Positions 1 to 64,000 of a stretch of DNA of 64,000 nucleotides are shown here, in pieces. Under the pieces are notes generated by a model that was not told the DNA's origin, made no database searches, and saw nothing but the letters and a program-made list of their open reading frames with translations. The position numbers were made by a program, and so were the translations under genes. Positions within the stretch are counted from its first letter, which is position 1. The number at the start of each line of letters is the position of its first letter. This DNA is from Balanoglossus misakiensis (taxonomy: Eukaryota > Animalia > Hemichordata): positions 124,001 to 188,000 of the forward strand of contig JBECUI020000033.1 of NCBI GenBank assembly GCA_040954595.2. The letters run 5' to 3'.

Positions 1-674
1 TGGTTAGTAGATTCTTCTGTTTGAGTTTCGTATTGGGACCGGTTTTATGTTGGTTAGTAGATTCTTCTGTTTGAGTTTCGTATTGAGACCGGTTTTCTGT
101 TGGTTAGTAGATTCTTCTGTTTGAGTTCCGTATTGAGACCGGTTTTCTGTTGGTTAGTAGATTCTTCTGTTTGAGTTCCGTATTGGGCCGGTTTTCTGTT
201 GGTCAGTAGATTCTTCTGTTTGAGTTTCGTATTGAGACCGGTTTTATGTTGGTTAGTAGATTCTTCTGTTTGAGTTTCGTATTGAGACCGGTTTTCTGTT
301 GGTCAGTAGATTCTTCTGTTTGAGTTCCGTATTGGGACCGGTTTTCTGTTGGTTAGTAGATTCTTCTGTTTGAGTTCCGTATTGGGCCGGTTTTATATTG
401 GTCAGTAGATTCTTCTGTTTAAGTTCCGTATTGAGACCGGTTTTCTGTTGGTTAGTAGATTCTTCTGTTTGAGTTTCGTATTGGGCCGGTTTTCTGTTGG
501 TTAGTAGATTCTTCTGTTTGAGTTTCGTATTGGGCCGGTTTTCTGTTGGTTAGTAGATTCTTCTGTTTGAGTTCCGTATTGAGACCGGTTTTCTGTTGGT
601 TAGTAGATTCTTCTGTTTGAGTTCCGTATTGAGACCGGTTTTCTGTTGGTCGGTAGATTCTTCTGTTTGAGTTT
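1..674. repeat. Tandem array A1, 49-50 bp unit, 14 core copies, truncated by the window start
   Basis: Unit TGGTTAGTAGATTCTTCTGTTTGAGTT(T/C)CGTATTG(A/G)G(A/-)CCGGTTTT(C/A)TGT repeats head-to-tail. Cores at about 9, 59, 109, 159, 208, 258, 308, 358, 407, 457, 506, 555, 605, 655. No unique spacers. Confidence 0.98.
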
Positions 675-691
675 TTTAGCAGGCCTGAATT

Positions 692-1870
692 TGATGTGTC
701 AAAAATCTTGTATACCTTCAGAATACCAATGTTGAAAGAGCCCAACTTACTTTTTGCTGTATCACTTTGAGTAAGTCAATATCCAGATACTCTTCTGTAC
801 ATCATGTTGTTCCCATGATGTCCCTGAGCTTGGCAGTTGGTAGCAAGACAGCAGAATTTCGTTTGGGGAAATCTTTCAACAATCCTGGTTCTGCTGTTTG
901 ATTTCTTTCAAGGGATGATTGCTCCTGATCAGAAGCCAATGTTCCGGAAAAAAATTCCTATACTCAAGAGTTTCGTGGATGTAGTTTTTCACCATGTCAG
1001 CAGTCTTGGGAAGTTTCATATCGTGGAATTTTTTCACCCAGCTGATCCTTCTCAAAAGCAGCCTCTCTATCTTCTTGCGCATGTATTCCCTACAACATCC
1101 GATAATTCCACCGACTTCCCGTGGGGAACTACCGAGAAGACATTCCGGTAATAGTGTCCAACGCTATCGAATACATTGTGCTTTTAGGAGACACTCTTCG
1201 ATGGATTCGACAATCCTATGCATTGTCGGTTATGAAGAGCTGATTATCTTTGAGCCCTCGGTTTTTCAGGTGGCAAAAAATTGCTCCATCCAGCTTCATC
1301 TTCCTTTGTACCTTCAACAAGGACTAAAACACTGCGATATCCGCTTTTTAAAACGCCTATCGCTACTAGAACGCTTACATTCCGCATCTTTCCAGCCCAT
1401 GGGCTCTTAGGGACTGTCCCATCCAAATACAGTTTTCATTGATGGATTTACTCTCCAAGTATCGATTTTCTCCTAGATCTCCTGGTTCCTATTGTTCATT
1501 GTTCCATAGCACTTACCTTGGTTCCCCCAAGAGGCTCGGTAATATCTTCAACTCACCAAACACATCAGTATCCAGCTTCCGGGTGTGATGTCCGCCAGGA
1601 ATATCTTCTCGTGCATCTGTGGCCTATATTTTCCAACCTGGAGTCCGCTTCGAGCATGGCTATTCAAGGTTTCTTCTACGGTTTTCTTCAACCATTGGTC
1701 TTACCTTGAGCGGTAGGAGACCTTCATCGATCTGTATGAACTTTCCGCTTGGGGTCTTCTCTGGCTTCATTCTTCCTCTGAGTGAATAATATTGGGTTTG
1801 ATTCCATTTCAATATTGGAGAATAGTTTTTAATGTCATTTCAAAATGTACGCAGTTTCCTAGGCCTTATC
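692..1870 (-). mobile_element. Degenerate IS256-family insertion sequence (transposase pseudogene)
   Basis: Fragments MDGTVPKSPWAGKMRNVSVLVAIGV...GTKEDEAGWSNFL and KLPKTADMVKNYIHETL...FPEHW resemble Mutator/IS256 transposases. DNA is similar to the copy at 42584-43806. Left end GATGTGTCAAAAATCTTG resembles that copy's terminal repeat. Boundaries approximate. Confidence 0.8.
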
Positions 1871-1989
1871 ATTCTTCCAGAAGGACTTTGAAGTCGATCC
1901 TCTTGCCTTTTGGGAAAAGAAAAACACTGTGACGGATGTACTTGAAATATGTATAGGTAATCCTCTACCCGTAGTTTTTAAAGCTTTTC

Positions 1990-2510
1990 CCAGTGTTGCT
2001 CTTGGTCGCCCGAATATGCCCAGTATCCAGACATAAGAAGATAGTGCTTTCTTCCATGAGCGGTCTCGGATATCTTAGTCGTTCTCTATCAGAGAGTCCA
2101 GGTAGGGAAGGCAAACGGTCCTTAGATTATTCGACGGCGATTCCGAAACCCAGTCCAGTGCTTTGCCGAACTGTTTTAGCTGGGGAAGTGTGTCGCCTTT
2201 CGCTACGACTTCGCCCTAAGCTGTTCCGCCAAGTGGAAGAACTTTTCTATTTTTTTCAAGCTCGTCTCGCAATATTTTCCGTAGATGAGAAGATTTCCAG
2301 TAGAGACTCCGGTAAGATTGATCCGTTCGTGGTGAGAAGCTCCTCCAGTTCTTGTTTTTTGTTCCTTCACTTTGTCAGGTTCACGTCAAAGATTTCAATT
2401 CCGGTGTAAGCACAGCCCTGGACAAAGAGAAGAACCTTCTTTCAGTCCAGAAGAGTCGAGTAGTAGACTTCTTCTACCGACGTGACAGTCACCTGGTGAG
2501 TCAACTCATC
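1990..2510 (-). pseudogene. Possible IS66-type transposase relic
   Basis: Manual minus-strand translation gives QGCAYTGIEIFDV and KQFGKALDW, loosely like the IS66 GCWAHxRRKF and LGKAxxY motifs. Heavily disrupted. Confidence 0.25.
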
Positions 2511-3008
2511 ACTCCACCGTTTAACAATGATTCTTAATCCTTACCCGCCCTATTCGGGTAGAAAAAAACTTCATGCTAATAAAAAGTCCCCCCTTCCTCA
2601 TGATGGAAAACCTACATGCAGAAGGAATACCTCCAAAATTCTTGAAACTGTATAAGATCTCTTCTTTCCCTTAAAAGCTTAGCTCAGGATAAAGACGATC
2701 GAATTCAAAAGACTCTAAAAACGCGGAGAGTTCATGAAGATGTTAACTTCATATCGAATACAAAAAACGACCGAATTGGGTCTAATGTTTTTGTGAACAG
2801 GCCAAGCATACTTGTAAAATCACGAAACTATTTGTTGAAATTCATCATAATTCTCACGAGTAATTCCAAAAAATTATAATAATACAAAAGTTAGAATCCC
2901 ATTTTTCTACTAAACTATTATTTTTGTTTCTCTCTTGACTTACTCTTAAATATTAGATAAACAAGGTATAACGTTCACATTATAGTAAAAAGCATAAGGA
3001 TATTTATC

Positions 3009-4561
3009 ATGACAAAAAAACTGAAATCAATTATTGGATTGCCCAAGAGTGAATTTGATCTTTTTGTCGCCGTAATGAAACTGAACTTAAAATATCATTG
3101 AGTGAAGCACGATTGATTCCAATGACAAAACCGGGCGATGAAATGACTTTAACATCAATCTTTCTATCAACACTCAGACTTATAAGGGAATTCAAACAGG
3201 ATTTCCTATCGGGGGCTAATATCTCATCAAGAGGACAGTTATATGTTTATACCGAAGTTTCCTTTATAGAAACAAACGTTCAGGAAAAAGACCTTTACCG
3301 TATCGACGGATTAATTCTTGTTGTTATTGCCGGCATAATAAAAGATGCTGCTTTTTTAGAAATGAAGAATAAAAACAGGGAATTAGAAATAGAGCAAATT
3401 GAAGAATATATCAACATCGCAAAAATATACGGCGTACCGAAATTAATTACCGTATCAAATCAATTTGTTTCAGATCCAAGACAATGCCCCTTGAATATAA
3501 AAAAGAAGGGAAAAATAGATCTATATCATTTCTCATGGTCTTATATATTAACTATCGCTCATATCCTTTTACACGAAAATGATCATAATATTGAAGACGA
3601 CGACCAAATAGAAATAATGCGGGAAGTAGTTAATTATTTTGAAGATCCAAAATCCGGAATTTTCGGCTTTACCCAAATGAAACCCGGTTGGAAGAAGGTT
3701 GTTGAAAAAATAGAAAAGGGCATAAAGCTTAAAAAGGGGGAACCTGAAATAAATGAAGCCGTTGAAAGCTGGGTGCAGGAAGAAAGAGATATGGCCTTAA
3801 TTCTAAGCCGCCAAATCGGTTTGCTTGTTCGCTCTGGGGAGAAAAGGTATAACACTGATCTAAGACAAAGAATTGATAACGATATAAACTTATTAATCGA
3901 AAAAAAGCTGCTTAAGTCCGTCCTGAAAGTTGGAGGGGCCGCTTCGGATATTCATATAAGAATGAATTTCATGAAGAAGAACGTTACAATGTCGTTAGAT
4001 ATTGCAGCTCCTTTTTCCAAAGACATGAAGATTACAGGCCGACGTCAGATAAAATGGTTAAAAAACCAGATTGACCGCTGTAGTAAGAGGGATGAAAACG
4101 CTTATATAGCGATGAAAAAAAATCTTATAATTGAAATCATTATTAAAAATAAAAAACATAAGGAAACTGTACCTATAGATGAAATTCATTTGTTGTATGA
4201 ACATGTTAAGAACCAAGAAATTAAATATTTTAGAATCAATTACGTAAACAATCTAGGACGAAATTTTGCATCGATTCAAAAGGTAGTAAAAATACTAGAG
4301 GGCATGCTTCTCAAGTTCTACGGTACAATTGTTCAGAATATTAAGAAATGGGAACCACCAGCTCCCAAAATGAAAGAGTCCTTGTTGTCTCTTAGTGCTT
4401 CTAATCCGTTAAATCAAAAGAAAACAAATAAATCGATGGAAGATGTTGTTGAAAATCCTAAAGAGGATTTAACTCCTTCGTCTAACAATAGGCCTCAGTT
4501 ATCAATAGCCGAGCCTTCTTCGATTCTTCCAGAGGTTTCTTTGAAAGATGATGAGAAATAG
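3009..4561 (+). CDS. Uncharacterised PD-(D/E)xK nuclease-fold protein (5' end frameshifted)
   Basis: 487-aa ORF 3098-4561 with TEVSF...RIDG...FLEMK...QIEEY...LITVSN, i.e. D...ExK plus QxxxY. An ATG at 3009 after AAGGA opens a short frame that stops at about 3100, suggesting one frameshift. AT-rich relative to core genes. Confidence 0.65.
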
Positions 4562-4796
4562 CGACTTTCTTCTTAGGAGAATCTATGACTTGGAAGAAAA
4601 TTATCTATTGGGATTCTGCTTAATGCTCGACATCTAATCAACCTGTAAATCCTATAGAATTTTAAATTATCTTCAAAGTGGAAAGAATTTTCATCGTTAA
4701 ATATATCCAACAAGGTGTTTCCTGATCTGTTCAGACACAAGAAACCTGCGCAAAATCAGGTGATTTGTTTCATACGCAGCAAGATGAGCTGAATTG

Positions 4797-6010
4797 ATAA
4801 CGTCTAATAACTTGCGCAATTCCATTTACAAACTAAAAAAAGACTTCAAGCTGACGATTGATTATTAATTACAACAATCACCTCAGAGGAGAACCATATG
4901 AATGATAACATTATCAAACTAAATGAGGGTAAAGTCAAAGATTCTTTAGGTAATTTTCTAAGAAAACTGTAGAAGAAACATTGAATGCTACGTTATTGGC
5001 TGAAACTAAACAATTATGTAAAGCTCAAAAACATGAAGGTAATGCAGAACGACAAGAATATCGTTCTGGTCCTTACGATACTACCTTTCTGAGAAAATAC
5101 GGTGAAGTAAAACTACATGCTTCTAAACTAAAAAAGTTACTTTTGAAACCGCCATCATTGAACGATACAGGCGTAGAGAAATCTCGGTTGAAGAAGCCAT
5201 GGTGGAGAGGTATCAAGCTAGTGTTTCAGTCCGCAGAGTTGGCGATATAACTAAAGCCCTAAGGGAATAGAAGTCCTCCAAGGAACCATGAGTAATTTCA
5301 ATAAGAAAATATATGAAGAGATTGGAAAATGGAGAAAATTTTTATTGGATAAACACTATTGCATCATTGGATAGCATAAGAATGCAGCGGTCATGGTGTG
5401 GTTAAGTTAAGAATATCTCTGTTTTGGTGGCCATTGGAGTCAATCAGGACGGGTTTAAGGAGATACTCGAGGTTGCTGGAACCAAGGAAGATAAGGACAG
5501 CTGGCAACTATTTGGAAGGTATTTAAGGGAGCAAGGACTTTCAGAAGTCGATCTCTTTATTGCTGATAAGTTTTTATGGTTGGTAAAATCTATTCCTGAT
5601 TTCTTCCACAATGCAAAAGGGTAGAGATGTATCGTTCACTTCTGCAGGAATGTCTTCAGCATGGTCCCCCATGGAAGCATCAAACATGGTCAAAACTGGA
5701 TCGATGGAAACCTTCTTTTATTATCGTTGTCCTTAAGAACAATTGGAGAAGAATCAGAACAAGTAGTGGATTGGAAAGGATAATGAAAGAGATTAGAAGG
5801 AGGATAAGGGTAATCGTAATCATTTCCTGCATCGAGCAGCAACATTGATGTTTGTTGCTGCTCGATGCAGGCATATTGCTGGATCTTGCTGAAGTTAAAT
5901 GAAAGTAACTGAATATGGATTTACTCATAGGTTATCATAGGGAAGAAAACGTAACATCAACTGATATCTTCAAATTGAGGAAAGTGAAATTTCCGAATAA
6001 GACTAATGAA
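4797..6010 (+). mobile_element. Degenerate IS256-family insertion sequence
   Basis: Fragments VEETLNATLLAETKQLCKAQKHE...YRSG, VAIGVNQDGFKEILEVAGTKEDKDSW, WRRIRTSSGLERIMKEIRRR. Many stops and frameshifts. Left end GATAACGTCTAATAACTTGCGC is IR-like. Right end approximate. Confidence 0.85.
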
Positions 6011-6609
6011 TGCCTCCCTTAGGTTTTATTCAGCACACTCTAACGCTTGCGCTTGCCTGTAGCGAGTAAAGAGGATAAATTTCGATGCCCCGTTCACAAG
6101 AGCGCTCAATTTACTGGAAAGAGGGAACTCCAGAACCCTCTACCTTCCTTTATAGTTAATAGTCTGAGAGTGTATCTACGATTTAGAGATTTGGTTCAAG
6201 CTCAAGGTATGAAGGGTTCTAAAAACACAGCGTAGTGGCCTTACGTGAGTCTTGTGAGTTCCTGAATAACGCAGAGATTGAGCCAAGGGATGTTCTAAGC
6301 CAGTTTAATGAAGACAGATTGAAGGTTCTATGAAAATTCTTATGTTATCTTCTGTGTTTGAAAAAGGTGTCCTTATCTGGGAGAACTGTCCGAATTATAG
6401 AGCGAGTCAGTTTGTTTTTTCGTCTTACAAGGTGATAAATTCGCAAAAATTTTCATTATGAATGATAACCTGAGACAGTTGAAAATCCTCTCCAACAGTT
6501 TGAAAAAGGATAAATTCCGATGAATTGGTCTAAAAATCGGTGGAATTAAACATGCCACCGAGCATCTTTGGTACGCTGTGAATTGCATCATATCCAACAA
6601 AGGGGGCAC

Positions 6610-7246
6610 ATTGAGACCGGTTTTCTGTTGGTTAGTAGATTCTTCTGTTTGAGTTCCGTATTGGACCGGTTTTATGTTGGTTAGTAGATTCTTCTGTTTG
6701 AGTTTCGTATTGGGCCGGTTTTATGTTGGTTAGTAGATTCTTCTGTTTGAGTTTCGTATTGGGCCGGTTTTCTGTTGGTTAGTAGATTCTTCTGTTTGAG
6801 TTTCGTATTGAGACCGGTTTTCTGTTGGTTAGTAGATTCTTCTGTTTGAGTTCCGTATTGAGACCGGTTTTCTGTTGGTTAGTAGATTCTTCTGTTTGAG
6901 TTCCGTATTGAGACCGGTTTTCTGTTGGTTAGTAGATTCTTCTGTTTGAGTTCCGTATTGGGCCGGTTTTCTGTTGGTTAGTAGATTCTTCTGTTTGAGT
7001 TCCGTATTGAGACCGGTTTTCTGTTGGTTAGTAGATTCTTCTGTTTGAGTTCCGTATTGAGACCGGTTTTCTGTTGGTTAGTAGATTCTTCTGTTTGAGT
7101 TCCGTATTGGGCCGGTTTTCTGTTGGTTAGTAGATTCTTCTGTTTGAGTTTCGTATTGAGACCGGTTTTATGTTGGTTAGTAGATTCTTCTGTTTAAGTT
7201 CCGTATTGGGCCGGTTTTATGTTGGTTAGTAGATTCTTCTGTTCAT
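6610..7246. repeat. Tandem array A2, same 49-50 bp unit as A1, 13 core copies
   Basis: Cores at about 6637, 6686, 6735, 6784, 6834, 6884, 6934, 6983, 7033, 7083, 7132, 7182, 7231. The last copy ends AGATTCTTCTGTTCAT, matching the dispersed 22-bp motif. Confidence 0.98.
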
Positions 7247-7323
7247 TCTCCTCTTCCCTGTTTCTCGAAAAGTAGCTATAATGAAAATATAAACCAAACA
7301 CTAAGAAATGGAAAAAAAAGAAA

Positions 7324-8076
7324 TTGGATAATCTTACTGATAGGGAAAAGAAAATTATAGAATTATTGGCCGATAACCCTTTAACCACACTTAATGAGAT
7401 TAGTCAGATTTTGAAGGTCTCAGTAGTGACTGTCCGTAGCGACTTTATCGGACTGGAAGAAAAAGGCTATCTAATCCGAACACGCGGTGGGGCCCTGTCT
7501 ACATTTCACCCTGAAATCCTGTCCCGTCAAAAAAGGCTTCCTGAAGTAAAACTTCGTATTGCTCGTGCCGCAGCGTCTCTTGTAGAGGATGGAGATGCGA
7601 TTATGATTGTTGCTGGCACCACCACGGCCTTGATTGCCCGCTACCTTCTTGGCAGGCGTGATGTGAAGATAATTAGCAATTCTACCCTCATCCTTCCCTA
7701 TGTCAGGACCAACCCTAGTCTTCGGCTGACCTTTGTGGGAGGGAATTTCCAACCAGTTTCGGAATCCATGGGAGGTCCTGCAGCCATTGAACAATTGGAG
7801 CAGTTCTATGCGAAGACAGCCTTTATCGGGACCGACGGTTTCTCAATAGAAAATGGGCTTACATCCCAGGCGGTAGAGGCGGTGGAGATAATACGGACAA
7901 TGAATCGTCGATCAGACCATACGATACTGGTGGCTGATTCGAGCAAATGGGGGAGGCCTGGTTTTGTCCGAATCCTATCGCTCAAAGCGGTAGGGACCCT
8001 GATTACCGATCAGGGACTACCCAACGAAGCCCAAAAAGAGTTGGAATCCCTAGGTTTGAAAGTTTTAATTGCCTGA
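7324..8076 (+). CDS. DeoR/GlpR family transcriptional regulator
   Basis: N-terminal HTH VSVVTVRSDFIGLEEKGYLIRTRGGA and C-terminal sugar-phosphate sensor domain (AGTTT, FIGTDG, LVADSSKW). Confidence 0.93.
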   Translation: MDNLTDREKKIIELLADNPLTTLNEISQILKVSVVTVRSDFIGLEEKGYLIRTRGGALSTFHPEILSRQKRLPEVKLRIARAAASLVEDGDAIMIVAGTTTALIARYLLGRRDVKIISNSTLILPYVRTNPSLRLTFVGGNFQPVSESMGGPAAIEQLEQFYAKTAFIGTDGFSIENGLTSQAVEAVEIIRTMNRRSDHTILVADSSKWGRPGFVRILSLKAVGTLITDQGLPNEAQKELESLGLKVLIA

Positions 8077-8092
8077 GTTTGAGGAGATTGTT

Positions 8093-9501
8093 ATGGCAAC
8101 GAAGATTCTGATGCCCCGGAAGGGGAATACGGTGGAATCTTGTGTGATTCTGGAGTGGAAAAAAAAGTAGGAGATAAGGTTCTCCCCGGGGATGTGCTTT
8201 GCGAGGCGGAGACCGATAAGACAGTTATTGAGGTGGAATCCGATGTAGAAGGGACCTTACTAGCACAATTATGGAGTGAAGGAGATGAGGTTCCTGTCCT
8301 AAGCGCCATTGCCTTGGTGGGAGAGGCTGGAGAATATATAGCTTCCCCAACCGGGACAGCAAAAGGAAATTTGGAAGTAAGCAATTCGGGGGGGGATAAT
8401 GTTTCTGCTGAGAACGAAGATCTTCCTACCGATTCACACATCTCCCCGGGGCGGCGGGAATTTGTCAGAGGAGTTGTCCCTCCGATGAAATCCGGGGAAG
8501 CTCTTTTTGAAACAAACAACTCTGGAATTTCACCCCGGGCCAGAAGTTTTGCTGCCCGAGAGGGCTTGAACGAACTTCCTGCTAAGGGAAGTGGTCCTGG
8601 GGGTCGGGTCATTGAGCGGGATATGCAGGAAATTCTGGTCGGAAGGGCGCCTGTGAGCCCGGCGGCTAAGGCCCTTGGTGGCAACTTCCCCTCCCGGGGA
8701 TCGGGCCTTGGAGGACGTATACTTCTTGCGGATCGTTTAACTGCCGAAGGCTCAGAAGATTCTGCTGCTCCCTCTGGACCGGATAGAAGGGAAAATTTCC
8801 CCGGACCTGTGGAAGTGCTTCCGATCAAAGGAATACGCAAACTCATCGCCTCGCGAATGCGGGCCTCTCTGGCCGAGACGGCCCAGCTGACTTTGCATAC
8901 CAGCGCTCCTGCAAAGGAACTGCTCGCCTGGCGAGCTGCATTCAAGACTTCTGCCGAAGCTCTGGCCTTGGGAGAGGTATCGCTCAACGATATTTTAATG
9001 TGGGTCACTGCCCGTATCTTGCCGAGGTACAGAGATCTCAATGCTACCTTTCACGGCACTGAACTGCGCCGCTACCACCACGTGCACTTAGGTTTTGCTG
9101 TAGATACTCCCAAAGGTCTGATGGTCCCGGTAATACCCTATGCTGATCTTTTGGGACTGGGAGCCTTGTCCAGAGAGGCCCGTCATCTGGCGTCGGCCTG
9201 TCGGGAAGGGAAAGCAGCACCGGAGAATTTAGAAGGAGCAAGTTTCACCCTCAGCAATTTGGGCTCTTATGGTATTGAGAGTTTTACTCCTGTACTCAAT
9301 CTTCCCCAGGTGGCCATCCTTGGTGTGGGAAGCATCCGCAACTGCCCCGTAGAAACTCCCACAGGTGTTGGCATCGAGAAACGTTTAGGACTTTCTCTGA
9401 CCATCGATCATCAGGCCATAGACGGCGCTCCTGGAGCTCAATTCCTACAAGAAATGAATTCTGTTTTGGCCCAACCTGCTCTGGCCGCGGCTATGGTTTA
9501 A
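8093..9501 (+). CDS. 2-oxoacid dehydrogenase E2 (dihydrolipoamide acyltransferase), frameshift at A8 run 8159-8166
   Basis: GAGGAG-ATG at 8093 gives MATKILMPRKGNTVESCVILEWKK, which joins ORF 8140-9501 if one A is added. Lipoyl motif ETDKT, E3-binding GSGPGGR, catalytic DHQAIDG. Confidence 0.9.
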
Positions 9502-9510
9502 GGAGGAACG

Positions 9511-10878
9511 GTGGAAACTGTTGATCTGATTGTTATTGGTGGCGGTCCTGGGGGCTACACAGCAGCGGAGAGGGCTTCCCGGGAGGGATTGAATGTCCTT
9601 CTTGTGGAAAAAGAGAATCTAGGGGGAGTTTGCCTGAACCAGGGCTGCATTCCCACCAAGAGTTTGTTGACATCGGCTAAGCATTATAAAATCGTCCAGA
9701 ACTCCCAACATTTGGGAATCAGGACCGATCATATTGTCTTTGACTGGGATCAGGCCCAGGCATGGAAGGAAAAAGTCATACTCACCTTGCGCCGAGGGCT
9801 GACACGAAAACTCAAGCGGGCAGGGGTTGAGGTGATTCAAGGAGAAGCCCGCTTGCATCCGAACCGAGAGGTTAGCGTGGGGGGAACTCGTTACAAGGGA
9901 CATCATTTGATCATTGCTACGGGATCCCACCCGGCCATCCCCCCCATTCCTGGGGCTGAGTTGGCTATGACCAGTCGGGAAATCCTGTCATTGAAAAAAC
10001 TTCCAGAACATTTGCTTATTGTTGGGGGGGGTGTTACGGGGATAGAATTTGCCTCTTTATTTTCTACCCTAGGCTCCCAGGTGACGGTGTTGGAATTGCT
10101 GCCGGAGATCCTGCCTTCCCTGGACAGCGCCGCTGCCGCTTTAATACGAGAATGTCATCCCAATGTGAATTTCCATATGGCTACGCGGGTGAAGGCCATT
10201 GAGGGAAATACTCTGTTGTTTCTGGATCCCTCAGGTTCTGGAGAAGAACAACGATTGGAGGGGGACGCTGTCCTTCTTGCCGCTGGACGCTTGCCCAATG
10301 TGAGCGGTCTGAATCTGGAAGAGCTGGGGCTGGATTTCTCTTCCAAAGGAATAGTTGTAAACGAGCACATGCGGACCAATCTACCGGGAACATACGCCAT
10401 CGGAGATGTCACAGGAGTCGGTTTTCTGGCTCACACAGCCTACCGTATGGGAGAAGTGGCCGTAAACGACATTGTCGGCCATCCCGACAGGATGCGCTGG
10501 GGTGCCATCCCTTCAGTGGTCTACAGCCTGCCGGAGGCTGCCTGGGTTGGGCTTAGCGAGGAAGAGGCTCAAAAGTCAGGACGTGAAGTTCTGACCTTTA
10601 GCCTGCCTATGCAGGCAAGTGGGCGCTACCTGGCAGAGTATGGAGAGGAACCTGGATTCTGTAAGGTCGTGGTGGATCCTGTCTCCCAGGTTCTCCTAGG
10701 AGTCACCCTGGTGGGAGGGACGGCTTCAGAGCTAATCTACGGCGCCGCGACCTTTATGGAAACAGAGCTGCGTGTTGCCGATATTCGGGAAATCATCTTT
10801 CCCCATCCCACCGTATCGGAAGTCCTTCGGGACGTTTTCTTTGAAATTCCTATCACTACAGAGGGAAACCATGTCTAA
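9511..10878 (+). CDS. lpdA: Dihydrolipoamide dehydrogenase (E3)
   Basis: GGGPGG FAD motif, redox [11 protein letters not shown]-terminal HPTVSE. Confidence 0.95.
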
Positions 10879-13327
10879 AACACAATTAATCGATCCTCGG
10901 GAAGTACGGAAAACCGGTAAGATTAAATTTGCCGATATTCCGTTGAACACCTATAAACCGAACTTTGCCGAAGAAAAAAGGCTATGGGGGGCTAAGCGTC
11001 TTAAATTGGTCTACCTGCACATGCTTTTAATTCGCGAATTTGAAACTCTGATGGACAGCATCAAAAAAACCGGTGCTTATCAGGGTATTTCCTACAATCA
11101 TCCCGGTCCAGCCCATCTTTCCATTGGCCAGGAATCAGCTGTGGTAGGTCAAAGCCTGGCACTTCAGCGGGAAGATTTTCTTTTTGGTTCCCACAGGAGC
11201 CACGGAGAAATCCTGGCTAAGTCTTTCTCGGCCATTGAAACGGCGGACGAAGGGACTTTGAGGGAGATTATGGAAGGATATCAGGGAGGCAATATTCTGG
11301 CTGTGGTGGAAAAGGGGCACAAAGGTGAGCTTGAGGATCTGGCCATAGACTTTGTCCTCTATGGAACCATGGCGGAGATTTTTGCCAGAAAAACCGGATT
11401 CAACCAAGGAATGGGAGGATCCATGCATGCCTTTTTCCCTCCCTTTGGAAGCATGCCTAACAATGCCATAGTCGGAGGGAGTGCAGACATCAGTGTCGGG
11501 GCGGCGCTATACAAGCGCATCAACCGAAGTCCCGGCATTGTTATTGCCAACATAGGCGATGCATCTTTGGGCTGCGGTCCGGTTTGGGAAGGCCTGATGA
11601 TGGCTTCCATGGACCAGTACCATTCTCTTTGGGATAAGGAACTAGGTGGAGCCCCTCCAGTCTTGTTCAACATCTTTAACAACTTCTATGGCATGGGTGG
11701 TCAGCCTATGGGTGAAACTATGGGCTTTGGGGTGCTGGCTCGGGTAGGTGCTGGAGTAAATCCTGACAACATGCATGCCGAAAGAGTAGACGGCTGTAAC
11801 CCTCTGGCCGTGGCCGATGCTACCTTGAGGAAAAAAAAGATTCTGGAAGAGGGCAAGGGACCAGTGCTTCTGGATGTTATCACCTATCGTATCAGCGGGC
11901 ATAGTCCTTCAGATTCTTCCAGCTATCGAACCAAAGAAGAAGTGGAGCTTTGGCAGGAGAACGACGGTGTCAGCAGCTACAAAAACTACCTTATGGACAA
12001 CGACCTGCTTAGTGCCTCCGAAGCAGAAAGCCTGCAAGCCAATGTCACAAATAAAATGGTGGAGATCTTCACAAAGGCCATTTCCCTGGAAATTTCCCCC
12101 CGTCATACTGGACAGTTTATCGAGACGGTCATGTTCTCTGGAGAAAAAGCAGAGAAGTTGGCTGATAGGAAACCGGAATTTCTTCAATCCATCGAAGACA
12201 ATCCCCGGGTAAAGAGTCTTGCTCGAAAAATCCGCAGCACTGTAGATAAAGCTGGCAAGGCCGTTTCTCCTGCCAAGTTATTTGTTTTTCGGGATGCCCT
12301 GTTTGAGGCCATGGTCCACCGTTTCCAGGAAGATCCCTCCATGGTGGCTTGGGGAGAGGAAAATCGGGACTGGGGCGGTGCCTTTGCTGTCTATCGAGGG
12401 CTTACCGAGGCCTTCCCTTACCATCGGCTTTTCAACGCTCCCATTTCAGAAGGAGCCATCGTAGGGGCTGGGGTTGGTTATGCCCTCTGTGGCGGTCGGG
12501 CAGTAGTGGAGCTGATGTATTGCGACTTTCTGGGTCGTGCCGGGGACGAGGTATTCAATCAAATGGCCAAATGGCAGGGAATGAGTTCCGGAATTCTGAA
12601 AATGCCTCTGGTGCTTCGGGTATCTGTCGGGGCCAAGTACGGGGCGCAGCATTCTCAGGATTGGACTGCTTTAGTGGCTCATATTCCCGGACTTAAGGTC
12701 ATGTTTCCAGCCACACCCACCGATGCCAAGGGCATGCTGAACCTGGCTCTCCGAGGCACCGATCCGGTAGTTTTTCTGGAAAGCCAGAAACTCTATGGCA
12801 TAGGGGAGCAATTTGAGCCCGGCGGTGTTCCCCAAGGGTATTACGAAACACCCGAGGGACTCCCGGCAATTCGTCGCAGCGGTAAGGATCTGACTTTGAT
12901 AACCCTGGGCTCCACTCTCTACACCGCCTTGAAGGCGGCAGAGGTCTTGAAAGAAAAGTATAATCTTGAGGCGGAGGTGGTGGATCTGCGCTTCGTCAAT
13001 CCTCTGGACTATGCTCTCCTGGTCGAATCTGTAAAAAAGACCGGACGTGTGCTTCTGGCCTCGGATGCGGTGGAACGGGGAAGTTTTCTCCATAACGTCG
13101 CCAACAATCTTAGCCAGTTGGTCTTTGATTACCTGGATGCCCCCCCCGTGGTACTTGGATCCCGCAACTGGATCAGTCCCGCTGCTGAACTAGAAGAAGA
13201 ATTCTTCCCTCAGATCGGGGATATCCTGGATCTGGTGCATGAACGAATCCTACCTCTGCCGGGGCACAGCCCCAGCACTATCAACACCCTGGGGGAACTT
13301 ATACGACGCTATCGGAAGGGTGTATGA
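10871..13327 (+). CDS. Fused E1 alpha/beta ThDP-dependent 2-oxoacid dehydrogenase
   Basis: [19 protein letters not shown]...FNN ThDP motif, YRISGHS, then beta part PISEGAIVG...AQHSQ. Start taken at ATG 10871 (MSKTQ) after GAGGG. Confidence 0.92.
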
Positions 13328-14652
13328 GCAATTGCTCCTGGGAGATTGAATCTTCAAAGCGACTTTCCCTCTTAAAAGAGATCTTGGAGAAAGACCGTAA
13401 GAAGGGTTTTAGCCCTTCTTTCACGGAAGAAGTCAACAATCACATACACACCATCTATTCCTTTAGTCCCTATAGTCCCACCGAAGCAGCTTACAAGGCC
13501 TGGCGCTCGGGTCTTAAGGCGGCAGGAATTGTGGATCATGACTCTGTCTCTGGTTGCCAGGAAATGCTGGATGCTGGGCGCTGCATAGGTTTGGCCGTAA
13601 CCATCGGCTGTGAGATTCGGGTGGATGGAACTGGAACGGTTTTTGAGGGACGTAAAAGCAATAACCCCGATTCCGAAGGACTACCCTACATAGTCATCCA
13701 TGGCATTCCGCACTCTCAAATAGCCACGATGGAGACCTGGCTGAGACCCATTCGGCTTGCGCGAGAGTTGCGGAGTCGGGAAGAGGTTGGGATTCTTAAT
13801 GGAATCTTGAAGAAAGCTGAACTTCCTATGTTGGACTTTGACAGTCAGATACTTCCCCTCTCGAGGGCAACCGAAGGAGGCAGCATCACCGAAAGGCATA
13901 TCTTGTATGCCTTGAGCATTCGCATGACAGATTGCTATGGTCGAGGTCCCACTTTGTTGAAGCTCCTGAAGGAGCGCTTGAATATCACCCCTCCTCCAAG
14001 CTTGACTGAAGTTCTGAGCAATCCTGACAACCCCCATTATCTCTATGATCTTCTAGGAGTATTTAAAAGCGACCTGGTACCACAATTCTATCTGCGCCCC
14101 CAACCTGAGGAATGTCCTCCCCTCCAGGAGGCTGTCGATCTAGCCAATACGATAGGGGGCATACCCTCCTATCCTTATTTGGGGGATATTACAGATTCTC
14201 CAACGGGAGATAAAAAGGGCGGGTTTTTTGAAGATTCCTGGCTGGAAGAGCTTCTTGAGGCTCTGCTCATCCTGGGGTTCCGCGCCCTTACCTATATGCC
14301 TCCCAGGAATACAAAGGAACAGCTCCTGCGGGTCCGAAATTTCTGCCGAGAGGCAGGACTCATGGAAATTAGCGGTGTAGACATCAATTCCTCGCGTCAA
14401 GAATTCCGCTGTCCAGAGGTGATGCTTCCTCCCTTCCGACATCTGGCAGACCGAACCTGGGCTCTTATTGCCCATGAGCATCTTTCTTCCTTGAGGGAAG
14501 AAGGAGGTCTTTTCCATCCGAAGAATCCTCTGGCTAAACTTTCCCTGGAAGATAGGCTGGATATCTATGCTCGTCTCGGTCGGGGGATGGACCCCCACCG
14601 TCCTGAAACCATAATTCTCAATGCCCTCAAGGAGGGAATATGGAACGCTTGA
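13324..14652 (+). CDS. PHP-domain metal-dependent phosphoesterase
   Basis: [14 protein letters not shown] and GCE motifs. ATGA-coupled to the E1 gene. Confidence 0.8.
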
Positions 14653-15779
14653 AACTTTCCCCCCTCATACGGGGGGCCTACATTGCCCTTGGGGCAGCAG
14701 CCCCAGTTATTCGTTACGGCACCGAAGAAAACGCTGCCCTACCGGTTTTACGAGGCCTCTCGGAGGACGTCGAAGCCGCTGGAGAAGAACTGCGAAACTT
14801 CCTGGAATCCCATCGGACTAGCTCCGGTGACCTGCCTTCGGGACTCTGTCTTCCCAATGTTGGGAACTTCTATGCCGGGGTTGACTTTGATGCCGCCGAA
14901 GCGGCAAGGCGCCGAGAAGTCAATTCCTACCGTTCCGTTGCACATACTGGGCGAGAGGACGTTGTTCGGGGACGGGTAGTTCTTGTCACCGGGGGTGCCC
15001 AGGGATTTGGGGCTGAGTTTGTTTGCTCCCTGGCCGAGGCTGGAGCCTTTGTTTATGTGGCGGATATTAACCTTGCTGGAGCAAAAGCCCTAGCGACAGA
15101 ACTTAATTCCGGGGGTCAAACCAAGGCTGCTGCTGTCGCTGTGGATGTCTCTGATGAAGACTCGGTTCGGGACATGGCCGCCACTGTTGCCGAAACCACC
15201 GGAGGTTTGGATCTATTTGTCAGCAATGCCGGGGTTTTGCGGGTAGGTAGTGTCTTGTCTATGGAAAGAACGGATTTTGATTTTATTACGAGAATTAACT
15301 ACACCGCCTTTTTTTTAGGAGTCAAACATATAGCTCCGATTCTTATTCTCCAGCACCACGCTGCACCTGAATGGAGTACCGATATAATTCAGATTAATTC
15401 TAAAAGCGGTCTGATAGGGTCAAACAAGAATGGGGCCTATGCAGGCAGCAAATTTGGCAGCGTAGGCCTGGTGCAGAGTTTTGCCCTGGAACTTATGTCC
15501 TACGGGATTAAGGTGAACGCCCTTTGCCCAGGGAACTTCTTTGATGGACCGTTGTGGTCGAATCCCGAAAACGGACTCTTTGTCCAATACTTACGGGCTG
15601 GAAAGGTTCCCGGTGCTCAGACTGTAGAGGATGTAAGACGGTTCTATGAAGAAAAGGTCCCCATGAAAAGAGGCTGCAAGGGAATCGACATTGCTCGGGC
15701 CCTTTTTTACTGTGTGGAACAGGTTTATGAAACTGGTCAAGTTCTGCCTGTAACGGGTGGACAAATTATGCTGCATTAA
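14640..15779 (+). CDS. SDR oxidoreductase, sorbitol-6-phosphate 2-dehydrogenase-like, with ~110-aa N-terminal extension
   Basis: TGGAQGFG, NAG, IIQINSKSG, YAGSK catalytic motif and VPMKRGC are SrlD-like. Confidence 0.8.
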   Translation: MERLKLSPLIRGAYIALGAAAPVIRYGTEENAALPVLRGLSEDVEAAGEELRNFLESHRTSSGDLPSGLCLPNVGNFYAGVDFDAAEAARRREVNSYRSVAHTGREDVVRGRVVLVTGGAQGFGAEFVCSLAEAGAFVYVADINLAGAKALATELNSGGQTKAAAVAVDVSDEDSVRDMAATVAETTGGLDLFVSNAGVLRVGSVLSMERTDFDFITRINYTAFFLGVKHIAPILILQHHAAPEWSTDIIQINSKSGLIGSNKNGAYAGSKFGSVGLVQSFALELMSYGIKVNALCPGNFFDGPLWSNPENGLFVQYLRAGKVPGAQTVEDVRRFYEEKVPMKRGCKGIDIARALFYCVEQVYETGQVLPVTGGQIMLH

Positions 15780-15797
15780 GGCAGCTAGGAGAAGAAT

Positions 15798-17063
15798 ATG
15801 AGAACAACCGCTGTGCGAATGTATGGAAAAAGCGATCTACGACTTGAGGAATTCGAACTTCCTCCTCTGAAGTCAGACGAAATTTTGGCCGAAGTTGTTT
15901 CTGATAGCATCTGCATGAGTTCCTATAAGGCAGCCAAGCAGGGCAGTGATCACAAGCGAGTGCCTGAGGACATTGCCAGGAATCCCGTGATCCTTGGACA
16001 TGAATTCTGTGGTACGATTCTTAGAGTCGGCAGCAAATGGCAGGATAAATATCAACCTGGCAATCGATTCACCATCCAGCCTGCCTTGAACTACCGGGGA
16101 AGTCTTGATGCCCCAGGCTACTCCTACCGCTGGATAGGAGGCAGTGCCACCCACATTGTCATTCCCAACGAAGTCATGGAAATGGGCTGTCTGCTCAACT
16201 ATGAGCAGGATGCCTTCTATTTTGGAAGTTTATCCGAACCTATGAGCTGCATTGTCGGTGCTTTCCGGGCGGCCTTTCACATTCCTCAAGGGACCTACAA
16301 TCACCAAATGGGCATCAGAAAAGGAGGAAAGCTAGCCATTATGGCTGGTGCAGGTCCCATGGGCCTGGGGGCCATTGATCTTGCCCTCCATGGAGATACA
16401 CGTCCTCGGCTTCTTGTCGTCACCGACGTTGATGCCTCGCGTCTAGCCCGAGCCGAAGAGCTCTTTCCTGTGGAAAAGGCAGCAAAAGACGGCATTAAAC
16501 TTGATTACGTCAATACAGCCTCCATAGCAGATTCAACCGAATTTCTGAAGGCAATGGCTGGTGAGGGTTATGATGATATTATTGTCATGGCACCAGTCGA
16601 GGTTTTGGTGGAACAAGCAGGCAGGCTTTTGGCCAAGGATGGTTGCTTGAATTTCTTTGCTGGTCCCACTGACCCTGATTTTTCGGCAAAAATCAATTTC
16701 TATGACATTCATTATGCCTTCCATCACATAGTGGGTACTAGTGGTGGCAACACTGAAGATATGAATATCTCTCTGGAACTCATGAAGGAAGGCCGTGTCG
16801 ATCCATCGGTAATGATCACCCATATAGGGGGCATCGATGCCGTGGTGGATACTGTCTTGAACTTACCAAAGTTTTCCGGGGGAAAGAAACTTATTTACAC
16901 CCACACCACCATGCCCCTGACTGCCCTCACTGACTTTGCTGAAAAGGGAAAAAAAGATCCTTTCTTTGCCACATTAGCGGAAATTATCGCAGCCAATAAG
17001 GGCATATGGAATTTTGAGGCCGAGAAATATCTGCTGAACAATGTCCAGAGCATCGTAAAATAG
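15798..17063 (+). CDS. Zinc-binding dehydrogenase, L-sorbose-1-phosphate reductase-like
   Basis: SDSICMSSYK, ILGHEF, GAGPMG and GGKKLIY are characteristic of SorE-like MDR enzymes. Confidence 0.82.
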   Translation: MRTTAVRMYGKSDLRLEEFELPPLKSDEILAEVVSDSICMSSYKAAKQGSDHKRVPEDIARNPVILGHEFCGTILRVGSKWQDKYQPGNRFTIQPALNYRGSLDAPGYSYRWIGGSATHIVIPNEVMEMGCLLNYEQDAFYFGSLSEPMSCIVGAFRAAFHIPQGTYNHQMGIRKGGKLAIMAGAGPMGLGAIDLALHGDTRPRLLVVTDVDASRLARAEELFPVEKAAKDGIKLDYVNTASIADSTEFLKAMAGEGYDDIIVMAPVEVLVEQAGRLLAKDGCLNFFAGPTDPDFSAKINFYDIHYAFHHIVGTSGGNTEDMNISLELMKEGRVDPSVMITHIGGIDAVVDTVLNLPKFSGGKKLIYTHTTMPLTALTDFAEKGKKDPFFATLAEIIAANKGIWNFEAEKYLLNNVQSIVK

Positions 17064-17119
17064 AGGAAAAACTGAAGAAAGGCCCAGGTACTAGACCCCC
17101 CCATTAGTGTTGATTGATG

Positions 17120-17141
17120 AAAAGGAGATTCTTCTGTTCAT
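17120..17141 (-). repeat. Dispersed 22-bp motif (perfect copy)
   Basis: AAAAGGAGATTCTTCTGTTCAT on +, the reverse complement of ATGAACAGAAGAATCTCCTTTT. Confidence 0.95.
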
Positions 17142-17316
17142 GTCATTGAAACACCGCTAAGGCCTCAGAATTTCCAGGCTGCGCAGTCATTCCCGAATGA
17201 ATGGTTATACTTGAAAATTTTGCCCTATTCCGGTTTATCTTTGTCTCGGGCAGCCCTCACGAGAAGGTTATCTCCTGACAAAGCCGATATTCATACCTAA
17301 CTGATGTGGATGGGTA

Positions 17317-17338
17317 AAAAGGAGATTCTTCTGTTCAT
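17317..17338 (-). repeat. Dispersed 22-bp motif (perfect copy)
   Basis: AAAAGGAGATTCTTCTGTTCAT, 197 bp after the previous copy. Both continue G(T/C)CATT. Confidence 0.95.
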
Positions 17339-17554
17339 GCCATTAACAAGCTCCCCAAAGCACTGGTCTCCAGCAGGGAAGGCCCTCTGAGAAGCTGAAG
17401 TCAGACCATGATAAACGCAACTAAATTGGCTCTAAAAAATTCCTAAGGTTGTCAAAGTCCTGGTGCAGCTGTTATTCTTTTAAGCAGTAAAGCTCTTTTG
17501 CCCATGATGTAGGTAGACCATTAAAGAGTTAAGCAATCAAAAAGAGGAGAAAAA

Positions 17555-18577
17555 ATGCTCTATCTTAACTTCCCCACTTGGCTGAAGCCGGAAATTATTC
17601 CCGGACTTCCTCTTCGCTGGTATGGTCTCATGTATCTTGTGGCCTTCATGATAGCCTTTTTCCTATTTCGTTACCAAGTCAAAGAAGTCAAAGCCCCCAT
17701 TAATGATGACGATATTTCTTCTTATTTTTTCTGGTGTGTTGTAGGAGTTCTAGTCGGTGCGCGCTTGGTCTCTACTCTCCTTTACGACACCTCAGGATAT
17801 TATTGGCGCCAACCCTGGTTGATTTTCTGGCCTTTCCAGAACGGTAGATTTGTTGGTTTCTCAGGAATGAGCTACCATGGAGGACTTGCCGGAGCCATAA
17901 TAGCCTGTGTTGCCCACTCATTAATAAAAAAGCACAAAGTTGGTGAATGGGGAGACTGGGCTTTGGCTTCACTTCCCCTAGGCTATACCTTTGGTCGGCT
18001 GGGCAACTTTATTAATGGGGAACTTTGGGGACGGGTTACCACTCGTCCATGGGGGATGATTTTTCCCCACGCCCCTGCTCTACCTCTAGCGGATCCTCGA
18101 GTGGCTGAAGCTGCAGAAAAAATCGGTATGGATGTAATGGGAATGGAATTCATTAACCTTCCCCGGCATCCTTCGCAGCTATATGAGGCATTTTTAGAGG
18201 GGGTGCTCCTCTGGTTATTCCTTTGGTTCATTATCCGGAAGATCAAGGAAAAAAAGGGTTACTTCCACGGTTTTGTGTCCATTTGGTACCTTATAGGCTA
18301 TGCCATTGCCCGTATTTTCGTAGAATACTTTCGGGAACCTGCATTAGAGCATGTTCATTCCTTTTCCAGAGAAACTGAAACCATTGCCACCTATTTTTTT
18401 GAGGGTTTTCGCTATTACACCACGGGGCAGGCATTATCCTTCCTCATGCTGGTTGCTGCGTTTATAATAGGCTTAGTTTTTTCCAAGCTAGAGAAGAAAA
18501 AGAAGCTGGAAGAATTGGACACCACACATGGCCCCAAGGCAAAAGATTGGCGTAAAATCCGAAAAAAAGTCAAGTAA
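17555..18577 (+). CDS. lgt: Prolipoprotein diacylglyceryl transferase
   Basis: RWYGLMY, GMSYHGG, GRLGNFINGELWGR, HPSQLYE, RIFVEYFR. Confidence 0.96.
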   Translation: MLYLNFPTWLKPEIIPGLPLRWYGLMYLVAFMIAFFLFRYQVKEVKAPINDDDISSYFFWCVVGVLVGARLVSTLLYDTSGYYWRQPWLIFWPFQNGRFVGFSGMSYHGGLAGAIIACVAHSLIKKHKVGEWGDWALASLPLGYTFGRLGNFINGELWGRVTTRPWGMIFPHAPALPLADPRVAEAAEKIGMDVMGMEFINLPRHPSQLYEAFLEGVLLWLFLWFIIRKIKEKKGYFHGFVSIWYLIGYAIARIFVEYFREPALEHVHSFSRETETIATYFFEGFRYYTTGQALSFLMLVAAFIIGLVFSKLEKKKKLEELDTTHGPKAKDWRKIRKKVK

Positions 18578-18674
18578 TAACCTGGGGAGGACAGGTCATT
18601 CCCAGTAAGGGCAGGCCTGACAAAACCTTCTGATATAGGTTGTCTTCTCTAAAAATAGGTTTAGAACTGGGATA

Positions 18675-19502
18675 TTAAAGCCATCGATAAATTCTATTCA
18701 CCTGTTCGGAAAAAACCAGGGTCCCGATACACATAATAACCGCTCCCAAAATTAAAAGAGGAGATGAAATAAACATGGCCATATCCGTTCCTGCTGCAAT
18801 GCAGAGTAGGGAAATAGAGAGCACGAAGTTTTCTCGGAGATTGCGCGAAATGGAGCTACCAGCCATGGCAACAGCAGCTAGAAAACCAAGGGCAATGGCT
18901 AGAATAGCCAGAGTGGTCCCTCCTCCATGGTGAAAATTCAAATTGCCCAGAGGCTGGGTTATATCCAAGGGTATCAGGACCGTCAATGTCAATGAGGCAA
19001 GAATCCCCACCCCCAAAATAGTCCCTGAATGACGGAAAGTCAGACTTCTTCCAAAGAGTCCCGTATTAATAAGAGATGCAAGGCCGACGAATCGCATGAA
19101 AAGAGCTACCCGGATAAGAGGTAGGCTCCAGGCTGTATTCATGACCTCCCCCACAGTAAGAATAAGACTCAAACGGATAACCTGCCAAGGTAAAGTAAGC
19201 AGAAAAAGCCGTAGGAAAAAAATCTCAGGAGACGGGCTTCGGCGGAATCGGCGTGCATTTAATAAGTCAGCTAACAAAGGGAAAACAGTCAACCAGGTCA
19301 ATCCTACCAGAGCCCAAAAAGTATCTGAAGTTCTAGCGGATCTGAAGATTCTCCACCAAATTTGGGTTTGAGAAATCTCCGGTCTCCACGGCGGAAGAAG
19401 GTTACGAAACCATAGGTACCAGACGAACCCTAAAAGTATTACCGCCGCCAATACAGGAATACGAAGAATGACAAGAAATTTTTGTCTGGCGGTAAAAGTC
19501 AT
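18675..19502 (-). CDS. Hypothetical polytopic membrane protein
   Basis: Long ORF with multiple hydrophobic segments. Start placed at MTFTARQK. Confidence 0.7.
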   Translation of the reverse strand: MTFTARQKFLVILRIPVLAAVILLGFVWYLWFRNLLPPWRPEISQTQIWWRIFRSARTSDTFWALVGLTWLTVFPLLADLLNARRFRRSPSPEIFFLRLFLLTLPWQVIRLSLILTVGEVMNTAWSLPLIRVALFMRFVGLASLINTGLFGRSLTFRHSGTILGVGILASLTLTVLIPLDITQPLGNLNFHHGGGTTLAILAIALGFLAAVAMAGSSISRNLRENFVLSISLLCIAAGTDMAMFISSPLLILGAVIMCIGTLVFSEQVNRIYRWL

Positions 19503-19696
19503 AGCTGCAGAATGACATAAAAAACAATAAAAACCAAGGAGAAATTCCATAAACGAAGAGACAGGGGGCCAAGCCTCCTATGGGTTTAGAAAGAAAGGAG
19601 AGTACTCTGTTGAAAGGGGTAAGGGGTACAAAAGGGGTTCGACTGTCAAAAAACATGTTTTAATAAAAAATTCTTGTTAAGGAGGTGAATAGGGAA

Positions 19697-20440
19697 TCAG
19701 TCCCTCGCGGATTTTGCTAGACGGGCAAAGAGTATCAGCAGGAAGAACCACAAGTATCTTAGCAGCCTTAGGAAGCGCCAGGGTCTTAAAAGGGTACCGA
19801 AGAAGCCCTTTAGCAAATCGTAGACAATTCCTGTGCGCGGTTTTCTCTTCCTCCGACCGGAGAACACCTCGTAGCAGCTTTTTTCCATCAACGAAAGCCC
19901 CGGGGCAAAGTTCTGGAGATTCCTTGAAAGCCAAAGCTGTCGTTTCCTCAGGCCACTACCAGCAAGAAGGAGGGTAGGAGCAGATTTTCTGATGGCCATA
20001 ATAACATCCTTTTCCCGGTGAGTTGGGAAATGCGTCGTGTAGCGTCCTACTACACGAAGTCCAGGGAATGAGGAAAGGACGATGGCCTCGGTCCGTTTTA
20101 TTCCTTCAGGGCTAGAGCCAAGAAGGTAGACTGTTGATTGGAGTTTTTCAAGAGTACCCAGCAAGCGAATCACAAAAGGGTAGGGGTACCATCGTGTAAG
20201 GGAAGGTTCTCTAAGATATCTGGCAGCCCAACAAAGCAATCGTGAAGTGGGTACCACCAGAGCAGCATTCCGAACAGAATTCCCAAACTCCTTATGATAT
20301 CTGGTCTTCATAAAATCATGGAGATTCAGAAGAATGATTTGACGATTTGAATCGCCTTTTAAATGGTTCCCTATGACTTCTTCCAGATTGTCTTCTGTTA
20401 TGACGTCCAAAGGTATTGAGAGAACTGTACTCCGTTTCAT
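19697..20440 (-). CDS. WecB/TagA/CpsF family glycosyltransferase
   Basis: VYLLGS...FPGLRVVG...IRKSAPTLLLAGSG...KRQLW pattern of the family. Confidence 0.75.
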   Translation of the reverse strand: MKRSTVLSIPLDVITEDNLEEVIGNHLKGDSNRQIILLNLHDFMKTRYHKEFGNSVRNAALVVPTSRLLCWAARYLREPSLTRWYPYPFVIRLLGTLEKLQSTVYLLGSSPEGIKRTEAIVLSSFPGLRVVGRYTTHFPTHREKDVIMAIRKSAPTLLLAGSGLRKRQLWLSRNLQNFAPGLSLMEKSCYEVFSGRRKRKPRTGIVYDLLKGFFGTLLRPWRFLRLLRYLWFFLLILFARLAKSARD

Positions 20441-20763
20441 TAGGAATTCCCCACACTGCTTTCTTAGAAATATTCAATCAGTTTTCGAAAGTTACTTAAG
20501 GAGATTGTGACCTAGGAACCCCTGTCTAAACTACCATAGCCTGTTTTTTTCTTCTGCATCTGGTGAAAGCTTCCGAGAAGGCATTGTAAACTTTCTCAAC
20601 AAAGGTGGCAAGTAAAAAAAAGACTATCGGGGGATTGGAAAATATTTTTTGAACTGCTGGAGGGGCATAAAGAAGGCAGAATAAGGCAGGGGAAAGTCTC
20701 TTGTAGAATTTTTATCTTATAAAAGAAAATGGCAGGAATTTTTTGATATCATCAGGACTATTA

Positions 20764-22167
20764 TCACAAATTGGCGCCAAGATGTTCCAGGGCCTTTAGG
20801 AGCACACGATCAAATTCCAGATCTACCACAGGAGGAGTATTCAGACGTCTTTCGCTTTCTCTTTTGACCAGAACCCGAAGATTTCTTTCTCCTATATCAA
20901 TACCTTCACTTTTCAAGTCCAGGATGAATTGATTTACCTGAGGTTTTGTGGGCAGATTGTATTTATTGACAAAGTTTCCCACCCTGTTTTCCTGAAGAAT
21001 CTTTGTGTAAGCTTCCATCTGATCATCTGTGAGTTCATCATTGATGATCACAATATCAGGATCGATGCCCTTGGTATCAATGTCACTCCCGTTGGGAGTG
21101 TAGTAACGTCCCATGGTCAATTTGATGGCCGCATCCCCCAGAGGAACCATCTGTTGGATTGAACCTTTTCCGTACGAAGTCTCTCCAATAATGGTGGCCC
21201 TTTTCCTATCTTTAAGAGCTCCAGTGAGAATCTCCGAGGCCGAGGCCGACCCCTTGTCAATAAGAACAGCTATGGGGATTTCCTGAGGAACAAATTGGGA
21301 GGGATTTGCCCGATGAACCTCATTGTTTTTTTGGTTGCGATAACGTGTGGAGACAATCACGCCTCCTGAGAAGAAAAGATCAGCAACATTGACTACCGAG
21401 GAAAGCAGCCCCCCAGGATTACCCCGGACATCAAGAATGAGTGAATCTATTCCTTTGTCAAAAAATTCTTTGAGAATTTCTTCTATTCGGATGGCTGTGT
21501 AAGGAGTAAATTCGATTATACGAATATACCCCACATTGTTTGCAATAAGGGTTTCTTTTGTGGTGGGAATTTCTATTTCCTCGCGTTTAAGGGTAATATC
21601 AAAAGTAATTCCCTTACCCCGCAGTAGGGTTACCGTGACCTCCGTTCCCGGCGGACCACGCAGGCGATCTGAAACTTGCTGGGTAGAAAAGTTCTCTGCT
21701 GATTCTTTTTCGATGGCGTAGATGTAATCTCCAGCATTGATACCGACTCTCCATGAGGGGGTGTTTTCTATGGGGGTTACCACCTTCACATAGGGCAGTC
21801 GACCAAAAGGGTTTTCTGGATCGTAACGATCTTTGCTGATGTAAAGGCCTACACCGCCATATTTTCCTTGGGTTGTGTCGTTTATCTGTTCCAGATAATG
21901 GCCATCAAGATATTGAGAGTAGGGATCGTTGAGACTTTCAAGAAGCCCATCCATAGCACCCCTAAAGAGTAGTTCAGGATCTTGTTCATCAACATAATTA
22001 GCTTGAATAATGTTGAATGCCGCTTCCAGTTCCCGAATAAATCTATTAGAGCTCTTCTGAAAAGAGGATTGGGCAAATACAGTGGGGGCCAGAAGAATAA
22101 CAACAAGTACCAAAAGAAGCGTTGCTACAATACTGACCCAAAGCCCTCTTTCTAGTTTTCTTTTCAC
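20764..22167 (-). CDS. ctpA: S41 carboxy-terminal processing protease with PDZ domain
   Basis: DPYSQY, GVGLYI (PDZ), LDVRGNPGGLL, SASASEI, SYGKGSIQ. Confidence 0.94.
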   Translation of the reverse strand: MKRKLERGLWVSIVATLLLVLVVILLAPTVFAQSSFQKSSNRFIRELEAAFNIIQANYVDEQDPELLFRGAMDGLLESLNDPYSQYLDGHYLEQINDTTQGKYGGVGLYISKDRYDPENPFGRLPYVKVVTPIENTPSWRVGINAGDYIYAIEKESAENFSTQQVSDRLRGPPGTEVTVTLLRGKGITFDITLKREEIEIPTTKETLIANNVGYIRIIEFTPYTAIRIEEILKEFFDKGIDSLILDVRGNPGGLLSSVVNVADLFFSGGVIVSTRYRNQKNNEVHRANPSQFVPQEIPIAVLIDKGSASASEILTGALKDRKRATIIGETSYGKGSIQQMVPLGDAAIKLTMGRYYTPNGSDIDTKGIDPDIVIINDELTDDQMEAYTKILQENRVGNFVNKYNLPTKPQVNQFILDLKSEGIDIGERNLRVLVKRESERRLNTPPVVDLEFDRVLLKALEHLGANL

Positions 22168-22352
22168 TTGTACAAACCCTCAACCCTATAATACCCTCAT
22201 TCCTTTTATTGTTGTCAATCCCCCCCTGACTTGAACCTCCCCATGGACTAAACCGACAGGACCTAAGAGGACTAAATTTTTCAAGCGGCTTGTGCCCTCT
22301 ACCTAGAAGCCAGGCTCAACCTGGAGGAAAAGGGTAGGGATTTTGTATTTAG

Positions 22353-22793
22353 TTAGGAGCACTCTGATAACCACTTGGACCCTTGGTTAGTATAATATTC
22401 TTTTTTCCATATGGGTACTCGGGATTTTATTTCGTCGATTATGTAATCCATGGCCTGCAGGGCCTGCTTTCTGTGGGGCGCAGCCACAAACACCAATAAG
22501 GCCAGGTCTCCCGGTATGAGCTTCCCTATACGATGTTGACAGAGGGCATTGCTGATAAGAAACTTATCCTGGGCCTCGCGGAGTATACGTCGTCCCTCTT
22601 CACAAGAAAAATTTTCATGACATTCATATTCCAATCGTTCCACTTCTTTTTCTTGGTTGAAACGACGCACCCGACCCTCAAAAATGAGAAAAGCACCATT
22701 TTGGTGTTCTGACTTTTCCTTAAGGTTGTTCAGTTCATAAAGATTAGAGACCTCCAACCTGCCTTTTTGAACATAGAAATCAAAGGTCGACAT
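22353..22793 (-). CDS. moaE: Molybdopterin synthase catalytic subunit
   Basis: FEGRVR, HRIGKL, APHR, IKSRVPIWKKE. Confidence 0.93.
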   Translation of the reverse strand: MSTFDFYVQKGRLEVSNLYELNNLKEKSEHQNGAFLIFEGRVRRFNQEKEVERLEYECHENFSCEEGRRILREAQDKFLISNALCQHRIGKLIPGDLALLVFVAAPHRKQALQAMDYIIDEIKSRVPIWKKEYYTNQGSKWLSECS

Positions 22794-23032
22794 TAACCAC
22801 CACCCACTGGAGGTATAAGGGCAATGGTAAGACCTTCTTCTACTTGGGTTTCTGGGGATACAAAACTATTTTTAACAGCAAAGCGGACCAGTTGAGATGT
22901 CAGGGTAAAATGGTATTTTCGGCTCAGCTCTTCATAAAGTTCTTCTAGGGTTGAAGCTTCGGTTTCTATTGTTGTTTTTGCCATGCCGACCTGTTCTCGT
23001 AGTTCGGCAAAATATTCTAAAGTAACTCTCAT
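22793..23032 (-). CDS. moaD: Molybdopterin synthase sulfur carrier
   Basis: YFAELRE ... IPPVGGG C-terminal Gly-Gly. Start at MRVTL. Confidence 0.9.
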   Translation of the reverse strand: MRVTLEYFAELREQVGMAKTTIETEASTLEELYEELSRKYHFTLTSQLVRFAVKNSFVSPETQVEEGLTIALIPPVGGG

Positions 23033-23042
23033 GTCCCTTCCT

Positions 23043-23534
23043 TCATTCTGAGGCAACTTCATTGTAGTTTTTGGGGCCTTTCCTTTTTTCTATTAACAGG
23101 ACGTTTTCTATGCGAATAGCGTGAGAAAGTGCCTTACACATATCGTACACGGTCAGAGCAGCAATGCTGGCACCGGTCAGGGCTTCCATTTCTACACCAG
23201 TCTTGTAGTAGGCATGTACCCGGCAGAAGATGTGCAGACGATTATTTCCGGCATCTTTTATTTCGATGTCAACATTTTCTATGGGAATGGTATGACACAG
23301 AGGGATAAGGTTTGAAGTCAGCTTTACAGCATTGATTCCAGCCAAAACTGCTGTTTGGAATACGGCTCCCTTTTTTAAAACCAGTTCCCCCTCGTTTAGT
23401 AGGGAATAGATTTCTTCAGGCAAATAGACCTGAGCCTTAGCCTCTGCCTCACGGTGGGTGTAAGGCTTTTCTCCTATATCAACCATTCGAACTCTGTTAT
23501 CTTCAGTCAGATGACTAAGACTTCTTTTTTGCAA
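23043..23534 (-). CDS. moaC: Cyclic pyranopterin monophosphate synthase
   Basis: LSHL...MVDIGEK, LIPLCH, KTGVEMEAL, YDMCKA. Start likely TTG at 23534 after GGAGG. Confidence 0.93.
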   Translation of the reverse strand: MQKRSLSHLTEDNRVRMVDIGEKPYTHREAEAKAQVYLPEEIYSLLNEGELVLKKGAVFQTAVLAGINAVKLTSNLIPLCHTIPIENVDIEIKDAGNNRLHIFCRVHAYYKTGVEMEALTGASIAALTVYDMCKALSHAIRIENVLLIEKRKGPKNYNEVASE

Positions 23535-23535
23535 G

Positions 23536-24540
23536 TCATCCTCCCATCCGGTACATTGGAACCATTTCGTTGGAAGTATTTTTTCTGGATTCAGAACGTT
23601 GTTCTGAATAGCGATCACTTCGGTTTTTCCAAAAACTGCACAGAACTGCGGTAATTTCTTGATCATCTGCCCCTCCTCGTAGAAGAGGCTTCAATGCCAA
23701 GCCAGATTTAGCAAACAAGCAGGAATACAGTATCCCTGAGGCCGATAAGCGCACCCGAACGCAATCTTGGCAAAAGGGATGACTTATGGATGAAATAAAA
23801 CCGATTTCTCCCTGACCATCTTTGTAGCGGAAGCGTCTGGCTACTTCTCCCTTATAGGAAGATTCGAGAGGTTCAAGAGGATAAACCTGATGAATTTTTT
23901 TATAGAGGGAATCAGAAAAAATCACATGTTCCTCAGACCAGTTTTCTGTGCCGCCCACATCCATGTATTCAATGAAGCGCAGGATGAAGTGTGGTTTCCT
24001 GAAATATTCCACAAGCTTCATGAACTGGTCCTCATTTCTTTTCCGTTGGAGTACAGTGTTTATCTTTATAGGAGAGAATCCTACTTCCAGAGCTCTCTCT
24101 ATCCCGGCTAGAACAGTGCTAATGGAAGCACGGCCTCCGGTCATTTTCCTGTAGACTAAAGGGTCAATGGCATCAATGCTTAGAGTTATGCGGTTAAGCC
24201 CTGCATCGTAGAGTCTTTTAGCCTGTTTCTGTAGCAGGGTACCGTTGGTAATAAGCGCTATGTCTCTTATTTCTGGTATGGCCTTCAAGCGAGCTACCAG
24301 GGAGGGCAGCCAAGGACGGAGCATGGGCTCTCCACCTGTTATTTTCACCTTTTCTACCCCCAGAGGAACCATAAGAGTAACCAACCGTTTTATTTCTTCG
24401 AAACTAAGAAGTTGGTTTTCTGACAAAAAACTGTAGCCTTTATTGGTTTGAGGCATGCAATAGGGACAACGGAAATTGCAGGAATCGGTTACCGATAGGC
24501 GGAGATCTTTCATGGGGCGGGAATAACGATCGCTTAACAT
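23536..24540 (-). CDS. moaA: GTP 3',8-cyclase (radical SAM)
   Basis: LRLSVTDSCNFRCPYCM, TGGEP, FCQDCVRVRLS...CL, C-terminal MGG. Confidence 0.96.
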   Translation of the reverse strand: MLSDRYSRPMKDLRLSVTDSCNFRCPYCMPQTNKGYSFLSENQLLSFEEIKRLVTLMVPLGVEKVKITGGEPMLRPWLPSLVARLKAIPEIRDIALITNGTLLQKQAKRLYDAGLNRITLSIDAIDPLVYRKMTGGRASISTVLAGIERALEVGFSPIKINTVLQRKRNEDQFMKLVEYFRKPHFILRFIEYMDVGGTENWSEEHVIFSDSLYKKIHQVYPLEPLESSYKGEVARRFRYKDGQGEIGFISSISHPFCQDCVRVRLSASGILYSCLFAKSGLALKPLLRGGADDQEITAVLCSFWKNRSDRYSEQRSESRKNTSNEMVPMYRMGG

Positions 24541-25001
24541 AGTTTCTGGCTGATACTACCATGCATCAAATCTTGGAGTCCAGTCTGAAAAGCAGGATTC
24601 CCGGAACTCCCATGTAGAATTCAGACCAAACTGTTTGTGATGCGAAGGCACAATTTGAGCGATTAAAACTAGTTTGGAGTCTCTTTGAATATATTGGGTT
24701 TATCTAAAATTCCTTGTTTCGATCTGATCCGGACTTCTTTCCATCCTTTAATCATATTCAACCACGATAAAATACAGACCTGTAGGAATTCAGGAACAAG
24801 GGATTAGCCATAAATACCCTAAGGCACCATTATTGACGCCTTGCCCCTTGGCTTGTTAGATCTCATAAAGGTTGGATTAGGGGGGTATTATCAAGGCTTT
24901 CCATGAAGCACAAGGGATCCTAGGAAAGTAAAGCCGCACCAAAAAATTGTAATAAAATCTACCTAAGAAGGGGCTAAGATAAAGGTATGAAGGGCTGAGT
25001 C

Positions 25002-25032
25002 AAGAGGAGGGGGGGTCCCCCCCCCTCTTTTC
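25002..25032. terminator. G/C hairpin, probable terminator of the upstream minus-strand lipoprotein gene
   Basis: AAGAGGAGGGGGGG-T-CCCCCCCCCTCTTTT inverted repeat about 70 bp after the stop at 25105. Confidence 0.5.
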
Positions 25033-25104
25033 GGCCCTTCTTCCTTTTTTACACATTGACAAAATATCTCTGTGGAAAGGTGACTCGTTAGACGATCTTT
25101 CCTC

Positions 25105-26463
25105 TTATGGGGCCACTGCTGTAAACCTGGCGCTGAGCACATTACCTGCATTATTAGAGGCCACAGCGTAAAAGCTATAAGTCGTAGAGGAAGTAAGACC
25201 AGATACCGAAGTTTCGGTGGTCATTATCCAACCGCTGTTGTCGGCAATAATAGCATCATAATCAGCAGCATCCTCATCGACTGCCTTATAGGAATAAGCA
25301 ACCGTCGCTGCTGGATCAGCACCTGTTACAGTCCCCGGAGTGATCGTGATCTCTCCAACATTTGCAGACGCAGCCGCAGACGGTGCGGTCCCCCAAGTAC
25401 CTGCAGCAGCAGCTTCAATCGTGGCATCGACCTTGGCAGAGAGAACTGAATCTACAACGTTAATTAACAGACCGTAGATGGCATAACTCCCGCCAGCTCC
25501 ATCCACTAGCATATAGGTATTGGCATCCTCTCCCGGCATGAGCACCGCCCAGCCTTTGTTACGTCAACAAGGTCAGCAGGATCCGTAACGTCCTCACCAC
25601 CTTTCTTATAGTAGAAAGTAGCGTCGCTTCTGGATCACCCGCTAGGAATGTGGTACCCGGCGTAACGGTGATCGTTTAACTGACCTTTTACAGTAGTATC
25701 TGTTGCCGGAAAGTTCAAGCCATCCCACTGTGCTGCGGTACCTGCCCCAACCGCTGAAGTTAACTTATCGCTAAGAACCTTAGCTCCATCATTTGTGGCC
25801 ACAGCATAAATAGTGTAATCATCCCCCATCGCCTGCCGCGAGAGTTACTGTAAGGTCGGTGAAGTGAGTCCAGCCTTTGGTTACGTCAACAAGGTCAGCA
25901 GGATCCGTAACGTCCTCACCATCTTTCTTATAATAGTAAGTAATTACCGGGGGCCGGGGTGCCATCAGCTGCTCCAGCTGTTACCGTGAACTCTAAAATA
26001 TCACCAGTCGAGACTGTAGGCTGCGTGGTCCAACTTGGGTTAACACCTAGGGGCATTACTTCAGCAGTAACCGCAGCACTGAGCACGTTACCAAGAGAAT
26101 TCGAAGCCACACCGTAAATAGTATACATTCCAGGATCGAGATCTGTTACTGTCACGGTGAAGGCTGAACCTGTGTCATCCGCTACGCCAACAACTTCTGT
26201 CCATCCGTTATCAACAAAAGCATAATCTCCTGTATTAGGAGTGTCTGTTGGGGCTATTTGTAATAAAATTTTACAGACAGCGAAGTTCCCGCCAAATTGT
26301 TTACACTTATAACTAACTCACCAGCGGCGCTGGAAGTCGCCCCCAGCACATCTGTACCCTCTGGTGGGCCAGGCTGCACCAATAGTGGTTGTAGTCGTCA
26401 CTACACAGGAGAGAGCTAACATACCTGCCAGCAAGCAACAACTAAAATTTGTACTGTTTTCAT
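25105..26463 (-). pseudogene. Fragmented repeat-containing surface lipoprotein (Fn3-like modules)
   Basis: GGAGG-ATG at 26463, lipobox-like LALSC after a frameshift. Fragments 25928-26155, 25635-25829 and 25105-25545 share Y(T/S)(I/F)Y(G/A)VA(S/T)NxxGxVLS. A ~72-bp direct repeat lies at about 25548 and 25870. Confidence 0.7.
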
Positions 26464-26591
26464 ATAAAACCTCCATTCATATAAATAACCCCTTAATTCT
26501 GTTTTGTCAATACTTTTTTGCAACTTGACAACTTCTCAACACAAAGCACTCAAGATATACTGTCAACAGCATATCTTCCCGACTCGAGACC

Positions 26592-26625
26592 AATTATCAT
26601 AATAGTGTAATTATCATAATAGTGT
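26592..26625. repeat. Perfect 17-bp tandem duplication upstream of the lipoprotein gene
   Basis: AATTATCATAATAGTGT x2. Confidence 0.85.
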
Positions 26626-27540
26626 AAATTTTTTTTCCGTGTCAACTTCCATTCCACAACTACGCTACTAGATGTGTTCCAGGTTGGAACAGCTTCTTCA
26701 CAGGGCAAGTAGCACAATAACAATCAGAGTAGCAGCCACTACGAATTATGAAGCTTTTCTATAGAAGCTTCATCTCTATGGATAATACTTTATTTCTAAA
26801 TTTACCAATACTTTCTTTATGATTTTTTGAAGTTATGTAAAATAAGCGGAGTTTGACAAACAATTCTCCACAATCTCAGCAAGGGAGTTAAAGTCTTATA
26901 TTAAAAGTATTATATAAAAGGAGAAGAGTGCCTGAATACCTGAGGAACAATAGGGAGAATTAGCCTTTCCCTTATTCCCAGTATTCTACTGAGGTTGAGC
27001 ATTTTACTTCGTTAGTTTGTTTGCTTAAGGTTAGCTTGGAGACGGTAGAGTCTCGTCAAATAGTGTAATTCTACTGTTTCCGAATGCCCTTAAATACCTC
27101 ACTCCATTTTTTTCTGCCGTCAACAAGTGTGTGTCCCTCTCTGTTTGAGTTGCCCCCTTGTGGCATTTCGACTCATATGCTAACAGTTGGTACTTGCCGC
27201 TCTTTTTGATAGCTTGGCCCATAAGAGCGCCGACTAATTGACTTGATTGCTGAAGTGTTCGGGCCAGTCTAAGGTCAGATGGGTTTCGCAATACTTGATT
27301 TCCTTGTTCAATCGTTAAAGAGGATTCCTATTCGAGGTTGACCATTACGGATCAGGGGCAACTCAACCTGACGATAGCGCTCCACTGTCCGATTGTTAAA
27401 AAGCACCAAACCCTAAGAGCCTGCCTAACAAGAGAATCCTGCTTTAGCTTCAGTTCAGTTGAAATGAGGTGTATCGCAATCCCCAAGCTGATTGAGTTCA
27501 TCAGTCTGCTCTGGGATTGATTCAGGAATCAGCGCTTTGA

Positions 27541-27853
27541 TCATTTCCTTTTTTTGAAGAGCTTCGTGATTGTTTCCTTCATATTGATGACGCACTTGAA
27601 GATGATGACGTTGCGTGAGATGATGACGCACGTGAAGATTCCATTGGGCAGAATGAACCAGGTAGAGTAACCACTCGATTGCGGATTGCCAAGTATATTA
27701 TCTACCCCACCGTTCCAGCGTATTCCTAGGGATTTCTTCCCGCCCATTCCATTGCTGCCAGTGCCCAACTGCTTCCCTACCTCTACGAATGACTTTAAGG
27801 TCTTTTATTTTGTCCTTGGGGGAGCAGACTTCCTCAGGTTTTGTATAACACAT
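27541..27853 (-). pseudogene. Small conserved-looking hypothetical protein, two frameshifts
   Basis: AAGGAG-ATG at 27853. Repairing two 1-nt losses gives MCYTKPEEVCSPKDKIKDLKVIRRGREGSWALAAMEWGGKKSLGIRWNG...GNPQSSGYSTWFILP. Confidence 0.55.
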
Positions 27854-28499
27854 TGCAATACTCCTTTGCGTTTAACAGTACGTGAATTGTTCACAGTATT
27901 AATAAGTGTACCATGTATATGTGCAGTCAAGGGATTAATGAAGATCTTTTCTGATTCGACACATCCTCAGCGCTTTCTGTAATCTGGTAGAAAAAACAGG
28001 AGATTACCCTGAGCACAATACGAACCGTTACAGAAACACTGATCAGACAGGCCAAGGCCGACATCCATCCTGATCCCATGCTGTCCTTACTGATGATGAT
28101 GTTGAAGTTCAGCGCACGCTCAGTGTCATTCAGTAGAGCCGAGAATCAGCAAAAACAAGTTTCGCCGCAGCCAAAGCCGTCTGATTGAAAAGGGCGAGGT
28201 CATTATGTCATTCGAGGAGTGTGCTTTTTTTGCGTCTCTATCATCTCGACTTTGAGTTGATCGTGCCTGTGGATCGTGAGATCGAGCTCCTCGAATTTCA
28301 AGAGTCGGTCTCCCGCTTTATCCAACACAACTCTGTTTTGACCATAAGTTAAGAATTGTTTTAATCGATTTCCTTGTAGAGAACGGTATCTGGAGGATTA
28401 ACTTTCTGAAAGTTAATCTGTCTTTTCCTTTCGCTGCCCTTGGCTGCTTTTACAGGAGGGCTGTTTGTATAGATGGTTTTGGGTCGGGGGGGAGTGGTG

Positions 28500-29153
28500 T
28501 CACTCCCATTGGTATTGTGGGTGATAGGAGTCACCTCTACCAAGCATGTAAGACCATTTACAACAGATCAGTCTTAACTGGTAAAAAAGATTCTTCTGTT
28601 CGTTTGTCTCCCAAGAAAGAAACACTCGGGCTATGGGGAATTTTTTCCTGAGAGCTTTAAGAACGGTCAGAATTTCCATTAACTGAAGAATCAGATCTCG
28701 AAGGATGCGATAAGGCCCCACTCTTTGTTTAATCATTTTATGAACTTTCAAAACCAATCCAACTGCTGCTGCACAATGCCTTTTGGCTAGTTCTTCCAAC
28801 AGTACCCAGCCAATCTTGCAAAGTCGCAGTTTGAGAGTTCCTGGATTGGTTCCTAATTTCTGAGCCCATGTAGACAGGCTGATGTCCTTCTGGGCATAGG
28901 ACAGGATGGAATCGTAGGGAATTTCTACCTTTTCATAATAGGAAACTAGAAAAGAGCTTGTAGAAAAAGATTTTTCACAAGAACAGCATAAGTAGTTCCA
29001 AACTATCCCATGTCTGTTGTTCTTTTTAGTTCCCCGGAATCTGAACCAATGGGGCCTCTGGGGACGAGCATGATTTACGCATTCCGAATAAGGACAGAAT
29101 TCCGGCTCTGGTATTGCTTGTCTGCAATTTTTTTTTGCCTTGATACAAAACAT
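28500..29153 (-). pseudogene. Zinc-ribbon/HTH protein resembling an IS1/IS1595-like transposase N-terminus
   Basis: FCPYSEC...G...YLCCSCEKSFS zinc ribbon followed by HTH-like SLSTWAQKLGTNPGTLKLRL. No DDE domain recognised. Confidence 0.5.
28588..28601 (-). repeat. Dispersed motif, 14-bp core copy
   Basis: AGATTCTTCTGTTC, preceded by GGTAAAA, similar to the flank of the copy at 17317. Confidence 0.75.
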
Positions 29154-30608
29154 AATAAGCTCCTAATTTTTAAATTTTATACAGAGGTACCTAGGGAAAT
29201 AATTCAAATTCTGGCCAGGTTTCCGACTGGAGTTTGTTTAATTTGTATTTCCATAATGCTTAATGTGATGTCTTTGCTTGGGTTAAGGATTTATGGTCGA
29301 TGCACCGAGGTTTGTTAGTTTACGGGAATGATCTGACTGCTGTCTTTTTCTAGTCTGAAGTGATTCTTATAAGAATACCTACAATAATACTTCAGAAAAT
29401 ATGCCTTAGTCCCGATAAGTAAAGGAAGGTAATTGCTGATAGGCAGTTCCTAGCTAAACTTTGCCCGCAGGAAAAACGACGTCCCCAGTCCCCCCCCCCC
29501 GGGTATTTTTTTGTATCTAAAACTTCATGGACGGCTAGAACGAACAGCAGGGTATACACTGTTTCAAGCTAGACACTCATTTCAGAAGCAGTCGGATAGT
29601 GCTTCTGAAATGAATCCAGAGAACTGTACAGGAAATAAATGGACTTTCATTCCAGTACTACCACATTACTCAACATCTCCAGAAAATAAAGACCTTTAAG
29701 AGTCAATCTCGTGCTACGTACAATTTTGATTGCATCATGTAGGTGTTCACAACAATGTCTAGATGAGGGGATTAAATTTACAACAATTACACAAATCCAA
29801 TCCTCTCTATTGAAATCTAACATTACCAAGATAGACTATTAGCTGAAAACATGGTCGGAGACTCTTTTCTTAGCTTTCCACCCGATGTATGGCCCCTCCT
29901 GGTACTTGCTTGCTGAGTTTAACCAGATTATCAGTGAACAGCTTGGAGTCACAGTAATCAAAAACTTACCAAACTGCGAATTCCCAGAGGAGTATTTCCC
30001 CCAGGTTCCTGTCAGATTAAGGGAAAACGCAGTTAAAATAATCTACAATGAGCGAATTGCAACCGTTTATGCTGATAACGAGAGGTTATTTCAGCAGAAC
30101 AGGAATAAAAAAACCAGACAATCACACTAGGGCCTAATCGCCTATGCCATCCTGCATAACATTATTCACTCCTGGTCTACAGAACAATCCCTGAAATGGA
30201 TGGAGAATATTGGAGAAGAGGTTAACTCCTTATTCCCTCTGACAAGTTAGCCTCATAGATAACAGACATACAGATCCTGCGAGGGGGGCTTTCTGTCTCC
30301 CGTAAAGAAATACAAATCAGAAGATTTGTATTAGGACTGCAGGCGAGTTCTGAATTATGGCCGTATCAGTTTCAGTGAGATAAAACTCTACCCTGAAGAA
30401 AAATACTTACAGGATACCTCGGAGAACTGCATGGAGAGTAATTGTGTTCTATAGACTGACTTTATAGCGGAGATCTGCACATAGATTGTGAGGGTTCCCA
30501 TTTTTTAAGCTTCTGCTTGTGTTTCCCCAGAATCTCTATCTGAATGCATTGGGATATACAAACGAAGTAGAGAATTTTTTCAAGTAGGAGTCTTTATGTT
30601 CCATTCCT

Positions 30609-33137
30609 CTAGCAAGTAGGTAGGCTAAGTTTTATGAAAGAGGGTAGGGGAGAAGTTTCATGCCTGGTTGTGTCTTTTCTTTTCCACAATTCCCAGAGTA
30701 GTCCCAATCCCCAGCAGGCTCCCATTAAAAGGGGGAACCAATCTCCCCATCTTTGATAAAGAGTAGGGGGGGCTTCCGGGTCGGGAAGATGTACTTCTCC
30801 ACTTATCCAGCCAGGTTCGTAGGGTGGGGGTGAGCCTGTTGGATGCGCCCTCCAGCATCGGCGATAAGAGTCCATCCTGAACTGGTCGCCCTGACAAGGG
30901 GACGGCGGTTCTCGACGGTGCGGAACAGGGCATGAACAGCGTGCTGGTAGCCTTCCTGAGGAGTAACAGCCCAATAGTCGTTACTCAGATTGACAATCAC
31001 TTGGGCTCCAGCAGTAACAAATCGGCGTACGTGGTTAGGGAAGACGTCCTCAAAACAGATGGGGGTGGAAAAGCGAAATCCCGGCCCCTGGTAGACGGTA
31101 TGTTCTGTTCCAGGAGTCCACTGGGTGGAGGCAAAGTTTTGCAAGAGAGCATCAATTTTGGGTAGAGTTTTTTTATAGGGGAAATTTTCGGTAAAGGGGA
31201 CTAAAAGAATTTTGTAGTAGTAGAATCGGTCTTCTGGGCCTTCACGGCCTGGCATTAGAAGCATGGAGGCATTTTGTATCCTTTTTATATCTTCTTGATT
31301 TTCATCCTTTTCAAAAAAATGGTCCTGGGTACCAGTGACCAAAGCCACCTGCCAGGATTCCTGCCAGGAAAAAAGTTTATTGACCAGTTTCCTTCGGTTC
31401 CTTTCTTCCATGGAGGGTTGAAGCCAGAATCTGATATCCGGAGGGAAGCCTCCCTCGGGCCAGGCGATTAGATCTTGGGGCCCCGATGCTAGGGCTTGGT
31501 CTGAGAGTCTGATAAGTTCATCAAGACTTTGCTGGTAATCGTGTTTCCTAGGATCAGTGTTTTGCTGAATAGCGGCGATACGTACCGTCGGGGAGTTTTG
31601 TTGATAGCGGTCCAACTTCTTCAGGGCCAGGCTCCCCTGAACCGAGATAAGGACCACAAGTCCTGCTGTTACGGTCGCAGGAATCCAGTTTCTGAGAGAC
31701 TTTTGGGTTTTGGGGGTTCTTTTGAAGTATTTTTCTATCCCTACGGTCAATGCTCCTCCAGACAAGTGGCACATGAAGGTAACTCCCCAGACACCCGAGA
31801 AGGAGGCTAGTTGTATGAAAGGGGTAAAAGCATACTGGCTTACTCCCAAGGCTCCCCAGGGATAGGCAAGAAAACCTAGAGTTCGGGTCCATTCAAAAAA
31901 AGTCCACAAGGCTGCTGCCAGAATCCACCATCCAGACCCTCCCCGTGAAGGCTGATTAGCAGAAGAATAAGAAATGGGGCAAAAATAATCAGGTTTAAAA
32001 TGGTGGTAAAAGGTAGGGACACGTAGTTAAAGGTTCCCTGCCAGTAGTTGATCAGAAGAATCTGCAATCCAGTAAAGGTAAAGGCATAGAAAATTCCTTT
32101 TCCCGGGTAACTGCGCGTAGGGCCAGATAGAGGGGGACCGTGGCGAACCAGGCTAGAGGGGCTAGGCCTTGGGACCGCAGAAAACTTGGGGGGGCCAGGG
32201 CATACAGTAATGCTGCCAGAGCAATCCAGCCCAGAGCGGGGGCTTCCAGGAGAATCTTCCTTTTCCCAACGAACCATTCTTTTTTAATCCGGTGGAAAAC
32301 AGACCTTCCCCACCCATAGAGAGAGAGAAGCTGCAAAGGAAGAAAGCGCAGCATAGCGATCTTCCTTTCGGTGCTGGTATCAGCAAGATCTAGCCCCCCG
32401 TTGGTCGCTACAAAAAGCTGGACGTAGGGTAAATCACCATTAATGGCATAAATAAAGGCAAAAAGGTGGAGTAGGGTTCCCACAGAGATAAGGACTTCCA
32501 ATAAGAAGGATGGGAACTTTCCTTTCAACAGAAAGAGGGCCAGAAGAAGCTCTCCCCCCAGCCAAAGAAGGTAAAGGTAGTTAGCCAAGGTCATTCCCGC
32601 CGAGGATGCAGAAAGAATTTCGGGATAATCAAGAGCTTCTCCAAGTTTGTTTCTGCCTGCTAGGAAGTTCTCTAGGGTTCCCGTATCATCGCTCCAGCGG
32701 CTGCTAATCTCCCCCGATGCCAGGTCGAGAATGTTTAAGGAAACCCTGAATGTACCTTCCCAATTGCTGATTCTCCCGCGGATAATACTTTCCTGTCCTA
32801 ATTCTCTACCCAATTCTAGGACTTCATCGGTGGAGAGAATAACGTTATTGAAGATATCTAGTCGGCTTTGGGTATCTATGTACCAGTTTTCTATGAATGA
32901 ACGGGGGGAGAGTTTAAAAGCACGGCTGGAACTTATTTCCTGTTCAATTTTCTTTTCCAGGGCCCTTTTTTGGATTTCATCTAAGGAAGGGGCATAGATG
33001 GGCATTAAAACAATCGAAGGCTTGCGAATAAAAGTCCATGGTCCCCAAAAGCTGAGAAAAATCTCGACCACAACAAGTAGAACTACGAGACCTCCACCAA
33101 TGTGATAAGTTCGGTGAAGTCTCTGCAAGCTTATCAT
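30609..33137 (-). CDS. lnt: Apolipoprotein N-acyltransferase with long N-terminal extension, split by 3 frameshifts
   Basis: Overlapping ORFs 32052-33137, 31876-32277, 30803-31909 and 30609-30974 read consecutively. Lnt motifs FEWTRTLGFLAYPW, WPEG, YYKILLVPFTE, ICFED, NLSND, TLYQRWGDW. Confidence 0.88.
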
Positions 33138-33454
33138 GCATGTAAGTATACCTTAGGCCAGAAGGATGCTCTAGAAAAAAATCTATTCTGGTAATAAGGA
33201 AGTAGGTGAGGATTCCTTTGGTAGACAGAATTTCCTTTTAAGTACAGTTCTCTCATATAATCCTTAACGAAGAGTGGGAATGAAGATGTGTTAAATTAAG
33301 GAATCAAAAATAAAATTTCTGCCGAAACCCAGCGAAAGAATCATGCTCCCATTTATTCAGGTTCTTTTCGCAGGTTCTCTAGGAAGTTTTGATTGGATTT
33401 TTTTAGCTTTTCAAATAATCGGGGTGATAATTCTTTTAACGGTAAATAATTCAA

Positions 33455-33476
33455 ATGAACAGAAGAATCTCCTTTT
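33455..33476 (+). repeat. Dispersed 22-bp motif (perfect copy)
   Basis: ATGAACAGAAGAATCTCCTTTT, intergenic between lnt and tRNA-Arg. Confidence 0.95.
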
Positions 33477-33742
33477 CTTTTTTCCTCCCCATTTTCCAAC
33501 CACGGTTCCCTCTATTCTCTAGTCCCACAAACTCATTGAACTATACCCCCCCCTCCTGGAAATGCAAAAAATACACCAGTTGCTAGACCTCATGTCTTGA
33601 AACGGTAACAAAGTTGCTGGCAAACTTTCTATCTAGGGTAAACTCCCGACGGACACTAAGGTTAACAACAAAAGGATGGGGGGGGGACTACTTTGTCTTA
33701 TAAATTTAAGAGTAGTCAAGTCTGTTCAGGCATGCTAGTTTT

Positions 33743-33816
33743 TACCCCGAAGCCGATTCGAACGGCTGACCTACTGCTTAGGAGGCAATTGCTCTATCCA
33801 TCTGAGCTACCGGGGC
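33743..33816 (-). tRNA. tRNA-Arg(CCT)
   Basis: GCCCCGGTAGCTCAGATGGATAGAGCAATTGCCT-CCT-AAGCAGTAGGTCAGCCGTTCGAATCGGCTTCGGGGTA folds as a cloverleaf with a GTTCGAAT T-loop. CCA not encoded. Confidence 0.95.
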
Positions 33817-33908
33817 ATGCTTTATAGTATTGTTATCTATTTATTTAGGTCAAGGAGGAAGTAGACAGAAGGAGAAGTTTTGGTCGATGTTGTCCTCTGT
33901 CTGTTTTT

Positions 33909-34358
33909 ATGAATTTAAAAAAGATACTGAGTTTAAATACCGTGAAAGTTGGCTTGCCTGGTAGCAATAAAACAGAAGTCATCCATAATCTAGTGGATAT
34001 AATTGTTGCTGCAGGTAAGGGGCTGAACCGGGAAATCCTGTTAAAGGCAGTTTTTGAACGTGAGGCCCAAATGTCTACGGGAATGAAAAATGCTGTAGCC
34101 ATTCCCCATGGTAAAACGGATGCCGTGAATACTCTTCATGCAGCTTTTGCGGTTTCTTCCGAGCCAATAGACTTTCAATCTTTGGATATGAAACCAGCAA
34201 GAATTTTCGTGATGACACTCTCTCCCTTATCCAACACGGGGCCACATCTTCAGTTTCTTGCTGAATTAAGTAGGCTTTTATCGAGTGAAACCTTGCGCGA
34301 AAGTGTTCTGGCCGTTCGAAACGAGGCAGAACTGCTTCAAATTCTCTTGAAGCGGTAA
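33909..34358 (+). CDS. PTS EIIA (Ntr/fructose-type) domain protein
   Basis: EREAQMSTG...VAIPHGK phospho-His motif and HLQFLAELSRLL. Confidence 0.9.
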   Translation: MNLKKILSLNTVKVGLPGSNKTEVIHNLVDIIVAAGKGLNREILLKAVFEREAQMSTGMKNAVAIPHGKTDAVNTLHAAFAVSSEPIDFQSLDMKPARIFVMTLSPLSNTGPHLQFLAELSRLLSSETLRESVLAVRNEAELLQILLKR

Positions 34359-34367
34359 GAAATCACA

Positions 34368-36012
34368 ATGCATGAAACTATGGATCTTACTCACCTAGTA
34401 ACTCGCCTGGTGATGCAATTAGCAGTCATTGTCTTGGTGGCTAAAACTTTGGGTTATGTCTGCTCCCGTTATTTCCGACAACCTTCAGTTCTTGGAGAAC
34501 TGCTAGCAGGAATGATTATTGGTCCCTACGCACTGGGAGGGATTCCACTGCCCCTGTTGGGAGGCGAACCGCTATTTCTCATTTCCCAGGGAATGACCTT
34601 ACCGGTGACTCCAGAGCTCTATGGTTTGCTGCGGTAGCCTCAATCGTGCTCCTTTTTTTTCTGGATTGGAAACAGACTTGAATGTTTTACTCCGCTTTGC
34701 TGGAGTGGGTTTCCTTGTTGGTCTGGGAGGAGTATGTTCCGCTTTTTTTGCAGGAGCCTTGGTTGCAGTAATTTTTATTCCCGACGTAACAAGCCTTATG
34801 GACATACGGGCTATTTTCTTAGGTATTGTGGCCACAGCAACGAGTGTGGGAATAACAGCAAGAATACTTTCGGAGCGCCGAAAGCTCTCCAGTCCCGAAG
34901 GCGTAACTATTCTTTCGGCGGCAGTTTTAGATGATGTGGTGGGGATTATTCTTCTGGCGCTGCTTACTGGTATCAGCAAGGCTGGTGTTCAGGCTGAAAA
35001 TGTGGACTGGGGAGGTATAGGGAGAATCGCCATGAAGGCTGTTCTCTTCTGGCTGCTTACCACCATTGTGGGAATCTTTATTGCTCCCAAACTTACTCGA
35101 GGACTTAAAACTTTTCGTGATTTGGAAACTCTAGTGATGATCACTTTTGGTCTGGCCCTGTTCATGGCGAGTCTTTCGGAACTGGCTGGACTAGCCATGA
35201 TCATTGGTGCCTATGTAACAGGATTAGCCCTTTCACGTACCGATGTGGCGGAGGATATTCGGAAACGTCTTGATGGTTTGTACTCCTTTATTGTTCCAGT
35301 GTTTTTCTGTATTATGGGAATGATGGTCGATTTTACGGCCATCCCGGGGGTTTTGGTTTTTGGTTTATTCTATGCTGTAGTAGGAATTCTCAGCAAGTTG
35401 GTAGGCTGCGGTCTTCCTGCCCTGGCTTTGGGGTTTAACCTTAAGGGAGCTTTAAGGATAGGAGCAGGGATGCTTCCGCGGGGAGAGGTGACCTTAATTA
35501 TGGCAGGGCTTGGGCTTTCCGAGGGTATTATCGGTCCTGGGCTCTTTGGTGTTATTGTAATGACACTTCTGATATCCAGTATTGTGGCTCCCCCCATGTT
35601 GGCAAAAAGTTTTAAGGGGGGAGAGTCGGGATACCGGCGGAGTTTAGAGAAAAAAATTGATTCAACATTGATTTCTGTTGTTCTTGAGTTTCCATCGGAT
35701 CGTCTTGCAGCTTTTGTATTAGAAAGATTTATTCTTACCTTTAGAAAAGAGGAATTTTTCCCTCGAAGGGTTACTCCTGACCCTCCAGTCTATGCTTTGC
35801 TGAAGGACCGTATTCAAATAACAATGGCCCGAGAAAAACGTAAAGTCATCATTACCTGTCCTCCAGATCAGGAAAACTTCATCCGGCTCTTAGTTGCCGA
35901 GGAGCTTTTAGCTCTTAAGGAATTGTTCCGTAATGTGGAAGAATTCTCCCGCTCCGGTGATACAGAGCGCGATATGCTGGGGAAGCTTTTTGGAACGGAA
36001 ACAACAACATGA
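34368..36012 (+). CDS. Cation:proton antiporter (CPA2/Kef-NapA type), frameshifted near 34625-34660
   Basis: PSVLGELLAGMIIGP, GLETD, ATSVGITARIL, AAVLDDVVG, PRGEV. Two single-T losses in T runs restore YGFAAVASIVLLFFSGLE. Confidence 0.88.
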
Positions 36013-36022
36013 GAACAATAAT

Positions 36023-37285
36023 ATGAAAAAACTGAATATTACTGATGAGACATTAAAGCAGGAACTTCTTCAACGGTTTGTTCGTTATGCTAAAATAAAT
36101 ACAACTTCCAATAGCGTTGAAGCTGCCCACAAAACTCCCTCTACAGAGGGGCAGTGGGTTCTTTTACGAATGCTGGAAAGGGAATTAAGGGAGCTGGGGG
36201 TGGTCGATGTGGAGCTAGACAAGCACGGCTACCTCATTGCCCGCTTGCCTGGGAATCTACCTCCAGGAAAGGATGTACCCGTTATTGGTTTTATGGCCCA
36301 TGTGGATACCAACGAAGATGCTCCGGGAAACAATGTCAAACCTCTGGTTCACAGGAATTATAACGGAAAGGCTCTAGTCTTGGGGGAAGGTATCATTCTT
36401 GACCCCATGGACTTCCCCGAGCTGAAGCAATATGTGGGAGAAACCATTGTTACCTCCGATGGCAGCACTCTTCTGGGAGCCGATGACAAGGCTGGTGTCG
36501 CTGAAATCATGACGGCGGTAAAACTTCTTTTGGCAGATCCTGCCCATCCCCGAGGAGATGTGGAAGTTATTTTTACTCCTGATGAGGAGACAGGCTATGC
36601 GATGAAAAATTTCCCCATCAAAAAACTACGTTCCCGTTACGCTTATACCATGGATGGTTCCAAGGAAGGCGAGATTGAGATGGAATGCTATTATGCAGCC
36701 AAAACCGAAGTAATTTTTCAAGGTTTTTCCATCCATCCAGGTGATGCCAGGGGAAAACTGGTCAATGCATCCACCATGGCAGCATTTTTTGTTTCGCTGC
36801 TGCCTCGAAGCGAGAGCCCCGAAGCTACCGATGGACGCTATGGCAATTACTGGTGTCATTCCATCCAGGGGAAGATAGAATCTGCCGAAGCTCTTATATA
36901 TACCCGCAGCTTTGACCAGGACGATTTGGAACGTCGATCCCAAACCCTGGAATCCATAGCTCGATTTGTGGAGGCAGCTTTTCCGGGAGGGAAGGTGTCG
37001 TTGAAGCGGGAAATTCAGTATCGGAATATGCGGGAGAAGTTGGAGGTGCAGCCTATTGTGGTGGAAAAACTACGGGAAGCGGTCCGGCGAACAGGTATAG
37101 AGCCCGTGGAAACCCTCATCCGCGGAGGTACCGATGGTTCCCAACTTACGGCCATGGGTATTCCCACTCCCAATATATTTGCTGGAGGAATGAACTTTCA
37201 TTGTCGTACCGAGTGGGTTCCTCTACCAGCTATGCTCCGTTCTGTAAAAGTAATTGTTAATCTTTCGGGAATTTGGGCTGAATGA
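36023..37285 (+). CDS. pepT: Peptidase T (tripeptide aminopeptidase)
   Basis: GFMAHVDT, LLGADDKAG, FTPDEE, IRGGTDG, PNIFAGGMNFH. Confidence 0.95.
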   Translation: MKKLNITDETLKQELLQRFVRYAKINTTSNSVEAAHKTPSTEGQWVLLRMLERELRELGVVDVELDKHGYLIARLPGNLPPGKDVPVIGFMAHVDTNEDAPGNNVKPLVHRNYNGKALVLGEGIILDPMDFPELKQYVGETIVTSDGSTLLGADDKAGVAEIMTAVKLLLADPAHPRGDVEVIFTPDEETGYAMKNFPIKKLRSRYAYTMDGSKEGEIEMECYYAAKTEVIFQGFSIHPGDARGKLVNASTMAAFFVSLLPRSESPEATDGRYGNYWCHSIQGKIESAEALIYTRSFDQDDLERRSQTLESIARFVEAAFPGGKVSLKREIQYRNMREKLEVQPIVVEKLREAVRRTGIEPVETLIRGGTDGSQLTAMGIPTPNIFAGGMNFHCRTEWVPLPAMLRSVKVIVNLSGIWAE

Positions 37286-37376
37286 AGTTAGATTTATGTG
37301 AGAAAAAACATAATGAGGGATATGATATTAGAAAGATGTAATCTAGGAAGATGTAATCAATGAAAGTTTTACTCCG

Positions 37377-39302
37377 ATGAAAGATCTGGTGAGTTTTCCG
37401 GTTATGCTGATGGTGTTATTTTTTCTTTTCTTCTTTTTTGGGTGTGGTGAGTCTTTTCCCTCTTTCCCAGGCAATAGGGAAGAAAACCTGGTGACCCTTC
37501 CCTCTTCTGGAAGTATTGTTCTTCCAGGAAGCTCTTTGGAAGTAAGCTTGTTTCTTTCGGAGTGGGAAGTGGAGCGTTTGGTTTTTCGTATGGTGGATCT
37601 TAATGAAGGGGTAGTCACTTTAAATGAGCCTAAAGGCATTGTTCCCAACAATTTACTGTTCCGCAAGCTTGGGAATATTGTAGAAAAAGATTCTGGAGAA
37701 GTGGTGATTCTGGTTATACCCGAAGGGCTAAAGGAAGGCATCTGGTTCCTGGAAGCGGAAGTCTGGGGGGAAGAATACCTTCTGAGTCGGGAACGTTCTC
37801 TTCTCTATGTTACGCCTAATTTTTTCAAGATTGATGAAATTGCCTTTTATCCTCCGAAGGTCCTGCCTCAGGGATTGATCATTTTGGAGTCTCAGACACG
37901 CTTTCCTTCAAATGCCGATCCCTACTATCGGTGGTTTATCAACGATAAGCTTATGGCAGAGGGCAATCATTCCCTTGGGGTCCGGCAGATAGTGGCTGTA
38001 GCTCCAGATGTGCCTGGTGTTTATCCTCTAGTATTGGAAATGCGGCCATTTGCTGGGGGAGAAGCGGAACCAGCCCCACTGGTTTACCGTACAGAAATTT
38101 TTGTTACTGAAAAAATTGGCGATATCCCTGGAGAATTAGGCCCTCCGGAATCTTATAGTTCTCTTTTGCATTTTCGGGGAGATTTTTACAACCATGGAGC
38201 TGCCCCCGGGGCTGCCGAAGATCCGAGCATTGAGGGAAACCTTTTACCTGTACTCCATTCTGGACTGTTAGGATACCGTTTTGATGGGGCATCCCGACTA
38301 CAAAATTCTTCATGGGCCCTTCCCTTTGATAAGCAGGGCTGGGAACCTTTTACCATTATGGCCCGCGTTCTTCCCGATCCTGACACCTTTGGGAATCTTA
38401 TGGTAACAGAGGATGGTTCAGGAGCCCGTTTTAATTTAGGCTTCCTTAGGGATGGGGGGATGGAGGCTTATTTTGAAAACCAGGGAAAAATTTATACTAG
38501 TCAGGCTTTCCCTGACGCACTGCTCTCCAGTCCTTACTGGCTTTCCCTTACAGTTCAACCTATTTCTTCTGGACTTTCTTTGATCTGGAGAGTCAATGGG
38601 GAAAGAATTGGTGAAGATGTTTGGACTTCTCCTCTTCCTCCCCTACCTGTGCTCAGGGAATCAGCTGTAACCTATCTGGGAGGAAGTCCAGGCGATGTGG
38701 GATTTCAAGGATTCTTGGAGGAGTGGGGAATTTTTGTCGTCGACAGTACCGGGCAACCCTCCTCGTACAAACATATTTACAATTTTGTTCAGCAGACTCA
38801 GTGGGGACATCGACTCATCGTTGCCGAGGGCTTTGAAGATGAGCGTGTTAACGAGGAAGTTATGCTAAGTGGAAATATCCTTGTTGAGGATGACATGCTC
38901 TTAATTCCTCCAGGAAACCGCTTGGCCCTTTTCTCTTCTCAGGGAGTAAAAGAGGCCCACCGGGTTCTCTTATCACTAAAGGCCGATATTCAAGATGACA
39001 GAGGAACTCTTGTTGTCAGGAGTTCCGCTGACGGGGAAGATCTCTCTACTTTTGATACTCGGGGCTATGCTACCAGCAAAGCCTACCCTGGCAAATCATG
39101 GCCAGTGAATTTTAATGAAAAAGTCATTTTGACTGTTCATAAAGAGGAAGACTATGTTCTAACCTGGGCAGGAGAAAACAATAGTATAGAACAAACTATA
39201 ACCATGCCGAATGAGGAAGAAGCAATTTTCTATGAATTCAGGGCTTCCCCTGCTAACAAGTCCGTATTTCGGATTGATAGTATACTTGTTACCAGGAATT
39301 AG
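37377..39302 (+). CDS. Hypothetical lipoprotein with probable LamG/concanavalin-like domain
   Basis: Hydrophobic signal ending FFFGC. GYRFDG...FTIMARV...FQGFLEEWGI pattern is LamG-like. Confidence 0.65.
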   Translation: MKDLVSFPVMLMVLFFLFFFFGCGESFPSFPGNREENLVTLPSSGSIVLPGSSLEVSLFLSEWEVERLVFRMVDLNEGVVTLNEPKGIVPNNLLFRKLGNIVEKDSGEVVILVIPEGLKEGIWFLEAEVWGEEYLLSRERSLLYVTPNFFKIDEIAFYPPKVLPQGLIILESQTRFPSNADPYYRWFINDKLMAEGNHSLGVRQIVAVAPDVPGVYPLVLEMRPFAGGEAEPAPLVYRTEIFVTEKIGDIPGELGPPESYSSLLHFRGDFYNHGAAPGAAEDPSIEGNLLPVLHSGLLGYRFDGASRLQNSSWALPFDKQGWEPFTIMARVLPDPDTFGNLMVTEDGSGARFNLGFLRDGGMEAYFENQGKIYTSQAFPDALLSSPYWLSLTVQPISSGLSLIWRVNGERIGEDVWTSPLPPLPVLRESAVTYLGGSPGDVGFQGFLEEWGIFVVDSTGQPSSYKHIYNFVQQTQWGHRLIVAEGFEDERVNEEVMLSGNILVEDDMLLIPPGNRLALFSSQGVKEAHRVLLSLKADIQDDRGTLVVRSSADGEDLSTFDTRGYATSKAYPGKSWPVNFNEKVILTVHKEEDYVLTWAGENNSIEQTITMPNEEEAIFYEFRASPANKSVFRIDSILVTRN

Positions 39303-39347
39303 ATTTTGTTTCTTAGATAAGGATGATTGGGCAGGACTGAGATAGGG

Positions 39348-40799
39348 ATGAAGGGAACAACAAAAATATTCTTGTTATCATTGATGCTTCTAGCTTCCTG
39401 TGCTGGTATGCCTAAGTTTTCCGAGGCTCCGCCTGCATGGTGGAACTTCTCATCGGAAATTCCAGAGGGCTACAGGAATTTTCGGGGATACGGGAAGGGA
39501 GAGAGCTACTATGCTGCGCAGAATACAGCCATCGTAGACCTACTAGATAACATTATCGATAGTATGGAACTGGGGGACAAAGAGAACTGGATCCCCTTGG
39601 GGGAAAATACAGTACAGGTTTTTCGGGATGCACTGACCCAGGTCTTACTTAGCACGAAGTTACTCCCTGTAGAATTGGCTGAAGGACTTACCTTGCTCAG
39701 AAAGGATAGCTGGTCCAGTGGCAAAAAGGATTATGGAGAGGTCTTGGAAGTAACTTGGGAGGAGTCGGACTTTCAGAAGCAGCGTTTGTTCTTCTTAAAT
39801 GAGGTAAATTGGGAATTTCGTAATCTTCAGATTCAAGAATCAAGGGCTTTGGCGGCACAGGATGCAGGGGATTATTATGAATCGGCTCTGCTTTGGGCCC
39901 AGGCCGCTGGGGTGGCCGGAGAAGTTGGTGATGCTAGCAGAAAGGAGCAGAATCTTGCTGAGGTAATCAAAGCTCTTGAATCCCTGGAATACGTGGTCGA
40001 GGAAGCTCCTGATTCGGTAACGATAGGGTCCTTTTCTGTCGGGACGGTTGTCTTTCGGGTGCTTTCTGATGGAAAGGGAGTGGGAAATGCCGCCTTTGTG
40101 ATGGGGTTTCCCAGGCTTAATCGAGACAACTCGGAGGTTCAGGGGGAAGCTCTTGTTTCCTCTGATAGCGAAGGTTTCGTGGTGTTTACCCTACCCATAG
40201 CAGATAGAGTGGGAAGAAAAACCCTTAGCATTGCTCCCAGTGTCCGTCCTTTCCTGGATCTTGCTACCATTACCGATGCTGAAGATTTGGAGCAATTTAC
40301 TGCAGCGATACAAAAAAACCAGGGGACAGTTTTTTATGAGGTTCTTATCCGTAGTCGGGAGATTAGTACGGGGATCCTTGTTGTGGAAACCGATCTGGCT
40401 GGTTACGCTCTGGACTCCCATGCCACCGCCAGGGGAATCCTCGAAGCCCTAACAGAAGAAGGTTTTGATGTTTCCCTTATGCCTCTTGATCCTGTAGAAA
40501 TGGCATCACGGAACGACAGGGAGTTTTTGCGTGATTTAAAGGCTGATCAGCAATTCAGCGAGTTCCGAAGGGTTATTTTTGGTACAGTTGCTTTAGAAGG
40601 TTTTGAAGAAGGTAGTGAAGGTTATTCCGTTCAGGCTTCGGGAACTCTTAAACTTGGAGATATTTCCCGGCAAGTGATTCTTATAGAAAGGGAATTGACA
40701 AAGAACAGTCGGGCCACCGATGGCCCCCAGGCAATCATTACTGCCTTCAGACAACTGGGGCGAGAATTTGCCCAGTTGATCATGGACGAAGTCCCTTGA
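39348..40799 (+). CDS. Hypothetical lipoprotein (LPP20-like N-terminus)
   Basis: Lipobox LLASC. PPAWW...FRGYG...AAQNTA pattern. Confidence 0.7.
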   Translation: MKGTTKIFLLSLMLLASCAGMPKFSEAPPAWWNFSSEIPEGYRNFRGYGKGESYYAAQNTAIVDLLDNIIDSMELGDKENWIPLGENTVQVFRDALTQVLLSTKLLPVELAEGLTLLRKDSWSSGKKDYGEVLEVTWEESDFQKQRLFFLNEVNWEFRNLQIQESRALAAQDAGDYYESALLWAQAAGVAGEVGDASRKEQNLAEVIKALESLEYVVEEAPDSVTIGSFSVGTVVFRVLSDGKGVGNAAFVMGFPRLNRDNSEVQGEALVSSDSEGFVVFTLPIADRVGRKTLSIAPSVRPFLDLATITDAEDLEQFTAAIQKNQGTVFYEVLIRSREISTGILVVETDLAGYALDSHATARGILEALTEEGFDVSLMPLDPVEMASRNDREFLRDLKADQQFSEFRRVIFGTVALEGFEEGSEGYSVQASGTLKLGDISRQVILIERELTKNSRATDGPQAIITAFRQLGREFAQLIMDEVP

Positions 40800-40808
40800 G
40801 GGTAGCCT

Positions 40809-42182
40809 CTGAACATCTCTTCCTACGATCCCGATCATCTTATTTATGCTCTAGCCACACCTTGGGGTGAGGGGGCCCTGGCGATAACCAGGGTTTCTGG
40901 CCCCGGCTCTCTTGCAGCCCTGGCTCGGGGATTCTCTTACCCAGAAAAAATTACTCAGGCTCGTGGTTTTACCCTTGTGTACGGTTGGCTGCTGAATCCC
41001 GATGATGGTTCAAGAATTGATGAGGTTCTTATTGCGGTGTTTCGAGCCCCCAAGAGCTATACAGGGCAGGAAGCTGCAGAAATCAGCAGCCACGGAGGCC
41101 TCAGCACAACGCGGGCCGTGGCGGCGGCATTAAAACGAATGGGTTTTCGGGATGCCGCTCCAGGAGAATTCACTTTTCGTGCCTATCTGAATGGTAGAAT
41201 GGACCTTACTCGGGCCGAGGCCGTTCAGGAAATTGTTAGCTCCCATACGGATCGTGCCCGATCGCAGGCCATATCCCGGCTTGGAGGGAGTCTTTGGAGA
41301 GCTGTGGATAACATCAAGGCCAAGATAGCCCATTTGGCAACGGTGACGGCCCTGGCCTTGGATTATCCCGAAGAAGAAACCGAACCAGTAGCCCTGGATA
41401 GGAATCTGTGGGAAGAAATCTTGCGCTCTCTGCGGGAGCTATTGGCTACCTGGCGCACAAGTCAAGTTTATAAGGATGGTCTCAGGATAGCCCTTATAGG
41501 TCCCCCCAATGCCGGGAAATCTTCCCTTTTTAACCTATTTCTTCGGGAAGAACGTTCCATTGTCACTCCAATTCCGGGGACAACTCGGGACTACCTGGAG
41601 GCTTTGATTGACCTTGCAGGAATTCCCTTAAGGCTTTTTGACACAGCCGGGCTACGGGAAATTCCTGTAGACACGGTGGAGGCCGAAGGTATTCGCCGGA
41701 CAAAGACCTTACTGGATACTGTTAACATTATTCTTTTTGTGGCAGACGGCAAAAAAGGTTTGGGAGAGGAAGAATACCGTTTTTTGTCTGCTCACAGTAG
41801 CAAGGAGAGGCCCTTAATCAAACTCTGGAACAAAGCTGATGCGGCTCCTGAGGCACCTTCAGGATTCCTTTCTATAAGCGCAAAGACTGGAGAGGGGTTT
41901 ATTGCCCTGGAAAAAGAGCTTGAGTGCTGTGCCTTGGGAAGCAATCAGAAACTTGAGGGTGAAGTTCCAATGATAGGGTCCCTCCGACAGAAAGAACTTC
42001 TGAATCTGGCCCTGACAGCAATGGAGAGGTTCTCAGCAGGGTTGGAAGTACCTAACTTTCCTCTGGATATGCTGGCAGAAGATCTTCGGGAGGCCCTGAA
42101 TGCACTTGGAGAAATTACCGGAGAAGTTACCTCCAGAGATATCCTTGAAAAACTTTTTTCCAGTTTCTGTGTGGGCAAATGA
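40809..42182 (+). CDS. mnmE: tRNA modification GTPase MnmE
   Basis: SYTGQE, HGG, PGEFTFRAYLNGRMDL, GPPNAGKSSL, GTTRD, DTAG, NKAD, FCVGK. The conserved N-terminus IYALATPWGEGALAITRVSG is in frame upstream of 40977. Confidence 0.96.
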   Translation: MNISSYDPDHLIYALATPWGEGALAITRVSGPGSLAALARGFSYPEKITQARGFTLVYGWLLNPDDGSRIDEVLIAVFRAPKSYTGQEAAEISSHGGLSTTRAVAAALKRMGFRDAAPGEFTFRAYLNGRMDLTRAEAVQEIVSSHTDRARSQAISRLGGSLWRAVDNIKAKIAHLATVTALALDYPEEETEPVALDRNLWEEILRSLRELLATWRTSQVYKDGLRIALIGPPNAGKSSLFNLFLREERSIVTPIPGTTRDYLEALIDLAGIPLRLFDTAGLREIPVDTVEAEGIRRTKTLLDTVNIILFVADGKKGLGEEEYRFLSAHSSKERPLIKLWNKADAAPEAPSGFLSISAKTGEGFIALEKELECCALGSNQKLEGEVPMIGSLRQKELLNLALTAMERFSAGLEVPNFPLDMLAEDLREALNALGEITGEVTSRDILEKLFSSFCVGK

Positions 42183-42387
42183 GGTAAAAGGTTTGAATGT
42201 TTCACCTTATAGCATAACCCCCACCTTTTAATTCAGATATACCCTGAACTCCATGATTGTTGCGTTAGAGCAGCGGCGAAGGGCATTGGTAGAATAGGCA
42301 CTTGGAACTTTTATAGGTTTTTGAAGCATTATGGAGAGTATAATTCGATGGGTATAGGAATAAATGTTTTTATGATAAGTAATTAAA

Positions 42388-42409
42388 ATGAACAGAAGAA
42401 TCTACTTTT
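42388..42409 (+). repeat. Dispersed 22-bp motif (1 mismatch)
   Basis: ATGAACAGAAGAATCTACTTTT. The TCTACT variant is the same as in the 50-bp arrays. Confidence 0.92.
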
Positions 42410-42583
42410 CATTTTCCCCCCACTAAATTAGAAATAGATAAGCTAATCCAATAACGTGCAACACCTACCACCTTATCGAGTTAACGTGATTAGAAGGACA
42501 AATCCTTATACCAAACACTGATTTTGGGAAGACGATTGAGGTTCTGCACACAGTTTATACAAGAGGGCGATCCAAAGTTATCA

Positions 42584-43806
42584 GGTAGTGTTTAAAAAAT
42601 TGCGCAGATTCTAAAAAGGCATTGAAAAAAAATGTCCTCCAATGTTGAAATGGAATCGAATGCAAAACCATTCACACGGAGGACAAAATGAGGTCAGAGA
42701 CCCCACGGGAAAGATCATACAGATAGATGAAGGTCTCCTACAGAGCAGCCAAATGGTTAAAGAAACCGTATGAGGAAACTTTGAATGCCATGCTCAATGC
42801 GGAGGCAGATCCTTTACTTCAGGCTGAAAAATACGAACCTACGGATGCACGAAAAGATACTCGTGCCGGACATTACACCAGGAAGTTGGATATCACTGCT
42901 TTCAAGAGTAGGGACAGGTCGCGACCTGTCCCTACTTCGGCTTCCATTTGAAACAGCAATTATTGAGCGTTATAAACGCCGGGAAACATCCGTTGGCCTT
43001 AGTTGAAATGTATTTAGCTGGTGTTTCAGTGCGCCTAGTTAAAGATATTACCGAGGCGCCCTTTGGGGAAGCAAGGTAAAGCCCTGGGACAATGAGCAAT
43101 TTGAACCAGGATCTCTTAGTAGAGAATCAATAAGCGCTCATGGGCTGGAGAAGTTGAGAAATGTGAGCATTTCTGGTAGCGATAGGCGTCTCAGAAAGCG
43201 GATATCGTAGTGTTTGCTGTTGAAGGTGAAAAGGAAGATAAAGCTGGATGGAGCAACTTTCTTGCACACTTGACAACCTAAGGGCTTAAGGATACTAAAG
43301 CTCTTCATAAGCGACAAATGCATCGGGTTGGCCTGAATCCATCGAAGAGTTTTTCCCTAAAGCACGATGGCAACGATGCGTTGTTCACTATTACCGGAAT
43401 GTATTCTCAGTAGTTCCCCGTGAGAAGGTCCGTGAAGTTGCAGCAATGCTGAAGGCAATTCATGCGCAAGAAGATCGTGATGCTGCTCTTGAGAAGGCTC
43501 AACTGATTGAAGCGAAACTCCGCAATATGAAACTTCCCCAGGCTTCTGACATGGTGAGAAACTATATCCACGTTCGCAGAACCCTGGTTCGAAGAACCCT
43601 GGTTCGCAGAACCAACTTGCAGAACATTCCCTCGATGGGAATTCGGCCCTTATGCTATCAGCTGCCAGGCTCAGGCAGATCATGGGAACAAAATGGAGTA
43701 CAGAAAAGTATTTGAATATGGACTTACTTAAAGCGATAAGGCAAGATGTACGTTAGGCTCTTTCAACATTGGAGATTTGAAAGAGCGCAACATTCTTGAC
43801 ACTACC
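42584..43806 (+). mobile_element. Degenerate IS256-family insertion sequence with imperfect terminal inverted repeats
   Basis: EETLNAMLNAEAD...RKDTRAGHYTRKL, FETAIIERYKRRE, MLKAIHAQEDRDAALEKA. Left end GGTAGTGTTTAAAAAATTGCGC, right end reverse complement GGTAGTGTCAAGAATGTTGCGC. Confidence 0.9.
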
Positions 43807-44043
43807 TGGCATTGTCCCTATTCCTAAGGAATTTAAGGCTGGTTCAATTTTATCTGTCTATCACCCAACCAAAGAAAAGTTTCTGTGCTGCGTTTTCCAA
43901 AGGCCTTCAAACAAATTTTACTAAGTATTAAATTTTTTAAAGACTATGTATCGGAAGCAGTTCCAAACTTCCTATCTTCAGTAGTATTGGTAATTTACCC
44001 TCCCTTTCATATAGGGTTTCATTTAGAGAAAATAGCCTTTAAT

Positions 44044-44059
44044 CCGCTAGATATAGCTA
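44044..44059. promoter_or_regulatory. Candidate NrdR box
   Basis: CCGCTAGATATAGCTA resembles the NrdR consensus (aCaCwAtATaTwGtg). It lies about 90 bp before nrdA, just upstream of TTGACG (44091). Confidence 0.45.
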
Positions 44060-44146
44060 TTAATCCATCATAGTTTTAACAATTCTCGTCTTGACGTTCC
44101 TCTCCTTTGCTGGCAGTATTATCCTCTCGGAATAGGGGGGAAAAGG

Positions 44147-47110
44147 ATGGATATAAAGCATGTCATAAAAAGGAACGGACAATGGGAGCCCTTCGACCAA
44201 ACCCGTTTGGACCGAGCTTTGAAGCGGGCTTTTGAGGCGGCGGGGAAACGTCCTGACAAGTCTGTTTTATCTGGTATGGCCGATGATATAACCTTAGAGG
44301 CTTCCAGGATTTTAGCCGGGAGGACCCCTCAAGTAGAGTTTCTCCAGGATTTGGTAGAACGGAAGCTGATGAAGGACGGTCATTACTCGGTAGTCAAGGG
44401 TTATATCCTTTATCGAGAGGAACGGCGTCGGGCTCGGGAAGAACGGCACCGAATGATTCTCCAGCGGGCTAATGTTGGCGACCTTATGGTAACCAAGAGG
44501 AAAGGTTCACGGGAGGCCTTGGATTTGGAGAAGATCCAAGGCAATCTGGAACGGGTTTCAGGGGACATTGATGTCCCCATTGATATTGATGGACTGTTAG
44601 AGCAGATTCTCAGGGAGGTTTACAGCGGTATAGATTCAAGAAAGCTTGAGAAGGCAATGATTATGGCTGCTGTTGGTTACATTGAGAGGGACCCTGCTTA
44701 CGATAAGATTGCTGTACGGTTGTTTTTGCAACACCTTTATAAAGAGGTTTTAGGCGATTCTTTTAATGCTATGGAGTTGGACCGGGCCTATAGGGAAGCC
44801 TTCCTTCGAGGTATACAAAGGGGATTAGAGCAGGGGATCTATGATCCCCGGCTTGGGGAGTTTGACCTTGAGAAGCTGTCTAAGGCTCTGGCCCCCGATA
44901 GGGATGAGCTGTTCCGCTATTTGGGCCTTCAAACTCTCTATGAACGTTACTTTATCCGGATTGGCGATTCGGTCACGGAAACACCTCAGGCTTTCTGGAT
45001 GCGTACCGCTATGGGGCTGGCCTTGGAAGAAGAAGATAGGGAGGTCAGGGCCATTGAATTTTACCAGCTCTATTCCACTTTAAGGTTCATCTCCTCCACT
45101 CCAACGCTCTTTCATGGGGGGCTTAAACATCCCCAGCTCTCTAGCTGCTATGTGAGCAAATTAGAGGATGATCTTAATCATATTTTCAAGGTATTTTCCG
45201 ATAACGCTCAGCTTTCCAAGTGGTCCGGGGGTATAGGGAATGATTGGACGGCTGTAAGGGGGACTGGAGCGCTTATTCAATCTACTCGGGTGGAAAGCCA
45301 GGGGGTTATTCCTTTTTTGAAGATTGCTAACGATACCACTGTTGCCATTAACCGTTCGGGAAAGAGGCGGGGGGCTACGGCGGCTTATCTGGAGACCTGG
45401 CATTTTGACATTGAGGATTTTCTTGACCTTCGCCGGAACACCGGGGACGAGAGACGCCGGACTCACGACATGAATACGGCTTGCTGGATTCCCGACCTTT
45501 TTATGAAACGAGTTTCTGAAAATGCCACGTGGACACTCTTCAGCCCCGATGAGGTGCCCGAACTTCACGAGATTTATGGGCGTGCCTTTGAAGAGCGTTA
45601 TGTTCATTACGAAAAAGAGGCTGCAGAGGGGCGCATCCGGCTTTTCAGAGAGATTGAGGCTGTCAAGCTCTGGAGAAAGATGCTTACCCGTCTTTTTGAG
45701 ACGGGGCATCCCTGGCTCACCTTTAAGGATTCCTGCAATATTCGCAGTCCTCAGGATCATGTTGGGGTTGTTCATAATTCCAATCTATGCACGGAAATCG
45801 TTCTGAATAACAGCAGAGAAGAGACCGCCGTTTGTAATCTGGGGTCCATCAACCTAAGCCAGCACATGGGGCCAGAAGGTCTAAACGAGGCAAAGCTTGC
45901 CGAAACCATAAGCACAGCTCTACGGATGTTGGACAACGTGATTGATCTTAATTTCTATCCTACCGAGGAGGCTCGGAGAAGCAATTTGCGGCATAGGCCG
46001 GTGGCTCTTGGGGTCATGGGACTTCAGGATGCTCTTTTTATTCAGCGTCTGCCTTTTGCCTCTGCTGAGGCGGGGGAATTGATTGATAGGATCATGGAAA
46101 CCATTAGTTACCACGCTATTCTGGCTTCCAGCCGTCTTGCCGAAGAACGAGGCATCTATGAGACCTATCCGGGCAGCAAGTGGGACAGGGGCATATTTCC
46201 TCTGGATACCCTGGATCTTCTGGAGATGGAGAGGGGAATACCCTTGGAAGTGGACCGGGAGAGTCGTTTGGATTGGGCCCCAGTAAGGGAGCATGTCCGC
46301 CGGCATGGTATGCGGAACTGCACTACCATGGCCATTGCTCCCACCGCTACTATCAGCAACATTGCTGGTTGCTTTCCCTGCATTGAACCTCTCTATAAGA
46401 ACCTTTATGTCAAAGCCAACCTGAGTGGAGAGTTCACCATTGTTAATAGCTATCTAATACGAGATCTTAAAGAGAGGGGCCTCTGGAGTCCCTCCATGCT
46501 GGACCAGATTAAATACCATGATGGAGATATTTCTGGAATCCCCGGGATTCCTGAAGAGATTAAAGAACTCTATGTTGAAGCCTTTGACATTGACCCTCTC
46601 TGGCTTCTGGAACTCACTGCCCGGCGGGGAAAGTGGATTGACCAAAGCCAAAGCCATAATGTCTTTATGAAGGGGGTTAGCGGCCAGATGCTCGAAGTTA
46701 TCTACACCACCGCCTGGCGTAAAGGGCTTAAGTCCACCTACTATCTGCGAAGCCTGGCTGCTAGCCAGATTGAAAAATCAACCCTGGATGCCAAAGTTTT
46801 TGGATACACTCAGAAGCGGGTTGAAGCTTCTCTTCCTCCATCCATGGTTGAGAAAACTCCTATACCGGAGAAGCCCGAAGAACCCACTACTCCCCCAGGT
46901 TCCCATTCTGTGGCCTCGTCCCTTATGCAACCTGTTGTTGACAAGGCCCCTCTGACTCTGGAAGCCATGCCTGATGACCTGGCCAGTCTTATATCTGATG
47001 ATGCCTCGGGTGGGGATGATTACTTGGAACTCAGTAATAAAACTGTTTCTGCAACTCAAGAAAAAAGTATCTGCAGTCTTTTGGATGCTGAATGCGAAGC
47101 CTGTCAATAA
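44147..47110 (+). CDS. nrdA: Ribonucleotide reductase alpha subunit with two ATP cones
   Basis: VIKRNG and VTKRKG cones, QLSSC, SNLCTE, AVCNL, AIAPT, STYYLR, C-terminal CEACQ. Confidence 0.97.
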   Translation: MDIKHVIKRNGQWEPFDQTRLDRALKRAFEAAGKRPDKSVLSGMADDITLEASRILAGRTPQVEFLQDLVERKLMKDGHYSVVKGYILYREERRRAREERHRMILQRANVGDLMVTKRKGSREALDLEKIQGNLERVSGDIDVPIDIDGLLEQILREVYSGIDSRKLEKAMIMAAVGYIERDPAYDKIAVRLFLQHLYKEVLGDSFNAMELDRAYREAFLRGIQRGLEQGIYDPRLGEFDLEKLSKALAPDRDELFRYLGLQTLYERYFIRIGDSVTETPQAFWMRTAMGLALEEEDREVRAIEFYQLYSTLRFISSTPTLFHGGLKHPQLSSCYVSKLEDDLNHIFKVFSDNAQLSKWSGGIGNDWTAVRGTGALIQSTRVESQGVIPFLKIANDTTVAINRSGKRRGATAAYLETWHFDIEDFLDLRRNTGDERRRTHDMNTACWIPDLFMKRVSENATWTLFSPDEVPELHEIYGRAFEERYVHYEKEAAEGRIRLFREIEAVKLWRKMLTRLFETGHPWLTFKDSCNIRSPQDHVGVVHNSNLCTEIVLNNSREETAVCNLGSINLSQHMGPEGLNEAKLAETISTALRMLDNVIDLNFYPTEEARRSNLRHRPVALGVMGLQDALFIQRLPFASAEAGELIDRIMETISYHAILASSRLAEERGIYETYPGSKWDRGIFPLDTLDLLEMERGIPLEVDRESRLDWAPVREHVRRHGMRNCTTMAIAPTATISNIAGCFPCIEPLYKNLYVKANLSGEFTIVNSYLIRDLKERGLWSPSMLDQIKYHDGDISGIPGIPEEIKELYVEAFDIDPLWLLELTARRGKWIDQSQSHNVFMKGVSGQMLEVIYTTAWRKGLKSTYYLRSLAASQIEKSTLDAKVFGYTQKRVEASLPPSMVEKTPIPEKPEEPTTPPGSHSVASSLMQPVVDKAPLTLEAMPDDLASLISDDASGGDDYLELSNKTVSATQEKSICSLLDAECEACQ

Positions 47111-47151
47111 TTAGCTGGAATCTTAGTATGGTTTAGCTGGTTTTAGGAGAA

Positions 47152-48150
47152 ATGACGATGCCAATTATTAACGATACCAAAACGGATCCGAATAAAATTC
47201 TACCCATGACTTACCTCTGGGCTAGAGAGCACTATAAGGAAGGTGTGGCCAATAACTGGACGGCAGAGGAAATTCCCATGCAAGACGATATTGAGCAGTG
47301 GAAGCGTACGGATTTCCTTTCTAAGGAGGAGCGGAGGCTCATCCTTTGGAATCTAGGATTTTTTTCCACAGCCGAGAGTCTAACTGCCAACAACATAGTT
47401 TTGGCCCTGTACAACCACATTACTGCACCGGAGTGTCGGCAGTATCTTCTGCGTCAGGCCTATGAAGAGGCCATCCATACCGATACGTTTATTTACTGTT
47501 GCGACTCTCTGGGACTTGAACCTGATGTAATCTACGGGATGTACGAAACCATTCCTTCCATTAAGGAGAAGGATGCCTTTGTGGTGGAGCTTACCAAGAA
47601 CGTTTTTGATCCTTCCTTCCGTCCCGTGGGAAGAGAAAACATCCAGCGTTTCATCTATGATCTTATTGGCTACTATGTGATCATGGAGGGCATTTTTTTC
47701 TATGCTGGGTTTGCCATGATGCTGGCTTTGAAACGTCAGAAGAAGATGGTGGGTATAGGCGAGCAGTTCGAATACATCATGCGGGATGAAAGTTTACATC
47801 TTGCCTTTGGTATGGATCTTATCAATACCATTAAGGCCGAGAACCCCGGTGTATGGACTGCCGCATTCCAGGCCGAGATTGTTGGTTTGATCGAGAAGTC
47901 GGTAGAGCTTGAGAAAAACTTTGCTCGTGACGCCTGTCCCTCGGGAATTCTGGGAATCAATGCCGCGCAGTTCATTCAGTACGTGGAATATATTACCGAT
48001 CGTCGTTTAGAGCGTTTGGGACTTATACCTTCTTATGGAGTACCCAATCCTTTTCCCTGGATGAGTCAAGCCACCGACCTGGCCAAGGAAAAGAACTTCT
48101 TTGAAACCCGGGTAACGGAATATAAAACTGGTGGCAATTTAAACTGGTAG
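47152..48150 (+). CDS. nrdB: Ribonucleotide reductase beta subunit, class Ic (R2c) signature
   Basis: FFSTAESL (E75), EEAIHTDTF (E106, H109, F113), MEGIFF, RDESLH, NFFETRVTEY. Confidence 0.95.
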   Translation: MTMPIINDTKTDPNKILPMTYLWAREHYKEGVANNWTAEEIPMQDDIEQWKRTDFLSKEERRLILWNLGFFSTAESLTANNIVLALYNHITAPECRQYLLRQAYEEAIHTDTFIYCCDSLGLEPDVIYGMYETIPSIKEKDAFVVELTKNVFDPSFRPVGRENIQRFIYDLIGYYVIMEGIFFYAGFAMMLALKRQKKMVGIGEQFEYIMRDESLHLAFGMDLINTIKAENPGVWTAAFQAEIVGLIEKSVELEKNFARDACPSGILGINAAQFIQYVEYITDRRLERLGLIPSYGVPNPFPWMSQATDLAKEKNFFETRVTEYKTGGNLNW

Positions 48151-48436
48151 GCATTCATAAGAGGAATTTCTGTTCCTGTTGATTCAGGGGTGGGGGTGGT
48201 TCTCTATATCCTTGTGGAGTGCCGAATCGGTATTGTCTTACTGTGCCAGGGCTCGAAGGAGCTGCCTTTCGGGTAGTTTAAGTTAGGATTGAATCGGATC
48301 AGGAACCCAGTGACTATAGTAAACTGTCATAGCTACTGGAAGGCCTGGATAATTTATGATAATTTATCCTATCTTCCAATTCAGTCTATCAGTCAATATA
48401 ACAGGATTGATGAAAAACTAAAGGAGTTTTTTTTTG

Positions 48437-49483
48437 ATGAAACAGTTTTATTTATGGATACTATTCCTGTCTTGTCTTGTCGGCTTGAATGCAGGTGGGC
48501 AAGGTGAAACATCAGCGGAAGTTGCACAGGGAGCAAATGAACTGCTCTTTTATGGTACGCCTTCTGAAGAGGCCTGCTTGATGATTGCCAAGCGTTTTGG
48601 AGAGGTCTCGGGAATTAAAACTTCGTTTGTACGTCTTAGCAGTGGTGAGGCCTTGGCGCGTATTCAAGCAGAGCAGGGAAATATGTCTGCTTCAGTTTGG
48701 TGGGGCGGCCCTGTGGATGGCTTCATAGCGGCTAAGCAGGAGGGAGTTCTTCTGCCGTATCAATCACCTAATGTCAAGGAGCTTTCCGGTGAGAAATTTT
48801 ATGATCCAGAAGCTTATTGGGCAGGAATTTATTCTGGCTACATCGGTTTTGTGGGTAATAAAACCCTTCTTGAAGAAAAAGGTGCTTCCATGCCCCAGTC
48901 TTGGGATGACTTATTGAAGCCAGAGTATAAAAACGACATTGTCATGGCCCATCCTGGCTCTTCAGGAACTGCTTATACAGTCCTTGCCACAACCATTCAA
49001 AGACTTGGAGAAACTTTGGGCATGGAATATATGAACAAACTTAACAGTCAGATACGTCAGTACACCAAATCGGGTTCGGCTCCGGCAAGAATGACTGGAA
49101 TGGGAGAAACCATGCTCTCCATAACCTTCCTGCATGACGCCATTCGCTTTAACCTTGAGGGATATAAGGACATTATCATTTACGCTCCTTCCGAAGGGAC
49201 TGGTTATGAAATTGGCGGGGTAGCACTTCTTAAGGGTGGTCCGAACCTAGAAGAAGGGAAGAAGTTTATTGATTTTGCTCTTTCCGTTCAGGGACAGAAC
49301 CTTCTGAAAGAAGCAGGCGGCTATCAATTCCTTACCAATGTCAATGCCACACAGCCAGAACAGGCCGAGCCTATTAAAGAAACTAAGCTGATTGATTACG
49401 ACTTTGTTTGGGCCGGTGTGAATAAAAAAAGATTGGTGGAAAAGTTTAGTCAGTTAACCAGTACAACCACACCGACTGACTAG
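48437..49483 (+). CDS. ABC transporter substrate-binding protein (AfuA/FbpA-like)
   Basis: RLSSGEALARI, WWGGP, PQSWDDLL, HPGSSGTAY, GTGYEIGG. Confidence 0.88.
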   Translation: MKQFYLWILFLSCLVGLNAGGQGETSAEVAQGANELLFYGTPSEEACLMIAKRFGEVSGIKTSFVRLSSGEALARIQAEQGNMSASVWWGGPVDGFIAAKQEGVLLPYQSPNVKELSGEKFYDPEAYWAGIYSGYIGFVGNKTLLEEKGASMPQSWDDLLKPEYKNDIVMAHPGSSGTAYTVLATTIQRLGETLGMEYMNKLNSQIRQYTKSGSAPARMTGMGETMLSITFLHDAIRFNLEGYKDIIIYAPSEGTGYEIGGVALLKGGPNLEEGKKFIDFALSVQGQNLLKEAGGYQFLTNVNATQPEQAEPIKETKLIDYDFVWAGVNKKRLVEKFSQLTSTTTPTD

Positions 49484-49591
49484 ACATCCTTCGGGAATCT
49501 CGTTTTGAAATTAACCTGTATGTGAGAAAGACTTCCCGGTGTGCCGTGTGGGGACCGGGGAGTGGACCCGTTTGGGAACTGGAAGAGGGTA

Positions 49592-51280
49592 ATGGATAAA
49601 AGGCTTCGCCTCATTCGCAGGGATGTTAATCACAAACGTCTTCTCAGGCAATTTAACGATCCGTTTCTTAGTTTTGCCATTTTGCTGACCCTTGCCGTGG
49701 TCATGTTATTCATTGTCATTCCTTTGGGAAATATCCTTAAAACAAGTCTTTATTACGACAAGTCCTTTTCTTTGTTGAACTATTTGAACATCTTTACTTC
49801 CGTTAATGGTACAATCATTCTTAACACACTTCTTCTCGGTATCTGCTCCGGGGGCCTTTCTACCATTGTGGGGTTTCTCTTTGCCTACGCATTGAGTCAT
49901 TTGAGCATTCCTTTACGGAAATTCTTTAAAATTCTTGCCATACTCCCCATTATTTCTCCGCCCTTTGTTCTAGCCCTCTCAGTCATTCTGGTTTTTGGAA
50001 GATCGGGCATTGTGACACGCCACATCCTTGGCATGACCGATACCAACATTTATGGTTTTCATGGCCTGCTGCTTGTTCAGGTAATGTCATATTTCCCCAT
50101 AGCCTATTTGCTGATGAGCGGTCTCTTCCAGGGGATTGATCCTTCTCTGGAAGAGGCAGCTCGGGATATAGGGGCTTCTCGGGGAAGGGTCTTCCGTACC
50201 GTTACTCTACCTCTGATGATCCCCGGACTCGTCAATTCCTTTCTGCTTATCTTTACCCAATCCATTGCCGATTTTGGCAATCCTTTAGTCATTGGGGGAG
50301 ATTTTACCACCGTAGCCGTACAGATCTACCTGCAGGGCATTGGGAACTACGACATGGGCTCGGCTACGGCCTTGGCTGTGCTTCTCTTATCTATTTCCAT
50401 TTCTGTTTTTGCCTTACAGAAGTACTATATCGGCAAGAAATCCTACATTACCATTACGGGAAAAACTGCCAGGCCAAGGCTGCTGATCCAGGAAAAAAGA
50501 ATCGTCCGTCCTGTTTTTTTTGTCATGCTGTTTATTACGATTTTTGTTCTTTTTCATTACCTTCTTATCCCGTTTGGTTCTTTTATTCAGTTATGGGGCT
50601 ATGACTTTACTCCCACATTGAAGCACTATGCCTATGTGGGAAGTTTGGGCCTGGAAGTTTTTACCGATACCACCTCACTGGCCTTAATCTCTGCCCCGAT
50701 GACAGGCATGCTGGCTATGGTCATTGGCTTTCTTCTGGTGCGCAGAAATTTCATTGGCAAAAACTTCCTGGAGTTTTCTTCTCTAATGGGTATGGCCATA
50801 CCGGGAACCATTATTGGTCTAGGCTATGTCTTGGCCTACAACACAGCCCCTCTGGTTCTAACGAATACGGCTTTAATTCTTATCATAGCCTTTATGATGC
50901 GTAGCATACCCATGGGGATACGCTCTGCTGCTGCAGCTCTTCAGCAGATTGATCCGGCCATAGAAGAGGCTGCCTCGGTATCTGGTGCTTCTGTCTTCAA
51001 AACTTTTACCTCGGTAACCCTCCCCCTTATAGGGCCAGCATTTTTTGGGGGGTTGGTCTATGCTTTTGTGCGAAGCATGACCTTGGTCAGTACGGTAATT
51101 TTTCTTGTTTCGGCCAATTACAGCCTGCTTGCAGTTTCAGTTATGAACCAGATTGAGCAAGGACGCATTGGCGTTGCTTCGGCTTACTGCAGCATTCTTA
51201 TTGCCATTGTCACCATAGTGGTCCTTGTTATGAAACTTGTGCTGGACCGAATGGGAATCAAAAATATCATGGAGGTCTAG
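49592..51280 (+). CDS. ABC transporter permease (AfuB/FbpB-like, duplicated TM domain)
   Basis: Two EAA loops (LEEAARDIGA, IEEAASVSGA), DFGNP. Confidence 0.9.
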   Translation: MDKRLRLIRRDVNHKRLLRQFNDPFLSFAILLTLAVVMLFIVIPLGNILKTSLYYDKSFSLLNYLNIFTSVNGTIILNTLLLGICSGGLSTIVGFLFAYALSHLSIPLRKFFKILAILPIISPPFVLALSVILVFGRSGIVTRHILGMTDTNIYGFHGLLLVQVMSYFPIAYLLMSGLFQGIDPSLEEAARDIGASRGRVFRTVTLPLMIPGLVNSFLLIFTQSIADFGNPLVIGGDFTTVAVQIYLQGIGNYDMGSATALAVLLLSISISVFALQKYYIGKKSYITITGKTARPRLLIQEKRIVRPVFFVMLFITIFVLFHYLLIPFGSFIQLWGYDFTPTLKHYAYVGSLGLEVFTDTTSLALISAPMTGMLAMVIGFLLVRRNFIGKNFLEFSSLMGMAIPGTIIGLGYVLAYNTAPLVLTNTALILIIAFMMRSIPMGIRSAAAALQQIDPAIEEAASVSGASVFKTFTSVTLPLIGPAFFGGLVYAFVRSMTLVSTVIFLVSANYSLLAVSVMNQIEQGRIGVASAYCSILIAIVTIVVLVMKLVLDRMGIKNIMEV

Positions 51281-51284
51281 TCTT

Positions 51285-52349
51285 GTGGCTCAAGGGGTAA
51301 AGTTAAGAAACTTAAGCAAAACTTTTCTTACCGACAAGGGAGAAGTCTGTGCCGTGGATAAGGTTAACCTGGATATTGCCCCGGGGGAATTTATTTGCCT
51401 TCTTGGACCTTCAGGTTGTGGTAAAACGACCATCCTGCGGATGCTTGCGGGCTTTGAGATCCCTACTACGGGTTCCATTCTGATCGGTGACAGAGATGTG
51501 GCCCGGCTTAGCCCGGATAAGCGGGATACGGCCATGGTCTTCCAAAGTTATGCCTTGTTTCCCCACTTGAATGTTTTCGATAATATTGCCTATGGTCTGA
51601 AAATTCTAAAGATGAATAAGGCTTCCATCGCGAAGAAGGTTCACCATGTGCTGGAAATGATGGGGATGAAAGATTTTGCCGAACGTAGTCCTTCCCAACT
51701 CTCTGGTGGGCAGCAGCAGAGGGTTGCCGTGGCAAGAGCTCTGGTATTGGAACCCGGAGTGCTCCTTTTTGATGAACCCCTTTCTAATCTGGATGCCAAG
51801 TTGCGTCTGGACATGCGTGTCGAGATACGCCGGATTCAGAGTAGGGCAGGGATCACGTCTATCTATGTCACCCATGATCAGAGTGAAGCCATGGCCATTG
51901 CCGACCGCATTGTCATTATGAACGAAGGCCGTATTCAGCAGGTGAACACCCCTCAGATAATCTACCAGAAATCGATTAATCCCTTTGTGGCCAACTTTAT
52001 TGGCCGTACCAATTTCTTGAAGGGAGAGGTGGAAAGTGTCGGTGAAACGGAGGTTCGGGTAACAATTCACAATAAGTCCGTCCCTCTGCCTCTGCCAGAG
52101 GGACGGACTTATTCGTCGGGTCAGAAAGTTCTTATTATGGCCCGTCCCGAAACCATCAACATGGGCGGGGAATTCATGGCCACCGTTTCCCGTTCGGTCT
52201 TTATGGGAGAAAACCATGAGTATTCCCTTGACTTTGCTGGAGATGCGGTAGAAATGGTGGTAAACAATCCTGTGGGACGACGCGTCTACAAGGTGGGGGA
52301 GTCTATGGAGTTTTCCTTTGACCTGAAGGGCCTTTACCTTCTTAATTGA
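51285..52349 (+). CDS. ABC transporter ATP-binding protein (AfuC/PotA-like)
   Basis: GPSGCGKT, LSGGQQQR, LLFDEPLSNLD, C-terminal TOBE-like region. Confidence 0.93.
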   Translation: MAQGVKLRNLSKTFLTDKGEVCAVDKVNLDIAPGEFICLLGPSGCGKTTILRMLAGFEIPTTGSILIGDRDVARLSPDKRDTAMVFQSYALFPHLNVFDNIAYGLKILKMNKASIAKKVHHVLEMMGMKDFAERSPSQLSGGQQQRVAVARALVLEPGVLLFDEPLSNLDAKLRLDMRVEIRRIQSRAGITSIYVTHDQSEAMAIADRIVIMNEGRIQQVNTPQIIYQKSINPFVANFIGRTNFLKGEVESVGETEVRVTIHNKSVPLPLPEGRTYSSGQKVLIMARPETINMGGEFMATVSRSVFMGENHEYSLDFAGDAVEMVVNNPVGRRVYKVGESMEFSFDLKGLYLLN

Positions 52350-52391
52350 AGCAGTCTCCCTTGTTTTTCTCCAAAGACGGGGGGAAGCTGC

Positions 52392-52760
52392 CTAGTCCAG
52401 AAAGATCTCACGGGCCGTCTGGGCCTGGGCGGCGGAGGTGTAAATGTCGATATCTTCGTCTCTGACCCAGCCATTAAGGTTGTTGATTTTTATCTCAAGC
52501 CAGTAGCGGCCCGGTTCTTCTGCCGACTGCGTAGAAAGCACTTCCACAATATCTCCCCGGCGTAGCACCCAGACAACGGGACTCTCTGAACTTCTGATGG
52601 TCTTTAGAACGCGTTGGTAAGATTTGTTAGCCACGCCCCACTGGGTACGCGCTGTCAGAAGGGGAGTAGGGGGGAGTTCCCGCTTGGGAAGAGGGGGGGC
52701 TTGCTGGCAGCTTGTTGTCATAAGGAGGGTAAAAATGTAGATGGCAAGCAAAATTTTCAT
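52392..52760 (-). CDS. SH3-like domain lipoprotein
   Basis: Lipobox TTSC, LRRGDIVEV...WLEI...GWV. Confidence 0.7.
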   Translation of the reverse strand: MKILLAIYIFTLLMTTSCQQAPPLPKRELPPTPLLTARTQWGVANKSYQRVLKTIRSSESPVVWVLRRGDIVEVLSTQSAEEPGRYWLEIKINNLNGWVRDEDIDIYTSAAQAQTAREIFLD

Positions 52761-54751
52761 TAGCCTTCTCCTTGCAATTTGGAAATTTCATCTCGGAGAA
52801 CGGCTGCTTCTTCAAACTCCAGATTCTTAGCTCGTTCCAACATTTCTTTTTTCAGTGCTTGGATAAGATGTTTCTTCTGTTTTGGATCAAACAGGTTCGC
52901 TGAATTCTTCATCATCTCTACAGTTAATTTTTCGGCATTTTGACGCTCTTCTTGCTTGCGAATAAGAATATCTTTTATTTCTTTTTTTATTGATTGAGGA
53001 GTTATCCCGTGGGTTTTGTTATAGCTTTCCTGGATCTTCCGGCGACGTTGAGTTTCGGCAATAGCTTTTTCCATGGCCGTCGAAGTCTTATCGGCGTACA
53101 TGATGACCCGCCCCTCCACATTCCGGGCTGTGCGTCCTATGGTTTGAACCAAGCTGGTCTCAGAGCGGAGAAAGCCAATCTTGTCGGCATCCATGATGAT
53201 GGTCAGAGAAACCTCGGGGATGTCTAAGCCTTCCCGGAGCAGATTAATGCCCACCAAAACATCAAAAACCCCCTTGCGGAGATCGCGTATCAGCTCCACT
53301 CGTTCTATTGTTTCCACCTCGCTATGCAAATAACGGGCCTTGATACCCAAACTCCCCAGATAGTTGGTAAGCTCTTCCGCCATCTTCTTTGTCAGGGTGG
53401 TAATCAGCACCCTCATGTTCCGTTCTATACGGCGCTGAATTTCTTCGTAAAGGTCTTCAATCTGTCCCTCGGTGGGGCGCACTTCAATTTCAGGATCCAG
53501 AAGCCCGGTAGGACGGAGAATCTGCTCCACAAGCATCGTCGACTTTCTTAGCTCCTCATGGCCTGGGGTTGCCGATACATAAATCACTTTTTTTAAGCAG
53601 CTTTCAAATTCATCATAAACCAGGGGACGATTATCCAGAGCCGAGGGGAGGCGAAAACCATAATTAATCAGGTTGGTCTTCCGGGAGCGGTCTCCTTCGT
53701 ACATGGCCCGAACCTGGGACAAGGTAACGTGGGATTCGTCCACAAAGACCAGAAAATCTTTGGGGAAATAGTCCAGGAGAACTTCGGGCCTTTCTCCGGC
53801 TTCTCTTCCGGTCAACTGACGACTGTAGTTTTCTATCCCCGAGCAACGTCCCATTTCCCTAAGCATTTCCACATCGTATTCGGTTCGTGCCTTTATGCGT
53901 TGGGCCTCGGCAACCTTGCCCTGATTTTCCAGAGTTTGCAGCCACTCCTCCAGCTCTTCTTCAATGGCCATGATGGACTGCTTAAGCCTTTCTTCAGGCA
54001 TAACAAAATGCTTAACGGCATAAATTGTGCAGGTATCGATATCTTCAAGGGCCACTCCGGTAAGGGGATGGATGCGGTGAATACTTGCTATGGTGTCAAA
54101 ATCCAGACTGATCCGGTAGGCCACATCTCTCAAGTAGCCGGGATAAATTTCCAAAGTATCACCCCGCTGCCGGAACTTTCCCCGCTCCAAGAAGTTGTCA
54201 CTCCTTTGATACTGTAAATTAATAAGTTCCCGCCGGAACTTCGAAATATCCAGCACATCTCCCCGGTGGAGCTGCAATCGCATATCCCGATAGGTAGAAG
54301 CATTCCCCAGGCCATAAATGCATGAAACCGTGGCTACGATTACTACATCGGAACGCTCCATCAGACTCATGGTGGCCGACAAGCGCAACCGATCAATCTC
54401 ATCACTAATGCTGGCATCTTTTTCTATAAAAAGATCTCGGCTGGGGACATAAGCCTCCGGTTGGTAGTAATCATAGTAGGAGACGAAGTATTCCACGGCA
54501 TTCTGGGGGAAAAATTCCTTAAATTCCCGGTACAATTGTGCCGCCAAAGTCTTGTTGTGGCTGATTATCAGGGTAGGAATCTGGACTTGTTCAATAACTT
54601 TAGCCATGGTAAAAGTCTTGCCTGATCCTGTTACACCCAGCAGGGTTTGATAACGATGATTGGCCTCTATTCCTTTTACCAACTTTTCCACAGCCTGGGG
54701 CTGATCTCCTGCGAGACTGAAGGGAGCTACCACTTCAAAGCAATTTTTCAT
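52760..54751 (-). CDS. uvrB: Excinuclease ABC subunit B
   Basis: GDQPQA, GVTGSGKT, YYDYYQPEAY, DESH, INLLREGLD, C-terminal FEEAAVLRD. Confidence 0.98.
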   Translation of the reverse strand: MKNCFEVVAPFSLAGDQPQAVEKLVKGIEANHRYQTLLGVTGSGKTFTMAKVIEQVQIPTLIISHNKTLAAQLYREFKEFFPQNAVEYFVSYYDYYQPEAYVPSRDLFIEKDASISDEIDRLRLSATMSLMERSDVVIVATVSCIYGLGNASTYRDMRLQLHRGDVLDISKFRRELINLQYQRSDNFLERGKFRQRGDTLEIYPGYLRDVAYRISLDFDTIASIHRIHPLTGVALEDIDTCTIYAVKHFVMPEERLKQSIMAIEEELEEWLQTLENQGKVAEAQRIKARTEYDVEMLREMGRCSGIENYSRQLTGREAGERPEVLLDYFPKDFLVFVDESHVTLSQVRAMYEGDRSRKTNLINYGFRLPSALDNRPLVYDEFESCLKKVIYVSATPGHEELRKSTMLVEQILRPTGLLDPEIEVRPTEGQIEDLYEEIQRRIERNMRVLITTLTKKMAEELTNYLGSLGIKARYLHSEVETIERVELIRDLRKGVFDVLVGINLLREGLDIPEVSLTIIMDADKIGFLRSETSLVQTIGRTARNVEGRVIMYADKTSTAMEKAIAETQRRRKIQESYNKTHGITPQSIKKEIKDILIRKQEERQNAEKLTVEMMKNSANLFDPKQKKHLIQALKKEMLERAKNLEFEEAAVLRDEISKLQGEG

Positions 54752-55983
54752 GGATTAGAATCGGGTCTTTCTGAAAGAATAATATCTAGGGTAATTTCTC
54801 TGTTGCCCCGTAGAAGTTTAATATTGATACTATCCCCGGGGCGGGTACGTTCTAAGGCCGCATAAAGCTCCCCTAGAGTAAAGACCTTTTCTCCTCCGAT
54901 GGCAGTAATAATATCTCCCCCAAGATAGATGACGCTGTTTCCTGACCGTACCGCCCTATCCTTGGTCCCGCCCCGAATGCCCGCCCTGGCGGCATTGCCC
55001 TCTGGCGTTACCTGCGAAACCAAGATTCCTTGTGAGACAGAAATCCCAGCATAGCGCACCAGGGAAGGGAACAATTGGACAGGCTCAATGTCAATCCAGC
55101 CACGAACCACATGACCATAAGCAATCAAATCAGGTACCACCCGTTTAGCAGTATCCGCCGGAACAGCAAAACCAATACCTATAGAGCCGCCCGAAGGGGA
55201 ATAGATTAAGGTATTAACGCCAATCATCTCGCCTCTTGTATTAATCAGGGGCCCCCCGGAATTTCCGGGATTAATAGAAGCATCGGTTTGGATAAGGTCC
55301 TGGAAAATCAACCCCTTAGTGTTTTTAAGTGGACGTCCCAGCCCGGAAATAATGCCTGTGGTCAGAGTTCTCTCAAAGGCAAAGGGATTCCCTATGGCTA
55401 GAACCTTCTGACCCACCTTCAGGTCCATAGGGCTTCCCAGGGGAATGGTCACTAACTCCTTGCCCTGAGGATCAAACTTTATGACCGTCAGATCCGTTTC
55501 GGGATCTACCCCGATAACCTCACCTTCGTACTGATCCCCATCAGCCAGGGTAATGCTGACTTTATAAGCATTCTCCACCACATGGTGATTGGTGAGAATA
55601 TAGCCCCTACTATCAATAATCGATCCTGATCCCGAGGTGCCCTCCCGGGGGACAGGCTCTAAAAACCACGTGTAACTGACTACCTCGGTGGTTATGTTGA
55701 CCACTCCCTCATTGAGTTTGTCGTAGAGTTCGATGTTGAGCTTTTCCGCCTCAAACATCCCCCCCTCTGGATTGACCGCTGCCAGAGAAGTATTAGCAGG
55801 ATTAATCATCGGCTGCCAGGACGGCAGTTCTCCTTCTTCCTGAATCGATGAGATTTCTCGAACACCCTTCTCTCCAATTCCCTTAAAAGTGGGAATAAGC
55901 CCAAACCCCATAAGCAGAAGAAGTGCTGCCAGGACACTGAAAACACTATAAAAAATAACATGACGGCGACGATACAGTTTCAT
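54748..55983 (-). CDS. HtrA/DegP-like S1C serine protease with one PDZ domain
   Basis: GSGSII, TNHHV, TDLTV, INPGNSGGPL, N-terminal TM anchor. Confidence 0.93.
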   Translation of the reverse strand: MKLYRRRHVIFYSVFSVLAALLLLMGFGLIPTFKGIGEKGVREISSIQEEGELPSWQPMINPANTSLAAVNPEGGMFEAEKLNIELYDKLNEGVVNITTEVVSYTWFLEPVPREGTSGSGSIIDSRGYILTNHHVVENAYKVSITLADGDQYEGEVIGVDPETDLTVIKFDPQGKELVTIPLGSPMDLKVGQKVLAIGNPFAFERTLTTGIISGLGRPLKNTKGLIFQDLIQTDASINPGNSGGPLINTRGEMIGVNTLIYSPSGGSIGIGFAVPADTAKRVVPDLIAYGHVVRGWIDIEPVQLFPSLVRYAGISVSQGILVSQVTPEGNAARAGIRGGTKDRAVRSGNSVIYLGGDIITAIGGEKVFTLGELYAALERTRPGDSINIKLLRGNREITLDIILSERPDSNP

Positions 55984-56060
55984 ATAATAAAGTATATAAG
56001 GATTGCGTGGAGCTGCCCACCCTAGGTACACTTCACAATAGCCTTTTTCCGAAATAGATT

Positions 56061-56248
56061 ATTCCGAAAATCCACCCAGGAAATGTCTGTAAACCTTCAT
56101 AATGCCGACGTTGTCAAGCTTCCAGCAGATCAACTCCAACCATGCTCGTGTGGTCATTCAGCCCCGCTCGGACATAGCCACCCTCACAACACGATGACAG
56201 GCCTTGGAAGTAATACCAAGACTACGCCGTTGTGAAAAAAGAGTCTCC
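56061..56248 (-). pseudogene. Decayed duplicate of the comM 3' end
   Basis: ETLFSQRRSLGITSKACHRVVRVAMS versus ComM ETLFVEAARSLGLSSRACHSVLRVAMT. DNA is colinear with 59239-59428 down to ATTCCGAAAATCCA. Confidence 0.85.
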
Positions 56249-56804
56249 TTGAGATAGGGAGAATAGTCGCTGTAGGTTGGGGAGAAGTCTATCTTGCTGA
56301 TACTGAAGATGAGGACTTTGATGTTATTGAAGGAATTTGAAAAACCGGGGTGATTTGTCAACATTTGTTAAGGATTGCGAGAGCCGCAGAAACTGCCTCA
56401 CATCGAGCAGCATCGGAAACTTCAAGGGTTCCCCACCGTGAAGTTCCAAAAGCGGTGAGTCTTTCCTTCTGAATTTTCTATGATCCAGAGATATTCTTTC
56501 AGGCAACAAAGAAACTTCAGGACGAATGGCTCATAAGAATCAAGAACTTCGATCCAATACACGCCTAGCATATAATCCAATGCAGAGATTGGAATAATAT
56601 CCACGAAATGGCTTCAGGAGAAACTCCTATTATAAAACTTTCTCCTTTTGATACCAATTCCCGCTTTTCTCCTAAGGTCTTACACAACTCCGATAAGTGC
56701 ATCACTTAAGACAACCCCAAGCAAATTTCCTTGATTTTTAGAACAATTTTCAGTATTTAGTATAAGTCATGGTAGAAATTCAGCCCACTTAAGGAAGAGC
56801 CTTT

Positions 56805-57305
56805 ATGCAAAATAAACTATTACCTAAGCAGGCGGACAATAACTACAGCTTTCACAAGGCCATTCTGTATATATTCGGGGCGATGACATTGCTTACCATA
56901 GGCAGAAGCTTGGCCCACATTTTTCTACCTGACGGTGGTGCCAACTCCATAGCCACCATCATCAACTTCGACGGGAATCCTGACCCCGATACTGTCATCT
57001 ATAATATTTTTGCCCTCTGGGGCCTGGCCCAGCTGGCTATGGGGGTAGTGTATGCGATTGTACTTTTTCGCTATAAAAATCTGATTCCCCTGATGTGGGT
57101 TTTCATTCTGGTGGAGTACCTCCTGAGGGTATTCATAGGAAAGGCTCTTAAACCTATGGGCGAGGCCTATCTTCTCGGAACGGCTCCAGGTGAAGTGGGA
57201 AATTATATTTTTGTTCCTCTGGCTTTGATCATGATTATTTGGTCACGTGCAGGAAAACCCAGGGTACCCCGATCCCCCCCGAGCCCCCATGCGTCAAACT
57301 CTTAG
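56805..57305 (+). CDS. Hypothetical membrane protein; C-terminus runs into the repeat array
   Basis: 166 aa with about 4 TM segments. The tail PRSPPSPHASNS is encoded by array sequence. Confidence 0.75.
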   Translation: MQNKLLPKQADNNYSFHKAILYIFGAMTLLTIGRSLAHIFLPDGGANSIATIINFDGNPDPDTVIYNIFALWGLAQLAMGVVYAIVLFRYKNLIPLMWVFILVEYLLRVFIGKALKPMGEAYLLGTAPGEVGNYIFVPLALIMIIWSRAGKPRVPRSPPSPHASNS

Positions 57306-58313
57306 ATGAACAGAAGAATCTCCTTTTTCAAGGGGATATCACAGGCATAGGTAGAATAGCCGCCCAGGGCACCCCGAGCCCCTATGCGTCAAACCCTTAG
57401 ATGAACAGAAGAATCTCCTTTTTCAAGTAAATATCACAGGCAAAGGTAGCATCCCCCCCGAGCCCCCCCCAGGCCCCCATGCGTCAAACCCTTAAATGAA
57501 CAGAAGAATCTCCATATTCAAGTAAATATCACAGGCAAAGATAGCATCCCCCCCGACCCCCCCCCCAGGCCCCCACGCGTCAAACCCTTAAATGAACAGA
57601 AGAATCTCCATATTCAAGTAAATATCACAGGCAAAGGTAGCATCCCCCCCAAGCCCCCCCCGACCCCCCACGCGTCAAACCCTTAAATGAACAGAAGAAT
57701 CTCCATATTCAAGTAAATATCACAGGCAAAGGTAGCATCCCCCCCAAGCCCCCCCCGAGCCCCCATGCGTCAAACCCTTAAATGAACAGAAGAATCTCCA
57801 TATTCAAGTAAATATCACAGGTAAAGGTAGCATCCCCCCCGGCCCCCCCCAGGCCCCCATGCGTCAAACCCTTAGATGAACAGAAGAATCTCCATATTCA
57901 AGTAAATATCACAGGCAAAGATAGAATCCCCCCCGAGCCCCCCCCCGATCCCCCACGCGTCAAACCCTTAAATGAACAGAAGAATCTCCATATTCAAGTA
58001 AATATCACAGGCAAAGATAGAATCCCCCCCGAGCCCCCCCCCGATCCCCCACGCGTCAAACCCTTAAATGAACAGAAGAATCTCCATATTCAAGTAAATA
58101 TCACAGGCAAAGGTAGCATCCCCCCCGCCCCCCCAGGCCCCCATGCGTCAAACCCTTAAATGAACAGAAGAATCTCCATATTCAAGTAAATATCACAGGC
58201 AAAGGTAGCATCCCCCCCGAGCCCCCCCCAGGCCCCCATGCGTCAAACCCTTAAATGAACAGAAGAATCTCCTTTTTCAAGTAAATATCACAGGCAAAGA
58301 TATCCCCCCCCCC
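57271..58313 (+). repeat. Tandem array B, ~95 bp unit (92-96), 11 copies, poly-C tracts
   Basis: GCGTCAAACCCTTAAATGAACAGAAGAATCTCCATATTCAAGTAAATATCACAGGCAAAGGTAGCAT plus three C-runs. Cores at 57306, 57401, 57496, 57592, 57687, 57782, 57876, 57972, 58068, 58160, 58255. Confidence 0.98.
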
Positions 58314-58525
58314 ATCATACCCAACGAACCAGACTTCTTTACTAACGAATATGTCCATGTTAAAAAAATTGAAGAACTGTAATATTGACAAGAGACCCAA
58401 TACTGATAACGATATTGTATTAAATTCTGTAGAAAAATTATCGGAAATCGAAATAGTTGACTATGGGCGCAAATTCATCATGGTTCTGCCTTGGACCCTG
58501 ATGAGTACTTTGATAAAGGGGACTG

Positions 58526-58858
58526 ATGAAATCAAAAATCTTGGGGATTGTAATCGGTTTAATTCAAATCTTCGACATTGCCATTCACGTTGCAGGCGGC
58601 CAGGCAGAAAGTCTCCGTATTAGCTCAAATATCATTATTCTAACCGGGCAGGCATTGTTGGTAATTCTCAAAACAAAAACCGTGTTATTCACTGCCAGCA
58701 TGATAAGCTTATACCTCATCTTAAACACAGTTTTCCTAATCCTGGAGGGTCCGATCAACGCCCATACAGGTGGACCGAGAACTATACTGTTTCTTTTGGT
58801 AGCAGCAACCACGGTAATCTCCTCAATACAGCTTTTCAAGATAAGGGTAAGTTCATAA
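58526..58858 (+). CDS. Small hypothetical membrane protein
   Basis: 110 aa, about 4 hydrophobic helices, AAGGGG RBS. Confidence 0.7.
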   Translation: MKSKILGIVIGLIQIFDIAIHVAGGQAESLRISSNIIILTGQALLVILKTKTVLFTASMISLYLILNTVFLILEGPINAHTGGPRTILFLLVAATTVISSIQLFKIRVSS

Positions 58859-59235
58859 CTGCCCAATACAGGCATGCCTCAACACAGCAATCTGGAGACA
58901 AGAATATGAAGAATGTCCAGACAAGGAATGTGCTAGCAGGGTCAAATTGACAAAAAAGGAGCCCCAGCACTCCCCCCTACCTAAGGCTCACAAAGAAGAC
59001 CTGGATGTCCTTGCCTCAATAATCCCAAGAAGTCTTCGGGGACTGGCCCTTCATCTTTGTTAAATCCGGCCTCGACCATAAGCCACAACCCTGCCCCCTA
59101 TCAACACCCCAAACCGACCCTCCGCCTTCCTCCTGGGCTTTGGCGGCAAATCTTCCCCAACTTTGTCAGGGGCATCCCAAGCCACACCCCTCCAGAGCCC
59201 TGGCCCCGAAGCTATTATCAAGAGGAAGCAAACAG

Positions 59236-60786
59236 CTAATTCCGAAAATCCAACCAGAAAATATCCTTATCCCCATAACGTCGATGTTGCAAAGCTTCCA
59301 GCACATCATCCCGGACAATGCCCTCACGCTCATCCAGGTCCGCTATAGTCATAGCCACCCTTAAAACGCTATGACAGGCCCTGGAAGAAAGACCAAGACT
59401 ACGAGCCGCTTCAACAAAAAGAGTCTCTGTTTCCCCTGACATCACCAAAAAGCGGGAAAGTTCCCGGGGGGTCGTATGGGCATTGTCCCGTGCTGGACTA
59501 TCGGCATAGCGCCTCCTCTGCCTTTCGACCGCCCCTTTGACCCTCTCTCTCACCACGGCACTCGACTCCCCCGGCTCTGCCAGAAGCCCCAGAGGATCCA
59601 GCGGCCTCACTGGTATACGAACATCCATACGATCCAGAAGAGCCCCCCCCATTTTTTTCCAGTAGCGATAGATCTCCGGCCTGGTACAAACGCAGTGCGA
59701 CTCCTCCCGGCCGAGATTCCCGCAAGGGCAGGGATTAGAAGCCAGAACCAACTGGAAATCGGCAGGATACCACCAGCTTCTCTCTGCCCTAGCCACATCC
59801 ACTCTTCTGGACTCCAGAGGCTCTCTCAGGGCCTGGAGAATACGGGGACTGAACTCCGGAGACTCATCAAGAAAAAGAATACCCCGATGAGCCAACGAAG
59901 CCTCCCCAGGCCGTGCCGAAGTTCCCCCGCCAATAAGCCCCTCCATCGAAGCCGAATGGTGAGGTTCTCTTAGAGGAGGCCGTCGTATCAAGCCCCTCTC
60001 TGGAACCTCCAGACCCACCTGAGAATAAATCCTTGTTACCTCCAGAGCCCCCTTTTCATCCAACTCCGGCAACAAGGAAGGCAAAATGCGGGCGGCCATC
60101 GTCTTACCGCTACCCGGAGGACCAAAAAGAAGAAGATGATGCCCCCCCGCCGCAACAATCTCCAGAATCCTTCGGAGAATGGGTTGTCCCTTCAGTTCCT
60201 TTAAATCCGGCCCTGACCCATAATCCACAGCCTTAATCCTCGGCACTGGAGGCAACTGTACCTCCGGTTTTTCCCCTCGGGCCCAGCGTCGGCAAAGCTC
60301 CCCCATTTCCGTCAGATGCCCAATCCCATAAACCTCTCCCCCCTCCAGAGCCCTGGCCTCGTAGATATTATCATGAGGAACCAAACAACGAAGAATCCCC
60401 GCACTGCGGGCTGCCGCCGTCGCCGAGAGCACCCCCTTTACCGGCCGTACCTCCCCCGTAAGAAGAAGCTCCCCGACGCACAGAAGCGACTCATCCCCCC
60501 CCGTTTCCACCTGTCGGGAAGCCAGAAGAACCCCCAGAGCAATAGGCAAATCATAAGAGGCCCCCTCCTTTCGGACATCCGCCGGAGCCAAATTAACCAG
60601 CAATCTTTCTTGTGGAATAGCAAAACCACTTCGTCTCAACGCTATCCTGACCCGTTCTCTGGCCTCTCGCACTGCCCCATCAGGCAAGCCCACAATATCC
60701 ATTCCGGGAATCCCCCGCCGAATATCAACCTCCACAGAAACAATGCACCCCGAGTACCCTCTTCCGGCATAAGCAACAACCTTCAT
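59236..60786 (-). CDS. comM: YifB/ComM family Mg-chelatase-like AAA ATPase
   Basis: VREARERV, NLAPADVRKEG, GPPGSGKT, PHHSAS, PGEASLAHRG, LFLDE, NPCPCG. Start ATG 60786 after GGAGG. Confidence 0.94.
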   Translation of the reverse strand: MKVVAYAGRGYSGCIVSVEVDIRRGIPGMDIVGLPDGAVREARERVRIALRRSGFAIPQERLLVNLAPADVRKEGASYDLPIALGVLLASRQVETGGDESLLCVGELLLTGEVRPVKGVLSATAAARSAGILRCLVPHDNIYEARALEGGEVYGIGHLTEMGELCRRWARGEKPEVQLPPVPRIKAVDYGSGPDLKELKGQPILRRILEIVAAGGHHLLLFGPPGSGKTMAARILPSLLPELDEKGALEVTRIYSQVGLEVPERGLIRRPPLREPHHSASMEGLIGGGTSARPGEASLAHRGILFLDESPEFSPRILQALREPLESRRVDVARAERSWWYPADFQLVLASNPCPCGNLGREESHCVCTRPEIYRYWKKMGGALLDRMDVRIPVRPLDPLGLLAEPGESSAVVRERVKGAVERQRRRYADSPARDNAHTTPRELSRFLVMSGETETLFVEAARSLGLSSRACHSVLRVAMTIADLDEREGIVRDDVLEALQHRRYGDKDIFWLDFRN

Positions 60787-60859
60787 AAAGCCTCCACTCA
60801 TAATAACTTTCCCAGGCACCCCCAGGCTTCAAGGCAGAACCTTATCAATAAAATATTCT

Positions 60860-60930
60860 GGCGCCCGGGCGGGCTTTCCGGGGCTTTGGTCCTTACGGAC
60901 CGCCTCCGGCGCCCCTCCAATCCCTGGCGC
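60860..60930. repeat. GC-rich REP-like structured element
   Basis: GGCGCCCGGGCGGGCTTTCCGGGGC...GGTCC-TTAC-GGACC...GCCCCTCCAATCCCTGGCGC with nested stems. Resembles small extragenic elements I recall from spirochaete genomes (not verified). Confidence 0.4.
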
Positions 60931-61374
60931 TAGGTCCCCGCCCCCTCTATACTCAAACCGACCCCTCAACCTATCAGGTCCCATCGGTCTCCAATGTCCT
61001 CAAAACCGGACTGGCGGAATACCTCTCGTTCCGTCCCCCACCTTAAGCCCTCAGAAGCGGGGAGGATTGTGGGCGGTACTCAAGACATATGGAGGACCTT
61101 CGAGAACCCAAACGCTCCTGGCAGCAAGCCTGACAGCCGGAGACGTTTTTCCCCTCAGAGCCTCGGAATTACATTTCCCAGACCTTCCTTTTTACTCTTA
61201 TGGATGTCATGGAAAACTCAGCTGAAATGCAGAAATTTCTAACAATTAGAAGGGAGTTGTGATCATGCCATAGGTTTTCTGGTGATTGAATACAATATGC
61301 ATTAAAATAGTACTGTAAAAAAAATACATTGAAGAAATTAAATTAAACATTAATTTCAAAGAGTAGAAGTTTCG

Positions 61375-64000
61375 ATGAATAGAGTGAATGTGATTGTATT
61401 AGCTGTTTTGTTACTTATCACTTTTGGATGCTCAAGCCCCTCCCCACAGCTTTCTGTTGATTATGGAGATATTACCTATCGTGATGAAGGAACAAACATT
61501 ACCATAACTGGCCTTACGGTTCAGGGAAGCAGCAAAACCACCTTAGAAATTCCCTCTAGGATAGAGGATAAACCAGTAACGGCCATAGGGAAAATGGCGT
61601 TTAAAAACGCCAGCATGACTAGCGTAACCATTCCTGACAGTGTGAATACCATTGAGGCGGAGGCCTTTAATTCCGCTCAATCCCTGACCGATGTGCGCAT
61701 TGGGAAAGAACTAACCTCCATAGGCAATCAGGCCTTTGCGGATACGGCCCTGAACAGCCTAAGCATCCTAGCCCTCCAGGCCCCCAGCATCTCCTCGGAT
61801 TTCCAAGAAAGCTTTCCCAGTCTGGAAGCCACTTTGCACTACCCTATAGAGGGAAGGGGTTATGAACTTTCTCCCTGGAAAGATTTTCGGCATACAAAGC
61901 CTATTGTCGACCCTAACATCATAGAAAAAACGGAGCTAGGATATAGGAGTCTCCACCTTACTCTCAGGGCTCCCGTTGGCATTACCATTACCGTAGAAGC
62001 CCACAGCACGGAGAATTTCCAAGATAATCCTGCCATAGCCAAGGCAGCCTCCAACCCGGAGATTGTAGGTTCTCAGGAGCTAAGCCTTACTGATCTGAGC
62101 AACGGAGTCCCCTATTACCTTCACTTTCAGGCAGAAAACTCTAGAGATAAGAGCGAATGGATAGAGATTGCTAACAATCCCTACACTCCCTCTCTGCAGC
62201 ATGCCTTTCAGGTAGAAGGAGTCCAAATCGGCCTTGGGACACTTACCCTCAGTTTCAAGGCTTTCTCTGGAGTTGACATTACTATTGCCACTCATACTCA
62301 ACAAGACTTCTCTGATACAGGAATAAGCTCAACCATAACAGCTTTAGGAGGCTTTGAAGAAAGCAACATAAGCAACCTGATAGGAGGCATGGAATACTAC
62401 CTCCGTGTCCAGGTGGAGACTCTTCAGGGAGAAAAAAGCGAGTGGATAGAGCTTGACTTCAATCCCTATATTCCCCACGTGCTGTATATTATTGATGTCA
62501 TACCCCGCTCAGGTCGGGTAAGCAGCATAGTGGGAGTGCGTGAGGGTGTCGAGGCAAAAATCCAGATTTCCGAAGATGAGAATTTCAGCCCCATCTTCAA
62601 AGAAGCTTCCTTAATAGGCACCAGCAGCCCTCAGACGGTGGAGATTAACGGACTCAGCGATGGGACCTCTTACTACCTTCGCCTCCAGCTGGAGGACGAC
62701 AGTGCTGCAGACCGTTATTCTACTCCCTTTATACCCACCGCTGACGGTATGCAGCATATTCACCGCCTGAGCGAGTTGGCCAAAATCGGAAAAGATGAGA
62801 ACTATCCTGCCCAATGGCACTACGAATTGATGTCGGACCTTGACTTTGCCGATGCCGACAATAACGGAAATCCGAACGATCTCTACGACAGTGACAACAA
62901 TAGGGAAAACGGGAATTGGAATCCTCTGACCATAGGGAACTACGACTCCAACGACACCTACCTCGATGGTGGTTTCAGCGGTAGTTTTAACGGAGGAGCT
63001 CACAGCATTACTGGCATGACCATTCTGAGTCCTGGGAGCGGTGGAGTCGCTTTTTTCGGAACTTTGGCGGATGGGGGAGAAATCAAGGACCTCGGTTTAG
63101 AAGAAGTGTCTGTCACGGGTGGGCTGTATGTAGGCAGCTTGGTTGGACACAATTACAAGGGTACGATAAGTCGCAGCCATGCTGTTGGAACTATCATAGG
63201 GCAGAACAGGGTAGGTGGACTGGTTGGCAGGAATGACGGTAGCCTAGAGGGCAGTCATGCCAACGTGACCCTCTCGGGGAATGGAGACATGATAGGCGGT
63301 TTAGTCGGAACGGATTCCGGTGACATAAGCAATAGTTATGCCACGGGAAATGTCACAAGTAATAATTCCTATATAGGTGGTTTGGTAGGATACAGTGATG
63401 CCACCATAAGCAATAGTTATGCCACCGGAGATGTCTTTGGGGAAGGCAATAACGTAGGTGGTCTGGCTGGGTATTTGAGAAGAGGCATAATCAGCAGCAG
63501 CTATGCCACTGGTGCTGTTCTTGGCTTGAATGAGTCTACAGGTGGCCTGATTGGAGAAATTAGTGCAGGAGGTATTGTAGAGTACTGCTACGCAACTGGT
63601 GGCATCAGAGGACGGCTGTATACAGGTGGCTTAATTGGGTACAACAGCGGTGATATAATCAACAGCTATGCCATAGGAGAAGTTACGGGGGATCAGCACA
63701 CAGGCGGCTTGGTTGGAGGGAATTACAAAGTTATAACGAACAGCTTCGCTTCTGGAAATATCATAGGAATGAGCAACCTAGGCGGCTTGGTCGGAACGGT
63801 ATCGGGAAACCCTGCTGTTATCAGGAATAGCTACCGTTACACAAACCAGATTATCAACTTTTCTGAAGTCGAAGGCATCCTTCCCAATACCTTTGGAAGT
63901 ACGGTCACCCTTTCCGAGTTAAAAACTCTGCGTTGGTATACGAACAACCTGAGTTGGGGTCACAATTGGCGCATTGACGGTTTGGTAAATGGCTCCCTCC
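61375..64000 (+). CDS. Large surface lipoprotein: BspA-type LRR, Fn3-like repeats and GLUG repeats (3' end outside window)
   Basis: Absent from the ORF track because there is no stop in the window. Manual translation: MNRVNVIVLAVLLLITFGC lipobox, VTAIGKMAF...SVTIPDSVNTIEAEAF, three LxxGxxYYLxxQxE repeats, many VGGLVG/SYATG repeats. Confidence 0.9.
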   Translation, partial: MNRVNVIVLAVLLLITFGCSSPSPQLSVDYGDITYRDEGTNITITGLTVQGSSKTTLEIPSRIEDKPVTAIGKMAFKNASMTSVTIPDSVNTIEAEAFNSAQSLTDVRIGKELTSIGNQAFADTALNSLSILALQAPSISSDFQESFPSLEATLHYPIEGRGYELSPWKDFRHTKPIVDPNIIEKTELGYRSLHLTLRAPVGITITVEAHSTENFQDNPAIAKAASNPEIVGSQELSLTDLSNGVPYYLHFQAENSRDKSEWIEIANNPYTPSLQHAFQVEGVQIGLGTLTLSFKAFSGVDITIATHTQQDFSDTGISSTITALGGFEESNISNLIGGMEYYLRVQVETLQGEKSEWIELDFNPYIPHVLYIIDVIPRSGRVSSIVGVREGVEAKIQISEDENFSPIFKEASLIGTSSPQTVEINGLSDGTSYYLRLQLEDDSAADRYSTPFIPTADGMQHIHRLSELAKIGKDENYPAQWHYELMSDLDFADADNNGNPNDLYDSDNNRENGNWNPLTIGNYDSNDTYLDGGFSGSFNGGAHSITGMTILSPGSGGVAFFGTLADGGEIKDLGLEEVSVTGGLYVGSLVGHNYKGTISRSHAVGTIIGQNRVGGLVGRNDGSLEGSHANVTLSGNGDMIGGLVGTDSGDISNSYATGNVTSNNSYIGGLVGYSDATISNSYATGDVFGEGNNVGGLAGYLRRGIISSSYATGAVLGLNESTGGLIGEISAGGIVEYCYATGGIRGRLYTGGLIGYNSGDIINSYAIGEVTGDQHTGGLVGGNYKVITNSFASGNIIGMSNLGGLVGTVSGNPAVIRNSYRYTNQIINFSEVEGILPNTFGSTVTLSELKTLRWYTNNLSWGHNWRIDGLVNGSL

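Follow-up and report, generated by a model that had tools for sequence, protein, structure and literature searches.

A 13-bp core common to dispersed single sites and two otherwise unrelated tandem arrays in a spirochaete-like bacterium

How long non-coding tandem arrays originate in bacteria is an open question, on which the locus described here bears because one core occurs within it at isolated sites, as a nearby direct pair, and in two mature arrays. The window, by which we mean the whole 64,000-nucleotide stretch that was analysed, comes from a spirochaete-like bacterium, and a sequence-only reading had proposed that single copies of one short motif in it seed local amplification of the flanking DNA, for example by nicking and rolling-circle or recombinase activity, or that iterated copies are selected as protein-binding or decoy sites. 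We arrive at a different reading, to which we assign a probability of about 0.52: the word is the core, kept under constraint, of a dispersed repeat that is old and species-specific and has been amplified in place by ordinary replication slippage or unequal exchange.

The positions and counts behind the original proposal all hold. Exact matches to the 13-bp core number 43 in the window, with 27 in the 50-bp arrays (14 in A1 and 13 in A2), 11 in the 95-bp array B, and five at single sites; 100 dinucleotide shuffles gave none. The longer 22-mer occurs with no mismatch at 17120(-), 17317(-), 33455(+), 57306, 57401 and 58255(+), and with one mismatch at 42388(+); once the arrays are masked, five sites lie within four mismatches of it, compared with none in 20 order-4 Markov simulations. 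The joint chance of finding the core in both array types is roughly 5e-4, and we therefore do not regard the association of core and arrays as accidental. Variable columns are absent from the core (0/26) and present in the rest of the units (20/91; Fisher p 0.004), although this comparison is partly circular, the core having been defined beforehand as the invariant part common to the arrays. Up to 29 kb every site lies on the minus strand, and from 33 kb onwards every site is on the plus strand.

Array A1 (1..673, minus strand) comprises 13.5 units of 49-50 bp and continues past the window start, and A2 (6610..7246, minus strand) comprises 12.8 units. The 5.9-kb segment that separates them (674..6609) carries two decayed IS256-family transposases (PF00872 at 1247-1435 and 4954-5621) and a 487-amino acid, low-GC ORF without a family match. 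Other labels considered for remnants in the window fared poorly, with an integrase-like remnant at 6150-6600 finding no Pfam support or confirmation in 38 genomes, and IS1380 or ISAs1 assignments for other remnants finding none from Pfam or genomes. A1 and A2 are in register across the segment, with 3-4 bases missing, from which we infer a single interrupted array A; a 6,018-bp contig matches the length of the A1-A2 segment to about 1 bp. The decay of the IS256 copies suggests that non-coding DNA is purged less strictly here. Array B (57257..58313, plus strand) comprises 11 units of 92-96 bp, and its spacers are, as the sequence-only reading held, unrelated to those of array A: outside the core, local alignment does no better than shuffles (p 0.97 and 0.43), and the longest word common to A and B units is 13 nt. 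Units are near-identical throughout and carry recurring point variants, in keeping with the earlier remark that there are no unique spacers of the kind that a CRISPR array would have. Unit comparison likewise bore out that the edge units are nearer the single-site consensus than interior units, and the first copy of A2 (7222-7246) bears the full left arm. Where the units begin differs between the arrays. The array A boundary falls inside the core, three bases into the motif, whereas array B boundaries fall within C-rich tracts about 45 bp away from it, and so the two have no common cut point relative to the core.

Outside the arrays, two minus-strand sites (17117..17141, located 3' of a dehydrogenase gene, and 17314..17338) are direct copies 197 bp apart with 40 bp in common at 88% identity. 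On the plus strand, the sites at 33427..33488 (motif 33455-33479) and 42360..42421 (motif 42388-42412, after mnmE), given here with their flanks, have 62 bp in common at 82%. The motif had been described as almost always intergenic, which is generally so, with two exceptions: a 14-bp core copy at 28588..28601 (minus strand) lies within the coding sequence of a 217-amino acid gene (28500..29153, minus strand), and a conserved hypothetical gene (56805..57305, plus strand, 166 amino acids) runs with its 3' end into the first B unit. The stop codon of this second gene abuts the first array-B motif, its final codons are array-B sequence, and its tail extends beyond those of all 10 aligned homologues. 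A gene for a DeoR-family regulator (7324..8076, plus strand), which heads a sugar-catabolic operon, lies 78 bp from the first A2 copy. Around the single sites we found neither a master element nor terminal inverted repeats or target duplications, and similarity fades on both sides. The IS256 copies of the window do not end in the motif, nor does it resemble the inverted repeats at 11 loci of a related spirochaete transposase family; the suggestion that it might be the end of a known insertion sequence or MITE is not borne out by this two-sided decay and lack of inverted repeats or target duplications.

One earlier description does need revision. The motif had been called non-palindromic, but when extended to 25 bp it forms an imperfect palindrome in which 10 of 12 pairs match at 17120 and at 42388, nine at 33455 and eight at 17317, with weaker symmetry (5-7 of 12) at 28588 and in the array units. 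Shuffles of the 25-mer reach 10/12 at a rate of 1.2e-4, a figure to be read with the length and centre having been picked after inspection. The dyad arms flank a 7-bp centre, and the invariant part stops exactly at the end of this centre while the right arm varies; read on the reverse strand, the motif has GTAG or GGAG at its variable position. Across 22 DNA and RNA folds the hairpins were weak and no better than those of shuffles, promoter and terminator scans of 16900-17700 gave scores near background, and an Rfam scan of the window returned one tRNA and nothing else.

At least two further, co-oriented copies exist outside the window in contigs of the probable source run, and a 30-mer (42388-42417) ends a contig, from which recurrence elsewhere in the sample is inferred. 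The exact 22-mer is absent from the genome, metagenome and viral collections searched, which accordingly do not include this genome, and there was no enrichment of the motif in two 401-genome samples of Spirochaetota; 19 control matches in one genome (G161) are to the reversed pattern and apparently belong to an unrelated multi-copy element. A 19-mer of the motif has four viral matches, all within coding frames, and BLAST of site 33455 against phages and plasmids gave chance-level matches only. Relatives do, however, hold comparable repeats. Genome-wide, G002 has 103 copies of another core word, some of them single, some paired and some in 25/31-bp arrays in which each unit starts at that core. 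Among 25 clusters in fetched loci, which were chosen around matches, 15 are single, seven are doublets 25 bp apart and three are arrays of 15-28 copies, and the arrays seem to originate from a pair of direct cores lying close together. G092 and G212 also have arrays whose cores occur outside arrays. Arrays of relatives that have a core in common are in most cases homologous across a large part of the unit as well; A and B, by contrast, have just 13 bp in common. By UvrB, the nearest relative is G001 (75%), which had no arrays in 340 kb sampled.

The sequence-only reading saw no intact cognate enzyme in the window, and neither did we: searches of 49 ORFs, 95 fragments and 24 read-through frames found no recombinase, HUH protein, reverse transcriptase or RAYT, and a RAYT-type gene was likewise not found in four of five relatives, the fifth having a 44-amino acid fragment only. 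The 217-amino acid gene looks intact, and the N-terminus of its product, a zinc ribbon plus helices, is related to a multi-copy spirochaete transposase family, with no match found to the catalytic part of that family. Four full-length homologues were identified at 34-40%, and none in 401 genomes, in metagenome contigs or by word-indexed search. The protein has no Pfam, NCBIfam, plasmid or Foldseek match; its model has a best VIA Z of 6.6, in the range of common arrangements, along with weak helix-turn-helix-like matches (Z about 5). None of 10 window proteins was present in a protein cluster collection.

These observations fit together most readily in the account given at the outset. Copies of the repeat would have dispersed, each taking a few tens of bases of its flanks along, and diverged afterwards, giving local subfamilies such as 17120/17317 and 33455/42388. 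A first duplication may then have arisen either from two close direct cores, a route that array A fits since its unit starts inside the core, or from C-tract microhomologies around one copy, a route that would suit array B. Later slippage would have expanded the arrays and homogenised their interior units, so that the edge units retain an older, consensus-like form. Constancy of the core itself would most likely be maintained by a candidate protein that recognises the dyad, and no dedicated amplifying enzyme is predicted. The absence of variable core columns, the low joint chance of a core in both array types and the decayed IS256 copies speak for this account. Support for slippage comes from the placement of both boundaries, from the single, doublet and array series of G002 together with G092, G212 and the scarcity of RAYT-type genes in relatives, and from the precedent of Bacillus, in which different array families have common species-specific signals (PMC8161180). 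Weighing against it are the imperfect analogy to relatives, given the mere 13 bp that A and B share, the array-free sample of G001 and the missing master element; slippage alone also leaves unexplained the invariance of the core and the rough centring of array B on a single site. The proposal that sites seed arrays therefore survives in part, as the arrays look like local amplification of whatever DNA adjoins a site, but a dedicated nicking, rolling-circle or recombinase step is not supported: boundaries differ between arrays, no such enzyme was found in the window, and no RAYT was detected alongside the arrays of G002. Taken together, the series in the window and that in G002 make a simple route from core doublet through slippage to array testable.

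Several other explanations were weighed against this one. The 25-bp dyad could be the crossover site of a site-specific recombinase, with recombination shuffling flanks and building arrays of core plus spacer. A dyad whose arms flank a 7-bp centre, with an invariant part that stops exactly where the centre does and a right arm that varies, may be read in this way, the IS-rich segment breaks array A a few bases from a core, and the excerpted account of dRS3/NIME provides a precedent (PMC1797815). We nonetheless think it unlikely, as the arrays are homogeneous rather than mosaics of differing spacers, the array B boundary is away from the site, no recombinase family matched in the window, the integrase-like look of 6150-6600 was not confirmed, and the viral 19-mer matches all fall within coding frames. 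Rather unlikely, too, is a Tus/Ter-like process in which a bound protein stalls forks, or the site is nicked, and microhomology repair yields small tandem duplications. Such a process would suit the B unit, which spans one site with a boundary on each side, as well as the strand pattern along the window and the co-oriented outside copies, and the portion of PMC12151478 available describes Tus/Ter-induced duplications in engineered yeast reporters. Those reporters relied on pre-existing direct repeats (PMC12151478, same portion), however, and a single orientation switch among six independent loci has a chance of about 0.19 (12/64 patterns, counted by hand), GC skew does not invert at the switch, the A boundary lies inside the core, and no barrier protein was found.

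It is also improbable that the sites are decayed fragments of dtd (D-aminoacyl-tRNA deacylase), for instance attachment-site relics of an element in dtd that have drifted neutrally. The best match in a relative is inside the dtd of G132 (21/22 bases, or 29/30 with the first B unit), which aligns with site 33455 at 72% over 75 bp, and on an anchored profile built from 22 other dtd proteins the 33455 flank reaches p 0.0002, besides coming first in 918 DNA comparisons (z 3.98). Yet G132 was selected among about 50 matches for its core fit, leaving a corrected p of about 0.03, and it is distant (UvrB 63%) and without synteny; unanchored dtd profiles match nothing in the window, the profile gives a score to only one of nine contexts, in 39 other dtd genes just 5-16 of 22 bases agree, the word is a common coding phrase read on the other strand, and neutral decay does not explain an invariant core. 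Quite improbable, in our judgment, is that the site is a transcription-factor operator, bound by the adjacent DeoR or the transposase-derived 217-amino acid protein, with the arrays acting as decoys or looping sites. The dyad, the proximity of A2 to deoR, the 14-bp copy within the 217-amino acid gene and the helix-turn-helix-like matches of its model would be in line with such a role, but placement is inconsistent (after stop codons, within a gene, 230-320 bp from starts), no similar word precedes deoR at nine homologous loci of relatives (best 5-7 mismatches in 16), and the fold similarity stays within what common arrangements give. An undescribed site-specific system that has the 25-bp dyad as its crossover or binding site and captures the DNA adjoining any site to amplify it into a minisatellite, perhaps with a core derived from an attachment site in dtd and a domesticated transposase DNA-binding protein such as the 217-amino acid protein as its reader, would be an unlikely outcome that still carries some weight. 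That the arrays are assembly artefacts seems highly improbable. The 50-bp arrays, to which the comparison with reads was confined, are backed by contigs from the probable source run, and although at least one homopolymer difference separates window and contigs (8158), A-unit variants form separate short contigs at depth 10-28 compared with 7.6 for unique DNA (evidence from the same sample and so not independent), and point variants recur.

Finally, we regard the motif family as a likely variant of repeat families already known from bacteria and not as a demonstrated new system, and the claim that no known family fits is too strong. Its string is absent from the literature searched, in which queries combining minisatellite, MITE and dispersed repeat in bacteria returned mostly nothing, but comparable systems exist. 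REP, REPIN and BIME elements, as excerpted in PMC3116915 and PMC2817692, are likewise imperfect extragenic palindromes that occur alone, as pairs or in tandem clusters together with flanking DNA, and the GTAG or GGAG on the reverse strand of the motif is a further resemblance. They are defined, in the part of PMC2817692 available, by a GT(A/G)G-type head followed directly by a GC-rich palindrome, whereas in our motif the tetranucleotide is part of the dyad and an AT-rich arm comes next; there are also no inverted doublets here, the close pair and all array copies being direct. In Neisseria, dRS3/NIME combines one conserved word with many spacer families, and dRS3 within NIME arrays is a proposed crossover site of a site-specific recombinase (PMC1797815, from excerpts, as are the comparisons that follow). 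The resemblance lies in a dyad word that is dispersed and also found in arrays beside unrelated spacers, with IS insertions possible. In dRS3 the 6-bp arms are conserved and the centre is free, while conservation in our motif covers the centre and the left arm; NIME arrays mix different spacers, which here are of one type per array. No dRS3-type cognate recombinase or phage was found for the motif; were the core nevertheless an enzyme's site, it would represent a second dRS3-like system outside Neisseria.

Closer in form are the satellites of Bacillus, whose 52-nt and 20-21-nt tandem repeats carry species-specific "characteristic signals" that were described without a mechanism, protein binding being proposed but not shown (Subirana and Messeguer 2021, PMC8161180), and the non-coding satellite families of Leptospira, as far as the excerpted text of PMC6749651 describes them. 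As in those genomes, array families that differ in sequence have short species-specific words in common. The Bacillus signals are 5-9 nt long and accompany a constant period (PMC8161180), unlike the periods of 49-50 and 92-96 found here and a word of 13-16 nt that also occurs singly. The G002 repeat parallels the motif in having single, doublet and long-array forms of one core (periods 25, 31 and 45 bp), a boundary at the core and one copy upstream of the same deoR gene, but its sequence is another and lacks a dyad (8/12 at best), and the arrays it forms all belong to a single element of about 90 bp instead of carrying unrelated spacers. Judging from the sequence, what distinguishes the present family from its closest known counterparts is that just 13 bp are common to its arrays.

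The repeat core is real and lineage-specific, and it links single sites with otherwise unrelated minisatellites. Consistent with the sequence-only reading, we count 43 copies of the 13-bp core in the window: 14 in array A1 (1-673) and 13 in array A2 (6610-7243), both built of 50-bp units, 11 in the 95-bp units of array B (57267-58313), and 5 single copies, at 17120(-), 17317(-), 28588(-), 33455(+) and 42388(+). The core is the most repeated 13-mer in the window even when the arrays are masked, it found no match in 100 dinucleotide shuffles, and with the arrays masked the 22-bp motif has 5 sites at ≤4 mismatches vs none in 20 Markov simulations. Sequence comparison also bears out that A and B units have nothing in common except the core, whose presence in both array types has a chance of roughly 5e-4. 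Core constancy was tested on complete units (25 of A and 10 of B, with interrupted and terminal partial units excluded): none of the 26 core columns varies, vs 20 of the 91 others (p 0.004, leaving out the C-tract of B; p 0.05 and 0.07 for each array), and the test is partly circular. We favor, at a probability of about 0.5, amplification of the core by ordinary slippage, with a putative binding partner keeping it constant.

The two array types differ in where their units begin. Array A units start three bases into the motif, as judged from the full left arm being present in the first copy only, whereas array B unit boundaries fall in C-rich tracts about 45 bp from the motif on either side; arrays A and B thus have no common cut position. 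The first B unit takes in the final codons of ORF 56805-57305, the tail of which exceeds that of all 10 aligned homologues. A2 stays in register with A1 across the 5.9-kb IS-rich segment between them, apart from 3-4 missing bases, pointing to a single array that was later interrupted. At the A2 junction, 8 bases (6602-6609) equal those that open the inverted repeat in a multi-copy Spirochaetia transposase family at loci L061 and L067, with no further inverted-repeat match beyond them and no counterpart at the A1 junction. This family (L053-L069; ~380-430 aa, 15 matches in the related spirochaete genome G002) has clear terminal inverted repeats and weak, sub-cut-off IS1/ISL3 matches. Pfam confirms three decayed IS256-family copies in the window, one of which holds a perfect 19-bp inverted repeat with an 8-bp loop (5826-5871). 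Between two IS256 remnants lies a low-GC, 487-aa ORF (3098-4561) with no Pfam or NCBIfam match, in which an acidic-lysine motif may reflect a nuclease fold. The comM-like gene at 59236-60819 has two internal duplications (53 and 34 nt) ~1,150 bp apart, as well as a long stretch that is both GC-rich and proline-rich.

Contigs from read run X1, in which the window is found and from which it may derive, are not independent evidence. In these contigs, A-unit variants reach a depth of 10-28 vs 7.6 for unique DNA. One contig of 6,018 bp fits the length of the A1-A2 spacer to ~1 bp; as its last unit is not identical to the first A1 unit of the window, it is likely, though not certainly, that spacer. 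Comparison of region 33380-33540 with the run contigs matched two. The first ends within the 42388 site, after exactly 30 bases of it; for a graph built at k=31, such an end indicates that this 30-mer recurs elsewhere. The opposite end of this contig lies in a known duplication, supporting the contig-end logic. The second (24,140 bp, depth 5.8) has no place in the window and carries co-oriented motif sites at both ends, indicating at least two motif copies outside the window, assuming the same genome; this count is a lower bound, the comparison leaving out short matches. Run contigs also carry one extra A at 8158, so the window may contain homopolymer errors, and some apparent frameshifts (e.g. 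25105-26465 and 30803-33137) may not be real.

Within the collections searched, the motif is specific to this lineage. Among 301 genomes, the window UvrB is nearest to the related spirochaetes G001 (75%) and G298 (73%), followed by G092, G002, G212 and G225 (70-71%), and the named top matches of one window enzyme are mostly Spirochaetales (identity up to 73%). The exact 22-mer has no match in three public collections (genome, metagenome, viral), one-mismatch matches occur in 37 of 401 Spirochaetota genomes in each of two samples (at most 2 per genome), and the core is absent from the 2.0 Mb examined in six near relatives. The deoR gene adjoining A2 is conserved in relatives, with no motif at the 9 loci compared.

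Relatives offer the best clue to array origin. Upstream of the same deoR gene, G002 has a different repeated word, with 103 copies genome-wide; 20 loci picked around matches to it hold 25 clusters, of which 15 are single copies, 7 are doublets spaced 25 bp, and the other 3 are arrays (28, 23 and 15 copies; periods 25, 31 and 25) with units starting at the core. Such a series is what slippage between two close direct cores would give, and an array in the window could begin in the same way. Within the dispersed G002 element, which is ~90 bp long, a 13-bp core is directly repeated, and its arrays have 25- and 31-bp periods (L002:2657-2781; contig C1:1708656-1709338 and 1735433-1736121; contig C2:774119-774498). 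Arrays with period ≥20 and ≥3.5 copies, some probably coding, were counted in sampled DNA of the relatives: G002 gave 13 (560 kb, of which 400 kb was picked around matches), G212 gave 10 (460 kb), G092 gave 5 (300 kb), G225 gave 1 (300 kb), and G001 (340 kb) and G298 (40 kb) gave none. Other noncoding arrays in these spirochaetes have 48-52-bp palindrome-like units in G092 (L209, L250, L253, L257), 47- and 89-bp units in G212 (L216, L229, L235, L237), and in G002 a 44-bp unit that reaches 59 copies (L277). In relatives, the likeness between word-sharing arrays mostly extends through much of the unit, whereas A and B are alike over 13 bp only, which is the remaining unusual feature.

The motif had been called non-palindromic, which does not hold for its 25-bp form: symmetric pairs number 10 of 12 at 17120 and 42388, 9 and 8 of 12 at 33455 and 17317, and 5-7 of 12 at 28588 and in array units. 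Only 9 of ~64,000 window 25-mers, including 17120 and 42388, reach 10/12, for a length and center picked post hoc. Hairpins are weak, with shuffles just as good (12 DNA and 10 RNA folds), making a dyad in double-stranded DNA the more likely relevant form. Motif orientation switches once along the window (chance ~0.19 given 6 independent loci), and GC skew shows no inversion there.

A dedicated site-specific system behind the motif seems improbable to us. The window's 49 ORFs, 95 short frames and 24 read-through frames gave no match to a recombinase, HUH nuclease or reverse transcriptase family; of 5 relatives searched for PF01797 as a RAYT-type gene, one has it, as a fragment of 44 aa, and G092 and G002 yielded no RAYT. 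Unlike at an IS end, similarity around single sites decays both ways; 17120 and 17317 form a local subfamily (40 bp at 88%), as do 33455 and 42388 (62 bp at 82%). A 14-bp core copy lies in a rare, intact-looking gene (28500-29153) with four full-length homologues at 34-40%, all from short contigs. Its product shares only the N-terminal ~125 residues with the multi-copy spirochaete transposase family, retaining the zinc-ribbon and helical N-terminus with a different C-terminus, and has a middling model (pLDDT 69) with weak fold matches. It is a candidate motif binder, nothing more, and possibly a domesticated DNA-binding protein.

As a minor rival to slippage with a binding partner, motif sites might derive from the D-aminoacyl-tRNA deacylase gene, dtd. 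The best motif match in relatives is antisense within the dtd of genome G132 (21/22 bases), which also matches the first B unit at 29/30 bases and site 33455 at 72% over 75 bp; the 33455 flank ranks first of 918 DNA comparisons (z 3.98) and scores on an anchored profile of 22 other dtd proteins (p 0.0002). However, G132 is a distant relative whose dtd locus was picked because it matched and lacks synteny with the window, only 1 of 9 contexts scores on the anchored profile, unanchored profiles found nothing in the window, and 39 other dtd genes match the motif at only 5-16 of 22 bases. The resemblance of 33402-33476 (minus strand, 75 bp) to part of G132 dtd is seen at both DNA and peptide level.

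Literature searches outside subscription journals gave no mention of the motif, and by their defining features the locus falls outside REPs, NIMEs, CRISPRs and IS ends. In architecture, it resembles Bacillus satellite, dRS3/NIME and REP families. Bacillus array families of differing sequence have common species-specific signals and a constant period, with no mechanism given (Subirana and Messeguer, PMC8161180). Other sources describe noncoding satellite families in Leptospira (PMC6749651), repeat proliferation in a symbiont with lost repair genes (PMC3673631), and duplications induced by Tus/Ter (PMC12151478). REPs have a GT(A/G)G head followed by a GC-rich palindrome (PMC2817692) and occur singly, as inverted doublets, or together with their flanks in tandem clusters (PMC3116915), and dRS3/NIME combines one dyad word with >100 spacer families, for which a recombinase is proposed (PMC1797815).
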